Below are positions 1 through 64,000 of a stretch of 64,000 bases of DNA, one piece after another. The notes beneath the pieces were generated by a model that saw nothing but the letters and a program-made list of their open reading frames with translations, had not been told where the DNA came from and did not search any database. The stretch is taken from positions 509,429 to 573,428 of the forward strand of contig CP129476.1 of assembly GCA_030583805.1 (NCBI GenBank). Direction: 5' to 3'. Position 1 is the stretch's first letter. Each line of letters starts with the position of its first letter. A program made the position numbers and the translations under genes. Source of the DNA: Patescibacteria group bacterium. Lineage in GTDB: Bacteria > Patescibacteriota > Patescibacteriia > SG8-24 > DYFX01.

Positions 1-643
1 ACGGCTTTCGCTCGGCAGGAGGAGGGGGTCGATCGCGCCCAAGGTTACCGCCTGCAGCATGCCGAGCAGGCTCTCGAACAGCACGAGGCCGAGCATCAGC
101 ACGACGAGTTGCCGCAAATACGCGCGCGGCGGCGCAAGCATCGCGACCGCGAAGAAGAGCAGCATGAAGCGGATGATCTGGCGGGTGCCGAGAACCGCGA
201 TGCCGGGATCAACGAAGTTTGAAACGGCGGACGCGATCGCCACGAGCACGAGCAGCGCGAACGGCAGGTCGAGCGGCGTCGGCGCGCGGCGTTCCCCCGC
301 CAGCACGCGGCGAAGGAGCGCCGAGCCGAGCAGGAGGTAGATCAGGATTTCCGAAAAATACTTGGCGTAGATGAACAGCTCGTCCGGCACGAACTTGAGC
401 GCGAAGGGTTCGAGCGGAATGAACACGGCGAGGACGGCCAGCATCCAAAGCGGGCGGGCATACACCGCGACCAGAAGCCCGATGCCGAGGAAAAAAGCCA
501 GCACCTTCCACGGCGAAACGAAGACCACGGCAAGGCCGAAGAACGCCGCGGCGGCGACAAAAAACTTCATCAGACGCTGCCAAGGCACGTCGGGGATTTC
601 GTAGAGCTTCCGTATCTCGCTTTTCAGCGCGTCGACGAGCGAC
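1..643 (-). CDS. Polytopic membrane protein, O-antigen ligase (Wzy_C)-like; 5' part only, the gene continues past the left window edge. It is not in the ORF track because the ORF is open at the edge.
   Basis: My translation of the minus strand from an ATG at about 643 gives MSLVDALKSEIRKLYEIPDVPWQRLMKFFVAAAAFFGLAVVFVSPWKVLAFFLGIGLLVAVYARPLWMLAVLAVFIPLEPF...YLLLGSALLRRVLAGERRAPTPLDLPFALLVLVAIASAVSNFVDPGIAVLGTRQIIRFMLLFFAVAMLAP... with no stop down to position 1. Multiple TM helices and the loop pattern resemble O-antigen ligase/Wzy-type proteins. Confidence 0.45.
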
Positions 644-724
644 ATATCCCTTAAAGAATAGCAGAAAAAAGAAGAAGGGGCGACTCGCACATGCGTGCGA
701 ATCGCCCCTCTGAGGCCGACCGGT

Positions 725-2713
725 CTAGTTCACGACGATGCCGCCGCCGGAGACGTGGCAGTTGCTCGTTCCTAGGCCGTTGTTCTCGTTGGTGAAGGTC
801 CAGGCAGCGAGGTTGAACCAATCGCCGCCTGCGACCGTGTCGCTTCCGCTCGCCACATCGTCGTTGTCGACGATGAAGAAGTTGAAGCCGTTCAACGAGA
901 CGTCTGCGTAGAAGACGTATGACTGGCCGTTGCCGATCCACGTCTGCTGCGGACCATTGGTATTGATCCGGATGTTCTCAGGCGTCGTAACCGGCGATCC
1001 CTCCGAGAACGTTCCGGCGATGATGCCGTTGCCGTTGGGAGTGATCGTCACCTCGCGCTTCGTGACGCCGCCCACGTCCCAGAGCCGGCAATGGATGTTG
1101 CCGACGATGGTGGTCGTGCTCAGCGTGTGCGTGAACGCGTTCGACGTTTTCGAGCAGGTGCCCGAGACGTTGAACTCGCTCACGTCGAAGGGAAAGGCAT
1201 TCCCGTTTACGTCCCGCAACCGGAGGTTGAAGGCCGTAACCGTGTTCCCCATCGTGAACGTGTAGGTCGCGCCGTCGCCATTCCAAGACAGGGTTTGGGA
1301 ACCGCCGTACTCGAATTGCAGCAAGGACGGCGAGTAGCTGGGCGTGCCTACGAGGTGCGCGAGGATCCCGTTCGAGACCGTCACGGTCGTGTTCGAGCCC
1401 GATTCCGCACAGTGCAGACTGCCGTTGCCGACAGATTGCGCCGTGTGGGTGAACGCGCCCGTCGTCTTCGAACAAGTGCCCGAGACGTTGAACTGGTTCA
1501 CATCGAACCAGTGATCGACGCCCGCGGTATCCCGCACGAAGAGGTTGAACTCGGTCGTCGTGTTCGGCATCGTCAGCACATACGTGGTGCTGTCCGACAC
1601 CCACGACTCCCAGTCGCTCAACCCGTAGCCGAAGCGCAGGGACGAAGGCGTGAAGCCGTTCTGGTTGAAGACGTGGGCCAGGATCCCGTTCGAGATCGTC
1701 ACGTTCGTGTCCGAGCCCGACTCCGCACAGCTGATGCTGCCGTTGCCGACGCTCGTCACGGCGTGTGTGAACGCTCCGGTGATCTTCGAGCAGGTGCCCG
1801 AGACGTTGAACTGGTTCACATCGAACCAGTGATCGACGCCCGCGGTATCCCGCACGAAGAGGTTGAACTCGGTCGTCGTGTTCGGCATCGTCAGCACATA
1901 CGTGGTGCTGTCCGACACCCACGACTCCCAGTCGCTCAACCCGTAGCCGAAGCGCAGGGACGAAGGCGTGAAGCCGTTCTGGTTGAAGACGTGGGCCAGG
2001 ATCCCGTTCGAGATCGTGACATACGTCTGCGAACCCTGCTCCGTACACGAGACCGTCCCGTTGCCGGGGTCGGTCGTCGTACCGCCGGGCACCGTGTGGG
2101 TGACGGCGGTCGCGTTCGGAGCATGCGAGCACGTCCCGCTCACGTCGAACTCGTTGAGATCGAACCAGTACTGCTGGCCGTTGCCGTCCTGGAGGACGAA
2201 GTTGAAGAGCGCGACGGTGTTCGGCATCACGAGCACGTAGCTCGCGCCGTCCCCCGCCCACGCCTTCGCGTCCGTGCCCCCGCTCCCGACGCCGAACCGG
2301 ACGCTCCAGTTCGAGTTGGGATTCAAGCCGTCGCCTCCGATGAGGTGCGCCAGGATCCCGTTCGAGACCGTGACCGTCGTCTGCGTCGATCCCGAAGGAT
2401 CGCTACAGACGATCGTGCCGTTGCCGCTCGGAGGCGGCGGGGGCGGCGGCGTGGTCTGCTCTTCGCAGAGGTTCTGCGCGTTGCACACCTCGCCGCTGTC
2501 GCAGCTCGAGACGTAGGAGCACGCGTCGCGCACGCACGTGCCGACGTGGCACGCGGTCGGACCGTCGTCGCAGTCGGCGTCGGACTGGCAGCCGTTCGGC
2601 TGCGGATCGTTCTGATCATCGTCACCCTGGTCGTCGGCCGTCCCATCGGGACGGACGGCGCAGGACGCGATGGCCAACACGGCAAGACACAGGAGAGAAT
2701 GAATGACCTTCAC
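725..2713 (-). CDS. Secreted Cys-rich repeat (lipo)protein. It has an N-terminal signal peptide with a lipobox-like IASC, an EGF-like Cys-rich module, a poly-Pro linker, then about five tandem ~106-aa repeats each carrying a GTCS Cys pair.
   Basis: Track ORF 725..2803. I place the start at an in-frame GTG (residue 31 of the track ORF) preceded by AGGAG, giving MKVIHSLLCLAVLAIASCAV... The repeat unit begins GTCSKxTGAFTH and ends FNxFVRDTAGVDHWFDVNQFNVS. It ends in VVN. Confidence 0.6.
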   Translation of the reverse strand: MKVIHSLLCLAVLAIASCAVRPDGTADDQGDDDQNDPQPNGCQSDADCDDGPTACHVGTCVRDACSYVSSCDSGEVCNAQNLCEEQTTPPPPPPPSGNGTIVCSDPSGSTQTTVTVSNGILAHLIGGDGLNPNSNWSVRFGVGSGGTDAKAWAGDGASYVLVMPNTVALFNFVLQDGNGQQYWFDLNEFDVSGTCSHAPNATAVTHTVPGGTTTDPGNGTVSCTEQGSQTYVTISNGILAHVFNQNGFTPSSLRFGYGLSDWESWVSDSTTYVLTMPNTTTEFNLFVRDTAGVDHWFDVNQFNVSGTCSKITGAFTHAVTSVGNGSISCAESGSDTNVTISNGILAHVFNQNGFTPSSLRFGYGLSDWESWVSDSTTYVLTMPNTTTEFNLFVRDTAGVDHWFDVNQFNVSGTCSKTTGAFTHTAQSVGNGSLHCAESGSNTTVTVSNGILAHLVGTPSYSPSLLQFEYGGSQTLSWNGDGATYTFTMGNTVTAFNLRLRDVNGNAFPFDVSEFNVSGTCSKTSNAFTHTLSTTTIVGNIHCRLWDVGGVTKREVTITPNGNGIIAGTFSEGSPVTTPENIRINTNGPQQTWIGNGQSYVFYADVSLNGFNFFIVDNDDVASGSDTVAGGDWFNLAAWTFTNENNGLGTSNCHVSGGGIVVN
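1440..2110. repeat. Two adjacent near-identical 318-bp units (period 318 nt, e.g. cccgagacgttgaactggttcacatcgaaccagtgatcgacgcccgcggtatcccgcacgaagaggttgaactcggtcgtcgtgttcggcatcgtcagcacatacgtggtgctgtccgacacccacgactcccagtcgctcaacccgtagccgaagcgcagggacgaaggcgtgaagccgttctggttgaagacgtgggccaggatcccgttcgagatcgt at ~1479 and again at ~1797). They lie within the larger array of diverged 318-bp repeats of the 725..2713 gene.
   Basis: Direct comparison of the sequence lines at 1441-1760 versus 1761-2080 shows more than 200 identical consecutive bases. The duplicated small plus-strand ORFs 1650..1832 and 1968..2240 have identical N-termini (MKPFWLKTWARIPFEIVT). Confidence 0.8.
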
Positions 2714-2924
2714 GGGAAGCTCCTTTGGCCTAGGGCCGGTAGGACGGGAATCGGTTGTTTGCGCTGAAAAGAGGCAAGCACGCCTCTGGCAGCGTGACGA
2801 CACTCTAGCATAAAATGGCTAATTTGTCAAGTATTTCAGGCAAAATAATAGCCTTATTTTGGCAAAAAGAAGAGGCGGAAGACAGCCAGTATTGGCAATC
2901 TTCCGCCCTGAGAAACCGCACGCA

Positions 2925-3602
2925 CTAAAGCGCGATACGGATGATCCCTCCGCCTTCGGGCGGGTGGACGACATGGCAGCTCGAGATACCGATCCCGTCG
3001 ACCGTGAAGCCGTCGGAGTCGCCATCGTCCACCTTGATGTCAGCCCAGCGCACCGCGCCGTTCGTGTAGACCACGGCGATGTTGAAGTTCTCCACGTTCT
3101 CGGAGAACCGCAGCCGGTTCGCGGTACCAGGCTCCCCCATCCAGGCGGCCTGCGGCTTGGCCGTGCAACCGCTCGGATACGGGATGAGCCAACGGTTCGC
3201 TCCGTTGCAGCTCGACTGGATCGCCGACGAGTCGAAGTCGCTGCCGTACGCGATGTACGACGGCGTTGCCCCGGAAGGAGCGTCGCCGAGCAGGCCGTAG
3301 GTGATCCAGCCCGTGAAGTCCAGCACGCGCCAGCGTACGCCGTTCGAATCGGTGTCGAGCGAGCAGTGGATGTGCGGGCGGGGCTGGCAGCCGTCGGGCG
3401 TGAGCACCTGATCGGACGGGCACGTCATCGCGTCGGGAGACGCGTCGGGCGCGGAACCGGCGTCGGTTCCAGCGTCGTCATCGACGGCGCCGTCGACATC
3501 ATCGCCGACGGATCCATCCACATCCAGCCCAAGCGGGGCACCGGAGGGATCGAACGCGCAGGCAACGAGAAACAGCGAGCAGACCAAGATGAGCTTGTGC
3601 AT
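2925..3602 (-). CDS. Lipoprotein with an Asp-rich linker, function unknown
   Basis: Track ORF 2925..4217 has an Arg-rich, implausible N-terminal extension. The internal start MHKLILVCSLFLVACAFDPSG has a classic lipobox (LVAC). It is followed by DVDGSVGDDVDGAVDDDAGTDAG and a Cys-containing globular part. Confidence 0.55.
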   Translation of the reverse strand: MHKLILVCSLFLVACAFDPSGAPLGLDVDGSVGDDVDGAVDDDAGTDAGSAPDASPDAMTCPSDQVLTPDGCQPRPHIHCSLDTDSNGVRWRVLDFTGWITYGLLGDAPSGATPSYIAYGSDFDSSAIQSSCNGANRWLIPYPSGCTAKPQAAWMGEPGTANRLRFSENVENFNIAVVYTNGAVRWADIKVDDGDSDGFTVDGIGISSCHVVHPPEGGGIIRIAL

Positions 3603-3802
3603 GAGCGAACCTCCGTGGCGAAGAGCCACAAACAGCGGGTGGTCGGGACGAAACGAACGGTTGCCGTTACCCATATCCAGAATGGACATGGCGGCAGCCG
3701 ACCAAGCAGGATAGCAGAAAAAAGCGGTTTTGTCAATATTCGCACAAAAGAAAACGACCCCAGTCAGATGACTGGGGTCGAGGGGGTCGGACGGATGGAC
3801 GT

Positions 3803-4474
3803 TCAGTTGGGGTACATGTTGTACGGCCGCGGCATGTGTCCCGTCACGGGGACGAAGAACATGCCGCAGGCACGAACACCGCCGCGCGTACCGCACTCGC
3901 GGTAGTCGCCGGCGATCGCATCCGAGACCGTAGCCTCGCCGTACTGCGCCCACAACACGTTGCCGTTGGCGTCCTTGAACGCGAACGTCATCTCGCAGTG
4001 CTGGCTGGTGCTGGCCGAGGCGGGAACCTCGACCTCGTACCAACCCTCGTCGTTCTGCGTGACCGAGATCTTGCGGCCGTTGGCGCCGTAGTAGCCGGTC
4101 AGACCGAGCGCCGGGCACTCGCCGACGAAGTCGGCGGTGTCGGGCGCGGTCGCCAGGAAGTCGGGGTTGCAGGCCCAGTAGGCCTTGCCGCCGCGGAACG
4201 AGCCGCGGCAGACCCACTTCTCGCTCCCGCTGGGCGGGAGCTCGTCGGCGTCGCAGTCGTTCGGGCAGGACGCGTGGTCCTCGCCCGCCTCGCAGACGTC
4301 GTCGTTGTCGCAGACGGTGCTGGTGCAGTCGTCCGGGCAGGACTGAGCGGACTCGCCGTTCTCGCAGGTGTCGTTCCCGCAGACGGGACCGCCACCGTTC
4401 TCACCGCTGCGCGAGGCGCAGCCGACGAGGACGAACGTGAGCACGAGCAGGAACGGGAACAGGATGCGCTTCAT
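3803..4474 (-). CDS. Cys-rich secreted lipoprotein, function unknown
   Basis: The internal start MKRILFPFLLVLTFVLVGCASRSG (lipobox LVGC) is preceded by AAGGAG. It carries CxxxC-type Cys-rich modules (CGNDTCENGESAQSCPDDCTSTVCDNDDVCEAGEDHASCPNDC). The upstream 69 aa of the track ORF are Arg-rich junk. Confidence 0.55.
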   Translation of the reverse strand: MKRILFPFLLVLTFVLVGCASRSGENGGGPVCGNDTCENGESAQSCPDDCTSTVCDNDDVCEAGEDHASCPNDCDADELPPSGSEKWVCRGSFRGGKAYWACNPDFLATAPDTADFVGECPALGLTGYYGANGRKISVTQNDEGWYEVEVPASASTSQHCEMTFAFKDANGNVLWAQYGEATVSDAIAGDYRECGTRGGVRACGMFFVPVTGHMPRPYNMYPN

Positions 4475-4566
4475 GAGAATCTCCTTGGAATCGTGAACTG
4501 CGGAAAGGAGAGGGCGACCGTGACCGCACTCTCCCGAGAGGAAGAAGGGATCACGGTCCCGCGTGT

Positions 4567-5793
4567 TCAGAACTTCAGAGAGCCGTTGAACCCGCCCGTG
4601 AAGCCGGCAGCGAACTGGGCTTCGTCGTCGTAGCCGTCGAGACCGACCAAGAGGCCGGCATCGACGCTGACGTCGATCCACTTGCTGTCGACCAGCACGA
4701 GCTGGGCGGAACCCATGCCCAGGACGCTCTGCCAGAGGGCCTTGTTGCCCTCCAGATTCCAGCCCTGGTATTGGATTCCGAATCCGAGACCGAGACGCTT
4801 GTTCAGCGCTCGATGCCGGAGCTGTCCCGTGACGACCATGTTGCGGTCGCCGCCAGGCGCCCAGGCGATGCCGAGCACGAACTCGACCGTTGGCGCGAGC
4901 CAGAGTTCGAGTTGCGCTTCCGGAGCGGCGCTTGCGCCGACCGGACGATTCTCCGACCAGATCGCGCTTGCGCGCAGACCGAGGCCGAATTGGACGCGGG
5001 TATCACCATTGAGACCGGGCCGCCCGGCGCTGCCGGGCTTGCCGTCGCACACGACGACGTCGCCGATCACCTCGTCCTTGTCCAGGTCGAGGATGCCGTT
5101 GCCGTTGAGGTCCGTCCAGTTCGTGGAGCGGCTCCCCCCGGCGGGGCAGTCGGCGTGCGACGAGAAGCGCACGGATTGCGTGGTGTAGGAGTTCGCGCCG
5201 TTCTTGCCGGGCTTCCCCGGCTTTCCGGGCGCGCCATCCTTGCCGTTGCAACCGGACTGGAGCTTCTCGATCACCTCGTCGGCGTCGAGCTTCCCATTGG
5301 CGTTCTTGTCGAAGCCGACGGGGAGCTTGAAGCTTCCGTTCGGACACGCCGCGTTGGGCGCGACCGGTTCGGACTCCCCGTAGAGGGGAACCTTCACCTC
5401 GACCGTGACCTTGGTGGCCTTCGGAGCCTTGGGCTTTCCAGCCCTCGGCTTCCGCGGACGCCGCGGCTTCTTGGGCGCATCCTTGCCGGTACGAGCCGAC
5501 TCGAGGATCTCGTTGTCAGGCATGCCCGCGATCAGCGGGCACTGCTTCTTGGCCCAGTCGATCAACATCTCCTGGTCCTTCTTGCACTGGTCGAATCCCT
5601 TGTTGCACTCCTGCTCCTTCAGGGAGCACGACTGCGACGCGGGGTCGGTGGCAGGAGCGGACGTGGCTGCCGGCGGCGCCGGCGGACTGACGCCCGCATC
5701 CCCGGGGGGATTGGTCATCTGAGCCGAGGCCGAGGTCGAACCGAGAATGCTGGCGAGCACGAAGCAAGCGAGAGCGATGATGCGAGTCTTCAT
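4567..5793 (-). CDS. Secreted envelope protein with a signal peptide, Cys-rich region, Lys/Pro-rich linker, short collagen-like G-x-x triplet runs, and a C-terminal ~140-aa outer-membrane beta-barrel-like region ending in Phe
   Basis: MKTRIIALACFVLASILGSTSASA is the signal peptide. GKDGAPGKPGKPGKNG and GKPGSAGRPGLNG are collagen-like runs. The C-terminus ...VDVSVDAGLLVGLDGYDDEAQFAAGFTGGFNGSLKF has alternating hydrophobic residues and a terminal F, as in OMP beta-barrels. GGAGGTG precedes the ATG. Confidence 0.5.
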   Translation of the reverse strand: MKTRIIALACFVLASILGSTSASAQMTNPPGDAGVSPPAPPAATSAPATDPASQSCSLKEQECNKGFDQCKKDQEMLIDWAKKQCPLIAGMPDNEILESARTGKDAPKKPRRPRKPRAGKPKAPKATKVTVEVKVPLYGESEPVAPNAACPNGSFKLPVGFDKNANGKLDADEVIEKLQSGCNGKDGAPGKPGKPGKNGANSYTTQSVRFSSHADCPAGGSRSTNWTDLNGNGILDLDKDEVIGDVVVCDGKPGSAGRPGLNGDTRVQFGLGLRASAIWSENRPVGASAAPEAQLELWLAPTVEFVLGIAWAPGGDRNMVVTGQLRHRALNKRLGLGFGIQYQGWNLEGNKALWQSVLGMGSAQLVLVDSKWIDVSVDAGLLVGLDGYDDEAQFAAGFTGGFNGSLKF

Positions 5794-6059
5794 GACTCAC
5801 CTCCGTGGTTGTGGATGTGTCCATCCGTTGACTTGTCAGAGAGCCATGTGCACCGCAGCACCCTTCCCTCTCCCGCACGATGCGGGGACGAAGAAGCACT
5901 GGAATCGCCCGACGGACTCCGGAAGACAAGGAGGAGGTGTCTCCCGGCTCCAATCGGGCGATTTCAACGCTTCTTAGGCATGATCGTCCATTCCAATGGA
6001 CTGCAGAGTACACCATGATTCTGACGATTTGTCAAGGCCTTTAGGCTGGGGTTTCTTTT

Positions 6060-6100
6060 CCGCCTTAAAAACCGAAAACCGGCCCATTAAGGCCGGTTTC
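6060..6100 (-). terminator. Rho-independent terminator hairpin (aaaccggcc-cattaa-ggccggttt) flanked by T/A runs, just downstream of the stop of the 6112..6756 gene; possibly bidirectional
   Basis: Perfect 9-bp stem at ~6076-6099 seen in the sequence, with a T-run on the minus strand (ttttcggttttt). Confidence 0.5.
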
Positions 6101-6111
6101 ATCTTCTTTTC

Positions 6112-6756
6112 TCAAAGGGGCGGGGCGCCTGAGAAGCGCACGCGGCGATGGCGCCTGGCCTCCCCCACCACCAGGTAGAGGGCGCTCAGGACGACGCCGA
6201 TCACGGCTCCCAGGAAGGCGTTCAAGGGCACGTTCGGCCGTACCGGGAAGCGCGACTGGAGCGGGGTGTCGACCAGCTGGATCGCGAGGTCGTGGCCGCC
6301 GATGTACTGGTTGCCTTCGGTTGTGAGGACGTAGGCAATGGCACGCGCGATTTCAGAGGCCTGGTCTTTGCTCTTGTGGTAGACGGAAATTTGGAGGAAG
6401 CCGGTCTCATGCGTGACTTGCGTCGAGACCATGCGCGACCACTGGCGGCGCTTTTTCGTTTCGTTGGCGTTGAAATAGCTTTTGTCGATGCGGAAGCCCG
6501 CGCCCGTAACCTTGTCGAAGAACACCGACGTGTAGATGACTTGACTCAAGTTGTCGGCGATGCTTTCGGCCGAACGGATGGCGGTGTACGGGTCGAGGCT
6601 CTGGCTGGCGCGCTGGATGATGAGCAAGCGCATCGTTGAAGAGTACTCGAGAGGACGCACGAAACTGAGCGCTGCAGTGAGCACCATCATCGCGGCGGCG
6701 GAAACGGCGACCGTCTTCCAATGCCGCTCGAGCAGTTGCGTGATGTCCAAGGTCAT
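6112..6756 (-). CDS. Wzz/chain-length-determinant-like membrane protein (N-terminal TM, periplasmic domain, C-terminal TM)
   Basis: MTLDITQLLERHWKTVAVSAAAMMVLTAALSFV then a soluble segment, then C-terminal PLNAFLGAVIGVVLSALYLVVGEARR. This is the Wzz/GumC-like topology. The call rests on topology only. Confidence 0.4.
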   Translation of the reverse strand: MTLDITQLLERHWKTVAVSAAAMMVLTAALSFVRPLEYSSTMRLLIIQRASQSLDPYTAIRSAESIADNLSQVIYTSVFFDKVTGAGFRIDKSYFNANETKKRRQWSRMVSTQVTHETGFLQISVYHKSKDQASEIARAIAYVLTTEGNQYIGGHDLAIQLVDTPLQSRFPVRPNVPLNAFLGAVIGVVLSALYLVVGEARRHRRVRFSGAPPL

Positions 6757-6771
6757 ACCTCCTTCTTCAGT

Positions 6772-7890
6772 CTACCTCTTTTCCCCGTCGAGCGTCACGT
6801 CGACCGGCCGTTCGGCGCCGTCTTTCAGGACGTCGAAGCGGATTTTGGCTCCGGGCTCAAGCGTCGCGATCAGCTCGCTCAAATTGCGGCCATCGGTAAG
6901 ATCGGTGCCGTCGACCCGCAGAATGATATCCCCTTCCTGCAACCCGGCTTTGGCGGCGGATGATCCCGGACGCACGGCGGGCAGGCCCAGCGCGCGCGAA
7001 CCCGTGATGCGGGCGCCGTTCACGCCGCCGAATCCCCCGTCGGCGTAGGCCGTCACGTCGAGCGGCAACGTTTGGACGCCGAGCGTCGCCCGCACCGGAA
7101 CGTCGCCGCGGAAGATCTGCGTCAGCGCGGCGCTCACGAGATGCATCGGCACGAACGTGTCGGATCCGGCTTTCTCCGGAACGACGAAGCCTGCGAGATC
7201 GCCGTCGGCGGAAAGCACGGCGCTGCCGGCGGAGCGCGATCCCCAAGCGCCGTCCAGATGGAAGGCGCGCACGAAAAGGTCGGAGTTTTCCAAATGCAGC
7301 GCTTGCGACCGGCGGTTCACAGGCGTCGTCCCGGCAAACGCGGTCGCGACGAACATGCCGCCTTCGTCGAAGGCGTAGAGCGGCGTGCCCGGACGCAAGC
7401 CTTCCGTCTCCTCGAATCCACTGACCGGCAGCGCCGTTGCATCGACTTTCAAAAAGACGAGGCCGGTGCGCGGATCGGCAATGCGCGTTTTCGGTTCAAG
7501 CAACCGGCCGCCGACGGCAACGCTGACCTGTCCGGCGGCGACGGACGGAGCGGTCACGAGCCAGCCGTCCGACGTGAGCACCGTCGCGAATCCGACCGCC
7601 TCCGAAACGCCGCGGGCGCGCTGAGGCAATTCGGAACCTGCCGCGAGCCGCGGATAGACCGGCGCATTCAAGCGGTGAAGGCGTTCGGCGATTTCCGTCT
7701 GCGACAAGGCGCCGTTAACGGCGGTCGGCAGGCGGCCGATCTGCAGAGGCTCGACGGCGGTTGCCGAAAGGCCGGCGAAATACGATTCGACGATCAAGGC
7801 ACCAGCCAGGCCGGCAACGAGGCCGAGCAGGGCCGGAACGAACATCGAGCGCACAATTTCTCCCGTGGTGGTTTTTTTGGTGAAAAACAT
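6772..7890 (-). CDS. Membrane-anchored DegP/HtrA-like trypsin-fold protein with a C-terminal PDZ domain; the catalytic His/Ser motifs appear degenerate, so it may be a pseudoprotease
   Basis: N-terminal TM (FVPALLGLVAGLAGALIV), trypsin-like core, PDZ (GARITGSRALGLPAVRPGSSAAKAGLQEGDIILRVDGTDLTDGRNLSELIATLEPGAKIRF). There is no GNSGGP motif (GSRSAGSAV is found instead) and no TNxHV His motif. Confidence 0.55.
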   Translation of the reverse strand: MFFTKKTTTGEIVRSMFVPALLGLVAGLAGALIVESYFAGLSATAVEPLQIGRLPTAVNGALSQTEIAERLHRLNAPVYPRLAAGSELPQRARGVSEAVGFATVLTSDGWLVTAPSVAAGQVSVAVGGRLLEPKTRIADPRTGLVFLKVDATALPVSGFEETEGLRPGTPLYAFDEGGMFVATAFAGTTPVNRRSQALHLENSDLFVRAFHLDGAWGSRSAGSAVLSADGDLAGFVVPEKAGSDTFVPMHLVSAALTQIFRGDVPVRATLGVQTLPLDVTAYADGGFGGVNGARITGSRALGLPAVRPGSSAAKAGLQEGDIILRVDGTDLTDGRNLSELIATLEPGAKIRFDVLKDGAERPVDVTLDGEKR

Positions 7891-7891
7891 A

Positions 7892-8677
7892 TCAGACCCA
7901 TCGAGCGGTTAAGAGGACGAGCGCAAGCGCGCCGCCGGCATACAAGACGTATTTGCGAACCAAGCGTTCCGGCACCGTATCCGTCGCGCCGATCGGAAGC
8001 AAGTTGGCTGCCAAATAGTACACGATGCCGACGACGGCGCCGCCGACGAACATCGAGGTCGGCAGGTTGAGCGCGACGAGGTACGTCTGGACGACGACCA
8101 GGGCCGTGAGCAAGGTGCGTGAGCGCGGACGGACGCAGTGCGAAGTGCAGGCGAGAAACAAGTGCCAGCTCCACAGCAGCGCGACGACGATCATCGGCGG
8201 AATCGTCCACCACGTCTTCACGGGCAAGAAGGCCGGCACGCCGACAGCGACCGAAGCGACGAGAAACATGGAGCCGATATTGACCATGCGCGCGAACTCG
8301 GAAATCGTCAGGCGCTCTTCCGTCGCATGCGCGGCATCTTCGCGGCGCACATGCTCCAGGAACAGGAACAGCACGAAGCCGAAGACGGCGATAAACACGT
8401 GCCGGTTGGCCACCAGGTCGAGGAAGAGCAGCGAAGCGATCGTTGAAACGGCGATCATGAGCACCGCCGGCACGGCCACGGGCGTCAGACGGCTCTTCAG
8501 CTTGCCGTGAACGAGCGCGAAGAAGATGGTCAGGATCCACGCCGACGTCAGCAGGCTCCACCACAAGAAATCGTGCGGGCGATTAATCGAAACTTCGCTG
8601 AGCGCGATGAACCCGCCGCCGCCGAGATACGGCAGGATCGGAGAAATTTTGACGAGGCGGTCGTAGAACGACGACAT
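7892..8677 (-). CDS. Polytopic integral membrane protein, unknown function
   Basis: At least 7 predicted hydrophobic helices. It packs tightly (about 1 nt spacing) between neighbouring genes on the same strand. Confidence 0.45.
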   Translation of the reverse strand: MSSFYDRLVKISPILPYLGGGGFIALSEVSINRPHDFLWWSLLTSAWILTIFFALVHGKLKSRLTPVAVPAVLMIAVSTIASLLFLDLVANRHVFIAVFGFVLFLFLEHVRREDAAHATEERLTISEFARMVNIGSMFLVASVAVGVPAFLPVKTWWTIPPMIVVALLWSWHLFLACTSHCVRPRSRTLLTALVVVQTYLVALNLPTSMFVGGAVVGIVYYLAANLLPIGATDTVPERLVRKYVLYAGGALALVLLTARWV

Positions 8678-8678
8678 A

Positions 8679-9728
8679 TCAGCGGTTTGATTTCAAGAAA
8701 CGGAAGCCGTCCGCGACGACGATGCCGAGCATCATCGCGACCGGAATCGCGAGCAGCGCGCCGAGGAGGCCGGCGACTTTCACGCCGATCAAGAGCGAGA
8801 AAATGCTGACGATCGGGTGCAGCCCCGTGACCTTCTGCATGACTTTCGGCACGAGGATATGGTTTTCGGCCTGCTGGATCACGATGCACATGATGCCGAC
8901 CAGGAGCGCCTTGAGCGGCGAGTCGGTCAGGGCGATCAGGATGGCGGGAATCGCGGAGAAGATCGGCCCGATGTACGGGATCGATTCGGCAATGCCGGCC
9001 GTGAGCGCCAACACAAGGGCGTACTTCACGCCGAGAATCTTGAGCATGAAGTAGAAGGCGACGCCGATCACGAGCGAGAGGAGCATCTGCCCGCGCACCC
9101 AGCTGCCGATGCTTTTCTCGATGCGCTGGAAGAGGTCGACGAGATACGGCTGGTAGGCTTCGGGCGCGAGATTGCGGAACAAGCGCTTCAGCGCGTCTTC
9201 AGAAACGACCAGATAAAACGCGACGACGAGCACGATGACGAGCGACGCGAAGCCGGTGACGATACCTGTCAGCGTGGCGAAGACGCCGGCCGCGGCCGCG
9301 CCGACGGAATCGGAAGCGCTGGCGGTCGCTTGCTGCAAGTCGGCGCTCAAGCCGTGCGTGGCGGCGAATTCCTTGAGCGGACCGAACGTCGAAAGCATCT
9401 GCGCCCAGAGCGATCCCGAGTTGGAAAGAAGATCGCGCGATTCGAGAAGCACCGCCGGGACGAGCATCGTGAGCACGGCGGCGATCAGCGCGATGATGCC
9501 GGCGTAGAGCAAGAGCACGGCGAGGCCGCGGCTCATCTTCTTGGATTGGAACCACGAGGCGAGCGGATTGATGATCGAGGCGAGCACCAGCGAAACGAAA
9601 AACAGGGCGATAATGTCGCGGATCATGTACAGGAAGCCGCACACCAGCAAAAAGACGGCCACCTTCACGATCGTGGCGGTCGAAATGGTGATCACCTGCG
9701 GCTGGCGCTCCGGTCCGTTTTCCTGCAT
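8679..9728 (-). CDS. AI-2E family transporter (PerM/YhhT-like, UPF0118)
   Basis: Internal start MQENGPERQ..., then 8 TM helices with the typical AI-2E pattern (...LVLALTAGIAESIPYIGPIFSAIPAILIAL...). Confidence 0.75.
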   Translation of the reverse strand: MQENGPERQPQVITISTATIVKVAVFLLVCGFLYMIRDIIALFFVSLVLASIINPLASWFQSKKMSRGLAVLLLYAGIIALIAAVLTMLVPAVLLESRDLLSNSGSLWAQMLSTFGPLKEFAATHGLSADLQQATASASDSVGAAAAGVFATLTGIVTGFASLVIVLVVAFYLVVSEDALKRLFRNLAPEAYQPYLVDLFQRIEKSIGSWVRGQMLLSLVIGVAFYFMLKILGVKYALVLALTAGIAESIPYIGPIFSAIPAILIALTDSPLKALLVGIMCIVIQQAENHILVPKVMQKVTGLHPIVSIFSLLIGVKVAGLLGALLAIPVAMMLGIVVADGFRFLKSNR

Positions 9729-9780
9729 ACTTCGTTGGAAATATAGCAGGAAAACGGTACACTGACCAGCGTCCAACCGT

Positions 9781-10233
9781 ATGAACGCCATTCTCGCCAC
9801 GAACGACAAAGCGCGGTACGACTACGAGTTCCTCGAGAAGATCGAGGCGGGCTTAGTGCTCTCCGGCCAGGAAGTGAAGTCCGCCAAGACCGGCCACCTC
9901 AAACTCAAGGGCGCGCACGTCACGTTCCATCGCGGCGAAGCGATGCTGACCGGCGCGCACATCGCCCGGTACCCGAAAGCCGGCCCCCTCCCCGACTACG
10001 ACCCCGAACGCTCGCGCAAGCTCTTGCTCCACAAGAAGGAAGTGAACCGTTTGCGCGGAAAACGCGAGGAAGACGGATTGACAATCGTGCCGATTCGTGC
10101 TTATATAAAGGGCGGCCGCATCAAAGTGGAGCTCGCCGTCGCGCGCGGCAAGAAGCAATTCGAAAAGCGCGAGGCGATCAAAAAGCGCGACCTCGAACGC
10201 GAGGCGCGAGGCCGGATGAAGATCCGGCGGTAA
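9781..10233 (+). CDS. smpB: SsrA-binding protein SmpB
   Basis: 150 aa: ...YDYEFLEKIEAGLVLSGQEVKS...GAHIARY...LLLHKKEVNRL...KGGRIKVELAVARGKKQFEKRE.... This is the canonical SmpB length and motifs, and it lies directly upstream of the tmRNA. Confidence 0.9.
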   Translation: MNAILATNDKARYDYEFLEKIEAGLVLSGQEVKSAKTGHLKLKGAHVTFHRGEAMLTGAHIARYPKAGPLPDYDPERSRKLLLHKKEVNRLRGKREEDGLTIVPIRAYIKGGRIKVELAVARGKKQFEKREAIKKRDLEREARGRMKIRR

Positions 10234-10268
10234 TTCTCGCCGCGGCTCACCTGATGGTGGGCCGCGAC

Positions 10269-10671
10269 GGGGATGACTAGATTCGATGGAGTTCGTTCTC
10301 AATTCGCGCAGGTTGACGGAGCCTTCCCGTCATGAATAAAAAGGCAAACGACTACGTGCCAACGTTCTCGCAAAAGTGAAGACGGCGTTCGCTAACGCGT
10401 TCGCTCCGTCCTTCGCTCCGGTCCTCGCCTAAGCGCGACTGACCCATCGCCCGTCGACATCTTCTAGACGGATCACGGTGTTATAAGAAGGTCCGCCGCA
10501 TGTTCCGCCGAGAGGCATGCGATACGGTTGGATCCAGGCACGGACGCATACGACTCGTCGCCTCTATGTATGTGCTCCGGTCCCTCACGGGAAAACTCGA
10601 GACGACTACGCCTGTAGTGCGCATTGTCCTACTTCCTCCAGACCCGGGTGCGAATCCCGGCATCTCCACCA
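10269..10671 (+). ncRNA. ssrA: tmRNA (ssrA)
   Basis: The 5' end GGGGAUGACUAGAUUCGAUGG resembles the canonical GGGGCUGAUUCUGGAUUCGACGG. The 3' end has a tRNA-like T-arm GGUGCGAAUCCCGG, then CAUCUCC pairing with the 5' GGGGAUG acceptor stem, then ACCA. It lies immediately after smpB. The internal tag ORF is ambiguous (a GCA resume codon follows AAAAAG; candidate frames end ...APVLA-stop or ANDYVPTFSQK-stop). Confidence 0.8.
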
Positions 10672-10679
10672 AAGAAAAG
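10647..10679 (+). repeat. 33-bp direct repeat copy 1 (ggtgcgaatcccggcatctccaccaaagaaaag), the 3' end of ssrA; putative attL of the integrated island
   Basis: Exact 33-bp identity with 17000..17032, seen directly in the sequence. Confidence 0.85.
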
Positions 10680-10723
10680 TGTCTCTCTACGAGGGGTATT
10701 TTTCTTTTGAATTAACAGTGAAT

Positions 10724-10756
10724 AAAAACCATCCTGAGACTACCAGGATGGTTTTT
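10724..10756. terminator. Hairpin aaaaaccatcctg-agacta-ccaggatggttttt, a bidirectional terminator candidate between ssrA and the 3' end of the HTH-HNH gene
   Basis: Perfect 13-bp inverted repeat with flanking A/T runs, seen in the sequence. Confidence 0.5.
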
Positions 10757-11771
10757 GTCTCCTCCTTGCGCCCCCCATGCACTTATTGCAGTAGACGCCC
10801 AGGTTTTTAAGGGAGTGGTCCTTGGTACTCCTCAGGTGAATAACATTCAGATCCTTGCCGAACCGTTTCTTATGTTCAGTTCTTTTCAGACCACACTTTT
10901 CACACTTCTCCCCCGCCGCCATCATGGCTTTTTCCCTATTGCCACCAAAGTCACGGTAGTCGTAGAAGCATCGTAAACAATATCCATGTTGGAAGTGTTC
11001 ATCAGTGGTCGTCCCACATCCGCGGCATTTCTCGTATTTACGTGACCACCTATCCCCCAAGCTATTAGACTTGGACATGTTCCTTTTGAACATGCATGAA
11101 CTACAAAGCACGATAAGATTTTCGAGGTCGCTGCCATCTCCAACCTTTTTTACGACGTTGAGGTCGTTGCCCGATTTCTTGTTGTACTCGTCTCTTGAGA
11201 TTCCGCAGTCCTCACAACTCTGCCGAGCCCGCTCAAGCGCCTTTTCTCGATTACCTCCAAAAGCGATTGCATCGTACCAACAGTTCGTGCAATACCCCTC
11301 TCTGAGATGCTTATACTTTGTCTTTCCGCAAAGTCTGCAACGTAGGTAGTTTCTCGCCCATCGAGACTTCACCTCTCGCTTTAACTTTTGATACTTTTCA
11401 AATACCGCTGGTACATACTTCTCCAGCTCTTCTTCCGTAACGTCGTATTGAAGCAGGAACCGTCCGTGGTGCGTGAAGGAGTCGATTGCCCTGAACATCT
11501 CGTCTTCTTTTTCCAACAGACGCGCACCCTTCACACGAGTCCTTGCGTCTTCGTGCGTCTTTTTTTTCGCCTCCACGAATGCCTTGAGATCAATCGCGAA
11601 GCCCCTTTCAACCATCGCGTTCACCTCGTCGTGCCAAAGTCTGTTCAGCAGCTGTCGAATGCGCTCCCGAGAAAGCCCAAGCTTGTCCCCGATTTCCTGG
11701 AACGTGTGGCCTTGCGCATAGAGGACCCCGACTGTGGCGTCCCGCTGGCTGTCTTTCTCAGGGGGGTTCAC
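10740..11771 (-). CDS. Sigma-70 region-4-like HTH protein with two tandem HNH-like nuclease repeats (each CxxC ... NL..LC..C)
   Basis: N-terminal GHTFQEIGDKLGLSRERIRQLLNRL is a sigma r4/LuxR-like HTH. Repeat 1: CRLCGKT...CTNC...CEDCGISRDEYNKKSGNDLNVVKKVGDGSDLENLIVLCSSC. Repeat 2: CRGCGTT...CLRC...CEKCGLKRTEHKKRFGKDLNVIHLRSTKDHSLKNLGVYCNKC. Low-GC codon usage. Confidence 0.55.
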   Translation of the reverse strand: MNPPEKDSQRDATVGVLYAQGHTFQEIGDKLGLSRERIRQLLNRLWHDEVNAMVERGFAIDLKAFVEAKKKTHEDARTRVKGARLLEKEDEMFRAIDSFTHHGRFLLQYDVTEEELEKYVPAVFEKYQKLKREVKSRWARNYLRCRLCGKTKYKHLREGYCTNCWYDAIAFGGNREKALERARQSCEDCGISRDEYNKKSGNDLNVVKKVGDGSDLENLIVLCSSCMFKRNMSKSNSLGDRWSRKYEKCRGCGTTTDEHFQHGYCLRCFYDYRDFGGNREKAMMAAGEKCEKCGLKRTEHKKRFGKDLNVIHLRSTKDHSLKNLGVYCNKCMGGARRRQKPSW

Positions 11772-11780
11772 ACGGCGCGC

Positions 11781-13874
11781 TTAGCTCTCAAGACTGAAGG
11801 CGTCATCCGTCAGGAATGCCGACAAATCCTTCGACGCGGCCGAAAGGACACCGATCAGCATGTTGTTGACCGCTTCATCTACTCGAGCCGCGTTAAAGTT
11901 CTCCGGCTCCTTCCTCTCAAGCTCGAAGATGAGGTCCTTTTGGAAGATTTCCAAATACCGATTGAAGAGGAAGGTGCGGAACTGCAACGATTTCGCTCCG
12001 TATTTGTCGAGAATGTACCTCGCCATCGGATTTGCCGTGTTGATCCAGTAGATGCCGTGGGCAAGATCTTCCCTTCTTTGGAAGACGACCGTGTGACGCG
12101 GGGTAAGCTCCACTGGACCATTCACGATGCCAAGTGGATCCACATCATGATTCGAAAGAAGCACTTGTTGCGGCTTGGGGCCCTTGGACTTGCCCGAAGA
12201 ATCATCTTTCACCACGCGAACGACGATACGCGCCTCGTGTCCACCGACTTCCGCCGTGATTTCCGAAGTCGCATCCAGCTTCTCGCCAGTCACAAAAGCC
12301 TTCAGTACGCCGACTTGCGCACCGCTTGCTGCAATCTTCAGGTCGTCGCTCGAGACCACGATGGTGTCGGAGTCCATCGTGACATCAGCACCACTGCTCT
12401 TGAGGGCGATAACCGCACCGACAGGGATCTCCTCAGGACTACGAGTCTTCAAGATGAGCGGGTATTTAACCTTCAGCGGGATGTCGATTTCGGACACCAA
12501 GAACTCCAGTGCGCTTTCGGGCTCTTCGAGCGTTTTCTTTTTCGTGCCCTTGTTTCCTGATTTGTCGCCGCCCTCGGAACCCCCGATGGTCTCCTCAATC
12601 AGCTTCCTCATGACCTTGTCCTTCCAGTCGTTCAGGAACTTGTTGAACTCCGAAGAGATTTTGCGGTCGTTTTCCGCATTATCCTTTCTATCCTTCTCAG
12701 CGATTTCTTTCGCGAGTTTGTCTACCTCTTGGGCAATCCAGCTCAGGAGCGCCCTGGTACGTTCGTTGTTGACGAGTTCCACGCGATCGTTCTGCACGCT
12801 GTCGTGTTCCGCGCTCTCAAGAATCTCGCAGTTTTCAAGTTCACCCCAGATGTGGTTGGCTTGCGGGAAGTTCTTGATTTCAAGCCTGCCGAAGGGATAG
12901 GAGGCGATGCCGCCGACCTCACCAATGACGTCCAAACGATTCAGTTCGCCGTACTTGCTGCCGTCCAACGCGATCTCAGACGTGTGCAGCACGAGGCGCC
13001 CCGCGGAATACTTCGCAGACCCAATCACCACTTCGCCCTCCCCGTCCGTATTCGCCAACGGCAACTTATCAGGAACGGTGACGATTTTGGGTGTTTCGAA
13101 TCCTGAGTAGGGTTGCAGCTTCTCCGGAACGAGCTTTCCGTAAAGAGACTCACCGTTCTTGAATACAGATAATGTGATGCGGTTCAGCACCCGCATAAGC
13201 TGCGGGTGGTGCCTGAGTTTTTCGATAATCTGTTCGGGAGCCTGTGACTTCTTCCTTTTCGCAGAATCTTCACGCTTTGGGGAGTACCCCCAAACGATCG
13301 TAAAACCTGTCTTACCTTTCTCAAGGAGTTGCCTGGCAGTTTTGGGAATATTTTGCTTCTGGATGTTCCCAAGCTTCAAGGCCGCATCGAGTGAAAGCTT
13401 TCGGCCCTGATATCCTTCGTCGTATCCGTACCTTCGGTCTTCATTGAACCCGAATACACTGATTTTGCCGTCCTTATAGGTAACGAAATGCGCGTGCTCG
13501 AACATCTGCCTCATGTAGAACTTCCCCCCGTTTCCATGGCCACCAAAGGTTTTCACATCCTTGCCACGCGTTGCGGCAAGGGCGCTAAACCATTTCTTGA
13601 AAGCCGATTCGATGTCCGTATCATCCATGCCAACAAAATCGAGACAGCCCACGGCTTCTTCGCCATCCAAATCGTCCTCAAAGAGGAGGATTACCGAGGT
13701 GTCATCGTCAGAAAAATCCGAACGCTTATAAGCGTCGATGGAGTTCTTGATCCATTCGGCGATTCCTTTGGGGTGATTGAAGCTGAACGCCTGACCCATG
13801 AAATCGAGCGCGCGCTCTTCGTCCAGAATCGCTCTCTCTGCCTTGATGACAAAACCCTTTTTACTTTTCGGCAT
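11781..13874 (-). CDS. GHKL-superfamily (Bergerat-fold, HATPase_c_3/MORC-like) ATPase, 697 aa, with a long C-terminal extension of unknown function
   Basis: N-box EWIKNSIDAY (ExxxNSxDA). G1-like VGCLDFVGMDDTD. G2-like FGGHGNGGKFYMRQMF. The 4-nt spacing to the downstream HTH-HNH gene suggests an operon. No nuclease motif is recognisable in the remaining ~500 aa. Confidence 0.55.
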   Translation of the reverse strand: MPKSKKGFVIKAERAILDEERALDFMGQAFSFNHPKGIAEWIKNSIDAYKRSDFSDDDTSVILLFEDDLDGEEAVGCLDFVGMDDTDIESAFKKWFSALAATRGKDVKTFGGHGNGGKFYMRQMFEHAHFVTYKDGKISVFGFNEDRRYGYDEGYQGRKLSLDAALKLGNIQKQNIPKTARQLLEKGKTGFTIVWGYSPKREDSAKRKKSQAPEQIIEKLRHHPQLMRVLNRITLSVFKNGESLYGKLVPEKLQPYSGFETPKIVTVPDKLPLANTDGEGEVVIGSAKYSAGRLVLHTSEIALDGSKYGELNRLDVIGEVGGIASYPFGRLEIKNFPQANHIWGELENCEILESAEHDSVQNDRVELVNNERTRALLSWIAQEVDKLAKEIAEKDRKDNAENDRKISSEFNKFLNDWKDKVMRKLIEETIGGSEGGDKSGNKGTKKKTLEEPESALEFLVSEIDIPLKVKYPLILKTRSPEEIPVGAVIALKSSGADVTMDSDTIVVSSDDLKIAASGAQVGVLKAFVTGEKLDATSEITAEVGGHEARIVVRVVKDDSSGKSKGPKPQQVLLSNHDVDPLGIVNGPVELTPRHTVVFQRREDLAHGIYWINTANPMARYILDKYGAKSLQFRTFLFNRYLEIFQKDLIFELERKEPENFNAARVDEAVNNMLIGVLSAASKDLSAFLTDDAFSLES

Positions 13875-13882
13875 AACTTCAG

Positions 13883-14491
13883 CTATCTCACTACGTCAAA
13901 TACGGCCTTGCCGAGTTTTTTCTGCAAAAACCCGTAATACTCTGTGAGGCTTTTTACGAGCTTCGGCTCGAAACCACTCTTCCTGGCCTCATCGAGTGCT
14001 GTTCCTACCACGGCAATCCGTCCAGTCAGTTCCTCTGGTTTGGTTCTCACGCTTACTCCCAGGAACGAGTAGAGATCGGCCTCGATGATGTCGTCCGTCT
14101 TTCCGGTAAGATAGAGCGCAAATCCTTCAAGTCCTTTCATACGCAGAATCTCGGTCGCCGTAGAACGAGAAAGCCGGCTCGTGTCGTTTTTGACGGGCTT
14201 ACTCTTCCCGGAAAGCCTTCGCGCCTCGTCCAAGCCCCTAACAGTAAGGGAGAACATCTTGTTGGACGAACGGAGAAAGCCCGCCTTCTTGAGATTCGTA
14301 TAGAGCGGCTTGTGAACCAGGTCACCCGAATCGGGGTACTGCCGGTAGCCTTTCAGGTGGAAGTTGTCTGGGAAGAGCTCGTATACCTTGACTACTATGT
14401 CCTCATACCTGAGCGATTTGGTGCTGTCCTTGGACAACTCAAACATCGCCAGGAGGATTTTTTCCGATCTCGAGAGCGTGTCGTTGCTCAT
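13883..14491 (-). CDS. Hypothetical protein (202 aa) of the island
   Basis: Clean low-GC ORF MSNDTLSRSEKILLAMFELSKDSTKSLRYEDIVVKVYELFPDNFHLKGY.... The 8-nt gap to the GHKL gene suggests an operon. No recognisable motif. Confidence 0.4.
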   Translation of the reverse strand: MSNDTLSRSEKILLAMFELSKDSTKSLRYEDIVVKVYELFPDNFHLKGYRQYPDSGDLVHKPLYTNLKKAGFLRSSNKMFSLTVRGLDEARRLSGKSKPVKNDTSRLSRSTATEILRMKGLEGFALYLTGKTDDIIEADLYSFLGVSVRTKPEELTGRIAVVGTALDEARKSGFEPKLVKSLTEYYGFLQKKLGKAVFDVVR

Positions 14492-14492
14492 A

Positions 14493-14783
14493 TCACAGGC
14501 TGAAACCGTCGCCGTTTTTTGAACTCGTAAACCTGTCTTTTACCATTCGGAGCTCCCTATCTACTGCAGAAAACATCTTCCTGACTTCAGCCTCAGTATA
14601 GTCATACTGGCTCTTATTCGACAGATTACCGAGGCTTTTGATGCGCCTTAGGATGTTGTTTACCCGCAGGGTTGCGATACGCTTAAACTTGTCCGATTTT
14701 GTCTCTTTATTTTGCGACATATTTGGAGAATATTTGTCGAATATTGTTGCGCTATCTTTACCAAATATACACAAATCCGTCAA
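14493..14783 (-). CDS. Hypothetical small protein (up to 96 aa; an alternative start at MSQNKETK gives 75 aa)
   Basis: ORF sits between the dcm and the 202-aa gene with a 1-nt gap to the latter. Lys-rich. No motif. Confidence 0.3.
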   Translation of the reverse strand: MTDLCIFGKDSATIFDKYSPNMSQNKETKSDKFKRIATLRVNNILRRIKSLGNLSNKSQYDYTEAEVRKMFSAVDRELRMVKDRFTSSKNGDGFSL

Positions 14784-14799
14784 ATATGCCCGAGCCCCC

Positions 14800-15783
14800 T
14801 TAACGAGAGGCAGTGTCCATTGCCCTTTTCATCTCCTTCGCGATTTCCCTGATAACCGGAACGGCGACCGAGTTTCCAAGGAGCTTATATGCCTGCCTGA
14901 CCGTCACAGGCATCTTGAACCCCTTATTAAAACCTTGTAGCGCCTTGCATTCATTAACCGTTAGACGTCTGATGCCCAAGGTATTAATCGGGCTTTTCAA
15001 GTCCGCTCCTTCGCCGCCATCCGAAGGAAGAATGCGGTCTTTCACAAGGTTCCTTTCCCTACCCATATTGCCAGCCACGAACGTATTGGCGATACCTTCG
15101 GGATCCAACACGCAATATCCGAAGTTGCTACCCGCATCGGAGTGCCTCTGCTTGTGCTTAATCAAACCGTCCATGTACTGCTTACTCAAGTAGTGGGACG
15201 GATGTGCGCCTTTCTCCAAAATCTCCTTCAATGGTTTTGGTGCTTTTCTTTTAAGATTATTGAAGCTGAAGTCTATTTTTGGGTTTTTAAATCCAACAAT
15301 AAAAACTCTTTCACGTTTTTGTGGTACTCCGAAGTCCTTGGCATTAAGTACCGCGACGTGGACCTGGTAGCCCAACTTCACTCGTAGAGACCGGAGTATC
15401 GTTTTGAGTGTCTCTCCACCTTCGTGTGAGACCAAGGCTTTCACGTTTTCAAACATGAAGGCCTTCGGTCGAGTCCTGTCGATTAAGTGCTCTAACACGA
15501 AAAAGGCGTTCCCACGAACGTCTTCGAAACCATGTCCCTTTCCTGCCCTCGAGAAGGGCTGACATGGGAAGCCTCCGAGCAATACGTCGTATTTAGGAAT
15601 CTCGAGTAAGTCAACCTCTTCGAGCGGCTTACATACGATCGGACCGTGGTTTGCGGCATAGACAGTTGCAGCATGCGCATCCATGTCGTTGGCAAAGACC
15701 GTCTGGAAGCCAGCCTTCTCAAAACCTAAACGAATACCGCCGATTCCGGCGAATAGGTCGATGCATCTATAGGCCTTCTTCAT
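14800..15783 (-). CDS. dcm: DNA (cytosine-5)-methyltransferase (Dcm-type C5-MTase)
   Basis: Motif I CIDLFAGIGGIRLGF. Motif IV GGFPCQPFSRAG. Motif VI ENVKAL. Motif VIII QKRERVFIVGF. Motif X KLLGNSVAVPVIREI. 327 aa. Confidence 0.9.
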   Translation of the reverse strand: MKKAYRCIDLFAGIGGIRLGFEKAGFQTVFANDMDAHAATVYAANHGPIVCKPLEEVDLLEIPKYDVLLGGFPCQPFSRAGKGHGFEDVRGNAFFVLEHLIDRTRPKAFMFENVKALVSHEGGETLKTILRSLRVKLGYQVHVAVLNAKDFGVPQKRERVFIVGFKNPKIDFSFNNLKRKAPKPLKEILEKGAHPSHYLSKQYMDGLIKHKQRHSDAGSNFGYCVLDPEGIANTFVAGNMGRERNLVKDRILPSDGGEGADLKSPINTLGIRRLTVNECKALQGFNKGFKMPVTVRQAYKLLGNSVAVPVIREIAKEMKRAMDTASR

Positions 15784-15924
15784 ACCGCTACAGTATAGTT
15801 CGAGCTTGATTTAGTGTCACTTTTCGGCGTTCAGAGCCCGGGATTGTTGGGGCGATCATGACGGACGGGTCCAAAATCAAAGACAGGATCAGAGATGATC
15901 CTGTCCGATGACTTTTTGGTACGG

Positions 15925-16364
15925 TTAGAAGGCGAAGGAACCGCTCTTGGAGCTACAGACAACGATGGTCACCTCTTTAGCCAAGTCGTCGATGTAGTGC
16001 CCCACCTCGTCTTCTTTCTTGTTTCTAACCTTAAGGGCCACATGCCCATCTTTCTTTCTACTTGTAAGTAACTTTGTGAACTTCTTAAACTTTTTATTGT
16101 GCTCAACAAAGTTGTTTCGATAGTACTCAATAAAAACTCCCTTAACCAAACCTTTCGGCGTTAGATACAAGGAGATTTCTTTGTTGACGTTGTAGAGGCG
16201 TGCATTCCTCGGCATTTTTGGCAGACCCCACTCCAAAGAGTCCATTTCTGAGTCATACTCAAAAACCCAACCATCTTTTTTGGCCAGTGAATCGAGATGG
16301 AGAATCTCGCTTTTAACAGTTTTGGTTACGTCGTGGGTCATATGATTTGCGGCTATGGCCATTT
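15925..16364 (-). CDS. Hypothetical protein of the island (about 146 aa starting MAIAANHMTHDV); the track ORF extends further 5' into an implausible Arg-rich overlap
   Basis: The low-GC Lys-rich body (...WVFEYDSEMDSLEWGLPKMPRNARLYNVNKEISLYLTPKGLVKGVFIEYYRNNFVEHNKKFKKF...) only begins after about residue 70 of the track ORF. Confidence 0.35.
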
Positions 16365-16724
16365 CCCGTGTACGCACGTCGTCTGGCCGTGTTCCCTGGG
16401 CTCGATTGCGTCGTCGTAATAGGTAGTTCGAACTGCGGCGGGGCTCGCGCCACTGATCTGGACAACGACCTTCACGAAGTTGTGACGAACCTGCCCGGAA
16501 GGCGTTACTTTGGTGCCAAGGGACCGATAGTAGCAGAGGGCGCCGGCGACCGACAGACTTTCGTAAACCCACTGCGGTGATACCAAGACGAGCTTCACCT
16601 TCTTGAGGTAGCTCTTATGTGCGAGGTATGGGCGCTTTGCAAGGTGATTCACGCGATTCACCTCATGGAAAACGACCCGTCGCCCTGCATAATCAGTGCA
16701 GTCTAAGCAGTTGCTCGGGGGCAT
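16353..16724 (-). CDS. Hypothetical protein at the attR-proximal end of the island (123 aa, CxxC ... H-rich N-terminus); possible decayed nuclease or recombinase remnant
   Basis: MPPSNCLDCTDYAGRRVVFHEVNRVNHLAKRPYLAHKSYLKK.... It overlaps the upstream part of the 15925..16572 track ORF, so only one of the two frames is real there. No confident motif. Confidence 0.25.
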   Translation of the reverse strand: MPPSNCLDCTDYAGRRVVFHEVNRVNHLAKRPYLAHKSYLKKVKLVLVSPQWVYESLSVAGALCYYRSLGTKVTPSGQVRHNFVKVVVQISGASPAAVRTTYYDDAIEPREHGQTTCVHGKWP

Positions 16725-16999
16725 ACGGAGACGCTATGGGACCACGACCTCGGGCTGTTGTCAAATGGCTGTGGCGGACACTACTGCGCTCATAATAGCA
16801 TAATCGCAGACCAAAAGCAGGACCGTTCCCGATCCTGCTGTGGCCTGCTTGGTGCCCATCTGGTGCCCAAAATCCGTCGTTGGGTGGCGAACCCTGTCGA
16901 CATCTGGCGAAGGGTGAAACGGGTCATTTCCGCCAACCTTCGGTCAGAATCGGTAGTTATCGGCTAACCATAGGCCTTGTCAGGTTTAGGCGAAGGGCA

Positions 17000-17032
17000 G
17001 GTGCGAATCCCGGCATCTCCACCAAAGAAAAG
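17000..17032 (+). repeat. 33-bp direct repeat copy 2 (ggtgcgaatcccggcatctccaccaaagaaaag), a displaced copy of the ssrA 3' end; putative attR
   Basis: Exact identity with 10647..10679. It is followed by its own hairpin plus T-run (cctct-ccg-agagg cgtttttctttt). Confidence 0.85.
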
Positions 17033-17089
17033 CGCCCCTCTCCGAGAGGCGTTTTTCTTTTGTCATGCTACACTTACCCCAAGACACCT

Positions 17090-17326
17090 ATGAAAGACTC
17101 TCAAATCGAACTCATCGGCTGGTACGGAGCATTCGCCATTCTCTTGGCCTATGCGCTCGCGAGTTTCGGCATTCTCGAAACGCGAGGCGTCCCCTATCAG
17201 CTCCTGAACCTCTTCGGAGCGTTCGGCATCATTCTCGTTTCCATCAAAAAGAAGGCCTATCAGCCCGCCGCGCTGAACGTCGTGTGGCTGTGCATCGCCG
17301 CCATCGCGCTCATCCTCGCCCTATGA
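17090..17326 (+). CDS. Small two-helix membrane protein (78 aa)
   Basis: MKDSQIELIGWYGAFAILLAYALASFGILETRG...VVWLCIAAIALILAL. The 4-nt ATGA overlap with the next gene indicates translational coupling. Confidence 0.5.
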   Translation: MKDSQIELIGWYGAFAILLAYALASFGILETRGVPYQLLNLFGAFGIILVSIKKKAYQPAALNVVWLCIAAIALILAL

Positions 17327-17556
17327 ACCCCATCCGCCTTTCGCGCGAAGAGATAAAAAAGCTCGTCTACGGCATCGAGAGCTTGAACCAGGATCAACGC
17401 GCCCTGATCCGCGAAACGCTTGAAGCGTTGTCGCGCAGCTCGGACGCGCGCATCTCCCCGGAAGAACTCCGCAAGGCGTTGTCGCGCCTGCGCGCCGAGT
17501 ACAAGATTTCCGAAATCGACGCGAAGGCGGTCACGCGCGCCGTGTTTCCGTCCTGA
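17323..17556 (+). CDS. Hypothetical small protein (77 aa)
   Basis: MNPIRLSREEIKKLVYGIESLNQDQRALIRETLEALSRSSDARISPEELRKALSRLRAEYKISEIDAKAV.... The start overlaps the upstream stop (ATGA). Confidence 0.45.
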   Translation: MNPIRLSREEIKKLVYGIESLNQDQRALIRETLEALSRSSDARISPEELRKALSRLRAEYKISEIDAKAVTRAVFPS

Positions 17557-17618
17557 GACCGTTGACGTCCGTCCGAATTCCCGTATGATGCCGGGCACGG
17601 TCTGCCCAGGAGGATTTC

Positions 17619-18161
17619 ATGACCGCACCGATCCTTTTCGAACACCCGAACCGCTTCAACGCGGCGACCGACGCGCGCGGCATTGCCTGGCTCGCCGAAA
17701 CCGAGCTCGAACGGCTGGGCTTCCTGATGCGAAGCGTCGACCCGCGAAAGCCGTGGGGCGCCGAGATCAAGCTGCGCGGCAGTCCCGAACGGGCCATGAA
17801 GTTTCTCCTGTACTTCTTCGGCGACATCGACATCGCTCGCGAGCTGACGGATCCCGTCACGCCCAAGATCCTGCTCATCAAGCAGGCGGAGCGCTTGTCG
17901 TGGCACGTGCACGAACGCAAGCACGCGCATCTTCGCGTCCTGCACGGCCATGTCGGCGTCAGCTTGAGCGATACGGACGCGGAAACCGTTCCGAATGTCC
18001 ATCTGCCTGGCGCATACGTGAGCGTCCCGCCGCAGAAGCGCCATCGCCTTTTCAGCCTGAGCGGCTGGGCGGTCGTGGCCGAGATCGGGCGCGACATCGT
18101 GCCGGGACAACCGTCGGACGACGAGGATACGCGCCGGATCCGAGACGATTACGGACGGTAG
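17619..18161 (+). CDS. Cupin-domain protein (mannose-6-phosphate-isomerase-like cupin_2 motif)
   Basis: AGGAGG precedes the ATG. LSWHVHERKHAHLRVLHGHVGVSL fits the cupin G(x)5HxH(x)3-4E(x)6G pattern. Confidence 0.5.
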   Translation: MTAPILFEHPNRFNAATDARGIAWLAETELERLGFLMRSVDPRKPWGAEIKLRGSPERAMKFLLYFFGDIDIARELTDPVTPKILLIKQAERLSWHVHERKHAHLRVLHGHVGVSLSDTDAETVPNVHLPGAYVSVPPQKRHRLFSLSGWAVVAEIGRDIVPGQPSDDEDTRRIRDDYGR

Positions 18162-18236
18162 ACCGAGAACTCTCGGTCTTTTTCTTTTGAACGAAAAGAC
18201 CCGCCGTGAGGCGAGTCTCTTTCGGATCGGCGCGTC

Positions 18237-18446
18237 TTAGACGCGGCGGACACCGGCGGCGCGAGGGCCCTTTTCGGACGGCTCGACCTCGAAGGTGACC
18301 TTGTCGTCAACGCGGAGCTCGTCGAAGGTGACGTCGACGAGAGCTTCCGAGTGGAAGAAGACATCCTTGGAGTTGTCTTCCGGAGCGATGAAACCGAATC
18401 CCTTATCCGTAAGGCGCTTGATGATACCGTTCATGTGCGTGTACAA
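18237..18446 (-). CDS. Cold-shock protein (CspA family); the likely start is the internal MNGIIKRL (about 18434)
   Basis: ...KGFGFIAPEDNSKDVFFHSEALVDVTFDELRVDDKVTFEVEPSEKGPRAAGVRRV carries the cold-shock domain RNP1 motif GFGFI. Confidence 0.85.
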   Translation of the reverse strand: MYTHMNGIIKRLTDKGFGFIAPEDNSKDVFFHSEALVDVTFDELRVDDKVTFEVEPSEKGPRAAGVRRV

Positions 18447-18581
18447 ATGATTAAACGCAACGCCGCTTGGACGGAAATTGGCAACATTCCCGCGCAGAAG
18501 TCTTTGCTAAGCGAAATGATACCACAGTTCGCGGTTTTTTACAAGCCCCCGACCCCCGTCGGGTGCTACAATGGCTCCGCT

Positions 18582-19202
18582 ATGCCTTTCTCCGGATTCA
18601 GCCCGTCCGATCTCCGATTGTTCCGCCGACTCGACACGCCGGCCAAGGTGCAGGATTTTGTGAACGCGATTCCGATCAACCGCGAGCCCGAAGGCGACAC
18701 CGTCCTCTCTCCGCTCCGCGTGCTTCGCGAGAACCGGGCGCACTGCATCGAAGGCGCCATGCTGGCCGCCGCGATTTTCCGTTATCACGGCGAGAAGCCG
18801 CTCATCGTCGACATGGAAGCCGCGTCGTGGGACCAGGATCACGTCATCGCCGTCTTCAAACGCGACGGTCTCTGGGGCGCGATCTCGAAAACGAATCATC
18901 CCGTCCTCCGATACCGCGAACCAGTCTATCGCACGATCCGGGAATTGATCATGTCGTATTTCCACGAATACACGCCCGTGGGCGGCGAGAAAAAATCGCT
19001 GCGCGCCTATTCGCTGCCCGTGGATCTCACGCGTTTCGACAAGATCGGCTGGATGACGAGCCCGGAAGACGTCTGGGACGTCCCCTACTATCTGTGCGAA
19101 GCGAAACACTTTCCGATTTTGACGCGCTCGCAGATCGCAGCGCTCCGCAAGCTCGACCCGATTGAAAAAGAAACGAGCTCGCGGGAAGAATGGCCCAAAT
19201 GA
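18582..19202 (+). CDS. Hypothetical protein with a possible transglutaminase-like Cys-His-Asp core (AHCIEGAMLAAAIF ... H ... D); possibly leaderless
   Basis: Start MPFSGFSPSDLRLF. TACAAT lies 9 nt upstream of the ATG, with no SD sequence between them. Confidence 0.45.
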   Translation: MPFSGFSPSDLRLFRRLDTPAKVQDFVNAIPINREPEGDTVLSPLRVLRENRAHCIEGAMLAAAIFRYHGEKPLIVDMEAASWDQDHVIAVFKRDGLWGAISKTNHPVLRYREPVYRTIRELIMSYFHEYTPVGGEKKSLRAYSLPVDLTRFDKIGWMTSPEDVWDVPYYLCEAKHFPILTRSQIAALRKLDPIEKETSSREEWPK

Positions 19203-19230
19203 AAAAGCCGCGCTGAGCGGCTGGTCGCGC

Positions 19231-20301
19231 TTACCAGAGATAGCGGTAGACGGCACGAAACTCTTTCACGTATTGGAGATTGGCCTTGCTGAAGCCGTTT
19301 CCCGGCTTGTCCCAGGCGTCGGGGTGCTTGGCGATGATTTTTGCAGCGCCGTAGAGGCCGTGGTTGTACGCCGCGGCGAGATAGGCGCCTTGCTCGTTCG
19401 CGTCGGACTGCAGCCGCTTCAGGATCGTCGCGTCCAGCCGCGCGAGCGTGAAGTCGACGTAGCAGTACTGCGCCATGACGCCGTTGATGTGATCGCGCAC
19501 GCCCGCATAGAACTCCGCCTTGAGCTTGGCGTCGGGATAGTCGTCGCGTATTTCCGCGTACGTCTTGGGGCGGAATTGCGCGAGCCCGCCCGCGTCCGCG
19601 TCGGAGAAGGCGTGATCGTACGCGTCGCCCTGATTCGCGCCGATCAGCGAGAGGACACGGTTGGCCGTCGCTTCGGCGCCGCGCGCATCGAAGTCGGGCG
19701 GATCGATATGCTCGATAACGAGGAGCGTGAGAAGCACGCGTTCATCCACCATCGCCGTCACCAGCGTGTCGGGATCGGTTCGCGAACGCACGTCTCGCGC
19801 TTGCAGCTTGGCGATCGCGCGCGTGGCGATATCGTGAAGATACGCGCGTCCGCGCCGCCGCATCTCAGCGGTGTCGAGGTGCGCGCCGTACGGCGCGTAG
19901 ATCACGGCGACGGAACGACGTTTGCGGCCGAGCGGCCGCTTTTTCACGTTCGTCTTTATCGCCAACACGACAAAATCGCTCGGCGCGTCGACGCGGTACT
20001 CCGAATTCACGCCGTTCCGCTTCAAGAGCGTCACGCGGTACCCCTTCGTGACGGAGCGGCCTTTCCGCACCTTGACCACGGCGAGCTTCGCGGTGCCGGG
20101 CTTCCAGACGGCGAGCACGGCGTTATCGCCGCCGACCTTCGAAGTGCCGACGCTTTGGCCGGCGAGCTTCTTCTTGGCGCGCGCGATCATCTCGACTAAC
20201 GTCGGCGGCGAGACGGTCTTCGGCGGCTTCTTTTTGCGTCCGGCTTCGGCCGTCGCGGCGGTCAGGCAGCACAACAGAAAAAAGAACGCGATCGTCCGCA
20301 T
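19231..20301 (-). CDS. Secreted protein with signal peptide and a C-terminal lytic-transglycosylase (SLT)-like segment
   Basis: MRTIAFFFLLCCLTAATAEA is the signal peptide. ...AFSDADAGGLAQFRPKTYAE...AAAYNHGLYGAAK resembles the SLT-domain GLMQ...AYNAG signature, though the catalytic Glu is not obvious. Confidence 0.45.
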   Translation of the reverse strand: MRTIAFFFLLCCLTAATAEAGRKKKPPKTVSPPTLVEMIARAKKKLAGQSVGTSKVGGDNAVLAVWKPGTAKLAVVKVRKGRSVTKGYRVTLLKRNGVNSEYRVDAPSDFVVLAIKTNVKKRPLGRKRRSVAVIYAPYGAHLDTAEMRRRGRAYLHDIATRAIAKLQARDVRSRTDPDTLVTAMVDERVLLTLLVIEHIDPPDFDARGAEATANRVLSLIGANQGDAYDHAFSDADAGGLAQFRPKTYAEIRDDYPDAKLKAEFYAGVRDHINGVMAQYCYVDFTLARLDATILKRLQSDANEQGAYLAAAYNHGLYGAAKIIAKHPDAWDKPGNGFSKANLQYVKEFRAVYRYLW

Positions 20302-20381
20302 GCGGTTCCTCCTGGCGGGACCACGCGAGTATGCCAGCCGACGACGGATGATTCAACCGAGCCGGCGGCGGTCCGCAGCGC

Positions 20382-20948
20382 TTACGGACGCGCGCAGGCC
20401 TCCGGCTCGACGAGCTTTCGCGCGAGGCTGAATGTCGAAAGAAGAACGAGCGCGATGCCGAGCCAGGTGAATTCCTGCCCGCGGAGCGGGAGCGCGGCCA
20501 AAGCACTGCCCGTGCCAAGCAGGCTCGCGAACAACGCCGAGCCGCAGGCGGCGCAGCCGACGCCCAGAAGACCGACGAGCACGCCGAGCGCGCTGGCGCC
20601 CGCGGCCCGATGCATGCGCACTTGGCGGCGCATGTAGCGCACGATGAACGCGACGTTTATGCCGAAAAGCACCGCGAGGGCGAGCGTCAACGGGCCGCCC
20701 TTGTGAAGAAACGTGACGCGCCCGCCCCACAAAGTCTGAAGCGCCGCTTTCAGCTTCAAGCCGAGGCTGAAATAGTCTTCTTGCGCGATGAAGCCGAGCA
20801 ATTTCAAGTTTGAAAGCACGGCTGCGAACAGCAGGATAAAGGCAAAACCACCGAAGGCGACGAGCCATCCTTCGGTGGTGGAAAACGTTTCTTTCAAAGC
20901 GGAGAGGAGATGCCGAAACCTGGCGGAAATGCGGTTGACGATGGTCAT
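20382..20948 (-). CDS. Integral membrane protein, unknown function (start taken at MTIVNRISARF)
   Basis: 4-5 TM helices. C-terminal GVGCAACGS Cys cluster. Confidence 0.4.
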   Translation of the reverse strand: MTIVNRISARFRHLLSALKETFSTTEGWLVAFGGFAFILLFAAVLSNLKLLGFIAQEDYFSLGLKLKAALQTLWGGRVTFLHKGGPLTLALAVLFGINVAFIVRYMRRQVRMHRAAGASALGVLVGLLGVGCAACGSALFASLLGTGSALAALPLRGQEFTWLGIALVLLSTFSLARKLVEPEACARP

Positions 20949-20954
20949 ACGCGC

Positions 20955-21482
20955 ATGATAGCTTCGCACGCAGAAGGAGGCAACGTGTCCGATCCCGCCC
21001 GTATCGAAGCGTGTCGTCGCATCGTCACGCGTCTCTATCCGCTGATCCTTGCCCAAGTCTGGAGGCCGACGACCGCGAATCCGCTCGAAGGACACGACAG
21101 CTGGAACGCTGAGCGTCCATGGTGCGGCCAAAGCGGTTCCACCTCATGGCTCGTCCGGAAGCGCCTCGGTGGCGCGATCGTCTTCACCGACCATTGGCCC
21201 CACCGGCATTTCTACAACCGGTTTCCCGACGGAACGTACGTCGATTTCGTCCGAACGCTCGCGACCGGGATCGCGTATCCGAATACGCGGGCGGCGGATG
21301 AAGCTGCGTACCTGGCGTCGGAAATCGGCATCGAGGAACGAGGAGAGCTTCTCGACTTCTCGTTCAGCGCCATCTTGCGCTCCGCGCACTTCGGCGACGA
21401 TCCTTCCGGACTGCGTTTGGAAGAGGCCGAACTGATCCTCCGCGTTCACAATCAGGCTCCCCCGCACGTCGATCCAGGCTGA
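20955..21482 (+). CDS. Hypothetical protein (start taken at MIASHAEGGN)
   Basis: ORF with balanced composition, divergent from 20382..20948. No motif recognised. Confidence 0.3.
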   Translation: MIASHAEGGNVSDPARIEACRRIVTRLYPLILAQVWRPTTANPLEGHDSWNAERPWCGQSGSTSWLVRKRLGGAIVFTDHWPHRHFYNRFPDGTYVDFVRTLATGIAYPNTRAADEAAYLASEIGIEERGELLDFSFSAILRSAHFGDDPSGLRLEEAELILRVHNQAPPHVDPG

Positions 21483-21503
21483 TGCCGCGCATCACCTGGT
21501 TTT

Positions 21504-23435
21504 TTATTTTTCCTTGGCAATGAAGCGTCCGTCCCAATCCGGGGCCGGCGGTTCGGCGCGGAAGACGCGGCAGCGTTCGACGTACAGACGCGACGCGTGG
21601 TCGTCAAAACGCTCCGAGAGATCCTGGAACGCGGCTTCCGCTTCATCCCAGCGACGGGCGACGTACGAAACAAGCGCGGCATCGAAGCGCGCGGCGAGCT
21701 CGCGCGTCTTGTCGTCGACGCGGGCCGTTTCCCCCATCAGCTCGTAAACGGCGACCGGCTTCTCTTTTCCTTTCACCGTCACGAGGTCGAGACGGCGGCA
21801 GAAAAAATCTTCGCCGAGTTTCCGGCGCACGGCTTCGGAAATGAGAATCGTGACGCCGTAATATTTCGTAAGGCTTTCGAGGCGGGAGGAAAGGTTCACC
21901 TCGTCGCCGATCGCGGTGTAATCGAAACGCTGCTCGGAGCCCATGTTGCCGATGACGACGTCCCCGCAGTTGAGGCCGATGCCGACGCGGACGTCCGGCA
22001 ACGCGCGCTCTTTCCACGAAGCGCGGAGCGTTTCAAGGCGATCGCGCATGCCGAGCGCCGTGCGTGCCGCGCGGACGGCGTGATCCTCTTGCGCAGCGGG
22101 CGCGTTCCAAAACGCCATGATCGCGTCGCCGATGTATTTGTCGACGACGCCTTCGTGGTCGAGAATCACCGTCGTCATCGCCGTCAGGTATTCATTCAAG
22201 AGCGCGACCAGCTCTTCCGGCGACAAGCGCTCGGAAAGCGTCGTGAAGCCGCGGATATCGGAAAACAAGATCGTCGCTTCGCGGCGTTCGCCGCCGAGCG
22301 CGAGCGGCACCTCGCCGGTTTCGATGCGGCGGATCACTTGCGGCGCGAGATAGCGGCCGAAGGCGTCGCGCATGCGGCGGCGTTCGCCGCGCTCGCTCAC
22401 GTAGCGCACGCACAACTCGACCACGGCCGTGCCGATGATCACGAGCAGCGCGTACCACACCGGCAAAAGCCAGCCGCGGCTCGACAGGAGGAGCGCGACG
22501 AGCATGTAGGCGAGCACGCAGCCGAACGCGATCAAAACGCCGTAGCGCAAGCGCACGGGCGCCAAGAGCGCGGTCATAAACAACGCCACACCGACGTACA
22601 ACGCGGCGGCGAGCGGAAGCGGCAGATGGAATAGGATGCGGTGCGGATCGCCCGAGCGGATGATGCCGACGTAGTTCGCCTGGATCTCGACGCCATGCAT
22701 CAGCCGGCCGTTACCGAACGGCGTCAGCGCGGCGTCGTGGAGATCGGGCGCGGTGGCGCCCACGAGAACGATCTTTCCTTGGAACGTTTCGGGAGGGACG
22801 CGCCCTTCACGTACGTCGATAAAGGAAGCGCTCGGAAACGTGCCGGGTCCGCCATAATACGCGACGCGGAACGCTTCATCGTAAAGAGCGGGCCGGCCGG
22901 CCACGAGCTCGGCAAACGATTCAAAGAAATACGGCGAGCGGACGACGCCGTCCGAGTCGGGATGCAGCGTCGTTTGTCCGACGCGCCCGTCGACCGCGTC
23001 CGCAAAGCGCGGCAACGGCTTCACGTACGTCTCCGTCACGCGCTCGTCGGGCAACACGACGTTGCCCGCGCGCCGAAGCGCGGCTTCAAGCGCGGCATCA
23101 TCCGCTTCGTTCGACGGTTCGGAAAACGTCACGTCATAACCGATCGTCGACGCTCCCGCCTCCTTCAACGTATCGATCATCTCGGCGTGCACGGAGCGCG
23201 GCCACGGCCAACGTCCGATCGCCGCGATGGAAGCGTCGTCGATTCCGACGATCACGATGTCGCTTGGCGGATCGCGTTTCTCCACGAGCTGGTCTTGAAG
23301 CCGCGCTTCAAACGCGCGCCAATAGCCCAACTGCTGCAGCAACAGCACGCACGCGACCCACGCCAAAGCGCCCGCAAGCGCCAAAAGGCGGCTGCGGCGG
23401 CGAGAGCGTTGCGTGAGATTCGGCGCGAGCGGCAT
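21504..23435 (-). CDS. CHASE2-sensor class III adenylate/guanylate cyclase
   Basis: N-terminal TM, extracytoplasmic CHASE2-like domain (IVIVGIDDASIAAIGRWPWPRSVHAEMID), a TM block, then a cyclase domain (ATILFSDIRGFTTLSERLSPEELVALLNEYLTAMTTVILDHEGVVDKYIGDAIMAFWNAP...GIGLNCGDVVIGNMGSEQRFDYTAIGDEVNLSSRLE). Confidence 0.8.
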   Translation of the reverse strand: MPLAPNLTQRSRRRSRLLALAGALAWVACVLLLQQLGYWRAFEARLQDQLVEKRDPPSDIVIVGIDDASIAAIGRWPWPRSVHAEMIDTLKEAGASTIGYDVTFSEPSNEADDAALEAALRRAGNVVLPDERVTETYVKPLPRFADAVDGRVGQTTLHPDSDGVVRSPYFFESFAELVAGRPALYDEAFRVAYYGGPGTFPSASFIDVREGRVPPETFQGKIVLVGATAPDLHDAALTPFGNGRLMHGVEIQANYVGIIRSGDPHRILFHLPLPLAAALYVGVALFMTALLAPVRLRYGVLIAFGCVLAYMLVALLLSSRGWLLPVWYALLVIIGTAVVELCVRYVSERGERRRMRDAFGRYLAPQVIRRIETGEVPLALGGERREATILFSDIRGFTTLSERLSPEELVALLNEYLTAMTTVILDHEGVVDKYIGDAIMAFWNAPAAQEDHAVRAARTALGMRDRLETLRASWKERALPDVRVGIGLNCGDVVIGNMGSEQRFDYTAIGDEVNLSSRLESLTKYYGVTILISEAVRRKLGEDFFCRRLDLVTVKGKEKPVAVYELMGETARVDDKTRELAARFDAALVSYVARRWDEAEAAFQDLSERFDDHASRLYVERCRVFRAEPPAPDWDGRFIAKEK

Positions 23436-23439
23436 GGCG

Positions 23440-24975
23440 TCAGTTGATAATGGGGAGATCGGGCTGGACGACGCGGAGCGTGTCGGTGCCGGTAAAAATG
23501 CCGAGCGCGTGCGTATAAGACGCGATCAGCTTGGTCTCGCCCGCGCGTTCCATCGCGGTGAAAAGATTGCCGCGCATCTGGCCAATGGGCGTCGCCGACG
23601 CGCCGAGCGACCAGACGACGTCTTTGGTCACGTCTTCCGTACGCCCGTCGCTCCAGCGCAAAAAGGCGCTGAAGGAGCCGGACTCTCCGAATCCGAACGT
23701 GAAGCGCTCGCCGGACACCTCAAGGCGCTGCGGAAGCGGCGTCGACGGAACGGAGACCGGCGTCGGCGTCGGCAGGCCGTCGACGCGAATCTCGAACGCC
23801 GCATCCGAAGCGGCGTCGGTCGCGGCTTCGAGTACGGCGGGCGGCGCCGCTTCGAACGTCGCACGGCGGTCAAGAACGCGGTGCAAGGTCTCGGCCAGGT
23901 CCGGCGAGACGCGAAGCGCGACATCGCGCAAGAGCGGCGTCAGCTCCCGGTGATGCGAGACGTATTCAATGACGCGCGGATGGATCCTGCACTCGAGACC
24001 GCTCCTCCGCACGTACGCGCAGAACTGCTCGGCGCGATCGAGCGTCGCTACGGCCCCGCGCTCTCCGCCGGAAAACGAAGCCACAAGAAGCGTCTCCGCG
24101 GCGAGGCGCGTCATCTCGCGCGTGGCGATGCGCTGCGCGTTCGGCGGATGCTTCGCGATGGCGGAGCGCTCCTTCGCTTCGACACGCACGCTCATGTCCG
24201 GCCGCGGCACGAAACGTTCGAGGTCGCCCTGCAAGCGTTCCTCGACGCGCTTCCTGAACGAGACGTCCATTTCGAGGTTTCCGCGTACCCAAGCGTCCTC
24301 CGACAGTTCTTTCGCGTCCTCAATTTTCCAAGCGCTGGCGTTCAAGCGCGCGGTCGCGCCGGCTTGCGGCACGATGAGCCGGAGTTTCTTGCCCGCAGCG
24401 ACGTCCGCGGCGTCGCCGCCGCTCGCGGGAGCGACGCGCACGAGATGCTCGGCCACGTAGACGTCGTTCGCAGCCGCCGAAGCATCCACGAAGAACGCCG
24501 TGCCGCGCACAGTCGCCACGAGATGCGGCGTACGGACTTCATATGCCGACTCCGGCGCCATGAAATCGAGCAGGCGCGACCACAGGCGGCCGCTCTCAAG
24601 CAGGATTTTTCCGACAAAAGAATTTTTTTCTTGGTCCCAGGCCAAATCCTCCAGCGTGATCGTCGCGTTTTCGTCGAGGCGGGCGACGCCTTGTTCAAAC
24701 AAGTTCAGGCTGGCCGAAGCACCCGCGCCGGTACGCACGGCGTCGCCTTTTTCAACTTGCGTTTCGGCCGTGATCGCGATCCACGCTTCACTTCCGGCTT
24801 TGCGGATCTCGACGGTCCCGCGGTGCGGCATGACGAGAGCGCGGTGCGGAACCAGTTCCGGCGTCGATTCGGCCAACGAAGCGGCGGCCGAGTTGAGCAG
24901 CGCGCGTTCGGCAAAGAAGCCCAGCACGAGAAGCGCCAGGATGCCGAGCAGGATTTTTTTCGCGTGTTTCAACAT
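23440..24975 (-). CDS. FecR-domain protein (N-terminal TM plus periplasmic FecR-like domain), the partner commonly found next to CHASE2 cyclases
   Basis: MLKHAKKILLGILALLVLGFFA is the TM. ...TVRGTAFFVDAS is the FecR signature. A long C-terminal domain follows. Confidence 0.65.
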   Translation of the reverse strand: MLKHAKKILLGILALLVLGFFAERALLNSAAASLAESTPELVPHRALVMPHRGTVEIRKAGSEAWIAITAETQVEKGDAVRTGAGASASLNLFEQGVARLDENATITLEDLAWDQEKNSFVGKILLESGRLWSRLLDFMAPESAYEVRTPHLVATVRGTAFFVDASAAANDVYVAEHLVRVAPASGGDAADVAAGKKLRLIVPQAGATARLNASAWKIEDAKELSEDAWVRGNLEMDVSFRKRVEERLQGDLERFVPRPDMSVRVEAKERSAIAKHPPNAQRIATREMTRLAAETLLVASFSGGERGAVATLDRAEQFCAYVRRSGLECRIHPRVIEYVSHHRELTPLLRDVALRVSPDLAETLHRVLDRRATFEAAPPAVLEAATDAASDAAFEIRVDGLPTPTPVSVPSTPLPQRLEVSGERFTFGFGESGSFSAFLRWSDGRTEDVTKDVVWSLGASATPIGQMRGNLFTAMERAGETKLIASYTHALGIFTGTDTLRVVQPDLPIIN

Positions 24976-24979
24976 AGGT

Positions 24980-25282
24980 TCAAACGCCAAGGATCGCACG
25001 GAGCTCTTCGGACGGTTCCCACGGCGGATCGAACGTCACTTCGATGTCGACGACGCGGAGCCCGAGCATGAGCAGGCTTTGCTTCAATTCCCCCAGGAGC
25101 TGCGGGCCGTACGGGCAAAGCGGCGTCGTGAACGTCATCTTGACCTTGAGCTGCTCTTCGTCCTCCGAAAGCTCGAAGCCGTAAATCAGCCCGAGCGTCC
25201 AGATGTCGATGTGGAGCTCCGGATCCTGCGTATGCTTGAAGACTTCCGTGATTTTTTCTTTCATCGTCATATCAGTTTGCAA
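24980..25282 (-). CDS. DUF59/MIP18-family Fe-S assembly protein (SufT-like)
   Basis: ...DPELHIDIWTLGLIYGFELSEDEEQLKVKMTFTTPLCPYGPQLLGELKQSLLMLGLRVVDIEVTFDPPW.... Start ambiguous (M1/M5/M7). Confidence 0.7.
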   Translation of the reverse strand: MQTDMTMKEKITEVFKHTQDPELHIDIWTLGLIYGFELSEDEEQLKVKMTFTTPLCPYGPQLLGELKQSLLMLGLRVVDIEVTFDPPWEPSEELRAILGV

Positions 25283-26006
25283 TCGCTTCGTATCCCTCTT
25301 TGCCGATCCGTTCCGCGAGCTCGTTGCCGCCCTCCGCCACGATCTTGCCGTCCTTCATGACGTGCACGCGATCGGGCCGCAACGCCTCGAGCAGTTTCGG
25401 GTTGTGGCTGATGACCAGGATGCCGATGTTCGGCCCTCGGAGCCGCGCCAGGCCGTCGGTCACGATCTTGAGCGCATCGACGTCGAGGCCGGAATCGGTT
25501 TCATCGAGCACGGCGTAAGCCGGATCGAGCACCGAGAGCTGCAGCACTTCGGCGCGCTTCTTCTCGCCGCCGGAGAAGCCGGCGTTCAAGTGACGGCGCG
25601 CGAAGGCCGGGTCGATTTTCAAATCTTCCATCCGCGCCTGAAGCAGCGCGTGGAACTCGAGCACCGAAAGCGGCTGCTCTTTCACGGCGTTGAAAGCCGT
25701 GCGCAAGAAACTTGAAAGCGTCACGCCCGGGATTTCCGGCGTGGATTGCATCGAGAGGAAGAGTCCGGCCTTGGCGCGCTCGTGCGGCGCGGCGGCCGTC
25801 AGGTCGCGTCCGTCGAGCGCGATCGTACCGCTTGTCGCGACGTACGAAGGATGCCCCGCGAGCGCGTTGGCGAACGTCGACTTGCCGGAACCGTTCGGTC
25901 CCATGAGCGCGTGCACTTCGCCTTTCTTCACTTCCAAAGAAACGCCTTTGACGATTTCCTTGGCGTCGCGCGCCACGTGCAGATTGTCGATCTTGAGAGA
26001 TGCCAT
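25272..26006 (-). CDS. sufC: Fe-S cluster assembly ATPase SufC
   Basis: Walker A GPNGSGKST. Signature FSGGEKKRAEVLQL. Walker B AVLDETDSGLD. Start taken at MASLKIDNLHV (4-nt overlap with the sufU stop). Confidence 0.9.
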   Translation of the reverse strand: MASLKIDNLHVARDAKEIVKGVSLEVKKGEVHALMGPNGSGKSTFANALAGHPSYVATSGTIALDGRDLTAAAPHERAKAGLFLSMQSTPEIPGVTLSSFLRTAFNAVKEQPLSVLEFHALLQARMEDLKIDPAFARRHLNAGFSGGEKKRAEVLQLSVLDPAYAVLDETDSGLDVDALKIVTDGLARLRGPNIGILVISHNPKLLEALRPDRVHVMKDGKIVAEGGNELAERIGKEGYEAIAN

Positions 26007-26007
26007 A

Positions 26008-26382
26008 TCAGTGTTTTTCATTCAGCGCGGACTTGAGCGTCCGGAGCGAGAGCATCGCGCATTTCATGCGCATCGGGCCGACGTCGATGCCGAGCATCTC
26101 CAGGATATCGCGTTCCGAGAGCGCGAGCACCTCCGCGAGCGGCCGTCCCTTGATGCGGTCAGTCAACATCGAGACGCTGGCCTGACTCACGGCGCAGCCC
26201 TTTCCGTCGAACTTCACGTCCCGCACGCGGTCGCACGCGTCGAGCGACAGGAAGAGCTCGATCACGTCGCCGCAGCTGGGATTGAGTTCACGCGCGCGCA
26301 GCGAGGCGTCTTCAAGCCGTCCCGCGTTATGGGGATGCTTGTAGTGGTCGAGGATATTTTCCATGTAGAGATTCTCTTCCAT
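26008..26382 (-). CDS. sufU: SUF system Zn-dependent sulfurtransferase SufU (IscU/NifU-like)
   Basis: ...ILDHYKHPHNAGRLEDASLRARELNPSCGDVIELFLSLDA...GKGCAVSQASVSMLTDRIKG.... Conserved Cys-Asp-Cys ligands. Confidence 0.85.
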   Translation of the reverse strand: MEENLYMENILDHYKHPHNAGRLEDASLRARELNPSCGDVIELFLSLDACDRVRDVKFDGKGCAVSQASVSMLTDRIKGRPLAEVLALSERDILEMLGIDVGPMRMKCAMLSLRTLKSALNEKH

Positions 26383-26383
26383 A

Positions 26384-27595
26384 TCAGAGTTTCAGCGTCG
26401 CCCTGGCAGCTTGAATCGCTTCCACGAGCGCGTCGACATCTTCCTTGCCATTATAAATCCCGAAGCTGGCGCGACAGGTGCCCGTCACGCCGAGCTTGCC
26501 CATGAGCGGCATCGCGCAATGATGTCCGCCGCGCACGGCCACGCCTTCGCGGTCGAAGATCGTCGCGAGATCGTGCGGATGCGCGCCGGCGACTTCGAAA
26601 GAGATCGCGCCGATGCGCTCCCCCGCTTCCGGCCCGATGATCTTCACCCCCGGAACCGCGGGAAGCTTTTCAAGCGCGTACGCCGTGAGATCGCGATCAT
26701 GCGCTTCGACGGCATCCATGCCGATCGTTTCCAAATACGAAATCGCCGCGCCCAGTCCGATCACGCCCGCGATGTTCGGCGTGCCCGCTTCGAATTTCAT
26801 CGGCGCGTCGTTCCAGGTCGAGGCTTCATACTTCACCTCGCGGATCATGTCGCCGCCGTACTGCGCGGGCTCCATCTTTTCCAAAAGCGCTTTCTTGCCG
26901 TAGAGCACGCCGACGCCCGTCGGGCCGTAGGTCTTGTGGCCGGAGAACGCCAGGAAATCGCAATCGAGATCACGGACATCGACCTTCATGTGCGGCACGG
27001 ACTGCGCGGCATCGAGAATGAAGAGGGCGCCGATCGCATGCGCGAGCGCCGCAAGCTCTTTCGCGGGGTTCACCGTGCCGAGCGCGTTCGAGGCGTGCGC
27101 GATCGACACCGCTTTCGTCTTCGGCGTGATCAGCGCGCGCGCCGCGTCCATGTCGAGACGGTACGCCTTCGTGATCGGGATATATTTCAAAACGAACCCG
27201 TGGCGCTTGGCGGCTTCCTGCCACGGCACCAGGTTGGCGTGATGTTCCATCTCGGTCAGCACGACTTCGTCGCCGGGACCGAACGTGCGGCCGAGCGAGG
27301 TTGCGAGAAGATTCAACGCTTCCGTCGTGCCTTTGGTGAACACGATTTCTTCCGGCGCCGAAGCATTCAAAAACTTCGCAACGATGCCGCGCACGGCCTC
27401 GTAGCGCTCCGTCGCCTCCCCCGCCGTCTTGTACATGCCGCGATGCACGTTGGATCGGAAGTTCTGGTAATAGTCGTTCATCGCTTCGAGAACGGAAACC
27501 GGCGTGAGCGACGATGCGGCCGAATCCAAGTACGCCCGCATGCCCATGGCGTGGAGCGAAGGAAAATCTTTTTGGATGTCGTGTGGCAGCTTCAT
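26384..27595 (-). CDS. sufS: Cysteine desulfurase SufS (class V aminotransferase)
   Basis: ...YLDSAASSLTP...FTKGTTEALNL...SGHKTYGPTGVGVLYGK...RGGHHCAMPLM.... The PLP-Lys and active-site Cys motifs are present. Start taken at MKLPHDIQKDFP to avoid a 41-nt overlap. Confidence 0.9.
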   Translation of the reverse strand: MKLPHDIQKDFPSLHAMGMRAYLDSAASSLTPVSVLEAMNDYYQNFRSNVHRGMYKTAGEATERYEAVRGIVAKFLNASAPEEIVFTKGTTEALNLLATSLGRTFGPGDEVVLTEMEHHANLVPWQEAAKRHGFVLKYIPITKAYRLDMDAARALITPKTKAVSIAHASNALGTVNPAKELAALAHAIGALFILDAAQSVPHMKVDVRDLDCDFLAFSGHKTYGPTGVGVLYGKKALLEKMEPAQYGGDMIREVKYEASTWNDAPMKFEAGTPNIAGVIGLGAAISYLETIGMDAVEAHDRDLTAYALEKLPAVPGVKIIGPEAGERIGAISFEVAGAHPHDLATIFDREGVAVRGGHHCAMPLMGKLGVTGTCRASFGIYNGKEDVDALVEAIQAARATLKL

Positions 27596-27596
27596 A

Positions 27597-28352
27597 TCAG
27601 GAAAGTTTGGCGAGGTACGGCTCGACGAACGCTTCAATCAGCATCGCTTCGGCGGAAGCTTCATCGAGACCGCGCGACATGAGATAAAACTTTTTTTCCG
27701 CATCGATCCGGCCGACCGTCGCCGCGTGCGAGCAACGCACGTCCTGGTTCTCGATCTCAAGCATCGGCACGGCGTCGATCTCGGCGGTGTCGGCAAGCAA
27801 CAGCGTTTCTTCTTTCTGGCGGCTGACGCAACCCGAAGCGTCCTTCTCGACGCGCACGAGGCCGCGGACGATCGCTTTGGCGTCGCCCGAAAGCACGCTG
27901 CCGACGCGCAGGTTGGAAACGGTGCGGGACGCCGCGTGAATGATCTCATGTTTCACGTCGAACCGCTGTTGCTGCGCGCCGCGCAAGAGACTCGTCGCTT
28001 CAACTTCGGCTCCTTCGCCTTCGAGGCGCGTCACGAACGACGCGCGCGAAAATGCGGGCGCGGAGCACTCGTCGATCCATTCGAGTTTCGCGTTCTTCGC
28101 GAGACGCGCTTCGCGGCGCACGAATTCGACCGAAGATACCGACTTCGCCACATAAACGACGCGGGCGCCCTCGCCGATTTCAAGCCGGATCTCGGCATCG
28201 CGGTCCCCTTCCGCATCCTCAACGATCCGCATGACCGCGCCGGCCGGCACGTCGATCGTCTTCGTTTGGGCAACCAAAGCCGCCCGATCGAACCCTTCCG
28301 GGGACTCAGGCATGAAAATGCCGATGCCGTATTTGAGAAGCTTGGTCGCCAT
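27597..28352 (-). CDS. sufD: SufD-like Fe-S assembly protein (short, 251-aa form)
   Basis: C-terminal SufB/SufD core ...VKHEIIHAASRTVSNLRVGSVLSGDAKAIVRGLVRV...EIDAVPMLEIENQDVRCSHAATVGRIDAEKKFYLMSRGLDEASAEAMLIEAF.... Position between sufB and sufS. Confidence 0.75.
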   Translation of the reverse strand: MATKLLKYGIGIFMPESPEGFDRAALVAQTKTIDVPAGAVMRIVEDAEGDRDAEIRLEIGEGARVVYVAKSVSSVEFVRREARLAKNAKLEWIDECSAPAFSRASFVTRLEGEGAEVEATSLLRGAQQQRFDVKHEIIHAASRTVSNLRVGSVLSGDAKAIVRGLVRVEKDASGCVSRQKEETLLLADTAEIDAVPMLEIENQDVRCSHAATVGRIDAEKKFYLMSRGLDEASAEAMLIEAFVEPYLAKLS

Positions 28353-28353
28353 A

Positions 28354-29745
28354 TCAGCCGATAGAGCCTTCCATTTCGAGTTCGATCAGCTTGTTGAGTT
28401 CCACCGCGTATTCGAGCGGCAGCGACCTCACGATCGGCTCGACGAAACCGCTCACGATCATGCGCATGGCCGCGTCCTGCGAAAGGCCGCGCGACATGAG
28501 ATAGAACAATTCTTCTTCGCCGATCTTGCCGACCGTCGCTTCGTGCGCGACGTCGACTTTATCGGTCGTCACTTTCATGAACGGATAGGTGTTGGAAACG
28601 GAACCTTCATCAATCAAGAGCGCGTCGCAGGAAACGCTCGACTTCGAACCTTCCGCCGCGTGCGTCGCGCTGACGTAGCCGCGATACGACGAAATGCCGC
28701 CGCCTTTCGAGATGCTCTTGGCGCGGATCGTGCTCGTCGTGTTCGGCGCGGCGTGAATGACTTTCGAGCCGGTGTCCTGGTTTTGGCCAGGACCGGCAAA
28801 GGCGACGCCGAGCGAATGCGACTGCGAGCCTTCGCCGCGCAAAATCGAGCACGGGTACAGCATCGTGACGCCCGAACCCATGTTGCCGTTCACCCATTCG
28901 ACGACGCCGTTCTTATCGACGACCGCGCGCTTGGTGTTCAGGTTGTAGGTGTTCTTGCTCCAGTTCTCGACGCTCGAATAGCGAATGCGCGCGCCTTCAT
29001 GCACGTGCAGTTCCACGCAACCGGCGTGGATCGAGCTCGCGTTGTACCGCGGCGCCGAGCAGCCTTCGATGTACTGCACTTCCGAACCTTCGTCGGCGAT
29101 GATCAGCGTGTGCTCGAACTGGCCGCCGCGTTCGGCGTTCATGCGGAAGTACGCTTGAAGAGGCACGTTCACCTTCACGCCCTTCGGCACGTAGATGAAG
29201 GTGCCGCCGCTCCAAACCGCGGCGTGCAGCATGATGAACTTGTGGTCGTGCGGCGGAATGCAATCCGTCATGAAGTATTTCTTCACGAGCTCCGGATACT
29301 TGCGCACGGCTTCATCCATGTTCTCGAAGATGACGCCCTTCTCTTCCCATTCCTTTTTCAAATTGTGATAGACGACTTCGGAGTCGTACTGAGCACCCAC
29401 GCCCGAAAGCGCGTGGCGTTCCGCTTCCGGAATGCCGAGCTTCTCGAACGTCTCGCGGATCTTGTCCGGCACCGTCGCCCACGACTGCGATTCTTCCGCG
29501 TCGGGACGCACGAAATACGTGATCTGATCGAGATTGAGTTTCGAAAGATCCGGTCCCCACGAAGGCATCGGCGTGCGCTTGAACATCTCGAACGCCTTGA
29601 GGCGCAGCTGCAGCATCCAGTCCGGCTCGTTCTTCGACGCCGAAATTTCCCGGACCACCTCTTCGGTGAGCCCGAGCTCGGCCGCGTGGCGCGTCACGCC
29701 TTCGGCCGCCTTGTCGTAGACGTCGCGAAAATCTTTATCAGCCAT
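28354..29745 (-). CDS. sufB: Fe-S cluster assembly scaffold SufB
   Basis: ...EPDWMLQLRLKAFEMFKRTPMPSWGPDLSKLNLDQITYFV......HEATVGKIGEEELFYLMSRGLSQDAAMRMIVSGF.... Canonical SufB length and motifs. Start taken at the MADKDF methionine. Confidence 0.9.
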   Translation of the reverse strand: MADKDFRDVYDKAAEGVTRHAAELGLTEEVVREISASKNEPDWMLQLRLKAFEMFKRTPMPSWGPDLSKLNLDQITYFVRPDAEESQSWATVPDKIRETFEKLGIPEAERHALSGVGAQYDSEVVYHNLKKEWEEKGVIFENMDEAVRKYPELVKKYFMTDCIPPHDHKFIMLHAAVWSGGTFIYVPKGVKVNVPLQAYFRMNAERGGQFEHTLIIADEGSEVQYIEGCSAPRYNASSIHAGCVELHVHEGARIRYSSVENWSKNTYNLNTKRAVVDKNGVVEWVNGNMGSGVTMLYPCSILRGEGSQSHSLGVAFAGPGQNQDTGSKVIHAAPNTTSTIRAKSISKGGGISSYRGYVSATHAAEGSKSSVSCDALLIDEGSVSNTYPFMKVTTDKVDVAHEATVGKIGEEELFYLMSRGLSQDAAMRMIVSGFVEPIVRSLPLEYAVELNKLIELEMEGSIG

Positions 29746-29746
29746 A

Positions 29747-30172
29747 TTATTTCGCCACGTCGGCAATCGTCGTATTCATGAGCGTCGCCATCACTTGGCC
29801 CTGGACCTTCGTGAGAATACCTGCGTCGTGATGATGTCCGACGGCCGTGCACGCTTCGCGCTCCATCGGACCCTCGACAGCATTCATCACGTCGGCGACG
29901 GTCAGCGTCTTCGGGTCGTGCGCCAAACGATAGCCGCCGGCCGCGCCGCGCACGCCTTCGACGATCTTCGCGCGCCGCAAATCACCGGCGACTTCCTCCA
30001 GGAACTTGCGCGACTCCCCGCTCTTCTTCGCCACCTCCTCAATCGAAAGCGGCCCGGCATCCTGAGGACGCTGGGCGAGTTCCGAAACGAGGAGCAAGCC
30101 CAACTGGGCTTTGCGCGTGACTTTAAGAAGGGATTTCACAATTCCTAGTGTCTTACTGGGAATTGATACCAT
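29747..30172 (-). CDS. Rrf2-family transcriptional regulator (IscR/SufR-like), upstream of the suf genes
   Basis: ...TRKAQLGLLLVSELAQRP...SIEEVAKKSGESRKFLEEVAGDLRRAKIVEGVRGAAGGYRLAHDP.... Winged-HTH of the Rrf2 family. Cys/His residues lie downstream. Confidence 0.8.
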   Translation of the reverse strand: MVSIPSKTLGIVKSLLKVTRKAQLGLLLVSELAQRPQDAGPLSIEEVAKKSGESRKFLEEVAGDLRRAKIVEGVRGAAGGYRLAHDPKTLTVADVMNAVEGPMEREACTAVGHHHDAGILTKVQGQVMATLMNTTIADVAK

Positions 30173-30241
30173 GACGGAAAAATAAGGTCAAGCCATTGAC
30201 CGAGCACGGTGAACACCCGTAGGCTGGCCGAGGAGGATTCA

Positions 30242-30586
30242 ATGCGCGCACCGACTCGTTTCGCCCTTGCGACGTTCGCCATCATCGTATTGCTTTCCGG
30301 CTGCGACTACTTGCTCAAGACGAGTCCATCCGATCTTGAAATCGGGACTACAGCCGCTGCACGGTCTGGGTATCGCGTCGAGCATGCTGTGTGCATGAAC
30401 GCCGTTCACCTGTCGGAACCTTCCCTCGTCCACTGTGGCGAAGCCGACTATTTCATCCTTGGTTTCGAAACGCTGAATCGCGCGAACGAGCGCGTGTATC
30501 TCAGGGTGCACTGCAAGAGAGAAACACGGGACTGCGAAGTCATCGTCGAAGACTGGCGCGCCACATACCTCAGGAACGGAAACTGA
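30242..30586 (+). CDS. Small lipoprotein, unknown function
   Basis: MRAPTRFALATFAIIVLLSGCDY has the lipobox LLSGC. Four further Cys residues. Confidence 0.45.
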   Translation: MRAPTRFALATFAIIVLLSGCDYLLKTSPSDLEIGTTAAARSGYRVEHAVCMNAVHLSEPSLVHCGEADYFILGFETLNRANERVYLRVHCKRETRDCEVIVEDWRATYLRNGN

Positions 30587-30685
30587 TTCTCACGGCACCC
30601 GCGACGCAAAGAGCACCCTCGCTCTCGCGTCCGGGTGCTCTTTGTTTTCAGAACGGCTGGCGTATACTCATGTGCGGAGGTACGC

Positions 30686-31033
30686 ATGGAACCCTGGCAC
30701 CTGGATCTGTTGGCCCGAGCCCGACTGCCGGGCGATCTCAATCGGCTGATCGGACAGCGGATCGAGTACGCGTGCCGAACGGACGGCAGCGATAGGAATG
30801 TCCGCACCATCCGCGGCGTCGCTTTCGGCGGCATTCCCGACGACGATCCGGTCGATCCCGATGACCGCGTCGAGGCGGTGCTCTTCCTCATCCTCTCGGA
30901 TGACGGTCCGTCCCGGGAATCGCGCGAGCTCTTTCCCGCGCTCAGGTTCGATGGCGCGCGCTGGACGGTCCGGTCAAAGGATCCGCTCAACATCGAAACG
31001 ACCGTCGTCGTCCTCTCCGTCCGCTTCCCGTGA
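30686..31033 (+). CDS. Hypothetical protein (115 aa)
   Basis: MEPWHLDLLARARLPGDLNRLIGQRIEYACRTDGSDRNVRTIRGVAFGGIPDDD... is followed by a hairpin ggcgcggac-aga-gtccgcgcc at ~31062-31086. Confidence 0.35.
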   Translation: MEPWHLDLLARARLPGDLNRLIGQRIEYACRTDGSDRNVRTIRGVAFGGIPDDDPVDPDDRVEAVLFLILSDDGPSRESRELFPALRFDGARWTVRSKDPLNIETTVVVLSVRFP

Positions 31034-31491
31034 CTCCGTCGCGGGTTTTTTCTTTTAAAAGGCAACGGCGCGGACAGAGTCCGCGCCGGAGGCTGAGGGT
31101 TGAGGGCGAACGCTCCGCTCATCGAAGCGTTCGCGTCGACGTCGCCGCCGCGCTACACGAGCGCGGTCGCGTCGCCGATGTCGTTGATGCTGCCGTCCCG
31201 GATGACGCCTGTCTTGGTGACGCCAGTCTGGGTTGAGGAATCGTGGGCGTCGTCGTTGACCCCGATGTTCCACGTGATGTGGGTGCCGTTCTTGGGAACG
31301 GCGGACGGATGGATCTTCATCGTCTCTTTGCCTCCACTTGGAGTTTCTTCACGACCCGGCATGGGTCATGTCAAAACCCAAGCTATCAAAACTTTTTGGA
31401 ACCGTCAATGCGCATACCCGCCAACCTTGCTTGTTTTAGGCCTTTTCGCTATAGTGGCTCCCGTAATCAACTTTCCGAGATCGGCCTCCCA

Positions 31492-32043
31492 ATGCGTATC
31501 CATCCGAAAAAATTCCGCCGCCCCGTCGAAGTCGCGCCGCTCTATCGGGCCAACTTGCAAATCCAGGCACCCGAAGTCCGCGTCATCGATGAAAACGGCG
31601 TAAACCTGGGAGTGCTGCCGACGGCTCAAGCCGCCGCGATGGCCCAAGAACGGGGGTACGACCTCGTCGAGGTCGATCCGCGCCCGCAGCCACCGATCTG
31701 CAAGATCCTGAACCTCGGCCAATTCAAGTACGAACGCGAGCGCGAAATGCGCAAGCAGAAGGCCAAGGCCAAGCAGGTGGAAGTCAAAGGCATCCGCCTC
31801 TCCCCCCGCATCGGCGCCCACGACCGCGAAACCCGTTTCCGCCTCGCCGAACGGTTCCTGGAAGAGGGCGATAAGCTCAGGATCGAAATCATCCTGCGCG
31901 GTCGCGAGAAGGCCCACGCCGAACTGGCCAAAGGGGTCATCCAGAACTTCGTGAAGTCGCTGCAGGAGAAATACCCCCTAAATATCGAGCAACAGATCGC
32001 TGTCCAGGGGGGCCAGTTGACAATGATCGTCGGAAAGAAGTAA
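31492..32043 (+). CDS. infC: Translation initiation factor IF-3
   Basis: ...EVRVIDENGVNLGVLPTAQAAAMAQERGYDLVEVDPRPQPPICKILNLGQFKYERERE...VKGIRLSPRIGAHDRETRFRLAERFLEEGDKLRIEIILRGRE.... The canonical infC-rpmI-rplT order follows. Confidence 0.9.
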   Translation: MRIHPKKFRRPVEVAPLYRANLQIQAPEVRVIDENGVNLGVLPTAQAAAMAQERGYDLVEVDPRPQPPICKILNLGQFKYEREREMRKQKAKAKQVEVKGIRLSPRIGAHDRETRFRLAERFLEEGDKLRIEIILRGREKAHAELAKGVIQNFVKSLQEKYPLNIEQQIAVQGGQLTMIVGKK

Positions 32044-32055
32044 GCTACGCCCGCT

Positions 32056-32256
32056 ATGAAAGCCAAAACGAAGAAAGCCTTCGCCAAGCGCATCAAAGTC
32101 ACCAAAAATGGCAAACTTTTGAAGCGCGCAGCCGGCCAAGACCATTTTAACTCCCGTGATACGGGAGTGCAGACCAAGCGCAAGCGCCGGGATACCAATA
32201 TGTCGGAATCCTACCGCCACTCGCTCAAGAGCCTGCTCCCTAACCACAACGTCTAA
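32056..32256 (+). CDS. rpmI: 50S ribosomal protein L35
   Basis: MKAKTKKAFAKRIKVTKNGKLLKRAAGQDHFNSRDTGVQTKRKRR... Confidence 0.9.
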   Translation: MKAKTKKAFAKRIKVTKNGKLLKRAAGQDHFNSRDTGVQTKRKRRDTNMSESYRHSLKSLLPNHNV

Positions 32257-32258
32257 GT

Positions 32259-32618
32259 ATGCCGCGCGTCAAACGAGGTCTCGTCCGCGCCCGCAAGCGC
32301 GCCCGTATCTTGAAAAAGACGAAGGGCATGATGTGGGGGCGCAAGAGCAAGATCAAGCTCGCCAAAACCGCCGCCACCAAGGCTGGCGCCTATGCCTACC
32401 GCGATCGCCGCACCAAGAAGCGCGACATGCGCTCCCTCTGGCTCCTGCGCTTGAACGCCGGTCTCCGCGAACTCGGCCTGTCCTACAGCAAGTTCGCCGG
32501 CATGCTCAAAAAGGCCCAAATCAGCCTCGACCGCAAGGTCCTCGCCGACTTGGCCGCCAACCATCCCGCAATCTTCAAGGCCTTGGTCGAAACGACCACC
32601 AAACTGGCCGCGAAATAA
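32259..32618 (+). CDS. rplT: 50S ribosomal protein L20
   Basis: MPRVKRGLVRARKRARILKKTKGMMWGRKSKIKLAKTAATKAGAYAYRDRRTKKRDMRSLWLLRLNAGLRELGLSYSKFAGMLKKAQISLDRKVLADLA... Confidence 0.95.
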   Translation: MPRVKRGLVRARKRARILKKTKGMMWGRKSKIKLAKTAATKAGAYAYRDRRTKKRDMRSLWLLRLNAGLRELGLSYSKFAGMLKKAQISLDRKVLADLAANHPAIFKALVETTTKLAAK

Positions 32619-32791
32619 GCTCGAATCCAGAAAGTCAGGGCGACCCCAAAAGCCTTGACTTTTTTGGTATTTTGTGATATCTTGGCATGTCCCTACAAAG
32701 TAGGGTCCTTCCGTCAAAATGGCGGTTGCCAGCCTATTCTCGAAGAGAACCACGTTCATTCCATCAACCACACCCTGAAGGAGGTGGCCAC

Positions 32792-34255
32792 ATGAGCCAC
32801 GAAAAGGATCACTGTCCCAAGTGCAGTCTGCACCTGAACACGCACACTCTGGAGTGTGGTGAAGGCGGTTTCCGCTTCGAGTGCAACCGGGATCCCGCGC
32901 TCGGCATCGACGCCTGCGCGGTGAAGATCTGGAAGCTCCTCACACTGGAGGAGACGCACGACGCGGACATGGCGAAGCTGAAGAGCAACCATGCCATCGA
33001 GCTCAGCGCCAAGCAGAAGCTGCTCGACGATCAGATGATCGAGCTGCAGAGCGCCCGCGCCAAGGCCGACGACGTCGAGCGCATCCTGCAGGTCCAACTC
33101 GGACACGCCCGCACGGCCATGGAGGCGACCCACAAGGCCGCCATCAAGACCGTCGAGGAGGCGAAGGACGAGGCAATGCGCATCTTGCGCGAAGGACAGC
33201 AGGCTGCGTACAACGAGCTGGAGAACCGGTACAACGCGAGCCAAGCGATGCTTCGGGGAACCGAAGAGAAGGTTGCAGCTCGCGTCGCCGACATCGCCCA
33301 GCTCGAAGCGCAGCTCAGCGCGCAGCGAACGACTCACGCAGAGGAGCTCGCCGCCGCCGATCGTCGCTACCGCGAACTGGACGATCGCCTCGCGGAGACG
33401 CTCAAGGCTCTCGCCAAGGCCGAAACGGAGCGTGACGCCGCACTGGCTGCCAAGGCCAAGGCGGAGAGCCACGCGCGTGCGGCCGAAGGCGAGGAGGGCA
33501 TCGCGAAGGACGAGGTTCGAACCATGAAGGTGGAGCTCAACCAGCTCCGCGCCATGGCTCGACGCCCCGGACAAGCGGAGCTCTATCGCCTGCAGGAGGG
33601 GTTCAAGTGGTTCGTCGAGAACTACGGATCGCTCCCGGCTGACGTCGAGAAGCAGATTCTCGTCGGCATCCCGGTCGTTTCGGAGAACGAGACTGCTCCG
33701 CCGCCGGTCGTCGAGGCGCCCGAGGACGATTCCATCGTCCCTCACGGCTCCGAAGCTTCCGACAGCGTGGTGACCGCAACTCCCGCGGAGTCCGCGATCG
33801 AACCGCCGTCGACGAGCATCGTCGATGACGCGCAGATCGTGGCCGAAGCGGCTGCGAGCGGCCACCAGCCCGTCGAGGCTACCGCCTCGGCGATCGAGCT
33901 CAGCATGCACGGTTCGCACATCATCCGCGGGATCGACGAGATCCTCGCGGAGCTCGGAGCCCCGACGGACGACGCCGGAGCGGACGAGCTGCCGACGTGC
34001 GAGTCGCCCGATGGGTGCACGAACGCCGTGACGAAGGTCGCGACGCTCATGTCCCCCGACGGCGGCGAGCTCAAGGTGCACGCCTGCGACGACTGCGCCG
34101 CGCATCCGACCTCGTTCGTGTCCGGGCTCGTCGAGCACGGATTCGACATCGACGAGGACGCGCTGCGCGAGCTGTTCGTCCAGACCGAGAACGACCTGTT
34201 CCTTCCCCCCGATCCTTCAACCTTCGACGCTCCCCAGGAGACCCCCAATGCCTAG
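32792..34255 (+). CDS. Zn-ribbon plus long coiled-coil protein with an acidic, Cys-containing C-terminal domain (487 aa), unknown function
   Basis: GAAGGAGGTG precedes the ATG. MSHEKDHCPKCSLHLNTHTLECGEGGFRFEC is the Zn ribbon. About 250 aa are heptad/Ala-Glu-Leu-rich. The C-terminus ...CESPDGCTNAVTKVATLMSPDGGELKVHACDDCAAHP is a second Cys cluster. Confidence 0.5.
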   Translation: MSHEKDHCPKCSLHLNTHTLECGEGGFRFECNRDPALGIDACAVKIWKLLTLEETHDADMAKLKSNHAIELSAKQKLLDDQMIELQSARAKADDVERILQVQLGHARTAMEATHKAAIKTVEEAKDEAMRILREGQQAAYNELENRYNASQAMLRGTEEKVAARVADIAQLEAQLSAQRTTHAEELAAADRRYRELDDRLAETLKALAKAETERDAALAAKAKAESHARAAEGEEGIAKDEVRTMKVELNQLRAMARRPGQAELYRLQEGFKWFVENYGSLPADVEKQILVGIPVVSENETAPPPVVEAPEDDSIVPHGSEASDSVVTATPAESAIEPPSTSIVDDAQIVAEAAASGHQPVEATASAIELSMHGSHIIRGIDEILAELGAPTDDAGADELPTCESPDGCTNAVTKVATLMSPDGGELKVHACDDCAAHPTSFVSGLVEHGFDIDEDALRELFVQTENDLFLPPDPSTFDAPQETPNA

Positions 34256-34715
34256 CATGGACGATCCGATCTTCCAGGCTCCGCCGAGGACTTCGCCAGA
34301 CGAAGCGCATGCCGGTTCCGGACGCCGCAAGGTGATCTGGGTCATCGTGCTCGCAACGCTGGCGATCGTCGGCTACGTCGTGATCCGCAGCGCCCTGAGC
34401 TCGGATCCGTCGGTCGCAGCGACCAAGGCCGCCGCGGCCAAGAGCGACGCAGTCGAAGCACCCGGTCCGCAGGACCAGGTGCTGCTCGCCAACGGCATCT
34501 ACTGCGCCGATCACGCCAACGATCCAGAGATCTTCCCCCGCTGGTACTGCACGGAGTTCCGTGTACAGGCCGAGCGGACGGAGGAACGCCTCGGGAAGCT
34601 CGAAGCGCGAGAAGCGCCGAGCAACACCGCGCTCTGGACCGTCATCGTGATCCTGGGAATCCTCCAGATCTTCACCTGGGCGACCATCGCCAAGAAGAAG
34701 ACCTCGGACTCCTAG
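34248..34715 (+). CDS. Two-TM membrane protein, translationally coupled to the coiled-coil gene (start overlaps the upstream stop)
   Basis: MPSMDDPIF...VIWVIVLATLAIVGYVVI...TALWTVIVILGILQIFTWATIAKKK. Confidence 0.45.
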   Translation: MPSMDDPIFQAPPRTSPDEAHAGSGRRKVIWVIVLATLAIVGYVVIRSALSSDPSVAATKAAAAKSDAVEAPGPQDQVLLANGIYCADHANDPEIFPRWYCTEFRVQAERTEERLGKLEAREAPSNTALWTVIVILGILQIFTWATIAKKKTSDS

Positions 34716-34730
34716 GAGCTCAGCTCGAAC

Positions 34731-34772
34731 GGGCCTGGTACGTCATCTGACGTGCCGGGCCCTTTTACTTTT
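34731..34772. terminator. Strong bidirectional rho-independent terminator between convergent genes
   Basis: GGGCCTGGT-ACGTCA-TC-TGACGT-GCCGGGCCC hairpin, then TTTTACTTTT. Confidence 0.65.
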
Positions 34773-34774
34773 CT

Positions 34775-36166
34775 TCAAAAATCAAGGGATGCCGGAGCGC
34801 TGGCGAAACCTTGCTCGGGAGCGCCGAAACACGCGACGGCTTGTCGGTCGGCCCAAGCATAGCCGACCCGCCTGCCCTCCAAATCATAGAGCGCGTAAAG
34901 CGGCTTTTTTCCCAGCTCGCGGCTTAGCGGATCAAAAGCGCGATAGCCTACGAGCGCGCCTTCCGTATTCGCTACGGCGCGGCATCGAAGCGCGCGTCCT
35001 CGCTTGCCGGAACACACGATGAACATCGGATGCCGCGCGCGCGTCACCGCGCGGAACAACGGCTCGCCGGCACGGAGATCGTCGGTACGCAACGGAGCCG
35101 CTTCAATCCCCAGCGCTTCAGCGAAGGATACGGTTTCAGCGTGCGGATGCGCGGCCAGCGTTTCCGCAAGCGCCTCGGCCATGAGGCGTTCCGCTTCTGA
35201 TGCGCGGGGGTCATGCGACCGCCGTTCCAGCGCCTCGGCCGCATCCGAAGCCGCGACGTGCGAGAACCGCTCGTGCCACTGTTCCGGCAGGCGAAAAGCG
35301 ATCGTCGGCTGCCCAACGCGTCCTGGAACGGGCGCCGTCACGCCGCCACGGCCCAATGCCGCTGCCGTCGCGGCCGCGCCAAGCAGGCGCACGTCATCGG
35401 CATCGTAGCCATCCCAAAAACGAAGCCGGACGTCATTCTGTTCCGCAAGCGCGGCGGTGAGCGCCGAGAGGGCGGTTGTCCGTTCCGCGGCCCGCTCGCG
35501 TCGCAGCAAGCACGAAGCTCCCGCACCGAGCGTGAGCGCGAGCGCGCGGTGCGCATCGTTGGCGCACAAAGCCTCCCCTTCCAGAATCGCGGCGGCAGCC
35601 ATCGCGCTGAGGGCGGCGCCTTCGCGCGTCGCGCCCTGAGCCCGCGCATTCCCCGCGACGTGGCCGAGCAGTTCATGCCATTTTTTTTGCCAAAAAGAAA
35701 CGCCGCCTTCGCGCCGAAGCGTTTCCTGCCGCGCGGCAAAATCCGGCGTGACGGCTTCACGAAGCGCAATCACCATCGCGCTCGCAACGGCTACGTCGGC
35801 GCCTTCATGGCTGCGCGGCGGCGTACGCGGATGACGGGGAGCCAGCGAGCCGAGCAAGCGCGCGGACGTCCAGTTTCCGCTCCTGAGCAGCGCCTCGGCG
35901 GCTCGCGCACGCTCGCGCCATTCCCCTCTCGCGTGCCGCAACCGCATGACCGCATCATCAGCCGCCGAACGATCATCAAGAAAGACGGCCGCGCGTTGCG
36001 CGATCCGTTCACGGTCGGCGGATCCGGCTTCGAAAAAACGCTCGCGGTCGGCGAGGCGGTCGACGACGGCGCGCATCGCTGAAACCAGCGCCGCTTCGTC
36101 TTGGGCAGCGATGACGCGGTCGAGATCGTCGTTCGCAAGCACGCGGCGCACCGCCTCGGCGTTCAT
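34775..36166 (-). CDS. Hypothetical Ala/Arg-rich protein (463 aa), unknown function
   Basis: Start taken at MNAEAVRRV, giving an ATGA overlap with the upstream 118-aa gene. No recognisable motif. Confidence 0.45.
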   Translation of the reverse strand: MNAEAVRRVLANDDLDRVIAAQDEAALVSAMRAVVDRLADRERFFEAGSADRERIAQRAAVFLDDRSAADDAVMRLRHARGEWRERARAAEALLRSGNWTSARLLGSLAPRHPRTPPRSHEGADVAVASAMVIALREAVTPDFAARQETLRREGGVSFWQKKWHELLGHVAGNARAQGATREGAALSAMAAAAILEGEALCANDAHRALALTLGAGASCLLRRERAAERTTALSALTAALAEQNDVRLRFWDGYDADDVRLLGAAATAAALGRGGVTAPVPGRVGQPTIAFRLPEQWHERFSHVAASDAAEALERRSHDPRASEAERLMAEALAETLAAHPHAETVSFAEALGIEAAPLRTDDLRAGEPLFRAVTRARHPMFIVCSGKRGRALRCRAVANTEGALVGYRAFDPLSRELGKKPLYALYDLEGRRVGYAWADRQAVACFGAPEQGFASAPASLDF

Positions 36167-36519
36167 AGGTGCAGTTCGTCGCGCAGGCGCGCGGCGCGCT
36201 CCAAGCATTCCCGTCCGAAGCGATCAAGCGCCGTCCGCACGCGCTCTTGGGCGTCTGGCACCCGAACATCGAAGAACACGATGAGTTCGTCTTCGGTGGC
36301 GCCGTCCGCAGCCATCTCCCGGAACGTCGCAAGCGAATGCGGATCGATAGCGTGCATGAGCTCAAAGCCGACCCGGCGCTGCGCCTCGGCCGTCAGGGCC
36401 GTGACCGTTTCCAGGCGCTCTTCCGCAGGCGCATGCGCGAACCCGGCCTTGGCGACCAAGGCTTCAACGTAGGCGCGGATCGGGTCGTGGGCGAAGACGG
36501 AAACGAGCGGGGGGTGCAT
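36163..36519 (-). CDS. Hypothetical protein (118 aa), translationally coupled to 34775..36166
   Basis: MHPPLVSVFAHDPIRAYVEALVAKAGFAH.... Stop/start overlap (ATGA). Confidence 0.4.
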   Translation of the reverse strand: MHPPLVSVFAHDPIRAYVEALVAKAGFAHAPAEERLETVTALTAEAQRRVGFELMHAIDPHSLATFREMAADGATEDELIVFFDVRVPDAQERVRTALDRFGRECLERAARLRDELHL

Positions 36520-36615
36520 ACCTGAACAGTATAAGGCAAAAACGGCTCCAGGCGAAGATGATAAAGGATCTTGCCTGCTGAAAAGGCCTGTGCTACACTT
36601 GGGCAGTCAAAAAAG

Positions 36616-36693
36616 GGGCCAGTAGCGCAGCCCGGTTAGCGCGTCTCCCTGTCACGGAGAAGGTCGCGGGTTCGAATCCCGTCTGGCCCGCCA
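36616..36693 (+). tRNA. tRNA-Asp (anticodon GTC), CCA encoded
   Basis: Manual fold: acceptor GGGCCAG/CTGGCCC. D-arm GCGC-AGCCCGGTTA-GCGC. Anticodon arm TCTCC-CTGTCAC-GGAGA (anticodon GUC). T-arm GCGGG-TTCGAAT-CCCGT. Discriminator G plus CCA. Confidence 0.9.
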
Positions 36694-36698
36694 TGAAA

Positions 36699-36726
36699 GA
36701 ACCGCCCAACAAGGCGGTTTTTTCAT
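36699..36726 (+). terminator. Terminator hairpin after the tRNA (aaccgcc-caacaa-ggcggtt plus TTTTTTCATTT)
   Basis: Seen in the sequence immediately 3' of the tRNA CCA. Confidence 0.6.
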
Positions 36727-36776
36727 TTGCGCGGCTAACCTTGGCAATTCTGCCACCAGGGGTACACTGGTGGCAT

Positions 36777-37859
36777 ATGCGTGTCCCCATTTCTCCACAG
36801 GCCCTGCTCGAGCGATTGGCCGCCGTCGCGCACCTGACCCAAGGCATCGAGGCGTTGGGCATCATGGCGTTTATCACCGATCCCGACGGCCACATCCTCT
36901 TCGCCAACGAGGCGACGGAGCGGATCACCGGCTTTACGCGCAAGGAAATGATCGGTCGCAACCCGGGAGACCTATGGGGCGGGCAGATGCCCGAAGCGTT
37001 TTACGTCGATTTTTGGAAGACGATCAAGACGGACAAAAAACCGTTCGTTGCGGAAATGCACAACCGCCGAAAAGACGGCGTGATGCACTGGCAAGAGATG
37101 TTCGTGACGCCGATTATGGCGGAGAACGGTGACGTGGAATTTTTCATCGCGGTCGAACCCGATATCACCGAACGCAAAGAACGCGAAAAGTTCCGAGAGG
37201 AATTTACGAGCATCTTGAGTCATCAGCTCAAGAATCCGCTCACGGCCGTGAACTGGACGATCGAACTTCTTCTGGAGCGCAACGGTTTGCGCCCGGACCA
37301 GAAGGCGGCTTTGCATGACGCCTATGAGGGCAGCAAAAGCATGGTCGGCCTGATCGAAGACCTCGTCACGATTTCCCGCCTCGGACAAACACCGGCCCAC
37401 AACGACAGCGTGAACATCGTGCAGGAGCTGGACGAGGTCGTTGCGCTCGCGAAGCGGCATCATCCGAAGGTCGTCGTCGACTATCAGCCGCCGGCCGCAA
37501 CCAACTTCGTAACGAGTCGCGTCTTGATGCTCCAAGTACTGTCGAACATCGTCTCCAACGCGTTCGAATATGCGGATGCGGAGGCGCCGAAGGTGCGCAT
37601 CGCGATGCATATTTCGGATCGCATGATTCGCCTCGAGGTTGAAAACAACGGCCTGACGATCCCGGCTGACGCGAAAGAAAAAATCTTCGACAAGTTTTAC
37701 CGCACCGAAGCCGCGGCGGCATACAAGGCCAGCGGCACCGGCCTCGGCCTGTTCATCGTCAAAATGATCTGCGACACGTTCGGGTGGAAGATCGGCTTTG
37801 AAAGCCCGCGCAGCGAAAAGGGAGGAACGATGTTTTACGTAGAGATGCCTCGCACATAA
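36777..37859 (+). CDS. PAS-domain sensor histidine kinase (PAS + HisKA + HATPase_c); no response regulator is adjacent
   Basis: PAS: ...ITDPDGHILFANEATERITGFTRKEMIGRNPGDLW.... H-box FTSILSHQLKNPLTAV. N/G boxes ...LSNIVSNAFEYA...GTGLGLFIVKMICD.... Start taken at MRVPISP because the track's ATG at 36693 overlaps the tRNA. Confidence 0.8.
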   Translation: MRVPISPQALLERLAAVAHLTQGIEALGIMAFITDPDGHILFANEATERITGFTRKEMIGRNPGDLWGGQMPEAFYVDFWKTIKTDKKPFVAEMHNRRKDGVMHWQEMFVTPIMAENGDVEFFIAVEPDITERKEREKFREEFTSILSHQLKNPLTAVNWTIELLLERNGLRPDQKAALHDAYEGSKSMVGLIEDLVTISRLGQTPAHNDSVNIVQELDEVVALAKRHHPKVVVDYQPPAATNFVTSRVLMLQVLSNIVSNAFEYADAEAPKVRIAMHISDRMIRLEVENNGLTIPADAKEKIFDKFYRTEAAAAYKASGTGLGLFIVKMICDTFGWKIGFESPRSEKGGTMFYVEMPRT

Positions 37860-37933
37860 AAAAACCGCCCGGCAAAGGGGCGGCGAGTGCGCCCCTTGGC
37901 AATTTCGGCGGAATCGGCAACACTGGCCGCATC

Positions 37934-38626
37934 ATGCCCTTTCTTCATCTGCATTGCATGAAGGATACTTCGGTTTCCGACATGGAGGCTTCCGCGATCG
38001 CCGAGACGGCCGGAATCCCGCTCGGAGCGCTCCGTTCCGCGAGGCCTTTCGAAGCGCCTGTCCCCTCCGCGGCGCTCGATGGCGTTTCCGGACTGCTCAT
38101 CGGCGGCTCGGCCTGGTCCGTCTTCGAAGAGATTCCTTGCTACGACGCCTTCGTCGCGCTGCTTCACGAAGCCCGTCGACGTCGGCTGCCGATGTTCGGC
38201 ATCTGCTTCGGCGCGCAGGCGATCGCCCACGTGTTCGGCGGCCGCGTCGTGCGCGATCACGACCGCGCGGAATACGGAACGATCGACGTGCATCGGGAGG
38301 ACGACGTCGACGACCTCTTTGCGGAGCTGCCGCTTCGTTTCCGCGCCCAGGCGTGGCATCAAGACCGCATCGTCCAGCTCCCGGCAGGAGCGGCAGCGGC
38401 CGCTTGGAGCCAGGACGCGGTTCTGCAAGCCTTCGCGTTTCGCGACGCGCCGATCTGGGGCGTGCAGTTCCACCCGGAACGCACGCGCGAGACGTTCGAG
38501 AAGCTGCTCGAAACGCGCCCAGCGCCTTGCGAAGCGCATCCGATCGAGCGTATCCGCGCTTCGCTGGTCCCGACGCCGCGGGCCGCCTCCCTCCTTGCCC
38601 GATTCGTGCGCTATGCGCAACGCTAA
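37934..38626 (+). CDS. Class I glutamine amidotransferase-like protein (GATase1)
   Basis: Cys nucleophile elbow MFGICFGAQAIAH. GVQFHPERT. C-terminal His/Glu. Confidence 0.75.
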   Translation: MPFLHLHCMKDTSVSDMEASAIAETAGIPLGALRSARPFEAPVPSAALDGVSGLLIGGSAWSVFEEIPCYDAFVALLHEARRRRLPMFGICFGAQAIAHVFGGRVVRDHDRAEYGTIDVHREDDVDDLFAELPLRFRAQAWHQDRIVQLPAGAAAAAWSQDAVLQAFAFRDAPIWGVQFHPERTRETFEKLLETRPAPCEAHPIERIRASLVPTPRAASLLARFVRYAQR

Positions 38627-38629
38627 ACC

Positions 38630-38662
38630 AAAACGAGGCTCTCGCCTCGTTTTTTTCTTTTA
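38630..38662. terminator. Bidirectional terminator between the convergent GATase and thioredoxin-like genes
   Basis: aaaacgaggc-tctc-gcctcgttttttt hairpin plus T-run. Confidence 0.65.
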
Positions 38663-38926
38663 CTTGCCGCCGGTGGCCCATATCTTGAGCGTGTCGTAGT
38701 CGACCGCGCCGCAGAGGCGCGCACCCGTTTCTTCGTTGACGAAGAACGGCACGCCGCCGCACATGTTGTCGACATCCTTCTCGGCGCGCAGCTTGTTGTT
38801 CGCCTCGTCGTGCCAGGTCTCGAGTTTCTTGACCTCGACGCCGAGTTCTTTTTCAAGCTGCTCGACGAGCGGCGCCATGCGGACGCAGTGCGGACATTCC
38901 TTTCCGTAGAATTCGAGGAGGGCCAT
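38660..38926 (-). CDS. Thioredoxin-fold protein (CPHC active site)
   Basis: MALLEFYGKECPHCVRMAPLVEQLEKELGVEVKKLETWHDE...GGVPFFVNEETGARLCGAVDYDTLKIWA. Confidence 0.75.
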   Translation of the reverse strand: MALLEFYGKECPHCVRMAPLVEQLEKELGVEVKKLETWHDEANNKLRAEKDVDNMCGGVPFFVNEETGARLCGAVDYDTLKIWATGGK

Positions 38927-39023
38927 GGAAATGCATGAGGAATCTTATCCACACGGTATCGCAGACGCGGCTGGACGGCAAACCCGCGCGCCGATACGGT
39001 AGAGACGGCAAGGAGGTACCGCG

Positions 39024-39434
39024 ATGCCGCAGCCGAACAGTCGTCTCTTGTTCCTTGTTTGCTCGATCTACTCGGTCATTCATCTCGGACTCATGCTCGA
39101 CGCCTTCCTGAGCGAGCGCGACCAGGTCGCCTACGCCATGATCGTCTTGCACGGCATGCTGCTTGCGCTCTACGTCGGCCCCAAGGAGGCCGGACGCTGG
39201 TTCAAGAATCATGGGTCCTCAAGCCGCCCCGGTGAAGCGCTGGTCTTCCTCTGGATCGGAGCGCTCGTCTTCATGGGCATCGTGAACCACTTCGCGCCCC
39301 GCTACCGCGTTCCGGAGGGCATGCTCGACACCGTCTTGACCCTGGGCGTCATCCTCTTCGGCTCCGAGATGTCAAAGCTGATTCACGGCTGGCGGAAGCC
39401 CCCATGTCCGGAAAACGAAAAAACGACGCCGTAA
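39024..39434 (+). CDS. Small polytopic membrane protein, unknown function
   Basis: Four hydrophobic helices (LLFLVCSIYSVIHLGLML, MIVLHGMLLALYVG, LVFLWIGALVFMGIV, VLTLGVILFGSEM). Confidence 0.4.
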   Translation: MPQPNSRLLFLVCSIYSVIHLGLMLDAFLSERDQVAYAMIVLHGMLLALYVGPKEAGRWFKNHGSSSRPGEALVFLWIGALVFMGIVNHFAPRYRVPEGMLDTVLTLGVILFGSEMSKLIHGWRKPPCPENEKTTP

Positions 39435-39447
39435 GCGTCGAATTTTT

Positions 39448-40596
39448 TTACGATTTCGCCGCAGGGAGCTTCACCGTAAATACGGTCTCCTTATTCGGCA
39501 CGCTTTTGAACGAAATCGTTCCGTTCATACCTTCAACGAGGCGCTTGACGATGAACAGACCGAGACCGCTGCCCTCGACGCCGCTCGAAGCCTTGGCGCG
39601 CCAGAACTTTTCAAACAAGTGCTTTTGCTCGGCCGGCTCAATGCCGGGCCCGTCATCAATGACGTCGTAGCGCAGATACGGGTCTTCGCGCGTAATGCGA
39701 ATGCGGACGTGCCCGCCGTCCCTGTTGTACTTCACGGCGTTCGAAACGAGGTTCGTGAGCACTTCATCGACGCGCCGATCGTCGGCCAGCGCCATGGCCA
39801 CAAGCCCGTTTTCCTCCTCGATCTCGATCGAGATCTTTTTCTTGGCGGCGATCGGTTCCATCTCCTTAACGATGCCTTTGGCGGCATCGAGCAGGTTCAC
39901 GAACTCCTTCTTGAATGGAATGCGCTTGGCGTCGAGTCGCGCCATGTTGAGCAGGTCCTCGACAAGCGTCGCGAGATTCTTGCTCGCGCTGACAGCGTCC
40001 TCAAACGCCTGTCGGATTTCGGCGTTCATGCGGCGGTCGGCGATCGATTCAAGGCTCCAGCGAATCGACGTGACCGGCGTGCGCAATTCATGGGCCGCGA
40101 CGAACAAGAACTCGTCTTTCAGCTTCAAGACTTCCGTCTGGCGCTCAATTTCTTTTTTCTGCGCGTCCTCAAGCGCGTGCGTGCGCTCTCTGACCTTGTT
40201 TTCCAGCGACACGCGTTCGGTTCGGAGGGCGGCGGCCATCGCGTTGAACCGCTCGGCCAAAACCTGCAGTTCATCCCCCGTCTTCACGGTCATGTGCACG
40301 TCGAAATTCCCCTTCATGATCTCTTCGGTTCCATGCGTCAAAAGCGCGACGGGACCGAAGATCCGCGTGATAACCATGTAGGTGAAATAGCCGGCCAAGA
40401 CCAGCGTCGAAACCAAGATGATGGCGATCAAATTTTGCCGATCGAGGTTCAGGATGTGCGAATAGGTCTGCTCGTCGAAAATGATCTGCGTGACGATCAT
40501 GTACGTCACGATCAGCAGCACTTCAAAAAAGATGACCGTGCCAGCCACTTTCAAACCGATATTCGGCCGTAAGCCCAAACGTTCGCGCAAGGTCAT
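39448..40596 (-). CDS. Membrane sensor histidine kinase (TM-HAMP-HisKA-HATPase_c); start uncertain and either candidate overlaps the pyk 3' end by more than 20 nt
   Basis: H-box FVAAHELRTPVTSIRWSLE. ...LTNLVSNAVKYNRDGGHVRI...DDGPGIEPAEQKHLFEKFWRA...GSGLGLFIVKRLVEGMNGTI. Confidence 0.8.
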   Translation of the reverse strand: MTLRERLGLRPNIGLKVAGTVIFFEVLLIVTYMIVTQIIFDEQTYSHILNLDRQNLIAIILVSTLVLAGYFTYMVITRIFGPVALLTHGTEEIMKGNFDVHMTVKTGDELQVLAERFNAMAAALRTERVSLENKVRERTHALEDAQKKEIERQTEVLKLKDEFLFVAAHELRTPVTSIRWSLESIADRRMNAEIRQAFEDAVSASKNLATLVEDLLNMARLDAKRIPFKKEFVNLLDAAKGIVKEMEPIAAKKKISIEIEEENGLVAMALADDRRVDEVLTNLVSNAVKYNRDGGHVRIRITREDPYLRYDVIDDGPGIEPAEQKHLFEKFWRAKASSGVEGSGLGLFIVKRLVEGMNGTISFKSVPNKETVFTVKLPAAKS

Positions 40597-40618
40597 ACCG
40601 TTCCAGTATAGCACCGAT

Positions 40619-42055
40619 TCATGGAAGCTCGCGGATTTCAACGCGATCCGACAGGGCGCCGATCGGATCTCCTCCGATGACGACCATCTTTTCGCCCGAA
40701 TCCGCCAAGCCGCGCGACTTCACGACTTCCGTTACAGCCTTGAAAAAAGCCTCCGCATCCTTGCTGCGCTCCATGCAGACCGGCAAGACGCCCCAAGAAA
40801 CGTTCAGCTGGCGCTGGATGCGTTCGTCGTCCGTTACGACCAGGATCGGCATTTCCGGGCGGAAGCGACTCACGATTCTTCCGAGATCGCCTTGCGGCGA
40901 CGCCACGGCAACCAGCCGCACGTCGACGTCGCGCACCAGGACGTTGGCGATTTCCGAAACCGCCTCGTCGACCGACCGCGCATCGCCGCGTCGATGTTCG
41001 ACATCGATGTCATCAAACGTCGAGTCTTCCGTTTCCCGGACGATCTTCGCCATCATTTCCACGGCTTCAAGCGGGTGCGCTCCGCCCGCCGTCTCGCCGG
41101 AAAGCATGACGGCGTCGGCATGATCGATAACCGCATTTGCGACATCGGACACCTCGGCGCGCGTCGGGCGCGGATTGCGGATCATCGAATCGAGCATCTG
41201 CGTCGCCACGATCACGGGTTTAGCGGCCGCGCGGCATTTTGCGACAAGCTGTTTCTGCACGATCGGCACGCGCTCCGGCGCCATCTCGATCCCCAAATCT
41301 CCTCGAGCCACCATAATCACGTCGGACGCTTCGATGATTTCGTCCATCGCTTCCACCGCTTCGCGCTTTTCGACTTTGGCGATAATCCGGATCGCGGATC
41401 GCTGCGGGTGCTGGGAAATCTTCTCAGCATGGGCAATGATCCCGCGCAGCTCTTCGATCTCGCGGGCCGAGCGTACGAACGACAAGGCGACAAAATCGAC
41501 GCCCTGCGCGACGCCGAACACCACGTCCGCCTTATCCTTTTCGGTAATCGGAGAGATCGACAATTTCGAATCCGGAAAATTAACCCCTTTGTGTGACGTG
41601 AGCGTGCCGCCGTCGATCACCTCGCACACCACGTCGCGGCCTTGTACCTCCACCACCTTGGCTGACAACAACCCGTCATCCAGCAAGATGCGCTCTCCTA
41701 CTTTCACGTCTTTATGCAAAAACTCGTACGTCACGGGCAGCCGCATCGCGTCCACTGCCGACTCCCCCGTCGTGAACGTCACGCGCGCGCCCGCCTTGAG
41801 TTCAACGCCTTCTTTCGGCAAGACGCCGGCGCGGATTTTCGGGCCCTGCAAATCCTGAAGGATCGCGACAGGCTCGCCGACGGCATGCGCGGCGGAGCGG
41901 ATCGTTCGAATCAGTTCCGCATGCTCTTCATGCGTGCCATGGGAGAAATTAAGCCGTGCGACGTTCATGCCGGCGCGCACCATGCGCTCCAACACGTCGG
42001 GCGACGAAGACGCCGGACCGATCGTGCAAACGATTTTCGTGCGCTTAAAAGCCAT
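40619..42055 (-). CDS. pyk: Pyruvate kinase
   Basis: MAFKRTKIVCTIGPASSSPDVLERMVRAGMNVARLNFSHGTHEEHAE...ILQDLQGPKIR...MVARGDLGIEMAPERVPIVQK.... 478 aa. Confidence 0.95.
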   Translation of the reverse strand: MAFKRTKIVCTIGPASSSPDVLERMVRAGMNVARLNFSHGTHEEHAELIRTIRSAAHAVGEPVAILQDLQGPKIRAGVLPKEGVELKAGARVTFTTGESAVDAMRLPVTYEFLHKDVKVGERILLDDGLLSAKVVEVQGRDVVCEVIDGGTLTSHKGVNFPDSKLSISPITEKDKADVVFGVAQGVDFVALSFVRSAREIEELRGIIAHAEKISQHPQRSAIRIIAKVEKREAVEAMDEIIEASDVIMVARGDLGIEMAPERVPIVQKQLVAKCRAAAKPVIVATQMLDSMIRNPRPTRAEVSDVANAVIDHADAVMLSGETAGGAHPLEAVEMMAKIVRETEDSTFDDIDVEHRRGDARSVDEAVSEIANVLVRDVDVRLVAVASPQGDLGRIVSRFRPEMPILVVTDDERIQRQLNVSWGVLPVCMERSKDAEAFFKAVTEVVKSRGLADSGEKMVVIGGDPIGALSDRVEIRELP

Positions 42056-42058
42056 AGG

Positions 42059-43288
42059 TCAAAGAGGTTCGTCAGGCAGGACGCCCAGTGTCACCGGAAG
42101 GACGCGTTCGGCGCCGTCGCGCAAAATGCGGACGTGCACCGTTTCTCCCGCGCGACGCTTCGCAACCATGCTGGAAAGCGGGTGTTCGAGATCCAGCCTC
42201 GCGCCGTCGATATCAAGCAGCACGTCGCCGGACGCTAGACCGGCTTTCTCGGCGGGAGAACCGGGGACGATCGCCGCCCCCTCCGCCTGCGTCGTGCCTC
42301 CGACGAGCAACGCGCCGTAGTCCACGTCGAACCCGTTGCGCTTGGCCGTCTCGGGGGTCAGCATCGCGTACCGCACGCCGAGCCACGGACGAACGATCTT
42401 GCCGTGCGTTTTAACGCTTTCAATGACGACTTTGGCGGCATTGATAGGAATGGCGAATCCGATCGATTGTCCGGAACGGTTGACCGCCGTATTCACGCCG
42501 ATCACCTTGCCCTCAAGGTCGACCAGCGGTCCGCCGGAGTTGCCCGGGTTGATGGCTGCGTCCGTCTGGAGAGCCTCCTCGATCACTTCGGATTCTCCGG
42601 AACCGTTGCCTGCGACCACGCGGCGGTTGACGGCGGAAATGACGCCCTTCGTCACGGAATTGCGGTACTCGGACAAGGAATTTCCGATGGCGATGACGGT
42701 CTCGCCCGGCGACAGAAGATCCGAGTCGCCAAGCGGCGCGACCGTGAGTCCGGTCGCTTCGATTTTCAAAACGGCGATGTCGAGAATCGTATCCCGGGCG
42801 AGCACCTTGGCGGGAAAGACCTTGCCGTCGGCCAGGACGATTTCATAATCCGCTTCCGTATCGGAGGCGACGTGCCGGTTCGTGAGAATCAGCCCGTCTT
42901 CGGAAATGACGAATCCCGTTCCGCCGCCGATTTCCTGTTTCTGGCCGGGGGCGGAGGGCGCGAGCGGAATTTCAAACCCGAAATACCCGAACGGACCAGT
43001 GCTTTCGTACAGCTTCGCGAGATCTTTCTTGACGACGACGCTGACCACCGCGGGCGAGACTTCACGCACCGCATCGATCACGCGCCGATCCTCGGCCGAA
43101 ACCGGCTGTCGATCGGTGAAAGCGGCCGGATCGGCCGGTTCGCGCCACGGATAATATTTTTGATTCAAAGAAACGGCGAAAAGGACGCCGAATGCTGCTC
43201 CTGAAAAGCTTCCCAAAAGAAAAGCCGCCACGATGACGTAGGTCAGCGGGTTGCGGCGAAGGCTCTTCTGTGCGGACATGTCCTCCAT
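42059..43288 (-). CDS. htrA: HtrA/DegP-family serine protease with PDZ domain (catalytic triad intact)
   Basis: ILTNRHVA (His), DIAVLKI (Asp), GNSGGPLVDLEGKVIGVNTA (Ser), PDZ ...GSPAEKAGLASGDVLLDIDGARLD.... Confidence 0.9.
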   Translation of the reverse strand: MEDMSAQKSLRRNPLTYVIVAAFLLGSFSGAAFGVLFAVSLNQKYYPWREPADPAAFTDRQPVSAEDRRVIDAVREVSPAVVSVVVKKDLAKLYESTGPFGYFGFEIPLAPSAPGQKQEIGGGTGFVISEDGLILTNRHVASDTEADYEIVLADGKVFPAKVLARDTILDIAVLKIEATGLTVAPLGDSDLLSPGETVIAIGNSLSEYRNSVTKGVISAVNRRVVAGNGSGESEVIEEALQTDAAINPGNSGGPLVDLEGKVIGVNTAVNRSGQSIGFAIPINAAKVVIESVKTHGKIVRPWLGVRYAMLTPETAKRNGFDVDYGALLVGGTTQAEGAAIVPGSPAEKAGLASGDVLLDIDGARLDLEHPLSSMVAKRRAGETVHVRILRDGAERVLPVTLGVLPDEPL

Positions 43289-43297
43289 ACGTCCGTA

Positions 43298-43762
43298 TCA
43301 GCGTTTTTTCTTCGACTTGGCCAAATGCTCGAGGGCTTCTTGAAAGGTCTTCACGTCTTCGAACGCGCGGTACACGGACGCGAAGCGGATATAGGCAACG
43401 GTATCGACGTGCTTCAGGCGATTCATGACGATCTCGCCAACCTCACGGCTCGTCACTTCGTTTTTCTTCCGACGCTGCAAATCGCGCTCGACCTGATTGA
43501 CCAGGTCCTTGAACACTTCCGCAGTGATCGGTCTCTTTTGAATGGCTTTGCGCAATCCGGACTCGAGCTTCTCGCGCATGTACGCCTCGCGGCGGCCATC
43601 GCGTTTCACGACGGTGAGGTCGAGAATCTCGCTCTCTTCGACTGTTGAAAACCGAAAATGGCACTTGAGGCACTGGCGGCGACGGCGAATGCTCATTCCG
43701 CCCTGCGAGAGCCGGGAATCGACGACTTTGGTGTCCTTATGATTGCATGCGACGCACCTCAC
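43298..43762 (-). CDS. nrdR: Transcriptional repressor NrdR
   Basis: [42 protein letters not shown] (Zn ribbon), then an ATP-cone. 154 aa. Confidence 0.95.
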
Positions 43763-45030
43763 AGCATCTTCTTCCGAATGAAGGCGGGGATATCCAGTTC
43801 TTCCTCTTCGGCCGTGCCGGCCGGCTGCGGCGCGGGCGCGGACGAGCGGAAGCGCTGCGGTTCCGGTTCGAGAGACTTGATACGCTTCGGCACGGACGCG
43901 ACAGGCTTGGCCGGTTCAAAGACCGGTTGCGCTTGCGGCTTCGCCTCGATCGGGCGCGCCGCCACGGCCGGCTTTTCTTCCACAGGCTTGCTCGCGAAGA
44001 CGGACGGCTTTGCGGCAGGTGCCAGGGTCCCGGCCGACAGAATACTCTTCATCGAGGAGGTCATTTGCGTGCGCTCCTGGCCGTCAAAGCCCGTCGCCAC
44101 GACCGTGACCTTAACTTCGTCCTTCATCGTTTCGTCGATCACGGCGCCGAAAATAACCTTGGCGCCTTCGTCGGTTTTTTCGGTAATGACGGCTGCCGCA
44201 TCGGCGACTTCCTTCATGCCGAGGCTCTGGCCGCCCGTGACGGTAAAGAGGATGCCGCGCGCGCCGTCGATGGAAACCTCGAGGAGCGGGCTGGCGATCG
44301 CTTGCTTGGCGGCTTCAACCGCGCGGCCTTCGCCGGAACCGCGGCCGATACCCATGAGGGCGGAACCCTGGCCGAGCATGATCGCTTTGACGTCGGCGAA
44401 GTCGACGTTGATGAGGCCCGGAACGGTGATGAGTTCGCTGATGCCCTGAACGCCCTGGCGCAGCACGTCGTCGACGATCTTGAAGGCGTCGAGCAGCGAG
44501 GTGGTTTTATCGATGAGGCCCAGCACGCGGTCGTTCGGGATCGTGATGATGGTGTCGAGCCGGTCTTTGAGTTCTTTGTACCCGACTTCGGCCACTTCGC
44601 GGCGCTTCGCGCCTTCGAAAGCGAAGGGACGCGTCACGACGGCGACCGTCAGCGCACCGAGGTCGCGAGCGATTTCCGCGACGACCGGGCCGGCACCGGT
44701 ACCGGTACCTCCGCCGAGACCGCAGGTCACAAAAACCATGTCGGCATCTTTCAATGCTTCGCGGATTTCGTTCGCGCTCTCTTCCGCGGCGCGCTTGCCC
44801 ATTTCCGGATCCATGCCGGCACCAAGGCCGCGCGTGACGGTTTTGCCGATATGCAGCTTCACCGGCGCATGCGAGTGATGCAACGCCTGCACGTCCGTAT
44901 TGACAGCGATGAATTCAACGCCGCGGATTTTCGACAAAATCATGCGGTTAACGGCGGAGTTACCAGATCCGCCGACGCCGACGACTTTGATCTTCGCGAA
45001 TGTTTCGACCGCGGGTTTAACTTCACCCAT
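43759..45030 (-). CDS. ftsZ: Cell division GTPase FtsZ
   Basis: [17 protein letters not shown]...[18 protein letters not shown]...[23 protein letters not shown].... The stop overlaps the nrdR start by 4 nt. Confidence 0.97.
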
Positions 45031-45136
45031 AGTGGCAGTTGCGCGAGTGGTTATATTTCTTCCCTTACAGCGTACATAAAAAAAGCAGCCTTCTCAAGGC
45101 TCCTTGAACATGATTATTGTTCACTTTATGCCCATC

Positions 45137-46393
45137 TCAGGGCAGAAGCGAGCGTAACAGCTTTTTGAAGCGGCTTCCGACCTGTAAGTCGCCGAATTTG
45201 CCCGCCAAACCGCTCTGGCTGCGGGCATTGTCCGAAAGATGGTGCCCCCACAGGACAAGGCCGACTGCGGTCGAAAAGGCGATGTCGTTCGTGCGGTCGG
45301 TGATGCTTGAAACGTTCACCGGGTAACCGAGCGCCGCGGGGAGACGGAGTTCCGTCTTGGCCATGTCGACCAGGCCGTTCAGTTTCGCTCCCCCGCCGGT
45401 CAGGATAATGCCTGCCGGAAGACGTCCGCTGCGGTCGATTTTTTTCAGTTCCTTGTCGATTTTGCCAAAAATTTCCTCGACGCGGGCTTCGATGATTTCC
45501 GCGACGAATTTCTTGCTGACCACTTCGTCCTCCTCCGCGCCAAGGTCGGCCAAACGGATATCCTCGCGCTTGGCTTCGCGCGACGAGGCGAGGCCGTGCT
45601 CGACCTTCACGCGTTCTGCGACTTCAATCGACGTGCGCAGGCCGATCGCCACGTCGGACGTGATGTGATCGCTGCCGATCGGGAGGACCACGGTGCGCAA
45701 CACGTCACCGTCTTCATAGACCGCAAGCGAGGTGGTGGAGCTGCCGATGTTGGCGACGGCGACGCCGAGCTCCTTTTGGCGAGGGCTGGCGACCGCTTCC
45801 GAAGCGGCCAAGACGCCGAGCACGACGTCATCGATCTCGATGCCGGTGCGGTAGACGCACTTGGAAAGATTTTTCAGCTGCGACGAAAGGCTTTGGATGA
45901 TTTGCGCGTCGACTTCCAAACGAATGCCGGTCATGCCGACCGGATCCTTGATGCCGGACTGGCCGTCGACGATGAAGCTTTTCGGAAGGACGTGGAGAAT
46001 TTCGTAGTTCAACGGGGTGGCGACGGTGCGGGCGGCTTCGAGCGCGCGTTCAACGTCTTCTTCTCGGATTTCGCCATCGGAACGCGAAACCGCCACGACA
46101 CCCTTCGATTCCTGGGAAACGATGTGGCTGCCGGAGATGCCGACGAATGCTCGCTCGATCTGCACGCCGGTCATGCGCTCGACTTTTTCCAAACAGGTCG
46201 AGACCGAAGAGATGGCGTCTTCGATCGAGGTAATGACGCCCTTGTTGACGCCGACAGACGGCGCTTCCGCCGCGCCGATGATCTGGATCGATTCGCGCCC
46301 GCCCGAAGAGCCGCGCTGCCCTACGGCAACGCGCACCGACGATGAGCCGATGTCGAGACCTGCGACGATTTCGTTGGAGGAAGATTTCGCCAT
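45137..46393 (-). CDS. ftsA: Cell division protein FtsA
   Basis: IVAGLDIGSSSVRVAVGQ...VQIERAFVGISGSHIVSQ...GLRTSIEVAERVK...GIILTGGGAKLNGLVDMAKT... is the actin-like ATPase. It sits upstream of ftsZ. Confidence 0.95.
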   Translation of the reverse strand: MAKSSSNEIVAGLDIGSSSVRVAVGQRGSSGGRESIQIIGAAEAPSVGVNKGVITSIEDAISSVSTCLEKVERMTGVQIERAFVGISGSHIVSQESKGVVAVSRSDGEIREEDVERALEAARTVATPLNYEILHVLPKSFIVDGQSGIKDPVGMTGIRLEVDAQIIQSLSSQLKNLSKCVYRTGIEIDDVVLGVLAASEAVASPRQKELGVAVANIGSSTTSLAVYEDGDVLRTVVLPIGSDHITSDVAIGLRTSIEVAERVKVEHGLASSREAKREDIRLADLGAEEDEVVSKKFVAEIIEARVEEIFGKIDKELKKIDRSGRLPAGIILTGGGAKLNGLVDMAKTELRLPAALGYPVNVSSITDRTNDIAFSTAVGLVLWGHHLSDNARSQSGLAGKFGDLQVGSRFKKLLRSLLP

Positions 46394-46401
46394 GTCGATC
46401 G

Positions 46402-46758
46402 TTAGAAGACGTGCGACCAGAACACCAAAACGCCCACGAGGAGCGCGCCGACGGAACTCACGAGCACCGCGCCGGCCATCATATCCTTGATTTGCTCGGC
46501 ATAGGCGTGGATGCGCGGCTTGAACAGATCGACAAGCCGCTCGACGGCGCCGTTCAGTAATTCTAGCACGAGCGTCATGACAGCGACAACGACGAGAAGA
46601 GCCGTTTCGGCGCGCGAGAGGTTAAAGACGAAGATCAGCACGGTAAGCACGAGCGCGGCCAAGAGCTGGATCCGAAAACTCTGCTCTTCGCGCGCCAGCG
46701 TGACGATCCCCTTCACGGCAAAGCGCAGGCTGCGGAGAAAACGGCGCACGTCAAGCAT
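46402..46758 (-). CDS. dgkA: Diacylglycerol/undecaprenol kinase DgkA family
   Basis: ...RAETALLVVVAVMTLVLELLNGAVERLVD....AYAEQIKDMMAGAVLVSSVGALLVGVLVF. Three TM helices, 118 aa. It follows ybeY as in the Firmicute ybeY-dgkA arrangement. Confidence 0.8.
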   Translation of the reverse strand: MLDVRRFLRSLRFAVKGIVTLAREEQSFRIQLLAALVLTVLIFVFNLSRAETALLVVVAVMTLVLELLNGAVERLVDLFKPRIHAYAEQIKDMMAGAVLVSSVGALLVGVLVFWSHVF

Positions 46759-47173
46759 ATGTTTGCGATTTCAGGATCCTGCGTTGCAGCGCGAACATAA
46801 CCTTCTCATCCTTCAAAGTCTCGTGATCGTAGCCGAGAAGGTGCAGGACGCCGTGCACGAGCAAAAGCGCAAGTTCGGAACGAAGCGTTTTCTTGGCTTC
46901 TTTGGCCTGTTTTTCGGCCTGGGCGACCGAAATGACGATGTCCCCAAGCAAGCCGTGGGCTCCGTCCGCGAACGACAGGACGTCGGTCGTTTTTTTCTTG
47001 TTGCGGTGCACCGTGTTCAATTTCGTCATCTCGCGATCCGACACGAAAACGACGCCGACCTCCGTCGAAGCTGTTTTCTTGGCACCGCGCAAGGCGGCCG
47101 TCACCATTTTTTTGATCCACGCGTCGCTGACCGGCGCCTTGACGCGCCGCGCGACGGGAACGGAAACGGTCAT
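46751..47173 (-). CDS. ybeY: Endoribonuclease YbeY (rRNA maturation factor)
   Basis: HGVLHLLGYDHE is the His-triad motif. 140 aa. Confidence 0.95.
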   Translation of the reverse strand: MTVSVPVARRVKAPVSDAWIKKMVTAALRGAKKTASTEVGVVFVSDREMTKLNTVHRNKKKTTDVLSFADGAHGLLGDIVISVAQAEKQAKEAKKTLRSELALLLVHGVLHLLGYDHETLKDEKVMFALQRRILKSQTYA

Positions 47174-48168
47174 GGCTTCTTGCTGAAGCTGTTCATGAAC
47201 ATCACGAAGGTCGTGCGGAAGGCGTCTGGCCGAGACACGCTCTCCGTCCCGCCCTCCACCACACCCTGCGCATGCGCGAGCCGATATATCATTCCGTCAA
47301 GGCTCACGTACGCGCTCATGGCGTCTGAGGATCGAATGCCTTCAAGTCCGGATTTCGTCACGAACTGTTCAACTTGCGTCGGCGAGACCCCGGGGTTTCT
47401 CGTCAAATACCAGTCGAGAACCGATTGATTTCCAGGATTGTCTTCCCTTGCGATCTCGAAATAATCGTTCGCCGCAATCACGAAAACGTACGCATTTGAA
47501 AATTCTTGGAAGCTTCCGGCTTCCGGCGCCAAAACCGTGAAGGCGTCATCGGCAGCGACAAACTCGACAACCAGGTTCGCTTCTACAAGTTTCGTAGGCT
47601 TGAATCCCGTCGGATTGTAGAGATTCATCACCTCCAGACCGTCCGAATAGCCATCACCATCCGTGTCGCTGTTGAGCGGGCCGGTGCCATACAGCGTTTC
47701 CTCCGCATTGGTCAACCCGTCATTGTCCGGATCCAGCGCTTCATCGTTCTGCGGAGTAACCGCGGGGGGCTCAACCTCGGGTTCTGGCTGCGGTTCGGGT
47801 TGCGGCTCAGGCTGCGGCTCGGGCTGCGGTTCGGGTTGCGGCGTCGGCAGCGTCACGGACGGCGCAACAGGCTGCGGCGTCGCCGCCGGCCGCAAGAACC
47901 ACCAGATCGCAAAACCCATGCCCGCCAAAAGCACGACGGCAAAGATCGGTATCAGGAGCCACTTCTTACTCCCCTTCCCGTCGGCATGTTTCGTCGGCGG
48001 CGCAGACCCCGTCGCTGCAGGCGTCGGCGCGTTCGGCTGCGACGATGTAGGCGCTGGCGCCCCCTTCGGCAGCTGCGCCTTTGCCGCGACGCCGTAAAAC
48101 TGCTCCGGGATCGTATAGATGACCGGATCCTTCGGCGCGGCGGATTGCGGAACTGGCTGCTCGGGCAT
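47170..48168 (-). CDS. Single-pass membrane protein with a (PQPE)n low-complexity linker, thrombospondin type-3-like DxDxDG calcium-binding repeats and a C-terminal globular domain
   Basis: TM WLLIPIFAVVLLAGMGFAIWWFL. PQPEPQPEPQPEPQPEPQPEPEVEPP. DPDNDGLTNAEE / DTDGDGYSDGLE. 4-nt overlap with ybeY. Confidence 0.55.
   Translation of the reverse strand: MPEQPVPQSAAPKDPVIYTIPEQFYGVAAKAQLPKGAPAPTSSQPNAPTPAATGSAPPTKHADGKGSKKWLLIPIFAVVLLAGMGFAIWWFLRPAATPQPVAPSVTLPTPQPEPQPEPQPEPQPEPQPEPEVEPPAVTPQNDEALDPDNDGLTNAEETLYGTGPLNSDTDGDGYSDGLEVMNLYNPTGFKPTKLVEANLVVEFVAADDAFTVLAPEAGSFQEFSNAYVFVIAANDYFEIAREDNPGNQSVLDWYLTRNPGVSPTQVEQFVTKSGLEGIRSSDAMSAYVSLDGMIYRLAHAQGVVEGGTESVSRPDAFRTTFVMFMNSFSKKP
47784..47840. 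repeat. Tandem 12-nt repeat (ggctgcggttcg/ggttgcggctca variants) encoding (PQPE)n
   Basis: Seen in the sequence. A similar array occurs at ~48421..48510 in the paralogous downstream gene. Confidence 0.7.
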
Positions 48169-48180
48169 AACGGTCGGATG

Positions 48181-48789
48181 TTACGGCGCGGGCGGGATTT
48201 GCAGGAGCTTGCCCGGGCCCTTTGGATCGTAGCCGTTTCTTACTTCATCTCCGTCCGAGTACGTGTCGCCGTCCGTATCCGCGTTGACCGGGTCGGTGAC
48301 GTAGACCTCGACCTCTTCGCGATCCGACAGACCGTCGCCGTCGGTATCGACCATTCCGGCATTCGTTCCGATCTGGGCTTCGCGCGCATCATTCAACCCG
48401 TCGCCATCCGTATCGACTTCAGGTTCGGGCTGAGGTTGCGGTTCAGGCTGGGGCGGTTCCGGTTGCGGCTCTGGCTGCGGCGGTTCCGGTTGAGGTTGCG
48501 GCGCCGGTTCAGGCATCGGCACTCCGCTTTCCGGCACGGAAGGAGGCGTACCGCCACGCAAAGCGAAGTAGGCTGTTGCACTGCCGCCGATCAAGACAAC
48601 CGCAAGCACGGCGATCAGGATCCATTTGTGCCCGAGACTTGATTGTTCCAACGTCACGCCTGGCGCGGCCGTTACGGAAGGCGGCGCGGTCGGCAGTCCT
48701 TGCGGCGGCGAAGCCGGAGCTTTCTCCGAGGGAATTTCCGCGAAGATGTCGGCTGGTTCAGTTTTGTCGTCAAAGAGGAAGAAAATCAT
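48181..48789 (-). CDS. Paralogous single-pass membrane protein with (PQPE)n plus TSP3-like DTDGDGLSD repeats (202 aa)
   Basis: TM WILIAVLAVVLIGGSATAYFAL. PEPAPQPQPEPPQPEPQPEPPQPEPQPQPEPE. VDTDGDGLNDARE, VDTDGDGLSDREE, NADTDGDTYSDGDE. Confidence 0.55.
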   Translation of the reverse strand: MIFFLFDDKTEPADIFAEIPSEKAPASPPQGLPTAPPSVTAAPGVTLEQSSLGHKWILIAVLAVVLIGGSATAYFALRGGTPPSVPESGVPMPEPAPQPQPEPPQPEPQPEPPQPEPQPQPEPEVDTDGDGLNDAREAQIGTNAGMVDTDGDGLSDREEVEVYVTDPVNADTDGDTYSDGDEVRNGYDPKGPGKLLQIPPAP

Positions 48790-48795
48790 ACGCGT

Positions 48796-49272
48796 TTATT
48801 CTACACAAAAACTTGGTCGCTGTCCTGCGGCAGCCGCTTCCTGTTCACGTGCCGCGACCCAAGCTTTGTCCTGTGTTTTCCCGTCCGTCATCGTCTTGAG
48901 CGGATCCGTGCAGTACGTACGCACCTCTTCGAGATCGCTCAGGCCGTCCGCGTCCGTATCCTTGCGCGAAGGGTCGGTGCGCAAGGCGGCCTCCTCGCCA
49001 TCAGACAATCCGTCGGCGTCCGTATCGCGCAAGGCCGCGTCAGCAGTCACTGGCGGCGCGTCTTTTTCAGGCGGCACGATGCCTTGCGGCTTCGACGTCG
49101 AAGATGGCGAGCCTGGCGTGACGGGCCGTGTGCCCGCACCGCCAATCGGCGTCGTTCCATCCGACGCGGGCGGCGCGATACTGGCCGTGCGGGCGCGGCT
49201 GATGATCACGACGGTCGCGATGCCGGCAAGCAGCACCGCGACCACGCTCAGGATAATGACGAGTCGCTTCAT
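48796..49272 (-). CDS. Third paralog: single-pass membrane protein with TSP3-like DTDADGLSD repeats (158 aa)
   Basis: MKRLVIILSVVAVLLAGIATVVIIS. RDTDADGLSDGEEAALRTDPSRKDTDADGLSDLEE. Confidence 0.55.
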   Translation of the reverse strand: MKRLVIILSVVAVLLAGIATVVIISRARTASIAPPASDGTTPIGGAGTRPVTPGSPSSTSKPQGIVPPEKDAPPVTADAALRDTDADGLSDGEEAALRTDPSRKDTDADGLSDLEEVRTYCTDPLKTMTDGKTQDKAWVAAREQEAAAAGQRPSFCVE

Positions 49273-49273
49273 A

Positions 49274-52200
49274 TTAGTCGCTCGCGTTCGGACCGTCGGC
49301 CCTGTTTACGTACTTGTTTTTCATGGTGAAGCGTCCTTCCGGCGAAGCGGCCGTCTTGTCGATGCGTCCGATGTACCACATGCACGGATTGCCGGAGATA
49401 TCCGAGACGGACGAGAGCAGGCGCGTCGTGCCGCTCGTGACGCCGGAGACGCTCGCGTCCGATCCCGATTCGATCGTGAAGATGGAATTGCTCTTGATGG
49501 TCGCGCTGGCCGCCTTCCACCAACCGCTGTTGCGATTGAATTCAGGCATGTTGGCGTAGTTGCCGTCCACGAAACAGCTGCCGCCGTTCGCAAAGACGTG
49601 ATAGGTGCCTTGGGGCAACGACTGGGTTGAAAGCACCATGATCTCAGGATCCGTGGCGTGCGTGCCTCCCGTCACGTCCCAGAAGAGACGGATGTGGTCG
49701 GCCGCGAAGTTGCCGTTGCCGACGTAGCGCGTATCTGCAGCGCTCGCTTTCCAGCCGAAGTACTTGGTCTGCCCTGCGAGAGGCCCTGAACTGTAGACAG
49801 CCTTCACATAGAGGTCTACTTCGTTGGCGGCATTGTGAGGCGTCGGCCACGAGATCTTGAAGCGGAAGTCGCCGGGCAGGAGCGTACCGTTGTCGCAACC
49901 GCCGGTATAAAGGCCGCAACCCCTGGAGCACAGGACCTGACCGGCTGTGCCGGCACCCTGTGAAGCGCAGCTCGGTGCCGATCCACCAGCGAACGTGTTG
50001 TTATCGCAGACTTCACCGTAGGCCGAATGGATGATGCCGTCACCGCAATAGCCTCCGTTCGGATCGTAGACGCAGTCGTTGCGGCAGACGTAGGTCGTGC
50101 CTTGACCGCGTGCTTGCGGATCGCCCTGGCCATCGCACTGTTCGCCGAATTGCGTCTGTCTCACGCTGTCTCCGCAGAATGCGGGACTCTTGGCGTTCGT
50201 GCCGAAGCAGGCGTTCGAGCAGTAGTTGCAGGAGCCGTCCATGCGGTAGGCCACGCACGGGCCGTTCGCGCCGCATTCAGCGTCGTTCGTGCACAAGCGA
50301 CCGTTCACCTTGCACTTCCTGGCCGTCGCCGCCGCCTGCGTATTCGTGTAGGGCTCGGGCTGGCACTGCGTATTGAACGCGATGCATTGACCCTCGCCGC
50401 CTTGGCAATACTGGCCGGAGACGCAGTCGGAAGCGCTGCGGCACGGCGCACCTTCAGGCGCGCTCGTTCCCGTCCCCGTATACGGAGTGTATCCGGGGTC
50501 GAACGACGTGCCCGTATCGCCGATATCCACGCGCGGCGGACCACCGCCGGACGCCGTTGTAACGGTCAGGTTTTGATCGCGCGTCGACATGTTGCCGTTG
50601 CCGTCGAAGGCGTCGATCGAGATGACGTGAATGCCGGCCGAAAGCGCGCCGACGTTGACCGAGCAGGCTGCCGAAGCGAGACGCGGATTATAGCGGCAGG
50701 TCTGGCGCAGCACTTTGACGCCGGCTGTCGTGAGGTAGATATCGATGTTATCGACAAGTGCGGCGGCATCCGTCACGTCCGAGACCGTAATAACAACGCT
50801 GTCAGCCGTGTTCGGGCTCGTAGGCGCCGTGGTGATCGGACCGATGACGGGAGGCGTCGTGTCGCCGGGGACTCCGGCGTTGCATTCGCCGGGACCGCAG
50901 GTCGCGAACGTCGCGATCGTGCCAGCGAAACGAAGCGCGGCTTCGCCAAGAGGTCCGTACATCGGGATCGCGACGTCGGAGCGCGCAAACCTCTGCTTTG
51001 ACGGAGCAGCGGCCGAAGGCGTAGAAGCGCCCGGATAGTTGCGGCAAACGCCCGGCAAGCAGTCGTTGTTCGTCGTGCAGCCTTTGACTCCGCTCGTGTC
51101 CGCCGGGTTCTGGTAGGTGCGGCTGCACCAGGCCGTGACGGGACCAGGGTCGCACGTTTCCGGCGGCGCCGTAATCGTCCGGTCGCCGCAGAAGGCGCCG
51201 GAGATCGTTTCGATCGAGCAGTCGTTCTTGCAGTAGTTGCAGACGGAACCGTATTGCGGCGTGCAGAGGACGCCGTTGGCCGCGCCGTTGTCGCACTGTT
51301 CGACGCCGGAGCGCACGAAGCCGTCGTTGCAGACGTTCAGGCGGCAGGACGTGAGACATGCTCCGTTCGGCGAATTCGCCGCGCCGTCGTCGCACTGCTC
51401 CGCGCCTTCGATCACGCCGTTGCCGCACGCGCCTGACGGACGGCAGACGGACCAGTCGTTGAACGTGCAGGCTTCGCCGACCGGTTCGGTCGCGGGTTTG
51501 CAGCTCTTGGCGCGCGTTTGCGGGAGGCCGCCCGGCGTCACGGCGCACAACGCGCACGTTTCTCCGCTGGCGCAGTCCGAATTGCTTGAGCAAGAAGCGT
51601 AGTTGCTCGACGCGCCGTTCGTGTCAGCCAAGGAAGAGCCGCTCGGAATGCAGACGCCGGGTGCCGTCGCCTGATTGCCGTCGCATTCTTCATCGCCATT
51701 CGTCTCGCCGTCGCCGCACCGCGGGCCGGCGCCGCGGCAGTCCCAGGCGCAGAAGCCGTACTCGCCGTTGTTCGCGCCGTCATCGCAGGTTTCGCTGCCA
51801 TTCCTCACGCCATCGCCGCAGAAGTTCATGCGGTCGGTGCAGACCGAAGGGAACGGCAAGCCGGAGCAGTCAGAATTCGTGGCGCATGCCTGCGCGAGAT
51901 CGCAGCTGCCGTCGGCGCAGTTGCCGTCGAAAGCCGCGCGCTTCGTAATATTGACGCAGCGTTTCACGCAACCCAGGCTGCCGCTGCGGCAGCGTCCGTA
52001 CTGGCCGTTTTGCGCGCCGTCGTCGCAGCTTTCACCCGCGAAGGTTTCGAGCGATCCGTTACCACAAGCGGCCGGTCCTGGGCAGGCGGTTTGCACCTGC
52101 CATTCGCACGCGGCGTTGCAGCTTTCGAGCGATTGGCCTCCGCTGGCGCAAGCGACGTTGCGCGTCTGACCGATCTCGCAAGCTTCCGTGCCTTCAAGCA

Positions 52201-55200
52201 AGCCGTTGCCGCACGCGCCGCCGGCCGCCGGGCCGACGAGCGGTACGCCGATCGGCATGCAGACGTCCTGTACGGAGCACTCGGCGGACGCGGTGCAAGC
52301 GGCGCCGGTGGTGAGACACGCCTTCGGAGCCGTTGGCGAGGGCAGGCCGGCGCAGACCGGCGTGATCGAAATGCGCGTCGTGCAGTTTCCGGTCGTCGGA
52401 CCGGTCGGAATCCACGAGCAGCCGAGCGCGGCTTCGCAGCTGAAGAGCGAAGTTTTCGCGGCGCACGACGTGCCGAGCCATTGGTAGGTGACGTACTCGA
52501 AGTCGACCGACATGCGGTAATCAATGCCGCCGATCGAGCGGTACTGGTAGACGTGCGAATGCGCCGGGCAAGCGAATACACCGAGCGTATCGTTGTAGCA
52601 GGTTTCCGCTTCGAACGTCGGGCGGCAGACGTCGCCCGCGCCGCCCGCGCAGTCGCCATCGGCGGCGCATGCAGTGCGGCTGATGGAGCACTCCGAACCG
52701 AAGGCTTCACAGCGGTTGAACGCGTTGACCGGATCGACGACGGCTCCGGCCGCGCCGAGTTGCTGGCTCCAGGACGGCCACTTGGACGTGGTGAATCCGC
52801 GCACGAAGCTTCCGGACTCGACTTTCGGATAGAAGCCCGTCTGTTCGCGCGTCGTTTCCAGCGCGTTTTCGATGACGCGCATATCCTGCCAGCGGCGCAT
52901 GTCGCGGCGGATCTTGTCCTTGTCGGAATCGCAGCGCATGTCAGCCGGTCCTGCCGGAAGCGCGCGCACGCAATCGAGGTCGGTCGAGCACATGATCGGC
53001 GCCGTCGATTCCGCCGTCAGGTGGAGAATCTCCCCCGCCGCGTTCTTACAGACGTTGGTCACGCGATCCGAAGGCACGAGGTTGGTATTGAAATTGACGT
53101 TGCCGACCAGGCGGTTGAAGATTTCCGCCGTGCGAGGATCCGCATTGTCGTTGTACGCGAAGACGTAGATGTACGAGCGGATGTCCGGATCGCCGTATTT
53201 GTCGGCCGCGCCGACGTACACGGTGCGCTCGTCCTTGATCGCTTGGTAGCCGTCGACCGTCGCCGCTTCCGTCTTGCCGGAGAACCGCTGGGCGACGTAC
53301 CACTCTTGCGGCGTCAAACGATCGTAGTTCTCATACACGCGCATACCGATCGCGTCCGAAACCCGCCATTCCGGCTGGAAGCGGAAAAGCAGATCTTTCG
53401 AGCGGCAGGTGTCACCCGCGTTGCAATCGGCATTCGAAACGCACGCGCGCGGCTGCGAGAAGTCCGTCGTCGCGGCGCAGAAGCGCAGGAGACCCGAACC
53501 TCCGACCGACTGGCCCTGCACGGGTTGCGGCATGAGTTCCGGAAGCGACGTGCCGGCGTTGTCTCGGCAATAGTAGAACTCGAAGTGGGTCTGCGGATCG
53601 ACATACGGAGCCCAGGCGCCCGTCAAAATGTTGCGGCGCGGCCACGGCATCTGGCAGAGCATGATCGTGATCGAGGATTTGCCGATCTTGTCGCTGCCGG
53701 CGGTCGAAGGCGTGAGGGCGGTATCCGTTTGGATGCGCGCCGTCGCCGCGACTTGCTCCTGGCCGTTAATCCCCTTGGTGGCTTGCACGGTCGCGGAAGA
53801 AGCGCCCGCAGCCGCCGTCAAATCGAGGAGCGCGCCAACTGTCGCGTTTTCGGGAATCGTCGCCCAGCTCCACGTCCAGTCGTACACGCCGGGCACCGGC
53901 GCGATCGCCTCGAGGCGGCCGCCGCGGTCCGTCATGGCCGTCGCCGTGATCGTGAGCGGGATTGCGGAGTCTTGAATGAGCTCCGTGGCCGGCGTGGTTT
54001 GCACGACGTCGAAACGGCAGACGTCCGTGCCCGTCGTGAAGTCCTGGATCGTATCCACTGTTTCCGGATATCCGACGCCCTTCACCGTTTTCACGCCCGT
54101 CTGGCCGCCGCGCACCGTGACGCGGTACAGGCGCGACGAGCTCAGCATCTGCCTGGGCGCGAACGTCGAAAGCGTGCGAACCGTGCCATCGGGCGCGGTG
54201 ACGTTCGTGTGCGTGAAGGTGCCTTCAACCGGCGCGCAGATGTGCGATGCGGAAACTTCCAAGCCCACCAGCGAGCGGAAGAAGCGTCCGATCGATGAAG
54301 CCGCGCGCGCGAACCAGGAGCGCGGACCGTTTTCGTTATACGCATGGCTCGGGCAGGATTCGACGATGAGGCCGCCCTGGAGCGAGCCGGTATTCATCTC
54401 TTCGCCGAACTGCACGCTGATCTGCACGTTGCGGCATTCGTTGCCGCCCTTGGGATTGATGTCGGGAGCGTCGGGACGCGGGTAGCAGCAGGCGCCGGCG
54501 CCGCAAGAAAGGTTCGAACCGAAGGCCGAACAGTCGCTGTCGGCGCGGCAGGAACATTCGACGTTCACGCTGCCTTGTCCGGAGACGGTGCCGATTGCCG
54601 CCGTCACCGAGGCGTTGCAGTTGTTCCTGGCGTCGCACTGGTTGCGAGCCTCGACGACCTGCGTCGGATCGATGTTCGCATCGAGCGCCGGCGCTTCGCA
54701 TTCCTCACCGCCGCCGTTCTGAATGCCGGTCAACACGTCGGCGGGCTTCACGGTGACGACCGTGTCGCCGCAGAAGGCGCGGAGCTCCGGATCGGAACCC
54801 GTTTTGGTGCAGCGCGAGCTGCAGCCGGAAGACGGATCGCCGTTTTCAGCGGCGGCGTCGCAGTTCTCGCCCTTGGCCGGTTCGATCACACCGTTGCCGC
54901 AGCAGTTCGTACCCGCCGTGCAGGTTACCGGGTTTCCGCGCAAGAGACAGCTTTGGCCGCAAGCGAAATTCGGACGCGTCGGATTGCGCTCATCGGACGC
55001 GCCGAGCGCGACGGACGGACGTCCGGCGACCAGAATCTGCGTCGCGAGACCGCCCGCGCCGAGGATGTAATCGCATTGTTCTCCGGGTTCAAGCGCGCCG
55101 TTGCCGCAGACATAGACGTTCTGGCGGGAACCTTCAAGCAAGCAGCGCGAGCTGCAGCCGTCTCCACCTTCGCTGTTACCGTCATCGCACGCTTCGCCGA

Positions 55201-58200
55201 CGCCGGTTGAGGCGTTGCCGCAAGCCGAGAGGCCCGGCGTCGAACCGACGAGCAAGCAGGCGGTCGTGCAGCCTGCGGCCGCCGTGCCGTTGGCAGGACC
55301 CGCATCGCACTCTTCGCCGCGATCCGCCTGGATCGCGCCGTCGCCGCAGCCATTGGCAAGCGTATTGCCGGTCAACAAGCAATTGGCGTTGCAACCGTTC
55401 AAACCGGGCGTGTCGCAGGCTTCGCCGCGCTCGAGGGTGCCGTTGCCGCACGCGGGCGTACCCGGCGGCTGGCTTCCCGTCATGAGGCAGTTCGTCGAAC
55501 AGCCGGCCGGAAGGACGGGGTTGGTATTGATCAATGTTCCCGGCGGCACGTCGGGCAAGAACGAGAAGGCAACCGGCGCGGCCGGGTTCTGCGCCTTGCT
55601 CCAAGCCCAGTTATAGGAAGCCGCGCTCAGGATCTGGCCGCCCGCCGCGCACGCATCAGGAGAGCTGAGCGGGAGCGCGTTCACCGCCGAAACCTGGCCG
55701 ATGTAACGCAGCGTCGTCTGCGAGGGTTCCACAATGACGCGCTGCGGGCCGCACGGATCGCCGGTAAGGCGCGTGCGGAAAATCCAGCTGAAGGCGTTGC
55801 CTTCGTAGTTCAATCCCGTAAGCGGCGCCTGGCTCGTGCTCATAGCCGTGCCGAGAATGACCGCGCGGTACCAGGTATTGGCCGCCAGAACCGGATTGCC
55901 GAACGTCAGGAGGCGCGACGCCGCGGTGTAGCTCGGAGCAAGCGGCACTTCGCCCTCGAAGGCGAGGCACGATTCGTTGCGGCAGCGGTACAAGCGGACA
56001 TTCGAAAGGATGCTGCCCGGTCCGCTCTCGATCATCGGCGTGTTGAAGTACGCGAAGCTCACGGAGTTCACGCAGGCCTGATCGCAATCATGCGGCCCGT
56101 AGTCCACCACGCGCGGGTTGGCGTAGTCGATCGTCAGCGTGCCCGCATCGCTAAAACCGTCGACGGTCGAGCGGATCTGGATCGGCGGACCAGGGTCTGT
56201 TTCGGAAACCGGCGTCGCGACGGCTTCGCATTGGCGCGAGCCGCCGAGCGAGACGATCGTCGCTTTTCCGGGATCGGTCGAAACCCAGTTCACCGTGCGT
56301 CCGTCGCACGAAAGAATCACGCAGCGGCTTGAAAGCGGGAAGGCTTGGTAGTCTTTGGTTTCGTCGGCGGCGGAAATCAAGGCGTTGCCCGGCTGTACGT
56401 CGACGCCCGAGAGCGTGCAGGGGCCCGCGCCCGTCTTAAAGGACGTAACGTAGGCGCCGCCCGCACGGCTGTCGTAGTTGCCGTCGAGCGGTTGCGCGCC
56501 GCGCTCCGGCGTTCCCAAGCTTTGCACCTGGTCGCGGATCGTCAGGCGGTACCACGTGTCCGGCTGGAGGCCGTTCACGGGCAGTACGAGCTGCGAGCGG
56601 CCATCCGTGTCGTAATCGACGATCGAAGGCGCGCCGGCCGAAGCGACGGGCGTGCAGGTGTTGGAAATGGTGGCGCCAGTGCCGCAAGCTTCGAAAATGA
56701 CGTTGGAAGCGTTGATCGTGGCCGGATCCATCGGCAAGCTGAAGCGCGCCGTCATGGCGCCCATGTCGGTGCAGACGTCGGTCATGCCTTTGAACGGATT
56801 CGGGCTCGGCATCGCCGACGGCGGCGAGACTTGGCACGTCGCGTTCTCCATTACGATCGGGAAGATCGGAATCGGGCCGGTTGAAAATTGCCACGCGAAA
56901 CCGCCGGCAGCCGCGGGAGCGCCGCACGACGCGCGGCACGCGCCGTCATCGCAGCAGCTGCGTCCGCTGCCGCAAGAGGCGTCGCCACCGCTTTCACGGC
57001 AGTCGCGTACCTGGAAATTGACGCCGTTCGATTCAGCCGGCGTGGCGCCGACAAACGTGCGCACGCGCACGGGGCCGGTCGTCGCGCCATCCGGAACGGA
57101 AGCGGCGATCGACGAAGACTGCCACTGGCCGATCGAAGCGGCGTTCTGGTTCTCATTGAAACGGACGGCATCAGGATGCAGCGCCGTGAAGGCCGGGAGA
57201 TCGGCGGCGGAAATCGTGCCGAAGCCGTCGCCGTACAACGTAACCGACGTGCCGACCGGACCGTTGTCGGGGTCGACGCGGCAGAGGCCGGGCGTGAGCG
57301 GGTCGGTGTTGATCGTGAACGGCACGGCGTTCGAAGCGCGGCCGTCGGAACGCACGACCGTGACGTTGTAGGCGCCGAGCGCCACGGCAGTGTCAGCCGG
57401 TGTCGTGAAACGCGCCGGCACTTTGACGGTCACGCTGGCGTTCGTCCAATAGCCCGCCGCGCATTGCGCCGGGAAGCTGATGTCGCCAACCGCCTCGCCG
57501 GCGGCGTTCCGGAAACGCACCGTGCCTCCGGATCCGAAGTTGGAACCAAAGACCGAAAGATACGTGCCCACGGAACCGTCTTCAGGCGTGAGGTATTCGA
57601 TGCGCGGTTCCGTTCCGGCCTCGGGAGGCTCGACGCGGATGCATGCGGGGTTCGAAGGCTGGCCGCCGACCGTCACGCGCAACAAGAAATTCGAGCCGTC
57701 AAAGTCGGTTTCGACGTTCGGAATGGTCGGCGAGAACGAGGTTTCGCTCCACGGCGACACCTGCGAGGCCTCGGCAGCCGTCGCCCAGTCCTGGATTTGC
57801 GAGCAGTCCGAACCGGCGCGCGTGAGCTGCACGCGCGAATCGCCCTGTCCGCCGCCGAAGGCGACGCCCGTCACCGTGACGGTATTGCCGGTTTTGACCG
57901 AGGTCGGAGCGACCGAGCAAATACCCGGGCGCGCAACGTCGTTCACTTGGAAATCGGTGATGATCGGTCCGTAGGCGTCGTTGGTCGCGTCTTGGCGGCC
58001 GCCGGAAGCCGTGACGCGGATCGGTCCCGTGACCGCGCCTTGCGGCACGAGCACGACGATACGCGTATCGCTCCAAGCGTTGGCACATTGCGCAACGGTC
58101 GCATCCTGTTCATCCCCCGCCGCGGCCGTTCCCAAGAACGTGACGGTTCCCGCCGTCGAGCCGAAGCGGTCGCCCGTGATCGTCACGAGGTTGCCGGGAC

Positions 58201-59530
58201 GGCCGTCGCGCAACTGCACGTCGGTGATTTGAGGATTCTCGACGCACTGGCCGTTCTGGCAGAGGCCGGAAGCGCATTGGCCGTTCTGCGTGCAAGCGCC
58301 GCCGGTGCACGCGCCGCAGGAGCCTCCGCAATCGACGCCGACCTCGTCTCCGTCGCGCACGTTGTTGAAGCAGAACTGCGGACGCACCGTGACGCGCACC
58401 GCGCTTGAGCTCGCGTTGTCGCCGTCGATATTGAAAGCGCGCGCCGAAAGCGAAACGGTGCGAACCGGCACGAGTCCGGCCGTGTCCCACACCGCCTCGC
58501 TCGAGTAGGTTGAGGGCGCGATGTTTTGCGCATTGCCGTCCGCCGTGAAGAAGGCGCCGTCAGCCAAGTATTCGACGGAAGCGATGCCGGCCTCGTCGGT
58601 CGCGATCGCCTGGATCGGCACGAGATCGCCGGCCGGCACGGACTGTCCGTCGGTCGGGCTCGAAATCGTGATCGTCGGCGGTTCCGTCAGCACCGTGTCG
58701 CCCGTGCGGAAGCTCTGCGAGCAGGTCGCCCCGAGACCGCAGCTGATCGTGCGCGGATCCGATGTCGAGGCGTTGCGAAGGCCGGCGCTCACCGTGATTT
58801 GATAGTCGGAGTTCTGTTCGAGGCAGCGCCGGTCGGCGTTCGGAGCCGGGCACGGCGTAACTGGACGCAAGCGGATCGTGAAATTCTCGACGATCGGCTC
58901 GTAGTCGACGTTCGTGCGCGTCGTGCCTTCGACTTTTTCAAGACGAATGTTGGCGCGGATGTTCGTCGCGTCGTCGGTCGGCGCGGCGCTGAACGTGACC
59001 GCCGCCGTGACGTCGTATTTGGCGAGCGAACCTGCCGGCTGGATGGCCGTCGGGCGGAAAGCGCCTCCCGTACCGCCGCCGAATCCGCCGCCTCCCCCGC
59101 CTCCGCCACCGCCGCCTCCCCCGCCGGGGCCTCCGGTCGTCGCGGTGATGAGGGCGCTCAGGACGTAGGAAACGATAGCGAAAGCCGACATGATGATCAC
59201 GAGACCGATCACCGCGCCGGAGAGCGTCTTTTTCGCCCGTTCGATCTTGCTTTCATCCCCCGCCGCGGTCATCCAGGTGAAGCCCGCGTACAGGATGAGC
59301 ATGAGCGCAATCGTGCCGAGTAGGCCGAGGCCGACGCGGATGATGCGCGCGATCGTGATGCGGATGTCGGCCGTGCCGGTGCCGATTTCGGCGCCGATCT
59401 GTCCGGGCAGGAGTTCGTTCGACGTCACGCTTTGCGCAAGCGCCGCGTCATGAGACGCGAACCACAAGCACGGCGCGAGCAGCGCCAGCGCAATGATCCA
59501 TGATCGATGACGTCGGAAGAACGCGCACAT
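49274..59530 (-). CDS. Giant (3418-aa) cell-surface protein. It has an N-terminal signal plus VirB2/TrbC-pilin-like double-TM anchor, a poly-Gly linker, multiple IPT/TIG-like Ig-fold domains, many myxococcus-type Cys-rich repeats (CGDG...EECDDGN), an EGF-like Cys module and a C-terminal beta-rich domain.
   Basis: N-terminus ...AALAQSVTSNELLPGQIGAEIGTGTADIRITIARIIRVGLGLLGTIALMLILYAGFTWMTAAGDESKIERAKKTLSGAVIGLVIIMSAFAIVSYVL then GGPGGGGGGGGGGGGGGFGGGTGG. IPT-like PQITDVQLRDGRPGNLVTITGDRFGSTAGTVTF.... Cys repeats CGDGVRNGSETCDDGANNGEYGFC, CGDGETNGDEECDGN, CGNGVIEGAEQCDDGAANSPNGAC, etc. Uninterrupted 10.26-kb ORF. Confidence 0.85.
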   Translation of the reverse strand: MCAFFRRHRSWIIALALLAPCLWFASHDAALAQSVTSNELLPGQIGAEIGTGTADIRITIARIIRVGLGLLGTIALMLILYAGFTWMTAAGDESKIERAKKTLSGAVIGLVIIMSAFAIVSYVLSALITATTGGPGGGGGGGGGGGGGGFGGGTGGAFRPTAIQPAGSLAKYDVTAAVTFSAAPTDDATNIRANIRLEKVEGTTRTNVDYEPIVENFTIRLRPVTPCPAPNADRRCLEQNSDYQITVSAGLRNASTSDPRTISCGLGATCSQSFRTGDTVLTEPPTITISSPTDGQSVPAGDLVPIQAIATDEAGIASVEYLADGAFFTADGNAQNIAPSTYSSEAVWDTAGLVPVRTVSLSARAFNIDGDNASSSAVRVTVRPQFCFNNVRDGDEVGVDCGGSCGACTGGACTQNGQCASGLCQNGQCVENPQITDVQLRDGRPGNLVTITGDRFGSTAGTVTFLGTAAAGDEQDATVAQCANAWSDTRIVVLVPQGAVTGPIRVTASGGRQDATNDAYGPIITDFQVNDVARPGICSVAPTSVKTGNTVTVTGVAFGGGQGDSRVQLTRAGSDCSQIQDWATAAEASQVSPWSETSFSPTIPNVETDFDGSNFLLRVTVGGQPSNPACIRVEPPEAGTEPRIEYLTPEDGSVGTYLSVFGSNFGSGGTVRFRNAAGEAVGDISFPAQCAAGYWTNASVTVKVPARFTTPADTAVALGAYNVTVVRSDGRASNAVPFTINTDPLTPGLCRVDPDNGPVGTSVTLYGDGFGTISAADLPAFTALHPDAVRFNENQNAASIGQWQSSSIAASVPDGATTGPVRVRTFVGATPAESNGVNFQVRDCRESGGDASCGSGRSCCDDGACRASCGAPAAAGGFAWQFSTGPIPIFPIVMENATCQVSPPSAMPSPNPFKGMTDVCTDMGAMTARFSLPMDPATINASNVIFEACGTGATISNTCTPVASAGAPSIVDYDTDGRSQLVLPVNGLQPDTWYRLTIRDQVQSLGTPERGAQPLDGNYDSRAGGAYVTSFKTGAGPCTLSGVDVQPGNALISAADETKDYQAFPLSSRCVILSCDGRTVNWVSTDPGKATIVSLGGSRQCEAVATPVSETDPGPPIQIRSTVDGFSDAGTLTIDYANPRVVDYGPHDCDQACVNSVSFAYFNTPMIESGPGSILSNVRLYRCRNESCLAFEGEVPLAPSYTAASRLLTFGNPVLAANTWYRAVILGTAMSTSQAPLTGLNYEGNAFSWIFRTRLTGDPCGPQRVIVEPSQTTLRYIGQVSAVNALPLSSPDACAAGGQILSAASYNWAWSKAQNPAAPVAFSFLPDVPPGTLINTNPVLPAGCSTNCLMTGSQPPGTPACGNGTLERGEACDTPGLNGCNANCLLTGNTLANGCGDGAIQADRGEECDAGPANGTAAAGCTTACLLVGSTPGLSACGNASTGVGEACDDGNSEGGDGCSSRCLLEGSRQNVYVCGNGALEPGEQCDYILGAGGLATQILVAGRPSVALGASDERNPTRPNFACGQSCLLRGNPVTCTAGTNCCGNGVIEPAKGENCDAAAENGDPSSGCSSRCTKTGSDPELRAFCGDTVVTVKPADVLTGIQNGGGEECEAPALDANIDPTQVVEARNQCDARNNCNASVTAAIGTVSGQGSVNVECSCRADSDCSAFGSNLSCGAGACCYPRPDAPDINPKGGNECRNVQISVQFGEEMNTGSLQGGLIVESCPSHAYNENGPRSWFARAASSIGRFFRSLVGLEVSASHICAPVEGTFTHTNVTAPDGTVRTLSTFAPRQMLSSSRLYRVTVRGGQTGVKTVKGVGYPETVDTIQDFTTGTDVCRFDVVQTTPATELIQDSAIPLTITATAMTDRGGRLEAIAPVPGVYDWTWSWATIPENATVGALLDLTAAAGASSATVQATKGINGQEQVAATARIQTDTALTPSTAGSDKIGKSSITIMLCQMPWPRRNILTGAWAPYVDPQTHFEFYYCRDNAGTSLPELMPQPVQGQSVGGSGLLRFCAATTDFSQPRACVSNADCNAGDTCRSKDLLFRFQPEWRVSDAIGMRVYENYDRLTPQEWYVAQRFSGKTEAATVDGYQAIKDERTVYVGAADKYGDPDIRSYIYVFAYNDNADPRTAEIFNRLVGNVNFNTNLVPSDRVTNVCKNAAGEILHLTAESTAPIMCSTDLDCVRALPAGPADMRCDSDKDKIRRDMRRWQDMRVIENALETTREQTGFYPKVESGSFVRGFTTSKWPSWSQQLGAAGAVVDPVNAFNRCEAFGSECSISRTACAADGDCAGGAGDVCRPTFEAETCYNDTLGVFACPAHSHVYQYRSIGGIDYRMSVDFEYVTYQWLGTSCAAKTSLFSCEAALGCSWIPTGPTTGNCTTRISITPVCAGLPSPTAPKACLTTGAACTASAECSVQDVCMPIGVPLVGPAAGGACGNGLLEGTEACEIGQTRNVACASGGQSLESCNAACEWQVQTACPGPAACGNGSLETFAGESCDDGAQNGQYGRCRSGSLGCVKRCVNITKRAAFDGNCADGSCDLAQACATNSDCSGLPFPSVCTDRMNFCGDGVRNGSETCDDGANNGEYGFCAWDCRGAGPRCGDGETNGDEECDGNQATAPGVCIPSGSSLADTNGASSNYASCSSNSDCASGETCALCAVTPGGLPQTRAKSCKPATEPVGEACTFNDWSVCRPSGACGNGVIEGAEQCDDGAANSPNGACLTSCRLNVCNDGFVRSGVEQCDNGAANGVLCTPQYGSVCNYCKNDCSIETISGAFCGDRTITAPPETCDPGPVTAWCSRTYQNPADTSGVKGCTTNNDCLPGVCRNYPGASTPSAAAPSKQRFARSDVAIPMYGPLGEAALRFAGTIATFATCGPGECNAGVPGDTTPPVIGPITTAPTSPNTADSVVITVSDVTDAAALVDNIDIYLTTAGVKVLRQTCRYNPRLASAACSVNVGALSAGIHVISIDAFDGNGNMSTRDQNLTVTTASGGGPPRVDIGDTGTSFDPGYTPYTGTGTSAPEGAPCRSASDCVSGQYCQGGEGQCIAFNTQCQPEPYTNTQAAATARKCKVNGRLCTNDAECGANGPCVAYRMDGSCNYCSNACFGTNAKSPAFCGDSVRQTQFGEQCDGQGDPQARGQGTTYVCRNDCVYDPNGGYCGDGIIHSAYGEVCDNNTFAGGSAPSCASQGAGTAGQVLCSRGCGLYTGGCDNGTLLPGDFRFKISWPTPHNAANEVDLYVKAVYSSGPLAGQTKYFGWKASAADTRYVGNGNFAADHIRLFWDVTGGTHATDPEIMVLSTQSLPQGTYHVFANGGSCFVDGNYANMPEFNRNSGWWKAASATIKSNSIFTIESGSDASVSGVTSGTTRLLSSVSDISGNPCMWYIGRIDKTAASPEGRFTMKNKYVNRADGPNASD
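59068..59135. repeat. GC-only simple repeat (ggc/ggg/gga codon run on the coding strand) encoding the poly-Gly linker of the giant protein
   Basis: Plus-strand ccgccgccgaatccgccgcctcccccgcctccgccaccgccgcctcccccgccggggcctcc. It is a homopolymeric-codon tract prone to slippage. Confidence 0.7.
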
Positions 59531-59533
59531 AGG

Positions 59534-61321
59534 TTATGGGAGGAAACCGCAGGCGACCTGCGAGGGTACGCCGTTGCAGCAGAACGCTTCGTTTCCGGTG
59601 CAGACCGTTTGGCCCGCGCCCGGATAGAAGCAGTTCTGACGCAAGTCGCGCAGGCCCGAAGTCAGGCTGAGCGCGTACGGCTGGTTGATCGACAAGAGAT
59701 CGTGGTCGATGATGCCTTTCGTCTGGTCCGGATCGCCGCCGGCGACCGAAGAAACCGACTCGGTCGCGAGCGAGAAGTTGGTCGGAGCGCCGTTCGCGCC
59801 GGGCACGAGCTTCGCGTTATCGCTCGTGAAGCTCGCCGAGCTCATGAGCTTCGAGAACGTCACGGACATCGGCAGATCGCGGGCGATCGAGCCCTGCAGC
59901 ACCGCCGGTTCGTGCGAAACCACGACAGGCGGCACGAGATCGATTTCGTTGGAGGTGCGGAAGTCGTAGTCGTAGTCGTCGTCCGGAGAACCTTGCGCCG
60001 CGCCGTTGCCGTTGCCGTCGAGCGAATTGCCCGCCATGTCGGTGATGCCGTTCGGAGGATAGATGCCGAGCGGCGGCGCGGCCGTGAGCGCGTCGGCGCG
60101 GACGCTGACGTTGATCTGCTGGTTGGCCGGGAGACAGAAGACCTGCTCGCCGCACGAGTTCGTGCCGCACGATTCGTCCGTGCGGAATTCGACGGTGCGG
60201 TAGGCGTTGCCGATTTGCTCCCGGCCCGCGACGACGTTGCCGCCCGACCGCGTGATGGAGAAGCCGGAGCCGACGCTGACCGGATCGATCGCTTCATTGA
60301 ACGTGACGTGGACGAGCGAGTTGCGCGGAACGCCGCTCGCGCCGTCGGCCGGCACGACGTACGAAACCTGGGGCGGCGTAAGATCGAGTACGGTCGACAC
60401 TTGGAACTCCCAGAGATAGCCGGAGTTGAACGTGCCGGTGAAGGCCGGAGCACCCCCGTCGCGCCGCACGCCGTCGGTGCCGCCGCGAAGCGCGATCGTA
60501 TAGAAGACGTTTTCCGTCGGGCTGCCGAAGCAGTTTGCCGGACAGTTGCGCTGCAGGAACGTGAAGCTGCGGCCGTCGGCCGAAACGGCGACGTCGATGT
60601 CCGCGGCCGTCAGGCTCTGGGCGAATTTCTGAGGGAATTGATTCGAAGCCGCGCCCACGTCGACCGATTTCAAGATGGCGACCGTGGCATTGGCTCCGCC
60701 CACGACGATCGAGGCGGGATCGATGCGCTGCTTGAAAGTCACGACAACGCGCGTGTTGCGCGCGACGCCGGTGGCGTTGCGATTCGGGTAGTGGCTTTCG
60801 ATGATGCCGTTGCCCAAGGCGCCCGCCGGACACGTCGCGGAAAGGCCGATGCAGGCGATATCGTTCGGCGCGCTGGAACCGCCGCCCGTGCCTCCCCCGC
60901 CGAGCGCGCCGCCCTCGCCGAGCAGCCTGCTGATGACGAACGAGGTGATGGCGAACGCCGACAGCATAATCACGAGGCCGATCACGGCGGACGTCAGGAT
61001 TTTCTTGGCGCGATCGACCTTCTCGGGATCGCCGGCAGCCGTCATCCAAATGAAGCCGGCGTACAAGACGAGGAGAAGCGCGATCGTGCCGAGGAAACCG
61101 AAGAATGCGCGAATGATGCGCGCGATCGTGATGCGGATGTCGCCCGTGCCGGTGCCGATGACTTCGCCGATCTCGGTCGGCAGCACTTCATTCGACGTGA
61201 CGCCTTGCGCCTGCGCGACATGCGCGAATGCGTAAGACGCAAAAACCACCAACACGAAACTGGCGACCGTGAAGGTGGCTTTGACGAGCGTTTGGGAGAG
61301 TGACTTCCTTCCTGAGAGCAT
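59534..61321 (-). CDS. 595-aa surface protein sharing the VirB2/TrbC-pilin-like N-terminal anchor and Gly linker with the giant gene, then Ig-like/BIG-like beta domains and a Cys-rich C-terminus
   Basis: ...AQAQGVTSNEVLPTEIGEVIGTGTGDIRITIARIIRAFFGFLGTIALLLVLYAGFIWMTAAGDPEKVDRAKKILTSAVIGLVIMLSAFAITSFVISRLLGEGGALGGGGTGGG.... A stretch of ~60 nt is nearly identical to the giant gene (gatgcgcgcgatcgtgatgcggatgtcg.ccgtgccggtgccgat). Confidence 0.8.
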   Translation of the reverse strand: MLSGRKSLSQTLVKATFTVASFVLVVFASYAFAHVAQAQGVTSNEVLPTEIGEVIGTGTGDIRITIARIIRAFFGFLGTIALLLVLYAGFIWMTAAGDPEKVDRAKKILTSAVIGLVIMLSAFAITSFVISRLLGEGGALGGGGTGGGSSAPNDIACIGLSATCPAGALGNGIIESHYPNRNATGVARNTRVVVTFKQRIDPASIVVGGANATVAILKSVDVGAASNQFPQKFAQSLTAADIDVAVSADGRSFTFLQRNCPANCFGSPTENVFYTIALRGGTDGVRRDGGAPAFTGTFNSGYLWEFQVSTVLDLTPPQVSYVVPADGASGVPRNSLVHVTFNEAIDPVSVGSGFSITRSGGNVVAGREQIGNAYRTVEFRTDESCGTNSCGEQVFCLPANQQINVSVRADALTAAPPLGIYPPNGITDMAGNSLDGNGNGAAQGSPDDDYDYDFRTSNEIDLVPPVVVSHEPAVLQGSIARDLPMSVTFSKLMSSASFTSDNAKLVPGANGAPTNFSLATESVSSVAGGDPDQTKGIIDHDLLSINQPYALSLTSGLRDLRQNCFYPGAGQTVCTGNEAFCCNGVPSQVACGFLP

Positions 61322-61348
61322 GGGACAGGAGGGTAGGGTTTCCCGGAA

Positions 61349-61804
61349 CTACGCTTTGTTTTGCAAGAACTCTTTGACCTTTTTGCCGACCAGGCCGCCG
61401 TCGGCCTTTCCCTTCAATTCTTTCATCATTTCGCCCATAAGGCGACCGAACGCGGCTTCGCCGGAGAGTCCGAGCTCGGTGGCTTTTTTGACCACGGCGG
61501 CTTGAACGTCTTCTTCGGAAAGCTGCGCAGGGAGAAACGTTTCGAGGAGCGCGAGTTCGGACTGCGTCGATTCGGCCAAGTCCTTGCGATCGGCCTTCTC
61601 GAAATCCGAGAGGGCATCGCGCAATTTTTTGACTTCGCGTCCGATGACTTCGATCGCCTCGTCATCGCTCAGCTCTTTCACTTGCTTGTCGATCTCGGCA
61701 TTTTTCATGGCCGAGCGGAGCATGCGAAACGCGGATACGGCCGGGGCGTCCTTGGCCTTCATCGCTTCGACGAACCGCTTTTCGATGTCGCTTCTGAGAG
61801 ACAT
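61349..61804 (-). CDS. GatB/YqeY-domain protein
   Basis: MSLRSDIEKRFVEAMKAKDAPAVSAFRMLRSAMKNAEIDK...LSDDEAIEVIGREVKKLRDALSDFEKADRKDLAES...LLETFLPAQLSEEDVQAAV.... Canonical YqeY. It directly follows rpsU as in Bacillus rpsU-yqeY. Confidence 0.9.
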   Translation of the reverse strand: MSLRSDIEKRFVEAMKAKDAPAVSAFRMLRSAMKNAEIDKQVKELSDDEAIEVIGREVKKLRDALSDFEKADRKDLAESTQSELALLETFLPAQLSEEDVQAAVVKKATELGLSGEAAFGRLMGEMMKELKGKADGGLVGKKVKEFLQNKA

Positions 61805-61807
61805 AGC

Positions 61808-62059
61808 TTAACGATGAGTACGTTTCTTGGCGCGGAGGTCTTCTTCTTTCAGCTTGCCGCTTTTGAGCAGATACTCGCGGCGGGCGGCCAGGAACTGGCG
61901 GCGGAGCGCGGCGTCGCGCTGGCCGTTCTTGTTCTTTTCAGCCGTGTGAAAACGGGTTTTCTTGGCTTGCAGAACGCGGCCGGACTGCTGAATGCGGCGG
62001 CTGAAACGACGAAGCAGAGCTTCAAAGCTCTCTCCCTTTTTGCGTTTGACTTCAACCAC
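61808..62059 (-). CDS. rpsU: 30S ribosomal protein S21 (GTG start)
   Basis: MVEVKRKKGESFEALLRRFSRRIQQSGRVLQAKKTRFHTAEKNKNGQRDAALRR.... AAGGAAGG SD is 8 nt upstream of the GTG. Confidence 0.85.
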   Translation of the reverse strand: MVEVKRKKGESFEALLRRFSRRIQQSGRVLQAKKTRFHTAEKNKNGQRDAALRRQFLAARREYLLKSGKLKEEDLRAKKRTHR

Positions 62060-62090
62060 AACAATACACCTTCCTTTCTACTTAAAAATA

Positions 62091-62107
62091 GTGAGACCGG
62101 GTCTCAC
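62091..62107. promoter_or_regulatory. Perfect 17-bp palindrome gtgagacc-g-ggtctcac about 32 nt upstream of the rpsU start, in the 5' leader/promoter of the long rpsU...pyk operon; candidate operator or leader hairpin
   Basis: Seen in the sequence. Its function is inferred only. Confidence 0.3.
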
Positions 62108-62146
62108 AAGCACAGTACCAGAGCGGGAAACGAAGGTCAATAAGGC

Positions 62147-62175
62147 AAAAATCCGCCGGTTAAGGCGGATTTTTG
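62147..62175. terminator. Bidirectional terminator-like hairpin aaaaatccgcc-ggttaa-ggcggattttt
   Basis: Perfect 7-bp stem with A-run and T-run on either side. It lies about 290 nt beyond the stop of the 62462..62791 minus-strand gene and upstream of the rpsU promoter. Confidence 0.5.
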
Positions 62176-62461
62176 GGGAGATTCTCAAGTAATTTTGCCT
62201 ATATCAACCGCTAGTCCTGCACGAGGAATACGCGGCATATATCATGCCGCCTACAACAGACCCCTATTTTCACGCAAGTCTAAGGTGTCCCTTTGGTGTC
62301 AGGTACGGATACTTGCAACCTGATAGGACAACGCCGTCGCCCCGTCATACTCATGGCCAGCGAAAGCGCGCTGACCGACACCTACTCCGGTTTTTTCGAT
62401 GGTTTCGACCATGTCTCAAACGGGTCGCTCGGTCTTTCGCGCTTATGGAATCATGGAGCCA

Positions 62462-62791
62462 TTACACCGACATCAGTTGATGAAGTGTCAACCAGAACCC
62501 ATAAACACTTACCAGTGCAACAACTAACATTGCAGTATTCAGTATTAAGTATTTGTTTCGATGTATCACGATACTAGTAATCGGCAGGGCGAGCAGGACA
62601 AGGAAATAGATACTCACCACCATGACTCCTGCCGAAGTGGCATAAGTGGCCACGGCGAATATTGAGACAGGAATGATGGCAAGGGTTTGAAGAATCTCAC
62701 CACTCCAGAGCGAAGCAACAAGCAAGATGGCGTGCATGACAAGCAGGATAACCTCGAAATCAACTAGAAGTCTTTTATAGATGTCGCGCAT
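62462..62791 (-). CDS. Small membrane protein in the low-GC patch (start taken at MRDIYKRL)
   Basis: Three hydrophobic helices. The codon usage is AT-rich and unlike the core genes. Confidence 0.35.
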   Translation of the reverse strand: MRDIYKRLLVDFEVILLVMHAILLVASLWSGEILQTLAIIPVSIFAVATYATSAGVMVVSIYFLVLLALPITSIVIHRNKYLILNTAMLVVALVSVYGFWLTLHQLMSV

Positions 62792-62944
62792 ATGTGCTGT
62801 TAGTAGCCGAAGAGTCCCGAGAAGAGTATGCCGAGGAGACCACCGTTCAACGCACCTACACGCTGTTGTTGAGTCGTCGTATCGCGGGGAGAATTGCCCC
62901 AAGCATACCACGGTGCCATGTCCATAGCGGCATGATTTCCGTTG

Positions 62945-63599
62945 GTATCGGTACCTGGTACTTAGGGGTCAGGTGAGAACCGCGTGGTACTCACCAATCT
63001 TTGATACGCACTTTGGCGCTCTAGGTCGGTTGCACCGAGCGTTTCGTAAAAAGGATCGACGGTCACGAGCGGATCAGTCTCTCCAAAAGCGTACACTCCA
63101 TAGCTTGAATAGTGCCATTTTTCTGGCGATGCGACGAGTTTGGCGCGGACTGGGTTCATTTCAATGTAATTTCCACAGGCAAAGAGATACGGATCAGTAG
63201 CGACGATCAGGCTTTTGAAGCGCCCTTGCCAAACATGCCCCACAAACTTGTATTTCTTGCAGTACCGCTTAGCGAACGGCATCTGCACGGCGTGCATGAA
63301 GGAGGAAAGGTCCGAAGTGGGCTTCGCCAAGATGTGCACGTGGTTTGGCATGAGGACGTAGTGATAGATCGTCACTCTGTGATCCTTGGCCGCGTTCAGT
63401 AGGTATTTAAGATACGCATCGTAGTCGTCGGCGTCATGAAAAACACGCATCTTATTGTTGCCACGTACGATGACGTGATAGATGCCGTCGGGGACGACAA
63501 CATAATTCCGGAGCGCTCTTGGCATAGCGCTCCGGATCTACAACACGGTACTCAATTCATGCAAGCCTCACCTGGCACCTGGGTACCAGGTACCGATAC
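62945..63599. mobile_element. IS200/IS605-family or RAYT-like element (about 655 bp): a Y1 HUH transposase gene flanked by imperfect 33-bp terminal inverted repeats with a perfect 17-bp core
   Basis: Left end gtatcggtacctggtacttaggggtcaggtgag (62945-62977). Right end ctcacctggcacctgggtaccaggtaccgatac (63567-63599). The 17-bp core gtatcggtacctggtac / gtaccaggtaccgatac is an exact reverse complement. Low GC. Subterminal hairpin ggtgag...ctcacc at 62972-62995. Confidence 0.7.
62962..63525 (-). CDS. Y1 (HUH) transposase, IS200-like / REP-associated tyrosine transposase
   Basis: MPRALRNYVVVPDGIYHVIVRGNNKMRVFHDADDYDAYLKYLL...YHYVLMPNHVHILAKP...VGHVWQGRFKS.... The HxH (HVH) motif and the catalytic Tyr region are present. 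187 aa. Confidence 0.85.
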   Translation of the reverse strand: MPRALRNYVVVPDGIYHVIVRGNNKMRVFHDADDYDAYLKYLLNAAKDHRVTIYHYVLMPNHVHILAKPTSDLSSFMHAVQMPFAKRYCKKYKFVGHVWQGRFKSLIVATDPYLFACGNYIEMNPVRAKLVASPEKWHYSSYGVYAFGETDPLVTVDPFYETLGATDLERQSAYQRLVSTTRFSPDP

Positions 63600-63606
63600 A
63601 CGATGA

Positions 63607-63928
63607 CGCGATTGGGCGAATCAGGATACGGCGAGCAAACGCCATTAAGCGCGTTCCGACGCTTCATATGCGAAATGTCGTCGATGAGGCGGTGCGGCAA
63701 TTCAGCGCGTCGGTACGGCGAGGGTTGGTGAAGTTCAGGGACGACATTCCCGGGTGGCAGTTCATCAAGAGCCATGTCGAGAAGGTGATCTATCACCGCA
63801 GCAAGGTGACGCTGATCGGCTCGGTGCCGATTGGTGACGATGCGTCAGAGGCCAACAGGATTCCGTTTAGGATCGACGGGCAGATCCAGCGACACATGAG
63901 ACGCGATCCGAATGCGATAATCGCTTAG
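63607..63928 (+). pseudogene. Probable 3' gene remnant. The open frame runs out of the right inverted repeat with no plausible start context (an ATG appears only at 63668).
   Basis: The frame ...DDAIGRIRIRRANAIKRVPTLHMRNVVDEAVRQFSASVRRGLVKFRDDIPGWQFIKSHVEKVIYHRSKVTLIGSVPIGDDASEANRIPFRIDGQIQRHMRRDPNAIIA-stop is continuous back into the IR. This could be the C-terminus of a gene disrupted by the insertion, or element-encoded. Very uncertain. Confidence 0.25.
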
Positions 63929-64000
63929 GCTGCGATGAAAAAGAGTGCCCGCATCTGTGGGCACTCTTTTTCTCAACGACTACCGACAACGCGGCACTAT

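Follow-up and report, generated by a model that had tools for sequence, protein, structure and literature searches.

A Dcm-like C5 DNA methyltransferase heads a five-gene cassette around a MORC-like ATPase on a tmRNA-inserted island of a Patescibacteria bacterium

Gene content and boundaries of the island

The stretch of DNA from a Patescibacteria group bacterium which was analysed in this work (64,000 nucleotides, in the following called the window) contains a low-GC island of 6.35 kb, which has the 3' end of the tmRNA gene as its insertion site and carries a gene for a C5 DNA methyltransferase (methylase). The following features were located:

10269..10671, plus strand: tmRNA gene ssrA, into which the island has integrated (full-length match to Rfam RF00023, 76.2 bits, E = 1.1e-28)
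10647..10709, no strand: left 63-nt direct repeat (tmRNA 3' end and terminator), island boundary (repeat search)
10740..11771, minus strand: c4, 343 aa, with sigma-70 region-4 HTH, zinc-ribbon and HNH-like modules (PF04545, E = 7e-8)
11781..13874, minus strand: MORC-like GHKL+S5 ATPase, 697 aa
13883..14491, minus strand: p202, winged-helix protein with a C-terminal helical domain, 202 aa (predicted structure)
14493..14720, minus strand: p75, helical protein, 75 aa (start ATG at 14720)
14800..15783, minus strand: Dcm-like C5 DNA methyltransferase, 327 aa, first gene of the operon (PF00145, TIGR00675, motifs)
15792..15820, minus strand: promoter-like site GTGACA-17-TATACT directly upstream of the methylase ATG (consensus match only)
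15881..15906, minus strand: terminator-like hairpin between the upstream ORFs and the methylase operon (consensus match only)
15925..16724, minus strand: two overlapping ORFs, 16724-16353 (123 aa) and 16362-15925 (145 aa), no family match
17000..17062, no strand: right 63-nt direct repeat, island boundary (repeat search)

The GC content is 0.49-0.55 over about 10-17 kb of the window compared with 0.60-0.67 in the flanks. The tmRNA gene, upstream of which smpB is encoded (9781-10233), was missed by ARAGORN and detected by Rfam. The two copies of the direct repeat (repeat family D1) have a spacing of 6353 nt and are 89% identical to each other. With the GC dip, the tmRNA target and the repeat, the statement of an earlier note on this DNA that the methylase is island-borne was confirmed. 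No integrase is encoded within the island (10647-17062), which may represent a decayed or trans-mobilised element. Related cassettes often have a large serine recombinase alongside or adjoin tRNA genes; the att core of the tmRNA gene is not common to the other related loci.

On the minus strand the operon has the order methylase, p75, p202, GHKL ATPase and c4. The genes p75, p202, ATPase and c4 are co-directional and are separated by 8-9 nt or by 1 nt (stop codon overlapping the next ATG). The promoter-like site is the best sigma-70-like consensus match of the island (10/12), and the terminator-like hairpin consists of an 11-bp stem followed by a T-rich tail. The earlier description of the methylase as solitary therefore does not hold: the gene stands first in a cassette of five around the MORC-like ATPase and heads a tightly spaced operon which recurs in relatives.

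The two ORFs upstream of the operon overlap by 10 nt in a toxin-antitoxin-like layout. They had no match in any of the 82 related loci described below and thus lie outside the conserved cassette. For the 145-aa ORF a single homolog was found among 5.8 billion proteins, which makes it an ORFan.

The methylase and the search for Vsr and restriction endonucleases

The first gene of the operon encodes a complete C5 DNA methyltransferase. Its residues 5-319 matched PF00145 in the Pfam scan (E = 1.4e-86; 291 bits, cut-off 22), and the NCBIfam scan gave a match to TIGR00675 dcm (E = 1.5e-86; 291 bits, cut-off 100.65). The conserved motifs I (FAGIGG, residues 11-16), IV (PCQPFS, 73-78), VI (ENV, 112-114), VIII (QKRER, 155-159), IX (RRLTVNEC, 272-279) and X (GNSV, 303-306) were all located and, together with the scores above the curated cut-offs, assign the enzyme to the C5 methyltransferases. 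The earlier claim that all canonical motifs are present was thus correct. An alignment with E. coli Dcm spans the enzyme from one end to the other, with the variable target-recognition region covered, and shows 35% identity. The enzyme falls outside the E. coli Dcm subfamily NF007772 (CCWGG) with 182.5 bits against a cut-off of 710, and with a score so far below the cut-off a target sequence cannot be named. A k-mer analysis of methylated motifs gave an observed/expected ratio of 1.0 for CCWGG in the window, which means no depletion, and no strongly avoided GC-rich palindrome; CCWGG is likewise undepleted in the host part of the window. From PADLOC-DB v2 the models MTase_II, DrmMII and DruM matched. 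The cassette-linked methylases of 20 other loci are 45-49% identical to the enzyme of the window; the methylase itself is ordinary.

For the detection of Vsr, 33 Vsr proteins from related loci (PF03852 members) were used as queries. By tblastn no Vsr gene was found in the 64-kb window; the best match (E = 0.005) was located at 32.5 kb, far outside the island, and the best E-value of an HMM built from the same 33 proteins was 0.19 over the window. A Dcm-Vsr pair with Vsr adjoining the methylase is consequently absent from the window, which is atypical, as 23 of the 31 methylase-bearing relatives carry Vsr. Scans of the ORFs neighbouring the methylase with Pfam, NCBIfam and PADLOC revealed no match to a restriction endonuclease, Vsr or other nuclease family. 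For p75, p202 and the two upstream ORFs these scans yielded nothing usable, and none of the six other ORFs beside the methylase matched a PADLOC-DB v2 model. The predicted structure of p202 shows no nuclease fold. The earlier note had stated that neither a Vsr nor a recognisable type II restriction endonuclease lies near the methylase; both statements agree with the present searches, and the profile scans of the small ORFs brought no homolog of either kind to light.

The ATPase and its partners p202 and p75

The central protein of the cassette belongs to the GHKL superfamily, with the Bergerat-fold motifs I-III (ExxxNxxD, DxGxG-like and GxxGxG). It is composed of a GHKL and transducer part (residues 1-370), a long helix of 60 residues (371-430), an Ig-like insert (about 450-556) and a C-terminal domain (562-697). 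In the predicted structure an S5-fold transducer follows the GHKL domain, which places the protein within the MORC/paraMORC (GHKL+S5) group, and its fold is closest to MORC3, SMCHD1, MORC2 and MutL. Superposition on the ATPase model covered 286-301 residues for the modules of MORC3, SMCHD1 and MORC2 and 262 for the N-terminal domain of MutL. The protein is not a MORC sensu stricto, as the S5 motif GhXhhpXXRhl is absent even with one mismatch allowed, and it matched Pfam HATPase_c_3 below threshold only. A PDB sequence search with the whole ATPase returned nothing. It is also not a member of the Shedu/paraMORC3 group, since no match to DUF4263 (SduA_C) was obtained with the window proteins in Pfam or PADLOC.

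The Ig-like insert is poorly conserved, is missing in a class of ATPases of about 605 aa and is recognisable as Big_2 in a class of about 750 aa. The C-terminal domain is strongly conserved with invariant residues D579, P580, R593, Q599, R600, D603, W610, I611 and N612; a profile of this domain (residues 562-697) gave no credible Pfam or PDB match. More than 635 homologs of the ATPase were found in the databases, every one annotated as hypothetical. A profile search against 1.84 billion cluster representatives yielded 532 clusters (50% identity) with E <= 1e-3.

Neither the ATPase nor p202 nor p75 matched a Pfam, NCBIfam or PADLOC model at threshold. The protein p202 is an obligate partner of the ATPase. 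The protein p75 is 44% identical to the equivalent gene product beside a distant GHKL relative on an Ensifer plasmid. A longer version of p75, a 96-aa ORF with a TTG start, was rejected, because the family has a size of about 75 aa in 45 loci.

The multi-HTH proteins c4 and c5

In c4 a sigma-70 region-4 HTH (residues 22-44) precedes two copies of a zinc-ribbon and HNH-like module (residues 137-226 and 241-331). The zinc ribbon is invariant (WSRYYxxCxxCG...H...GxCxxC) and the HNH-like module is a treble clef. A profile of the module matched the HNH domains of IscB, ZRANB3 and PDB entry 5h0m with E-values of 9e-5 to 5e-4, which at the level of sequence identifies the module as homologous to HNH domains. 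With Pfam HNH, nine of 14 members of the c4 family gave a match; the c4 of the window, taken alone, gave none. Its first HNH-like module is degenerate and the second retains the catalytic His312 and also Asn323, which are both invariant in the alignment of the c4 sub-clade of the window. Both canonical metal-ligand positions of this second module are altered, with Ile before the catalytic His and Met after the second CxxC. Across the family the HNH-like module is eroded in 20 of 36 c4 proteins by loss of His and Asn (motif 'YITK').

In other loci c4 is replaced by an alternative partner termed c5 (e.g., in L030, L045, L049 and L050), which combines RNA_pol_A_CTD, Sigma70_r4 and HARE-HTH and contains no nuclease domain; minimal three-gene loci lack c4. 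Several relatives of c4 (in L002, L006, L014 and others) have alpha-CTD-like and DnaA-domain-IV (Bac_DnaA_C) modules added N-terminally. The DNA-binding modules from which c4 and c5 are built, namely sigma-70 region 4, alpha-CTD, DnaA domain IV and HARE-HTH, belong to the core machinery of the host. This unusual mix could serve the reading of promoters or origins, or the sensing by decoys.

Occurrence and gene order of the cassette in related loci

Eighty related genomic loci were fetched and completed by two close relatives from assemblies (L081 and L082), resulting in 82 loci which span Patescibacteria and at least eight other phyla. Retrieval was based on two peptide patterns, so that the sampling is biased. 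Gene content was counted by tblastn, ORF clustering and family HMMs in the 41 loci whose flanking sequence reaches 4 kb or more on each side; these counts include related genomes and the events are not independent. In this subset p202 adjoins the ATPase in 38 loci, and a C5 methylase is encoded within 6 kb of the ATPase gene in 31. A sigma-r4 multi-HTH partner (c4 or c5) was present in 34/41, p75 in 28/41 and Vsr in 23/41.

Three gene orders recur. In the Parcubacteria type a convergent methylase, with Vsr or without it, comes after p75-p202-ATPase-c4, and the Microgenomates type consists of a divergent methylase followed by p75-p202-ATPase-c5. In the third order, c5-p202-ATPase-methylase with or without Vsr, the start of the methylase adjoins or overlaps the stop of the ATPase; this order was found outside the CPR in Verrucomicrobiota, Acidobacteriota, Planctomycetota, Myxococcota and others. 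The co-directional five-gene order of the window is common to L081 (85% identity) and L082 (51%). Both are adjoined by tRNA genes; L082 carries a divergent Vsr gene and L081 none.

Methylases of the window type are paired with c4 in 20 of 21 cases, and those of the PPCQGFS type occur with c5 or without a partner in 29 of 32. This co-variation may stem from joint inheritance just as well as from a functional match. The loci L060-L062 and L085, from Myxococcota, Planctomycetota and one IMG/VR contig, are minimal: beside p202 and the ATPase they contain nothing more than a methylase::Vsr fusion of 560-570 aa, encoded directly downstream of the ATPase.

No C5 methylase was encoded within 6 kb in eight of 39 well-flanked p202-GHKL loci (L001, L007, L026, L029, L034, L052, L076, L078). 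Two further loci (L070, L073) lack both the methylase and p202, and methylase-less L007 contains an N6/N4 methylase. In L026 (13436-16966) the methylase-less cassette is followed by genes for a 5mC reader with an SRA domain (E = 6.5e-39) and for a RelA/SpoT-domain protein of 1003 aa, which hints at a modification-dependent variant.

A distant trio with the gene order p75, ATPase (about 800 aa) and p202-like protein was detected on a conjugative plasmid of Ensifer adhaerens (L084; NZ_CP118613.1, 59223-62548) and on IMG/VR contigs L086-L090. This clade has no adjacent C5 methylase, and Ensifer, a cultured alphaproteobacterium, is a possible tractable model organism. As the minimal, methylase-less and distant loci keep p202 and the ATPase, these two proteins form the invariant core, usually with p75; the methylase, Vsr and the multi-HTH proteins are additions at the level of clades.

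Genes neighbouring related cassettes encode a Shedu nuclease, SRA, SIR2, HEPN and Fic proteins and serine recombinases, and insertions at tRNA or tmRNA genes occur. A Shedu-type nuclease is encoded as a separate gene beside the cassette in L006 (Pfam SduA_C), and L013 and L016 contain the same ORF cluster. In the loci examined, no gene directly beside the cassette was noted as a helicase gene. The phage collection searched contained no relative of the cassette, the plasmid collection one distant relative and IMG/VR six, so that the cassette is not typically viral.

Comparison with known systems

Iyer, Abhiman & Aravind (2008; PMC2292703) described MORC/paraMORC genes linked to DCM methylases, Vsr and HNH and predicted that they form restriction-modification systems. 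GHKL/MORC-type ATPases linked to cytosine methylases were predicted in 2008 to be parts of restriction systems and to have given rise in evolution to the eukaryotic MORC chromatin silencers. The cassette shares with the predicted systems an N-terminal GHKL domain with intact ATP-binding motifs, an S5-type transducer, neighbourhoods with DCM methylases, Vsr-superfamily proteins and HNH, and a sporadic phyletic spread; paraMORC1 has a C-terminal extension beyond S5, as has the cassette ATPase. The cassette ATPase differs in the absence of GhXhhpXXRhl and in its sub-threshold match to HATPase_c_3, and the MORC/paraMORC neighbourhoods described there usually include an SF-II helicase, whereas none was noted beside the cassette in the loci examined. 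The obligate winged-helix, 75-aa and sigma-r4 multi-HTH partners of the cassette do not appear in the parts of that paper which were consulted, and the cassette ATPase is further marked by its Ig-like insert and by a C-terminal domain without a credible Pfam or PDB match. What is new relative to GHKL/paraMORC restriction-modification systems are proteins without threshold models (ATPase, p202, p75) and obligate partners which were previously unannotated.

With paraMORC3/GHKL-Shedu the cassette has in common a GHKL ATPase that is thought to control a nuclease in anti-phage defence. VcSduA, in which a GHKL domain controls a nuclease, is an experimentally validated defence protein (PMC12137116), and the separate SduA_C gene beside the cassette in L006, L013 and L016 adds to the likeness. 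In contrast to this single protein, the cassette of the window comprises several genes including a methylase and contains no DUF4263 or PD-(D/E)xK domain. The Dcm-Vsr system of E. coli, with very-short-patch repair stimulated by MutL, resembles the cassette in its Dcm-like methylase and a MutL-like GHKL protein, and Vsr is adjacent or fused in most relatives of the cassette. However, the window lacks Vsr, its ATPase is nearer to MORC than to MutL and has no MutL C-terminal domain, and the cassette is island-borne and mobile with additional DNA-binding subunits. Classical type II restriction-modification systems and HNH enzymes (e.g., the McrA-like His-Me finger type) likewise combine a C5 methylase with a Cys4 treble-clef HNH-like module. 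In the cassette, by contrast, the HNH-like module forms the end of a sigma-r4/zinc-ribbon protein, lacks the metal ligands and is not conserved family-wide, and the ATPase and two further proteins are obligatory. CapK/CapS (GHKL kinase and STAS; PMC13373217) was rejected as a relative, since it is of the anti-sigma-kinase type, has no S5 domain and has a different partner.

A description of the cassette was not found in the literature searched. It is most likely an uncharacterised defence system of the restriction-modification type, in which the DNA-cutting part is a candidate only. The cassette represents a compact five-gene version which occurs repeatedly, with about 530 clusters at the 50% identity level, and is abundant in Patescibacteria. 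Within the GHKL-MORC literature found, only the GHKL-Shedu fusion has been experimentally tested. Elucidation of the mechanism of the cassette, with 5mC, ATP and promoter- or origin-type modules, would add a defence system for a phylum with poorly known immunity and directly test the hypothesis that MORC proteins arose from restriction-modification systems, and it might bring to light a nuclease domain that is new or a way of restriction without nucleolysis.

Interpretation of the cassette

We propose, with a probability of roughly 0.6, that the methylase supplies the modification function in a conserved, horizontally mobile defence cassette resembling restriction-modification systems. This interpretation is based on the tight operon, the synteny of the five genes, the linkage across phyla, the defence and mobile-element context and the precedents for GHKL-controlled nucleases, and furthermore on the co-variation of methylases and partners, the MORC-like GHKL+S5 fold and the HNH-homologous module of c4. 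The methylase would mark the host DNA with 5mC, and the multi-HTH protein c4 together with p202 would bind DNA and read its methylation state. Using ATP, the ATPase could dimerise on unmodified incoming DNA and clamp or loop it in the manner of the GHKL modules of MORC, MutL and topoisomerases, and this clamping would license cleavage. In the lineage of the window the second HNH-like module of c4 might act as nuclease; in other lineages a Vsr-fold or Shedu-type enzyme or an unrecognised active site, e.g., in the ATPase's C-terminal domain, might take over this part. The identity of the methylase, the island, the operon layout, the conserved gene set and the folds of the ATPase and p202 are shown by the data, whereas defence, the reading of methylation and the choice of the cutting component are inferred from sequence, predicted structure and gene neighbourhood.

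The HNH-like module of c4 is a tentative candidate for the nuclease of the window, at somewhat less than even odds, and it cannot be the effector of the whole family. The ATPase's C-terminal domain and a non-nucleolytic action are conceivable alternatives. Several observations speak against a defence cassette: no component common to all cassettes has a recognisable nuclease fold, the HNH-like module is degenerate in more than half of the c4 proteins and without metal ligands in the window, eight p202-GHKL loci lack a C5 methylase within 6 kb, and the distant clade is composed only of p75, GHKL and p202. Moreover, the SF-II helicase of most MORC neighbourhoods described in 2008 was not noted beside the cassette in the loci examined, and CCWGG is undepleted. 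The earlier note had suggested that restriction could be provided by the GHKL ATPase and an HNH protein encoded downstream. This suggestion is supported in part, in its direction; the partners were misidentified. The conserved partners are the small ORFs which had been set aside, p202 (38/41) and p75 (28/41), and the supposed HNH protein is a sigma-70-r4/zinc-ribbon DNA-binding protein with an HNH module eroded in 20/36.

The system might also do without a nuclease. The MORC-like ATPase might clamp or compact unmethylated DNA and block replication or transcription without cutting, in a manner likened to BREX or to eukaryotic MORC silencing, or phage takeover proteins might be sensed via copies of sigma region 4, alpha-CTD and DnaA domain IV that serve as decoys. 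The core trio indeed contains no conserved nuclease, c4 and c5 are made of sigma-r4, RNA_pol_A_CTD, Bac_DnaA_C and HARE-HTH modules, and in structure the ATPase is closest to MORC3, SMCHD1 and MORC2, which are chromatin silencers; nevertheless, we consider such a methylation-gated system unlikely, as many loci carry HNH, Vsr-fold or Shedu nucleases. Improbable, too, is the more far-reaching idea that the cassette corresponds in prokaryotes to the 5mC/MORC silencing of eukaryotes, or that it acts as an immune sensor of the 'integrated decoy' kind, without a dedicated nuclease. Here the proteins carrying sigma region 4, alpha-CTD, DnaA domain IV or HARE-HTH would direct a MORC-like clamp, which has a kleisin-like winged-helix partner; the clamp would silence invading DNA that is unmethylated or recognise phage factors which hijack host modules, and the methylase would provide the self mark. 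The minimal loci with methylase::Vsr fusions would also fit an accessory function in repair, in which the ATPase and p202 assist in the manner of MutL, by recruiting or activating a nickase of the Vsr type for T:G mismatches arising from 5mC deamination. A mobile Dcm-type methylase would thereby be made tolerable in hosts which, like Patescibacteria, may lack MutL, and the copy in the window would have lost Vsr. We regard this as rather doubtful: Vsr is lacking in the window, in L081 and in seven further loci with a methylase, some loci have neither methylase nor Vsr, the ATPase model is matched better by MORC-family proteins than by MutL, and the diversifying multi-HTH partners and the defence-island context suit conflict systems better than housekeeping repair.

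The remaining explanations separate the methylase from the cassette. The 145-aa ORFan (15925-16362) might be a fast-evolving restriction endonuclease which forms a classical type II pair with the methylase. It is co-directional and located 141 nt upstream, and restriction endonucleases are often devoid of detectable homologs, of which this ORF has only one. But the ORFan is found in none of the 82 loci, among them L081 and L082 with their otherwise complete methylase operons, and it is separated from the methylase by the terminator-like hairpin and the promoter-like site and overlaps a second ORFan in the toxin-antitoxin-like layout, so that this assignment is very unlikely. The chance that the methylase is a true orphan beside unrelated island genes, the other possibility raised in the earlier note, we rate as slight at best. 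It would agree with the lack of a detectable restriction endonuclease or Vsr in the window, yet the five-gene block is co-directional in L081 and L082, and the synteny of C5 methylase (31/41 loci) and GHKL cassette recurs across phyla and in three gene orders; protein identities of 25-50% across phyla disfavour linkage through a single recently spread element.

Sequence composition of the island and of other regions of the window

Within the island (10672-17000) AATT occurs at one site compared with about 17 expected, and CTAG does not occur. This scarcity may be the footprint of restriction avoidance in earlier hosts. Further GC dips were observed at 37000-38000 of the window (0.56), beside a tRNA-Asp gene (36616-36693), and at its end from 61000 to 64000 (0.49-0.58), and these two regions may represent additional islands.

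Follow-up and report, generated by a model that had tools for sequence, protein, structure and literature searches.

How did five genes for surface and membrane proteins come to lie between two pairs of housekeeping genes, rpsU-yqeY on one side and ybeY-dgkA on the other, and are they expressed together with them? The locus belongs to a 64,000-nt stretch of contig CP129476.1 (hereafter the window), and a first-pass annotation read it as a surface-protein locus inserted into, and transcribed with, an old housekeeping operon. No description of such a five-gene surface cluster was found in the published literature.

The gene array

The co-directional block covers 22.6 kb of the minus strand (39448-62059). 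It opens with rpsU (61808-62059; 83 aa, GTG start), a divergent bS21 gene called from its open reading frame, from Pfam and NCBIfam, and from a position conserved among relatives; its S21 match falls short of the gathering score (23.7 against 27 bits; TIGR00030 25.1 against 28.95), and the homologs at this position in relatives are likewise weak matches. Then come yqeY (61349-61804; GatB/YqeY-domain protein, 151 aa; PF09424, 138.6 bits) and the five genes of the module. These are p595 (59534-61321; T4SS_pilin 36.0 bits, Big_5 73.1 bits) and p3418 (49274-59530; T4SS_pilin 31.5 bits, plus Big_7, TIG and Big_5), the T4SS_pilin gathering score being 26.6, followed by tsp158 (48796-49272), tsp202 (48181-48789) and tsp332 (47170-48168), which match TSP3_bac (PF18884; gathering score 25) at 43.6, 59.8 and 35.7 bits. 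Further along lie ybeY (46751-47173; rRNA maturation RNase; Pfam 129.8 bits, TIGR00043 135.6 bits), dgkA (46402-46758; prokaryotic diacylglycerol kinase family; Pfam 99.7 bits) and, from Pfam matches, ftsA (45137-46393), ftsZ (43759-45030), nrdR (43298-43762), htrA (42059-43288), pyk (40619-42055) and a HAMP-HisKA-HATPase histidine kinase, HK (39448-40641).

These open reading frame, Pfam and NCBIfam calls bear out the first-pass annotation in placing the five genes exactly between rpsU-yqeY (61349-62059) and ybeY-dgkA (46402-47173), all on the minus strand, and in continuing the block through ftsA-ftsZ-nrdR-htrA-pyk-HK down to 39448. From rpsU to HK the successive gaps measure 3, 27, 3, 1, 6, 12, -4, -8, 8, 106, -4, 9, 3 and -23 nt (negative values being overlaps), with the 4-nt overlaps claimed earlier found at tsp332/ybeY and ftsZ/nrdR, and the start of ybeY lies 14,175 nt from the yqeY stop. 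The gene order is not due to chance, since it recurs in dozens of independent genomes; the distal order nrdR-htrA-pyk(-HK) recurs in loci L001, L023, L025, L034 and L113.

Proteins encoded by the module

The p595 protein is made of a signal peptide, a VirB2-like two-helix membrane hairpin, a Gly-rich linker, three Ig-like domains and a Cys-rich tail. It scores 40.1 bits against NF045849 (NCBIfam, cut-off 40), and its AF2 model (pLDDT 77.4) has helices at residues 62-93 and 99-136. Its Foldseek matches are tandem Ig-like arrays, namely LdtMt2 domains A/B and the S-layer proteins SbsC and Sap, and the size of the family is conserved (544-637 aa). The hairpin anchor of p3418 is a paralog of that of p595 (68% identical); besides this anchor the protein contains a poly-Gly linker and Big_7/TIG/Big_5 domains, Cys makes up 5.2% of its residues, and its orthologs at the equivalent position in relatives measure 3420, 3185, 3177, 3380, 3243 and 3169 aa. 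Both proteins are presumably located at the cell surface.

Of the three smaller proteins, tsp158 has an N-terminal signal-anchor followed by TSP3 repeats, while tsp202 and tsp332 are bitopic. In the former, a cytosolic N-terminus bearing the motif DIFAE precedes a TM helix, after which come a PEPQ-rich spacer and Ca-binding TSP3 repeats. The latter is built in the same way, with IYTIPEQFYG as its cytosolic motif, and adds a C-terminal domain that structurally matches PsbP/Mog1/DcrB/LpqN-type alpha-beta sandwiches. Ca-binding motifs of the DxDxDGxxDxxE type are visible in the TSP3 proteins, for example DTDGDGLSDREE and DTDADGLSDGEE, and residues D146, D148, D150, D168, D170 and D172 are invariant across the tsp332 family. 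The cytosolic motifs occur in 66 of 72 and 49-51 of 62 sequences, where shuffles would give fewer than 2, the regular expressions having been written after the data were seen. Clade-wide conservation of such N-terminal motifs suggests a cytoplasmic partner for the bitopic proteins.

Distribution and origin of the module

Is the module a recent acquisition? The surface genes are not specific to this genome: they recur throughout its clade, the very observation that the first-pass annotation had named as refuting its reading. The same order is found in all five relatives anchored on YqeY (identities from 85% to 49%) and in both genomes anchored on p595 (37-38% identity), the upstream side reading lepB-hisS-rpsU-yqeY-p59x-giant in relatives down to 49% YqeY and 37% p595 identity. 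The closed chromosome OY970181.1 shows the complete order, with 14.26 kb between yqeY and ybeY against 14.18 kb here. Among 80 loci anchored on the best 80 FtsZ hits from GTDB species representatives, in which Paceibacteria, Microgenomatia and Gracilibacteria are scarce or missing, 50 carry the module immediately before ybeY/dgkA (as does L023 on inspection), in 11 yqeY is followed directly by ybeY or ftsA, 12 run into a contig end and 7 are otherwise arranged. The module-bearing lineages are Uhr-, Magasanik-, Falkow-, Buchanan-, Komeili-, Kerfeld- and Jacksonbacteria, a clade that we take to be GTDB class ABY1; the rearranged loci L014, L020, L059 and L112 fall within it. Conversely, ybeY lies immediately downstream of tsp332-family genes in 24 of 28 informative metagenomic loci. 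The host FtsZ is 81% identical to that of Patescibacteria MAG H41-bin254_1, and YqeY homologs in Patescibacteria are 97-49% identical, which upholds the CPR option among the ancestries first proposed for the host.

Overall GC is higher in the module (0.60-0.65) than in the flanks (0.56-0.62), and an IS200/Y1 transposase is found ~900 nt upstream of rpsU, as might be expected if a ~14-kb surface-protein island had been inserted horizontally, and recently, into the rpsU...ftsZ operon of the host or its close relatives. Such an event is highly improbable: the same genes and order extend across many named candidate phyla, in relatives down to 37-49% protein identity, and the IS200 element lies outside the module, past a terminator hairpin, in a slot of variable content between relatives. 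The GC excess sits in codon position 2 and so reflects amino-acid composition. Codon usage is host-like (RSCU correlation 0.969 with the flanks and 0.968 with other host genes, against about 0.6 for a truly atypical low-GC island within the window), and the codon-usage comparison proposed earlier thus revealed no foreign signature.

The module thus appears to be old, and the pairs that it separates form an old linkage: as first supposed, rpsU-yqeY and ybeY(-dgkA) belong together, being directly contiguous and followed by ftsA-ftsZ in the 11 direct-type loci. These read (hisS-)rpsU-yqeY-ybeY-ftsA-ftsZ and come from Saccharimonadia, Doudnabacteria and other CPR lineages; L070 and L077, for example, leave no space for an extra gene between yqeY and ybeY, and L072, on the same side of the tree, reads hisS-rpsU-ybeY-dgkA-ftsA, so the hisS-rpsU link occurs there too. 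Against this contiguous state the idea of an insertion stands; what falls is its being recent or peculiar to this genome, the same order being clade-wide. A midpoint-rooted neighbour-joining tree of FtsZ separates the two types without exception, module loci and direct loci lying on opposite sides.

Because this separation is reciprocal, the tree by itself carries no polarity, and VirB2-like pilin genes are widespread in CPR (bioRxiv 10.1101/2025.01.22.634366). The module might then be ancestral to a much larger part of the CPR, with the contiguous arrangement of Saccharimonadia, Doudnabacteria and others produced by deletion during genome reduction. We consider this unlikely. No homologs of tsp332, tsp202, p595 or p3418 were detected in the 11 direct-type loci, and full-length tsp332-family matches in the metagenome scan all occur in module context. 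In Firmicute outgroups the space between yqeY and ybeY is taken by other genes, among them phoH, which follows yqeY in Listeria (PMC4424878), and is not known to contain such a module. Finally, one gain is more parsimonious than several lineages each losing exactly these five genes and returning to a tightly joined yqeY-ybeY. A single origin by gain rather than loss would best fit these data, the polarity resting on a one-gene, midpoint-rooted tree and on outgroup reasoning.

Operon-like packing and candidate transcription signals

From rpsU to ftsA the array has the features of a single operon, with co-directional genes, short or overlapping junctions and no intrinsic terminators between them: the sequence scan revealed no terminator-like sites in these gaps. 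Hairpins are located upstream of rpsU, in the ftsA-ftsZ spacer and downstream of the kinase. The first (62147-62170, minus strand), read from the sequence and unlisted by the scan, is intrinsic-terminator-like, with an A-tract, a 7-bp GC-rich stem and a U-tract; in the fold its stem extends to 12 bp through flanking A-U pairs. It would close the upstream unit (orf149/IS200) before rpsU. The folded 126-nt region has an MFE of -40.7 kcal/mol (z -4.2). Upstream of rpsU a weak sigma-70-like promoter candidate can be proposed (62112-62140, minus strand; TTGACC-17 nt-TACTGT), whose -10 element matches at 3 of 6 positions and falls under the scanner threshold. Scan and folding also place a 7-bp hairpin with a T-run in the rpsU leader (62091-62107, minus strand), ~30 nt ahead of the start codon GTG.

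Between ftsA and ftsZ (106 nt), consensus matching identifies a terminator-like hairpin with a T-run (45087-45101) and, beside it, a promoter-like site (45113-45140), both on the minus strand; they may form an attenuation or re-initiation point. A bidirectional terminator-like hairpin found by the scan (39424-39440, minus strand) lies right after the kinase stop, at the end of the co-directional block. Other promoter-like sites are at 48798-48826 and at 46560-46589, the latter inside dgkA and upstream of ftsA.

Spacing and the lack of terminator-like sites in the gaps make co-transcription of the module with the housekeeping genes plausible, as the first-pass annotation had it. CPR genomes are generally co-directional and compact, and small gaps are common in them. 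It is therefore possible, if less likely, that the module and ybeY-dgkA-ftsA-ftsZ are transcribed separately from promoters of their own, their adjacency being kept by inertia in a compact genome and not by functional coupling. The three promoter-like sites just named, the hairpin in the ftsA-ftsZ spacer and a yqeY-to-p595 gap that varies from 22 to 141 nt across YqeY-anchored relatives would all agree with this. However, promoter-like matches are about as frequent here as chance would give (4 against an expected 3.4), and the gaps from rpsU to ftsA are free of terminator-like sites. Moreover, the tsp332-to-ybeY junction overlaps or measures at most 30 nt in 62 of 67 loci (exactly a 4-nt overlap in 13), a signature of translational coupling held across deep divergence, with no space for a promoter except within coding sequence. 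Since a 10-kb gene upstream of the essential ybeY, ftsA and ftsZ would create strong polarity, promoters inside the block are nevertheless likely, and it may comprise more than a single operon.

Given the clade-wide distribution, the position of the direct loci on the other side of the tree, the host-like codon usage and the tight junction, the five genes probably constitute an ancient, vertically inherited, operon-embedded envelope module, most likely expressed with the housekeeping genes.

Proposed history and role

The host is a high-GC CPR bacterium of the Uhr- to Jacksonbacteria clade listed above. The ancestral CPR array may have read hisS-rpsU-yqeY-ybeY-(dgkA)-ftsA-ftsZ, and at or near the base of the clade the five-gene envelope module would have been fixed between yqeY and ybeY, to be inherited vertically since. 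Two of its products, of about 600 aa and 1500-3400 aa, are predicted to stand on the cell surface: paralogous two-helix hairpins of the VirB2-like type would fix them in the membrane, and Gly-rich tethers would carry their Ig-like, Cys-rich ectodomains. The other two to three products are bitopic N-in/C-out proteins in which a short conserved motif in the cytosol is followed by a single TM helix, a spacer rich in Pro and Ca-binding TSP3 repeats; the last of them ends in a PsbP/Mog1-like domain. The module is packed into the housekeeping unit with gaps of at most 27 nt, its last gene probably coupled translationally to ybeY. This packing and coupling make it most likely that the module is expressed, along with ftsA and the ribosome-maturation genes, from the promoter region of rpsU, probably with a contribution from internal promoters. 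If so, production of a lineage-specific cell-surface structure would be tied to growth and division. The placing of a surface module between ribosome-maturation and cell-division genes is probably an old inherited arrangement across a class-level clade.

Comparison with known systems

Like the VirB2/TrbC-like T4SS pilins (PF18895/PF04956), p595 and p3418 have a signal peptide and a hydrophobic hairpin of two helices with a short basic loop on the cytosolic side, and both exceed the PF18895 gathering score. Unlike these pilins, which are small stand-alone subunits of ~70-130 aa, they confine the hairpin to the N-terminal ~130-135 aa and continue with Ig-like ectodomains. The window ORFs scanned, which included part of the small ones, gave no Pfam matches to virB4, virB6 or virD4, and these genes are absent from the gene tables of seven relatives (10-kb flanks). 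The likeliest role of the hairpin is to anchor the proteins in the membrane, not to polymerise as a pilin does.

With the S-layer/adhesin proteins SbsC and Bacillus anthracis Sap, p595 shares bacterial Ig-like arrays (Foldseek E about 1e-8 to 1e-5), but TM-scores are low (0.1-0.16, query-normalised), and SLH or other known anchoring domains are absent from the module proteins. The Ca-binding TSP3 envelope proteins CglD and MtsD of Myxococcus share only the TSP3 repeat (NCBIfam scores 20-33 bits, cut-offs 400-800).

The tsp202 and tsp332 families, encoded next to ftsA-ftsZ, recall in their layout the bitopic divisome proteins FtsN and ZipA of Proteobacteria: a short conserved peptide at the cytosolic N-terminus leads into a single TM helix, and a long spacer rich in Pro and Gln then bears a globular or repeat domain outside the cytoplasm. 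In tsp202 and tsp332 the ectodomains are TSP3 repeats and a PsbP/Mog1-like fold instead of SPOR, neither a SPOR domain nor FtsN similarity having been found in the TSP3 proteins by Pfam and NCBIfam. The likeness is an analogy of architecture only, and any link of the module to the divisome would be a putative one.

As for the Firmicutes, the Bacillus subtilis neighbourhood presumably reads rpsU-yqeY...phoH-(pgpH)-ybeY-dgkA-...-era, and we take the genes between yqeY and ybeY to be yqeZ-yqfABCD-phoH. Of this Bacillus-type order, invoked in the first-pass annotation, the part documented is rsmE-rpsU-yqeY-phoH in Listeria (PMC4424878). The host is alike in its adjacent rpsU-yqeY (3-nt gap) and ybeY-dgkA (8-nt overlap), all on the same strand. 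It differs in that ybeY is preceded by tsp332 instead of phoH and dgkA is followed by ftsA-ftsZ instead of era, with no PhoH or Era matches in the host co-directional block. Where Firmicutes have their own intervening genes, the host has a CPR-specific surface module, and other CPR classes have the two pairs directly joined.

The gene block and its putative surface-protein module

The block running from rpsU to a histidine kinase gene (39448-62059, 22.6 kb) lies entirely on the minus strand, and every gene named there in the first-pass annotation was verified with an ORF table and profile searches. The calls retained are Pfam-verified, greedy longest-ORF calls having been discarded because antisense ORFs are misleading in this 62%-GC DNA. 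The block opens with rpsU (61808-62059), which encodes a divergent bS21 (23.7 bits against a Pfam GA of 27; 25.1 against 28.95 for TIGR00030), and yqeY (61349-61804; PF09424). Five putative surface-protein genes, hereafter the module, come next: p595 (59534-61321; T4SS_pilin and Big_5) and the giant p3418 (49274-59530; T4SS_pilin and Big_7/TIG/Big_5), for proteins of 595 and 3418 residues, then tsp158 (48796-49272), tsp202 (48181-48789) and tsp332 (47170-48168), all matching TSP3_bac. These are succeeded by ybeY (46751-47173; PF02130), dgkA (46402-46758; PF01219) and, down to 39448, ftsA, ftsZ, nrdR, htrA, pyk and the kinase gene, assigned by profile searches. The ybeY start lies 14,175 nt beyond the yqeY stop, and the module occupies this interval. 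From rpsU to the kinase gene the successive gaps are 3, 27, 3, 1, 6, 12, -4, -8, 8, 106, -4, 9, 3 and -23 nt (negative values being overlaps), and they include the 4-nt overlaps already remarked on in the first pass. Elsewhere in the window there are genes for a second HtrA-like protease (6772-7890), for a cyclase of the CHASE2-adenylate/guanylate type (21504-23435) and for a PAS histidine kinase (36693-37859).

Distribution of the module among CPR genomes

When the window proteins were placed by tblastn on 80 FtsZ-anchored loci from GTDB species representatives, 50 of them proved to carry a tsp332-type gene directly upstream of ybeY/dgkA, with TSP3 and giant-protein genes ahead of it; on inspection L023 is likewise of the module type. 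Eleven loci are "direct", rpsU-yqeY being followed immediately by ybeY and/or ftsA-ftsZ, while 12 end at a contig boundary and 7 are otherwise arranged. Direct loci leave no space for a further gene: in L070, yqeY occupies 3405-3899 and ybeY 3935-4375, with ftsA at 4407. In a neighbour-joining, midpoint-rooted FtsZ tree, all module loci (Uhr-, Magasanik-, Falkow-, Buchanan-, Kerfeld-, Komeili- and Jacksonbacteria, the window and L001) fall on one side, and all direct loci (Saccharimonadia, Doudnabacteria and others) on the opposite side, where L072 has the order hisS-rpsU-ybeY-dgkA-ftsA.

Within the module clade the upstream order lepB-hisS-(variable slot)-rpsU-yqeY-p59x-giant is kept in relatives from 85% to 49% YqeY identity, and also at 37-38% p595 identity. 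The closed chromosome OY970181.1 (L168 and L025) has the full order from lepB to pyk, with 14.26 kb from yqeY to ybeY, and the complete array recurs with shorter "giants" in L031, L101 and L153, whose modules measure 6.7-9 kb. The two flanks of the module thus adjoin each other in outgroup CPR lineages, and nearly every member of its own clade carries it. An insertion specific to this genome is therefore not real; the gene order is a feature of the clade. The expectation that ybeY directly follows yqeY where the module is absent is borne out by the 11 direct loci, which belong to other CPR lineages.

The reading that we consider probable is a single ancient gain: the five-gene envelope module, fully host-like in composition and packed into the rpsU...ftsA unit, would have entered once at the yqeY/ybeY site, when a class-level CPR clade arose or soon afterwards, and would since have been inherited vertically; it is probably co-expressed with that unit. 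Ancestral presence followed by loss elsewhere is less parsimonious than a single gain, and we consider it unlikely.

Several loci show other genes around these junctions. The hisS-rpsU interval is a variable slot (window 62462-63525; L081 8260-8814; L083 8113-9621; L168 7055-8937), which in the window holds an IS200/Y1 transposase (62962-63525) and an unannotated 149-aa ORF; Y1_Tnp likewise occupies it in the 85%-YqeY relative, and other relatives have DUF4153, or SocA_Panacea with an N_methyl prepilin. Among module-less loci, a reverse transcriptase (RVT_1; L057, 499-1491) and a PolB-exonuclease-like protein (L052, 6846-7631) are encoded just upstream of ybeY, and an unannotated 310-aa ORF (L039, 6051-6983) lies between yqeY and ybeY; in CPR, insertions may recur at the yqeY/ybeY junction. 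The array is secondarily broken in some Falkowbacteria and Komeilibacteria genomes (L014 1-8700, L020, L059, L112). In L014 and L112, ~6.5 kb of multi-pass membrane-protein genes separate the tsp332-type gene from ftsA, and ybeY is absent there; in L059 no module was detected within ~8.7 kb upstream of ftsA.

Host and composition

The "CPR-like" ancestry suggested for the host is right. The window FtsZ is 81% identical to that of a Patescibacteria MAG (JBBTWH010000033) and ~60-64% identical to those of Uhr-, Magasanik-, Falkow- and Buchananbacteria, and YqeY homologs at 97-49% identity all come from Patescibacteria or unnamed metagenomes. Whole-window GC is ~0.60-0.66, which is unusually high for a CPR genome.

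Is there any trace of a foreign insert? The comparison of codon usage and GC with the flanks, proposed for finding such a signature, shows a fully host-like module. Its synonymous codon usage correlates with that of the flanking housekeeping genes at r = 0.969 and with that of other window genes at r = 0.968, as strongly as the flanks correlate with the latter (r = 0.959); for a low-GC stretch at 10.7-17 kb, r is 0.59-0.66. The higher GC of the module comes from codon position 2 (0.47-0.57 versus 0.33-0.45), and is explained by Gly/Ala/Pro/Thr-rich proteins without foreign origin. With this composition and a clade-wide gene order, a recent island in this genome is essentially excluded. The earlier interpretation is partly supported: the gene order and the CPR host stand, as does an insertion relative to the contiguous state of other CPR lineages, but not one specific to this genome.

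The low-GC stretch lies downstream of smpB (9781-10233, plus strand) and the tmRNA gene directly following it (10269-10671, 76 bits), in a region of interest at 9781-17326. Its GC is 0.49-0.54 against 0.60-0.66 elsewhere, and the RSCU correlation of its minus-strand ORFs with host genes is only ~0.6; among these ORFs are one for a C-5 cytosine DNA methylase (14800-15783) and one for a sigma-70 region 4 protein (10740-11771). It looks like a genomic island or a defence/prophage remnant integrated at ssrA.

Transcription signals and the tsp332-ybeY junction

The sequence signals for transcription amount to weak evidence. Between rpsU and the orf149/IS200 genes upstream of it lies a strong terminator-like hairpin (62147-62170), within a 126-nt region whose folding z-score is -4.2. 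After the hairpin come a weak promoter candidate (TTGACC-17-TACTGT), a second hairpin in the leader and the ribosome-binding site GGAAGG. The leader element (62091-62107), a perfect 7-bp hairpin then TATTTTT, has no Rfam match and might act in attenuation or stabilise the 5' end. From rpsU to ftsA the intergenic gaps contain no terminator-like site; sites of this kind do occur in the ftsA-ftsZ spacer of 106 nt and just past the kinase gene. At the Rfam gathering threshold the block has no match to an RNA family, and the only matches elsewhere in the window are the tmRNA and a tRNA. Promoter-like consensus matches occur at chance frequency in the block, so that consensus scans cannot settle transcription units or internal promoters.

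More telling is the junction with ybeY. When metagenomes were scanned with an alignment of the tsp332 family, 31 loci gave a match that covers the C-terminal domain, and ybeY lies immediately downstream of the tsp332-family gene in 24 of the 28 with enough downstream sequence. Over all loci, 77 tsp332-family ORFs were extracted, the deeper members being taken from the loci because the word-indexed search, saturated by low-complexity words, reaches only ~40% identity or more. Of these ORFs, 67 are followed by ybeY, with a junction that overlaps or is <=30 nt in 62 cases and repeats the window's exact 4-nt overlap in 13. This conserved signature of translational coupling is the best available evidence for a common tsp332-ybeY transcript. 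Separate promoters for the module and the ybeY side, despite their adjacency, seem rather unlikely to us, and would be partly compatible with a single ancient gain.

The proteins with a putative hairpin anchor

The N-terminal anchors of p595 and p3418 are 68% identical; each comprises a signal peptide, a pair of long hydrophobic helices with a short basic loop between them (WMTAAGDxxKxxRAKK), and a linker rich in Gly. In the model of p595 (pLDDT 77.4) the anchor is followed by three Ig-like domains, modelled with confidence, and by a Cys-rich tail. Its Foldseek matches are tandem Ig-like arrays only (LdtMt2 domains A/B and the S-layer proteins SbsC and Sap), generic and with low TM-scores, and identify no function. 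The p595 family is conserved in size (544-637 aa; 37-40% identity across the clade), and the giants vary from about 1500 to 3420 aa. In p3418 (49274-59530), which contains 5.2% Cys, a run of ~15 Gly follows the anchor and Cys-rich repeats lie at the C-terminus; no Pfam domain was found after residue ~1000, and relatives align only in the central part (~residues 650-2900), at 24-32% identity.

The TSP3 proteins and their cytosolic motifs

The TSP3 proteins are single-pass, and the Lys/Arg-rich stretch preceding the TM helix indicates an N-in, C-out topology. Their outer part combines a PEPQ-type spacer with repeats of the canonical DxDxDGxxDxxE type. The PsbP/Mog1-like C-terminal domain of tsp332, run by phmmer against the full library, matched 180 representative clusters, nearly all of 300-480 aa proteins with this domain C-terminal. 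NCBIfam assignments to CglD, MtsD, GltJ, ClfB or TonB were rejected (16-33 bits against cut-offs of 179-3000), these matches being due only to TSP3 or Pro-rich repeats.

Conservation in the bitopic proteins is highest in short motifs of the cytosolic N-terminus. In the close tsp332 family this is IYTIPEQFYG, with I17, P21 and Y25 invariant. With patterns written after inspecting the sequences, [TV][MI]Pxx[FYL] occurs clade-wide in 66 of 72 tsp332-type N-termini (1.5 expected from shuffles), and tsp202-type N-termini show MF[DE] at the start in 51/62 and (E/D)D[IM]F in 49/62 (fewer than 0.3 expected). Such conservation points to a conserved cytoplasmic partner.

A bolder and distinctly improbable reading makes the module an envelope-to-divisome connector defining the lineage. 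The motifs [TV][MI]Pxx[FY] of the tsp332 family and MF[DE]...(E/D)D[IM]F of the tsp202 family would dock onto FtsA/FtsZ or another conserved cytoplasmic machine, Ca-binding TSP3 repeats and the PsbP-like domain would organise p595 and the giants into a surface layer or attachment organelle, and cell division would position and time surface assembly. If true, this would explain why, as long as the clade has existed, these genes have kept their place ahead of ftsA-ftsZ, enclosed by yqeY and ybeY.

Significance and comparison with known systems

Most CPR have not been cultured, and little is known of how their cell envelope is built or how they attach and divide. As an insertion in this genome the locus would be ordinary; its value is the comparative pattern, a compact clade-wide set of five candidate envelope genes at a fixed position, whose conserved junction with essential genes suggests coupled expression and which includes two bitopic proteins deeply conserved only in short cytosolic motifs. 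Anchors and motifs offer handles for metatranscriptomics, proteomics and interaction modelling, and whether or not yqeY and ybeY enclose the module serves as a simple synteny marker, which separates the Uhr/Magasanik/Falkow-type clade from Saccharimonadia-type CPR. No description of this gene cluster was found in the literature searched, and neither ftsA nor ftsZ is mentioned in the CPR protein-family paper.

The architecture of the tsp proteins (peptide, TM helix, Pro-rich linker, ectodomain) and their place beside ftsA-ftsZ recall FtsN, but tsp202 and tsp332 differ in having neither sequence homology to it nor a SPOR domain. An FtsN-like role is accordingly offered as a hypothesis by analogy. 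The hairpin of p595 and p3418 matches the profiles of T4SS pilins, yet neither protein is small, nor do T4SS genes adjoin them among the window ORFs scanned or within the 10-kb flanks of seven relatives, whereas a study of CPR T4SS handled PF18895 matches as small pilins near virB4 (10.1101/2025.01.22.634366). Here the pilin-type hairpin appears reused as the membrane anchor of giant Ig-like proteins. Finally, both gene pairs, rpsU-yqeY and ybeY-dgkA, are shared with the Firmicute neighbourhood, for which the order rsmE-rpsU-yqeY-phoH is described in Listeria (PMC4424878), but the intervening genes differ: what lies between them here is a lineage-specific module fixed inside a conserved array of housekeeping and division genes.

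Follow-up and report, generated by a model that had tools for sequence, protein, structure and literature searches.

The window (the whole 64-kb stretch of DNA analysed) contains two adjacent, co-oriented genes, A and B, for proteins of 595 and 3,418 amino acids (aa); both ORFs were confirmed with the ends previously given, and lie 3 nt apart. B is followed, at intergenic distances of 1, 6 and 12 nt, by three genes (TSP3a, TSP3b and TSP3c) for TSP3_bac single-pass membrane proteins. These paralogs had already been assigned to the same locus, and their PF18884 matches and conserved array with A and B agree with this. A 411-nt gap with a terminator-like hairpin lies between TSP3c and DAGK. The DNA has a GC content of 0.65, and long spurious ORFs are numerous on other frames (e.g., 762 aa at 52010-54298 (+)). 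The features are:

61349..61804 (-), YqeY (GatB/YqeY-domain) protein; PF09424, 2e-40; 27 nt ahead of A
59534..61321 (-), gene A, 595-aa modular VirB2-like pilin (Pfam, homologues, AF2)
61208..61321 (-), putative signal peptide of A, residues 1-38, end AQA/QG; n-, h- and c-regions in the sequence
60920..61207 (-), pilin hairpin module of A, residues 39-134; PF18895 36.0 bits, NF045849 40.1 bits
61108..61159 (-), 52-nt stretch in A, codons I55-R71, partner of that in B
60821..60919 (-), Gly-rich disordered linker of A, residues 135-167; pLDDT <50 at 135-148 and 151-167
49274..59530 (-), gene B, 3,418-aa giant modular VirB2-like pilin (translation, Pfam, orthologues)
59435..59530 (-), putative signal peptide of B, residues 1-32, end ALA/QS; AF2 helix 7-31
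59147..59434 (-), pilin hairpin module of B, residues 33-128; PF18895
59335..59386 (-), 52-nt stretch in B, codons I49-R65, near-identical to A
59060..59146 (-), poly-Gly linker of B, residues 129-157, almost pure Gly (sequence)
51044..59059 (-), conserved ectodomain of B, residues 158-2829 (Pfam, NCBIfam, BLAST)
49277..51043 (-), lineage-specific distal region of B, residues 2830-3418 (BLAST against 57 distant giants)
48796..49272 (-), TSP3a, 158-aa single-pass membrane protein with two TSP3 Ca-binding-type repeats; PF18884 2.6e-11; start 1 nt past the B stop (junction sequence)
48181..48789 (-), TSP3b, 202 aa: TM helix, PEPQ-repeat spacer, TSP3 repeats; PF18884 2.2e-16 (sequence and synteny)
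47170..48168 (-), TSP3c, 332 aa: TM helix, PEPQ spacer, TSP3 repeats, unannotated ~170-aa C-terminal domain; PF18884 7.7e-9

Architecture of the two proteins

A is built, in this order, of a signal peptide, the hairpin, a Gly linker, three Big_5 Ig-like domains and a Cys-containing C-terminus, Pfam returning PF18895 and three Big_5 stretches. Its AF2 model (mean pLDDT 81, ectodomain >90) has a helix at 9-35 in the signal segment, whose A-x-A-Q motif is kept in the family consensus, and hairpin helices at 62-93 and 99-137; the linker region is Gly-rich across the orthologue alignment. The protein has 437 homologues, nearly all of the 120 listed combining PF18895 and PF13205, and 44 columns are invariant across 116 sequences.

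In B, Pfam finds TIG, Big_7, Big_5 and PF18895, and AF2 places the hairpin helices at 56-87 and 93-131 (pLDDT >90). The conserved ectodomain carries Big_7, TIG, Big_5, two clusters of Cys-rich acidic repeats and a long middle, ~700 residues of which are without Pfam or NCBIfam annotation. Among the modules first proposed for the ectodomains, TIG and the Cys-rich repeats (TIGR02232, 11 CG[DN]G units) held good, whereas EGF-like modules found no Pfam support at E<=0.1. Residues ~50-2800 align by BLAST to 57 distant giants, and past residue ~2850 a match exists in at most about 4% of them; close relatives equal B in total length. The distal region has no Pfam or NCBIfam match. Neither protein was found to contain a binding domain of known specificity, an SLH or other wall-binding module (Pfam), an LPXTG motif or hydrophobic tail at the C-terminus, or a prepilin-peptidase motif at the N-terminus.

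The hairpin module and its relatives

The modules of B (33-128) and A (39-134) are identical at 68/96 residues (71%), each preceded by a signal-peptide-like segment (end AxA/Q) and followed by a Gly-rich stretch, and the AF2 hairpins and the low-pLDDT linker of A likewise bear out the shared N-terminal organization described in the initial annotation. Its proposal of a VirB2/TrbC-type pilin was sustained for one family and not for the other. PF18895 (T4SS_pilin, cut-off 26.6 bits) is passed by A (36.0 bits) and B (31.5, or 38.3 for the N-terminus alone), and the module is, on these profile scores, a member of that family. On the other hand, the classical TrbC/VirB2 profile (PF04956, cut-off 27.9 bits) gives 13.7-16.5 bits in A and B, below threshold, and in hhalign the module pairs with Agrobacterium VirB2 at P=0.0017 and 15% probability; this alignment, weak but in-register (54 columns, 30% identity), lends weak support to a direct likeness. 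A/B and classical TrbC/VirB2 (Agrobacterium T-pilus, PDB 8cue/8exh) have in common the AxA/Q signal-peptide end, two hydrophobic helices, a short charged loop and a G-x-x-W-M motif closing helix 1. A profile-sequence search of the PDB yielded no meaningful match, its only hits, to designed "Pizza" propellers, being spurious and due to repeats, and a fold search cannot separate this helical hairpin from other hairpins. For the Mbov_0395 family pilin-like conjugal transfer protein (NF045849, Mycoplasma ICEs), A lies at the curated cut-off of 40 bits and B below it (29.4 bits over the same hairpin); that family is small and sits on a mobile conjugative element, whereas A and B are chromosomal and non-mobile, with large ectodomains.

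Patescibacteria VirB2-like pilins (PF18895; Southlakia epibionticum T4SS locus) belong to the same domain family and phylum, and the A/B modules are 55-64% identical to stand-alone pilins of 128-130 aa. In seven-gene pilin arrays only gene 4 is close to the anchors (identity 0.48-0.65, against 0.22-0.42 for the others); for its 128-aa product the figure is 52-65%, and in a single case this cognate pilin and the cassette occur in one assembly (CAZHHN01, loci L024 and L084). Residues invariant in stand-alone pilins (G83, W86, G91 and G109; alignment A2) are also present in the anchors, and the N-terminal peptide TSNELP..IG..IGTGT.DIRITIARIIR is common to A, B and array pilin 4. By these alignments, the anchor is more than a general-purpose TM segment: it shares its subtype with a single stand-alone pilin from the array of this lineage. 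The T4SS-like pathway that handles this pilin therefore probably recognises the anchor too, and pilin and anchor may be in contact.

Known Patescibacteria pilins measure 112-150 aa, a few reaching 441 aa, and many are encoded near virB4; pilin-giant ectodomain fusions are not described in these papers (PMC10633639; PMC12102498; PMC12857230). The hairpins of A and B, in contrast, bear ectodomains of 430 and 3,260 residues, in a fixed operon by ftsA/ftsZ separate from the arrays. A survey of 3,035 genomes reported many VirB2-like pilins and no PrgB-type adhesin (PMC12102498), and in a cultured Patescibacterium VirB2-like pilin arrays belong to an essential T4SS (PMC10633639; PMC12857230). A search for T4SS machinery had been suggested at the outset; covering the 64-kb window, it returned no such gene (VirB4, VirB6 and VirD4 included), and around the pilin arrays examined none of these three turned up at a distance of 10 kb or less.

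Conservation of the cassette and of the anchors

Altogether, 80 related loci were compared, 75 of them extending past the ~600-aa gene on its downstream side, and in 72 of these 75 the A homologue is followed by a giant with its own pilin module (1,668-3,420 aa for complete genes, longer where cut off). Linkers of the giant orthologues are Gly- or Ser-rich and of low complexity (over the 40 residues past the module, Gly makes up a mean fraction of 0.32). The order YqeY-A-B-TSP3 proteins-DAGK-FtsA-FtsZ is kept; 73 loci have YqeY as the gene just before the A homologue, and in six Uhrbacteria loci it is fused in frame to a pilin-like hairpin. About 20 loci have TSP3a homologues downstream of the giant, and full-length TSP3c homologues in distant loci measure 304-367 aa. 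The position ahead of DAGK-ftsA-ftsZ is fixed even where the A proteins of relatives are only 33-40% identical. A relative of A is encoded in 364 GTDB species genomes; records with the cassette are labelled Uhrbacteria, Falkowbacteria, Paceibacter or "Parcubacteria group", the source of the window being an uncultivated, ultra-small bacterium of the Patescibacteria. A, B and the three TSP3 membrane genes form a conserved chromosomal operon, with YqeY just upstream, and the A-B pair is a real core device, probably of the cell surface, because it is conserved in hundreds of related species; since the arrangement recurs whole in about 70 other genomes, it is far beyond chance.

A near-identical DNA stretch of ~60 nt shared by both genes, first reported as a substrate for ectodomain swapping, does exist, but is 52 nt long, with 50/52 nt identical (2 mismatches, longest exact run 30 nt). 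Across the module, 43/68 codons are identical against 33.5 expected from codon usage, and the 16-codon identical run has a Monte Carlo p=4.5e-4. Anchor identity is 0.55 for A-B of the same genome, against cross-genome values of 0.44 (A-B), 0.46 (A-A) and 0.48 (B-B), and at other loci anchor DNA identity reaches ~90% over 230-270 nt (L013, L011, L009, L014 and L012). This level of identity, together with the 52-nt stretch, points to homogenisation of the A and B anchors by gene conversion, not to ectodomain swapping. The latter is not supported, as A and B each keep their own architecture in 72 loci; recombination between these two direct repeats would remove the A ectodomain, with no swap.

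Possible roles at the cell surface

We regard it as fairly likely that A and B act as adhesin-like fibres, held by the hairpin and with a distal tip that varies between lineages, used for host or substrate contact, with the TSP3 proteins as accessory partners. A Sec signal peptide would be cut away at AxA/Q, and the PF18895 two-helix hairpin would lie in the membrane with its N-terminus out, charged loop in and C-terminus out, since a signal peptide plus an even number (two) of TM helices leaves the C-terminal part outside. After a disordered Gly-rich tether, the remainder would be extracellular, namely three Ig-like Big_5 domains in A and, in B, Ig-like domains and acidic repeats rich in disulfides, about 3,260 residues in all, with the lineage-specific ~590-residue distal part last. 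B would be a long adhesin-like fibre and A its shorter conserved partner, both displayed on the surface to meet a host cell or a substrate, and the TSP3 proteins could act as calcium-dependent accessory or envelope partners. Variable distal ~590 residues beyond a conserved ~50-2800 are as expected of a binding tip far from an N-terminal anchor, and the cassette probably serves attachment.

Similar designs are found in other systems. Modular type IV pilins (Streptococcus sanguinis PilB/PilC) likewise join a pilin module, a linker and an extra adhesion domain, although their fold and machinery are unrelated and the extra domains about ten times smaller; their prepilin-peptidase motif is missing from A and B. 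PrgB-type adhesins of Gram-positive T4SS are LPXTG-anchored, unlike A and B. Vampirococcus lugosii, of an epibiotic lineage, has giant membrane proteins of 1,392-4,163 aa thought to mediate attachment, which resemble B as very large surface proteins of interaction or adhesion domains; the passages on them mention no VirB2-like anchor (PMC8080830). No sequence similarity of A or B to these giants or to PrgB-type adhesins was found.

Incorporation into a pilus is possible. As true subunits, A and B would be pulled from the membrane into a VirB2-type filament alongside the cognate 128-aa pilin; present in few copies or at the tip, they would endow it with giant adhesins, like type IV minor/modular pilins or VirB5 at the T-pilus tip. 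The retained invariant residues, the mature extracellular N-terminal peptide shared with array pilin 4, the concerted evolution of the anchors and an extra stand-alone pilin between A and B in loci L063 and L080 all favour this; a bulky domain could hang from a filament by a flexible linker, and Patescibacteria have essential pilin arrays and a suspected pilus (PMC12857230). We still consider it rather unlikely: a VirB2-type pilus is yet to be seen in any Patescibacterium, the review speaking only of a "potential" one (PMC12857230), no assembly ATPase lies near cassette or arrays, a 3,260-residue C-terminal load on a ~95-residue pilin has no known precedent, and existing single-chain proteins with 2-17 tandem hairpins are better suited to lateral membrane packing than to filament extraction.

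Against the attachment reading, the conserved core place by ftsA/ftsZ would suit a housekeeping envelope role equally: the products of the cassette, TSP3 proteins included, would build a constitutive layer on the surface or a spacer (S-layer-like or wall-spanning), possibly coordinated with division. The fixed position directly upstream of DAGK-ftsA-ftsZ, the invariant architecture in 364 species genomes and the invariant columns of A agree with such a scaffold. Nonetheless, it seems unlikely, as gene-order conservation is usual in reduced genomes and does not imply shared function, the 411-nt gap and terminator-like hairpin set TSP3c apart from DAGK, the variable end of B better matches a recognition tip than a lattice, and wall-binding modules were not found in A or B. 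Classical TrbC/VirB2 propilins (RP4 TrbC, Ti VirB2) undergo C-terminal processing, and linker low complexity is conserved in character, not in sequence, both of which would fit a pilin module that only takes the protein across the membrane or along a T4SS-like pathway before a cut in or near the Gly linker frees the ectodomain. This is very improbable: the operon revealed neither a protease gene nor a protease site, and a freed 3,260-residue protein would forfeit the benefit of a conserved anchor subtype. An assembly chimera, raised as a possibility at first, or a chance open frame could be suspected from the GC-rich DNA and its spurious 762-aa ORF, but the chance of either is negligible, since residues 50-2800 align to the 57 distant giants, and independent assemblies, among them the chromosome-deposited OY970181.1 and OZ246416.1, encode orthologous giants that match B in N-terminal module and order of domains.

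Organization and conservation of the operon

The two adjacent and co-oriented reading frames described in the initial annotation were recovered on the minus strand with exactly matching limits, separated by only 3 nt. They correspond to the 595-aa protein A and to the giant B, and are followed by the three genes for TSP3-repeat membrane proteins originally described, all of them short and encoding single-pass proteins with TSP3_bac repeats. The five genes, hereafter the cassette, are distributed as follows:

59534-61321 (-), A, 595 aa
49274-59530 (-), B, 3,418 aa
48796-49272 (-), TSP3a, first short gene, 1 nt past the B stop codon
48181-48789 (-), TSP3b, 6 nt from TSP3a
47170-48168 (-), TSP3c, 12 nt from TSP3b

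A YqeY gene is situated 27 nt upstream of A, and a 411-nt gap after TSP3c is followed by genes for diacylglycerol kinase, ftsA, ftsZ, an HtrA-type protease and pyruvate kinase. The G+C content of the cassette region (~65%) is that of most of the window. Promoter and terminator scans remained at chance level (3 vs. 2.7 and 14 vs. 18.5 expected, respectively), and a terminator-like hairpin ~100 nt past TSP3c is only suggestive.

A total of 437 homologues of A pass the threshold in databases. Nearly all of the 120 listed among them measure 545-640 aa and combine PF18895 with Big_5, and those with a named source are assigned to Patescibacteria, Uhrbacteria, Falkowbacteria or the Parcubacteria group. 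When one genome was scanned for each GTDB species, 364 proved to encode relatives of A, among which 80 loci were fetched and their six-frame ORFs searched with a profile HMM built from 120 stand-alone pilins (small PF18895 proteins). A second, far longer gene starting with its own pilin module follows the ~600-aa gene in 72 of the 75 loci with downstream sequence, with complete lengths of 1,668-3,420 aa and cut-off examples of at least 3,625 aa; two of these giant-bearing loci lie on sequences deposited as chromosomes (OY970181.1 and OZ246416.1), where A is only 37-39% identical to that of the window. Residues ~50-2800 of B align to 57 distant giants, and the last ~590 residues are matched in no more than ~4% of them, close relatives sharing the same total length. 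YqeY precedes the cassette in 73 loci, and the TSP3 proteins, diacylglycerol kinase, FtsA and FtsZ follow it wherever the fetched flank reaches. Since the pilin-started giant, its alignment over ~50-2800 and its neighbors are conserved across loci, the giant frame is a real and old gene; the assembly chimera contemplated in the initial annotation is ruled out by the recurrence of giants after A and by the 57 aligned distant giants. Nor is the operon a mobile element: it belongs stably to the chromosome.

Some variations around this layout were also observed. In six loci (L042, L048 at 9069-9797, L055, L064, L067 and L068, four of them labelled Uhrbacteria), YqeY is fused in frame to a signal-like transmembrane segment and a pilin-like hairpin (242-255 aa), a gene fusion that ties YqeY to the pilin cassette. 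Two Uhrbacteria genomes present an extra pilin-module ORF between A and B (L063 11608-12123, called as 171 aa; L080 4991-5560, called as 189 aa and overlapping the 3' end of A). Genes for signal peptidase I (Peptidase_S26) and histidyl-tRNA synthetase are conserved at a distance of 1-5 kb on the upstream side of the cassette, distant relatives included (L001 5437-7635, L003 4742-6949, L020 101-2128), a position before which the window ends. Finally, an IS200-type Y1 transposase gene occupies 62962-63525 (-), where GC falls to 0.51 immediately upstream of the YqeY region; in the closest relative, a homologous gene is found at the equivalent position (L001 7776-8330).

The N-terminal hairpin and its stand-alone relatives

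A and B share the N-terminal module recognized in the initial annotation, with 68 of 96 residues identical between A 39-134 and B 33-128. In both proteins a segment resembling a signal peptide lies ahead of it (with the ending ALA/QS in B and AQA/QG in A, as judged from sequence only), and a Gly-rich stretch comes after it. The proposed VirB2/TrbC-pilin likeness holds with respect to PF18895 (T4SS_pilin), whose gathering threshold of 26.6 bits is exceeded by B (31.5), by its isolated N-terminus (38.3) and by A (36.0), whereas PF04956 (TrbC/VirB2) scores far below its 27.9-bit threshold (13.7 for B, 16.5 for the isolated B N-terminus). The custom stand-alone pilin HMM gave E-values of 6e-41 (B) and 1.1e-39 (A), and NF045849, the NCBIfam model for the Mbov_0395 pilin-like conjugal transfer protein of a Mycoplasma ICE, gave 40.1 bits for A and 29.4 for B against a cut-off of 40. 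About 16 of the best 120 stand-alone relatives match both PF18895 and PF04956, providing a transitive link to the latter, and hhalign placed the module in register with Agrobacterium VirB2, weakly (P=0.0017; query sequence validated against 8cue/8exh). A profile search of PDB sequences yielded no meaningful match, apart from spurious repeat-driven hits to the designer 'Pizza' proteins. Membership of both modules in PF18895 is thus established; a relation to classical VirB2 is suggested mainly by Pfam curation and by the relatives matching both models.

AlphaFold2 predicted a helical hairpin in B (68-sequence alignment; helices 56-87 and 93-131, pLDDT >90) and the same hairpin in A (116 sequences; helices 62-93 and 99-137), with pLDDT values of 82-96 for the hairpin helices of A and B; in the model of A the next segment is a linker predicted as disordered (pLDDT <50), after which the ectodomain is again modelled well. 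Neither N-terminus contains a prepilin-peptidase site (G/FTLIE-type, N_methyl) nor any corresponding Pfam match, neither C-terminus (...RADGPNASD, ...VACGFLP) contains an LPXTG motif or a hydrophobic tail, and Pfam detected no SLH domain in either protein.

With 595 and 3,418 residues, A and B exceed the ~110-150 aa of stand-alone PF18895 proteins. A 100-residue B module retrieves 161 proteins, the best 120 of which are all 74-152 aa long and 41-66% identical to it. Two of these, looked up in their contigs, both proved to be gene 4 (a 128-aa pilin) of seven-gene PF18895 arrays, whose members range from 112 to 441 aa and are in some cases extended at the N- or C-terminus. One of the two arrays shares the assembly CAZHHN01 with the cassette locus L024. 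Identity to the A/B anchors is 0.48-0.65 for gene 4 vs. 0.22-0.42 for the other six array genes, and the mature N-terminal peptide TSNELP..IG..IGTGT.DIRITIARIIR is common to gene 4 and the anchors. The anchors thus represent a specific pilin subtype and not a generic hydrophobic anchor. No excess was seen when co-evolution of the pilin with A/B inside a single genome was tested, gene 4 of the array locus L084 being 0.58-0.65 identical to the A and B of its own assembly and 0.62-0.63 to those of the window.

The family itself is very large (~80,000 clusters at 50% identity): in an exhaustive profile search, 80,696 cluster representatives reached E<=1e-3, and 811 reached E<=1e-30. The best 150 matches include proteins of 1,878-3,586 aa with a single module and others with 2-17 tandem hairpins. 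Examples of the latter in a single chain are P0241 (552 aa, six hairpins, no internal signal peptides) and P0264 (1,775 aa). They may be polytopic 'poly-pilins' or fused gene calls; if real, they would suggest that the hairpin can act as a laterally packed membrane module. Among array members, a 441-aa protein carries its hairpin at the C-terminus (378-434) and forms of 202-325 aa bear extensions, so modular pilins occur in several layouts. Next to the arrays L084 4305-8512 and L086 7687-11886 lie a gene for an SBP_bac_1 solute-binding protein and four divergent genes without annotation.

Ectodomains and evolution of the anchors

The ectodomain of B comprises Big_7 and Big_5 as well as several TIG/IPT domains (Pfam/NCBIfam), together with two main clusters of Cys-rich acidic repeats (TIGR02232/DUF4215) totalling 11 CG[DN]G units, and Cys makes up 5.2% of the whole protein. 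The TIG/IPT and Cys-rich repeats were correctly anticipated, and the EGF-like modules proposed alongside them were dropped, as no EGF model of Pfam or NCBIfam matches. About 700 residues in the middle and the last ~590 carry no Pfam or NCBIfam annotation. At B ~2190-2270 (window ~52800-53000), RRDMRRWQDMRVIENALETTREQTGFYP is reminiscent of how the globular head begins in type IV pilins and pseudopilins, and the motif recurs as RDTHRLEDLRFIEKLLQNYKNINGTYP in the giant orthologue P0336; matched by no Pfam or NCBIfam model, it is a lead only.

The near-identical DNA shared by A and B, originally estimated at ~60 nt, does exist but spans 52 nt with 2 mismatches (59335-59386 and 61108-61159; longest exact run, 30 nt). 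Codons are identical at 43 of the 68 identical residues vs. 33.5 expected from codon usage, including a run of 16 identical codons (Monte Carlo p=4.5e-4). Across genomes, the anchors compare as follows:

Mean identity of anchors across 72 genomes
A-B, same genome: 0.55
A-B, different genomes: 0.44
A-A, different genomes: 0.46
B-B, different genomes: 0.48

The paralogue of the same genome is the nearest neighbor of an anchor in 17 of 144 cases, and in L013, L011, L009, L014 and L012 the A and B anchors show ~90% identical DNA over 230-270 nt. The anchors therefore evolve in concert, for which gene conversion is the simplest explanation. The suggestion that the shared stretch serves to swap ectodomains between A and B did not survive: both keep their own architectures everywhere, which argues against exchange, and no chimeric architecture occurs in 72 loci. 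Crossing-over between the anchor direct repeats would delete the ectodomain of A.

Candidate roles of the operon and other features of the window

Type IV secretion (T4SS) genes are present in most Patescibacteria classes, often near dnaA, and the pilin arrays of Southlakia are essential; no PrgB-like adhesin was detected (PMC12102498, PMC10633639, PMC12857230), and a large genomic survey reported many VirB2-like pilins and no adhesin (PMC12102498). Polymerization of a VirB2 filament is yet to be demonstrated in any Patescibacterium (PMC12857230). VirB4, VirB6, VirB3 and VirD4-like domains, the first two of which had been put forward for a search, are absent from every sizeable ORF of the 64-kb window and from the 10 kb around the two pilin arrays. 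For the CPR predator Vampirococcus, giant membrane proteins have been proposed to mediate attachment (PMC8080830). The literature searched contains no description of pilin-anchored giant proteins, and some A homologues are already labelled 'type IV secretion system pilin/Big-like domain-containing protein' in public databases. The PF18895 family and VirB2-like pilins in Patescibacteria are already known; what appear to be new relative to that literature are the conserved A-B-TSP3 operon, a pilin hairpin bearing a >3,000-residue ectodomain, the identity of the cognate stand-alone pilin and the concerted evolution of the anchors.

The best-supported reading, which we consider rather probable, is a surface display operon with hairpin-tethered products. 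The signal peptide would be cut, leaving the hairpin N-out and C-out in the membrane, with the Gly linker as a flexible tether; A and B would then expose Ig-like and disulfide-rich fibres, B ending in a fast-evolving distal part suited to recognition, and the TSP3 proteins would probably be calcium-dependent envelope partners. From the array-pilin-4 subtype and the A/B homogeneity we infer that the anchor is handled by the same pilin pathway, and it may also pack against array pilin 4. Incorporation of A and B into an extracellular VirB2-type filament, a separate and more novel reading, seems rather unlikely. It is likewise doubtful that the 128-aa pilin co-assembles with the two modular pilins, one bearing a >3,000-residue adhesin fibre, into a VirB2-like filament or membrane platform. 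The main ordinary rival, a housekeeping envelope scaffold, draws on the fixed position beside ftsA/ftsZ and the S-layer-like Ig domains, and is itself unlikely. Release of the ectodomain by linker cleavage is very unlikely, and an artefact, with giants following A across loci, extremely improbable.

How ultra-small epibiotic bacteria recognize and hold their hosts, and what role the essential yet unusual T4SS and the pilin arrays play, are open questions in the field. The same pilin hairpin anchors a conserved pair of large surface proteins in hundreds of species, B being among the largest proteins in these small genomes (judged from the 0.9-1.2-Mb chromosomes of relatives), and the cassette offers concrete candidates for the missing adhesin within a defined operon. 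If co-assembly were true, it would supply the adhesin still missing from the essential, relaxase-less T4SS of Patescibacteria and constitute the first VirB2-class pilus with megadalton-scale modular subunits; gene conversion would maintain compatibility among the three anchors, and the distal tip would diversify along with the host. The locus also yields a clear prediction, namely an interaction or a common pathway for the anchors of A and B and one particular array pilin. Should this fail, the locus would still show that PF18895 serves for membrane tethering in general, beyond its use as a pilin, which would change the annotation of this very large family.

Elsewhere in the window, a tmRNA gene at 10269-10671 (+) (Rfam, 76 bits) directly precedes a low-GC stretch at 10700-17000 (0.49-0.56 vs. 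~0.62 elsewhere), which contains an HTH/sigma70_r4 protein, a 697-aa protein with a weak HATPase_c_3 match, several unannotated ORFs and, as its only PADLOC match, a type II C5 cytosine methyltransferase. Its appearance is that of an island integrated at the tmRNA gene; an integrase was not detected. A CHASE2-adenylate/guanylate cyclase (643 aa) adjoins a FecR-domain protein (519 aa) at 21504-24999 (-), and two PAS/HAMP histidine kinases are encoded at 36693-37859 and 39448-40641, together a fairly rich signalling set for a small-genome phylum. Finally, 4567-5793 (-) encodes a protein of 408 aa that contains DUF7151 repeats and weakly matches a collagen-like triple helix; it may be another surface protein.
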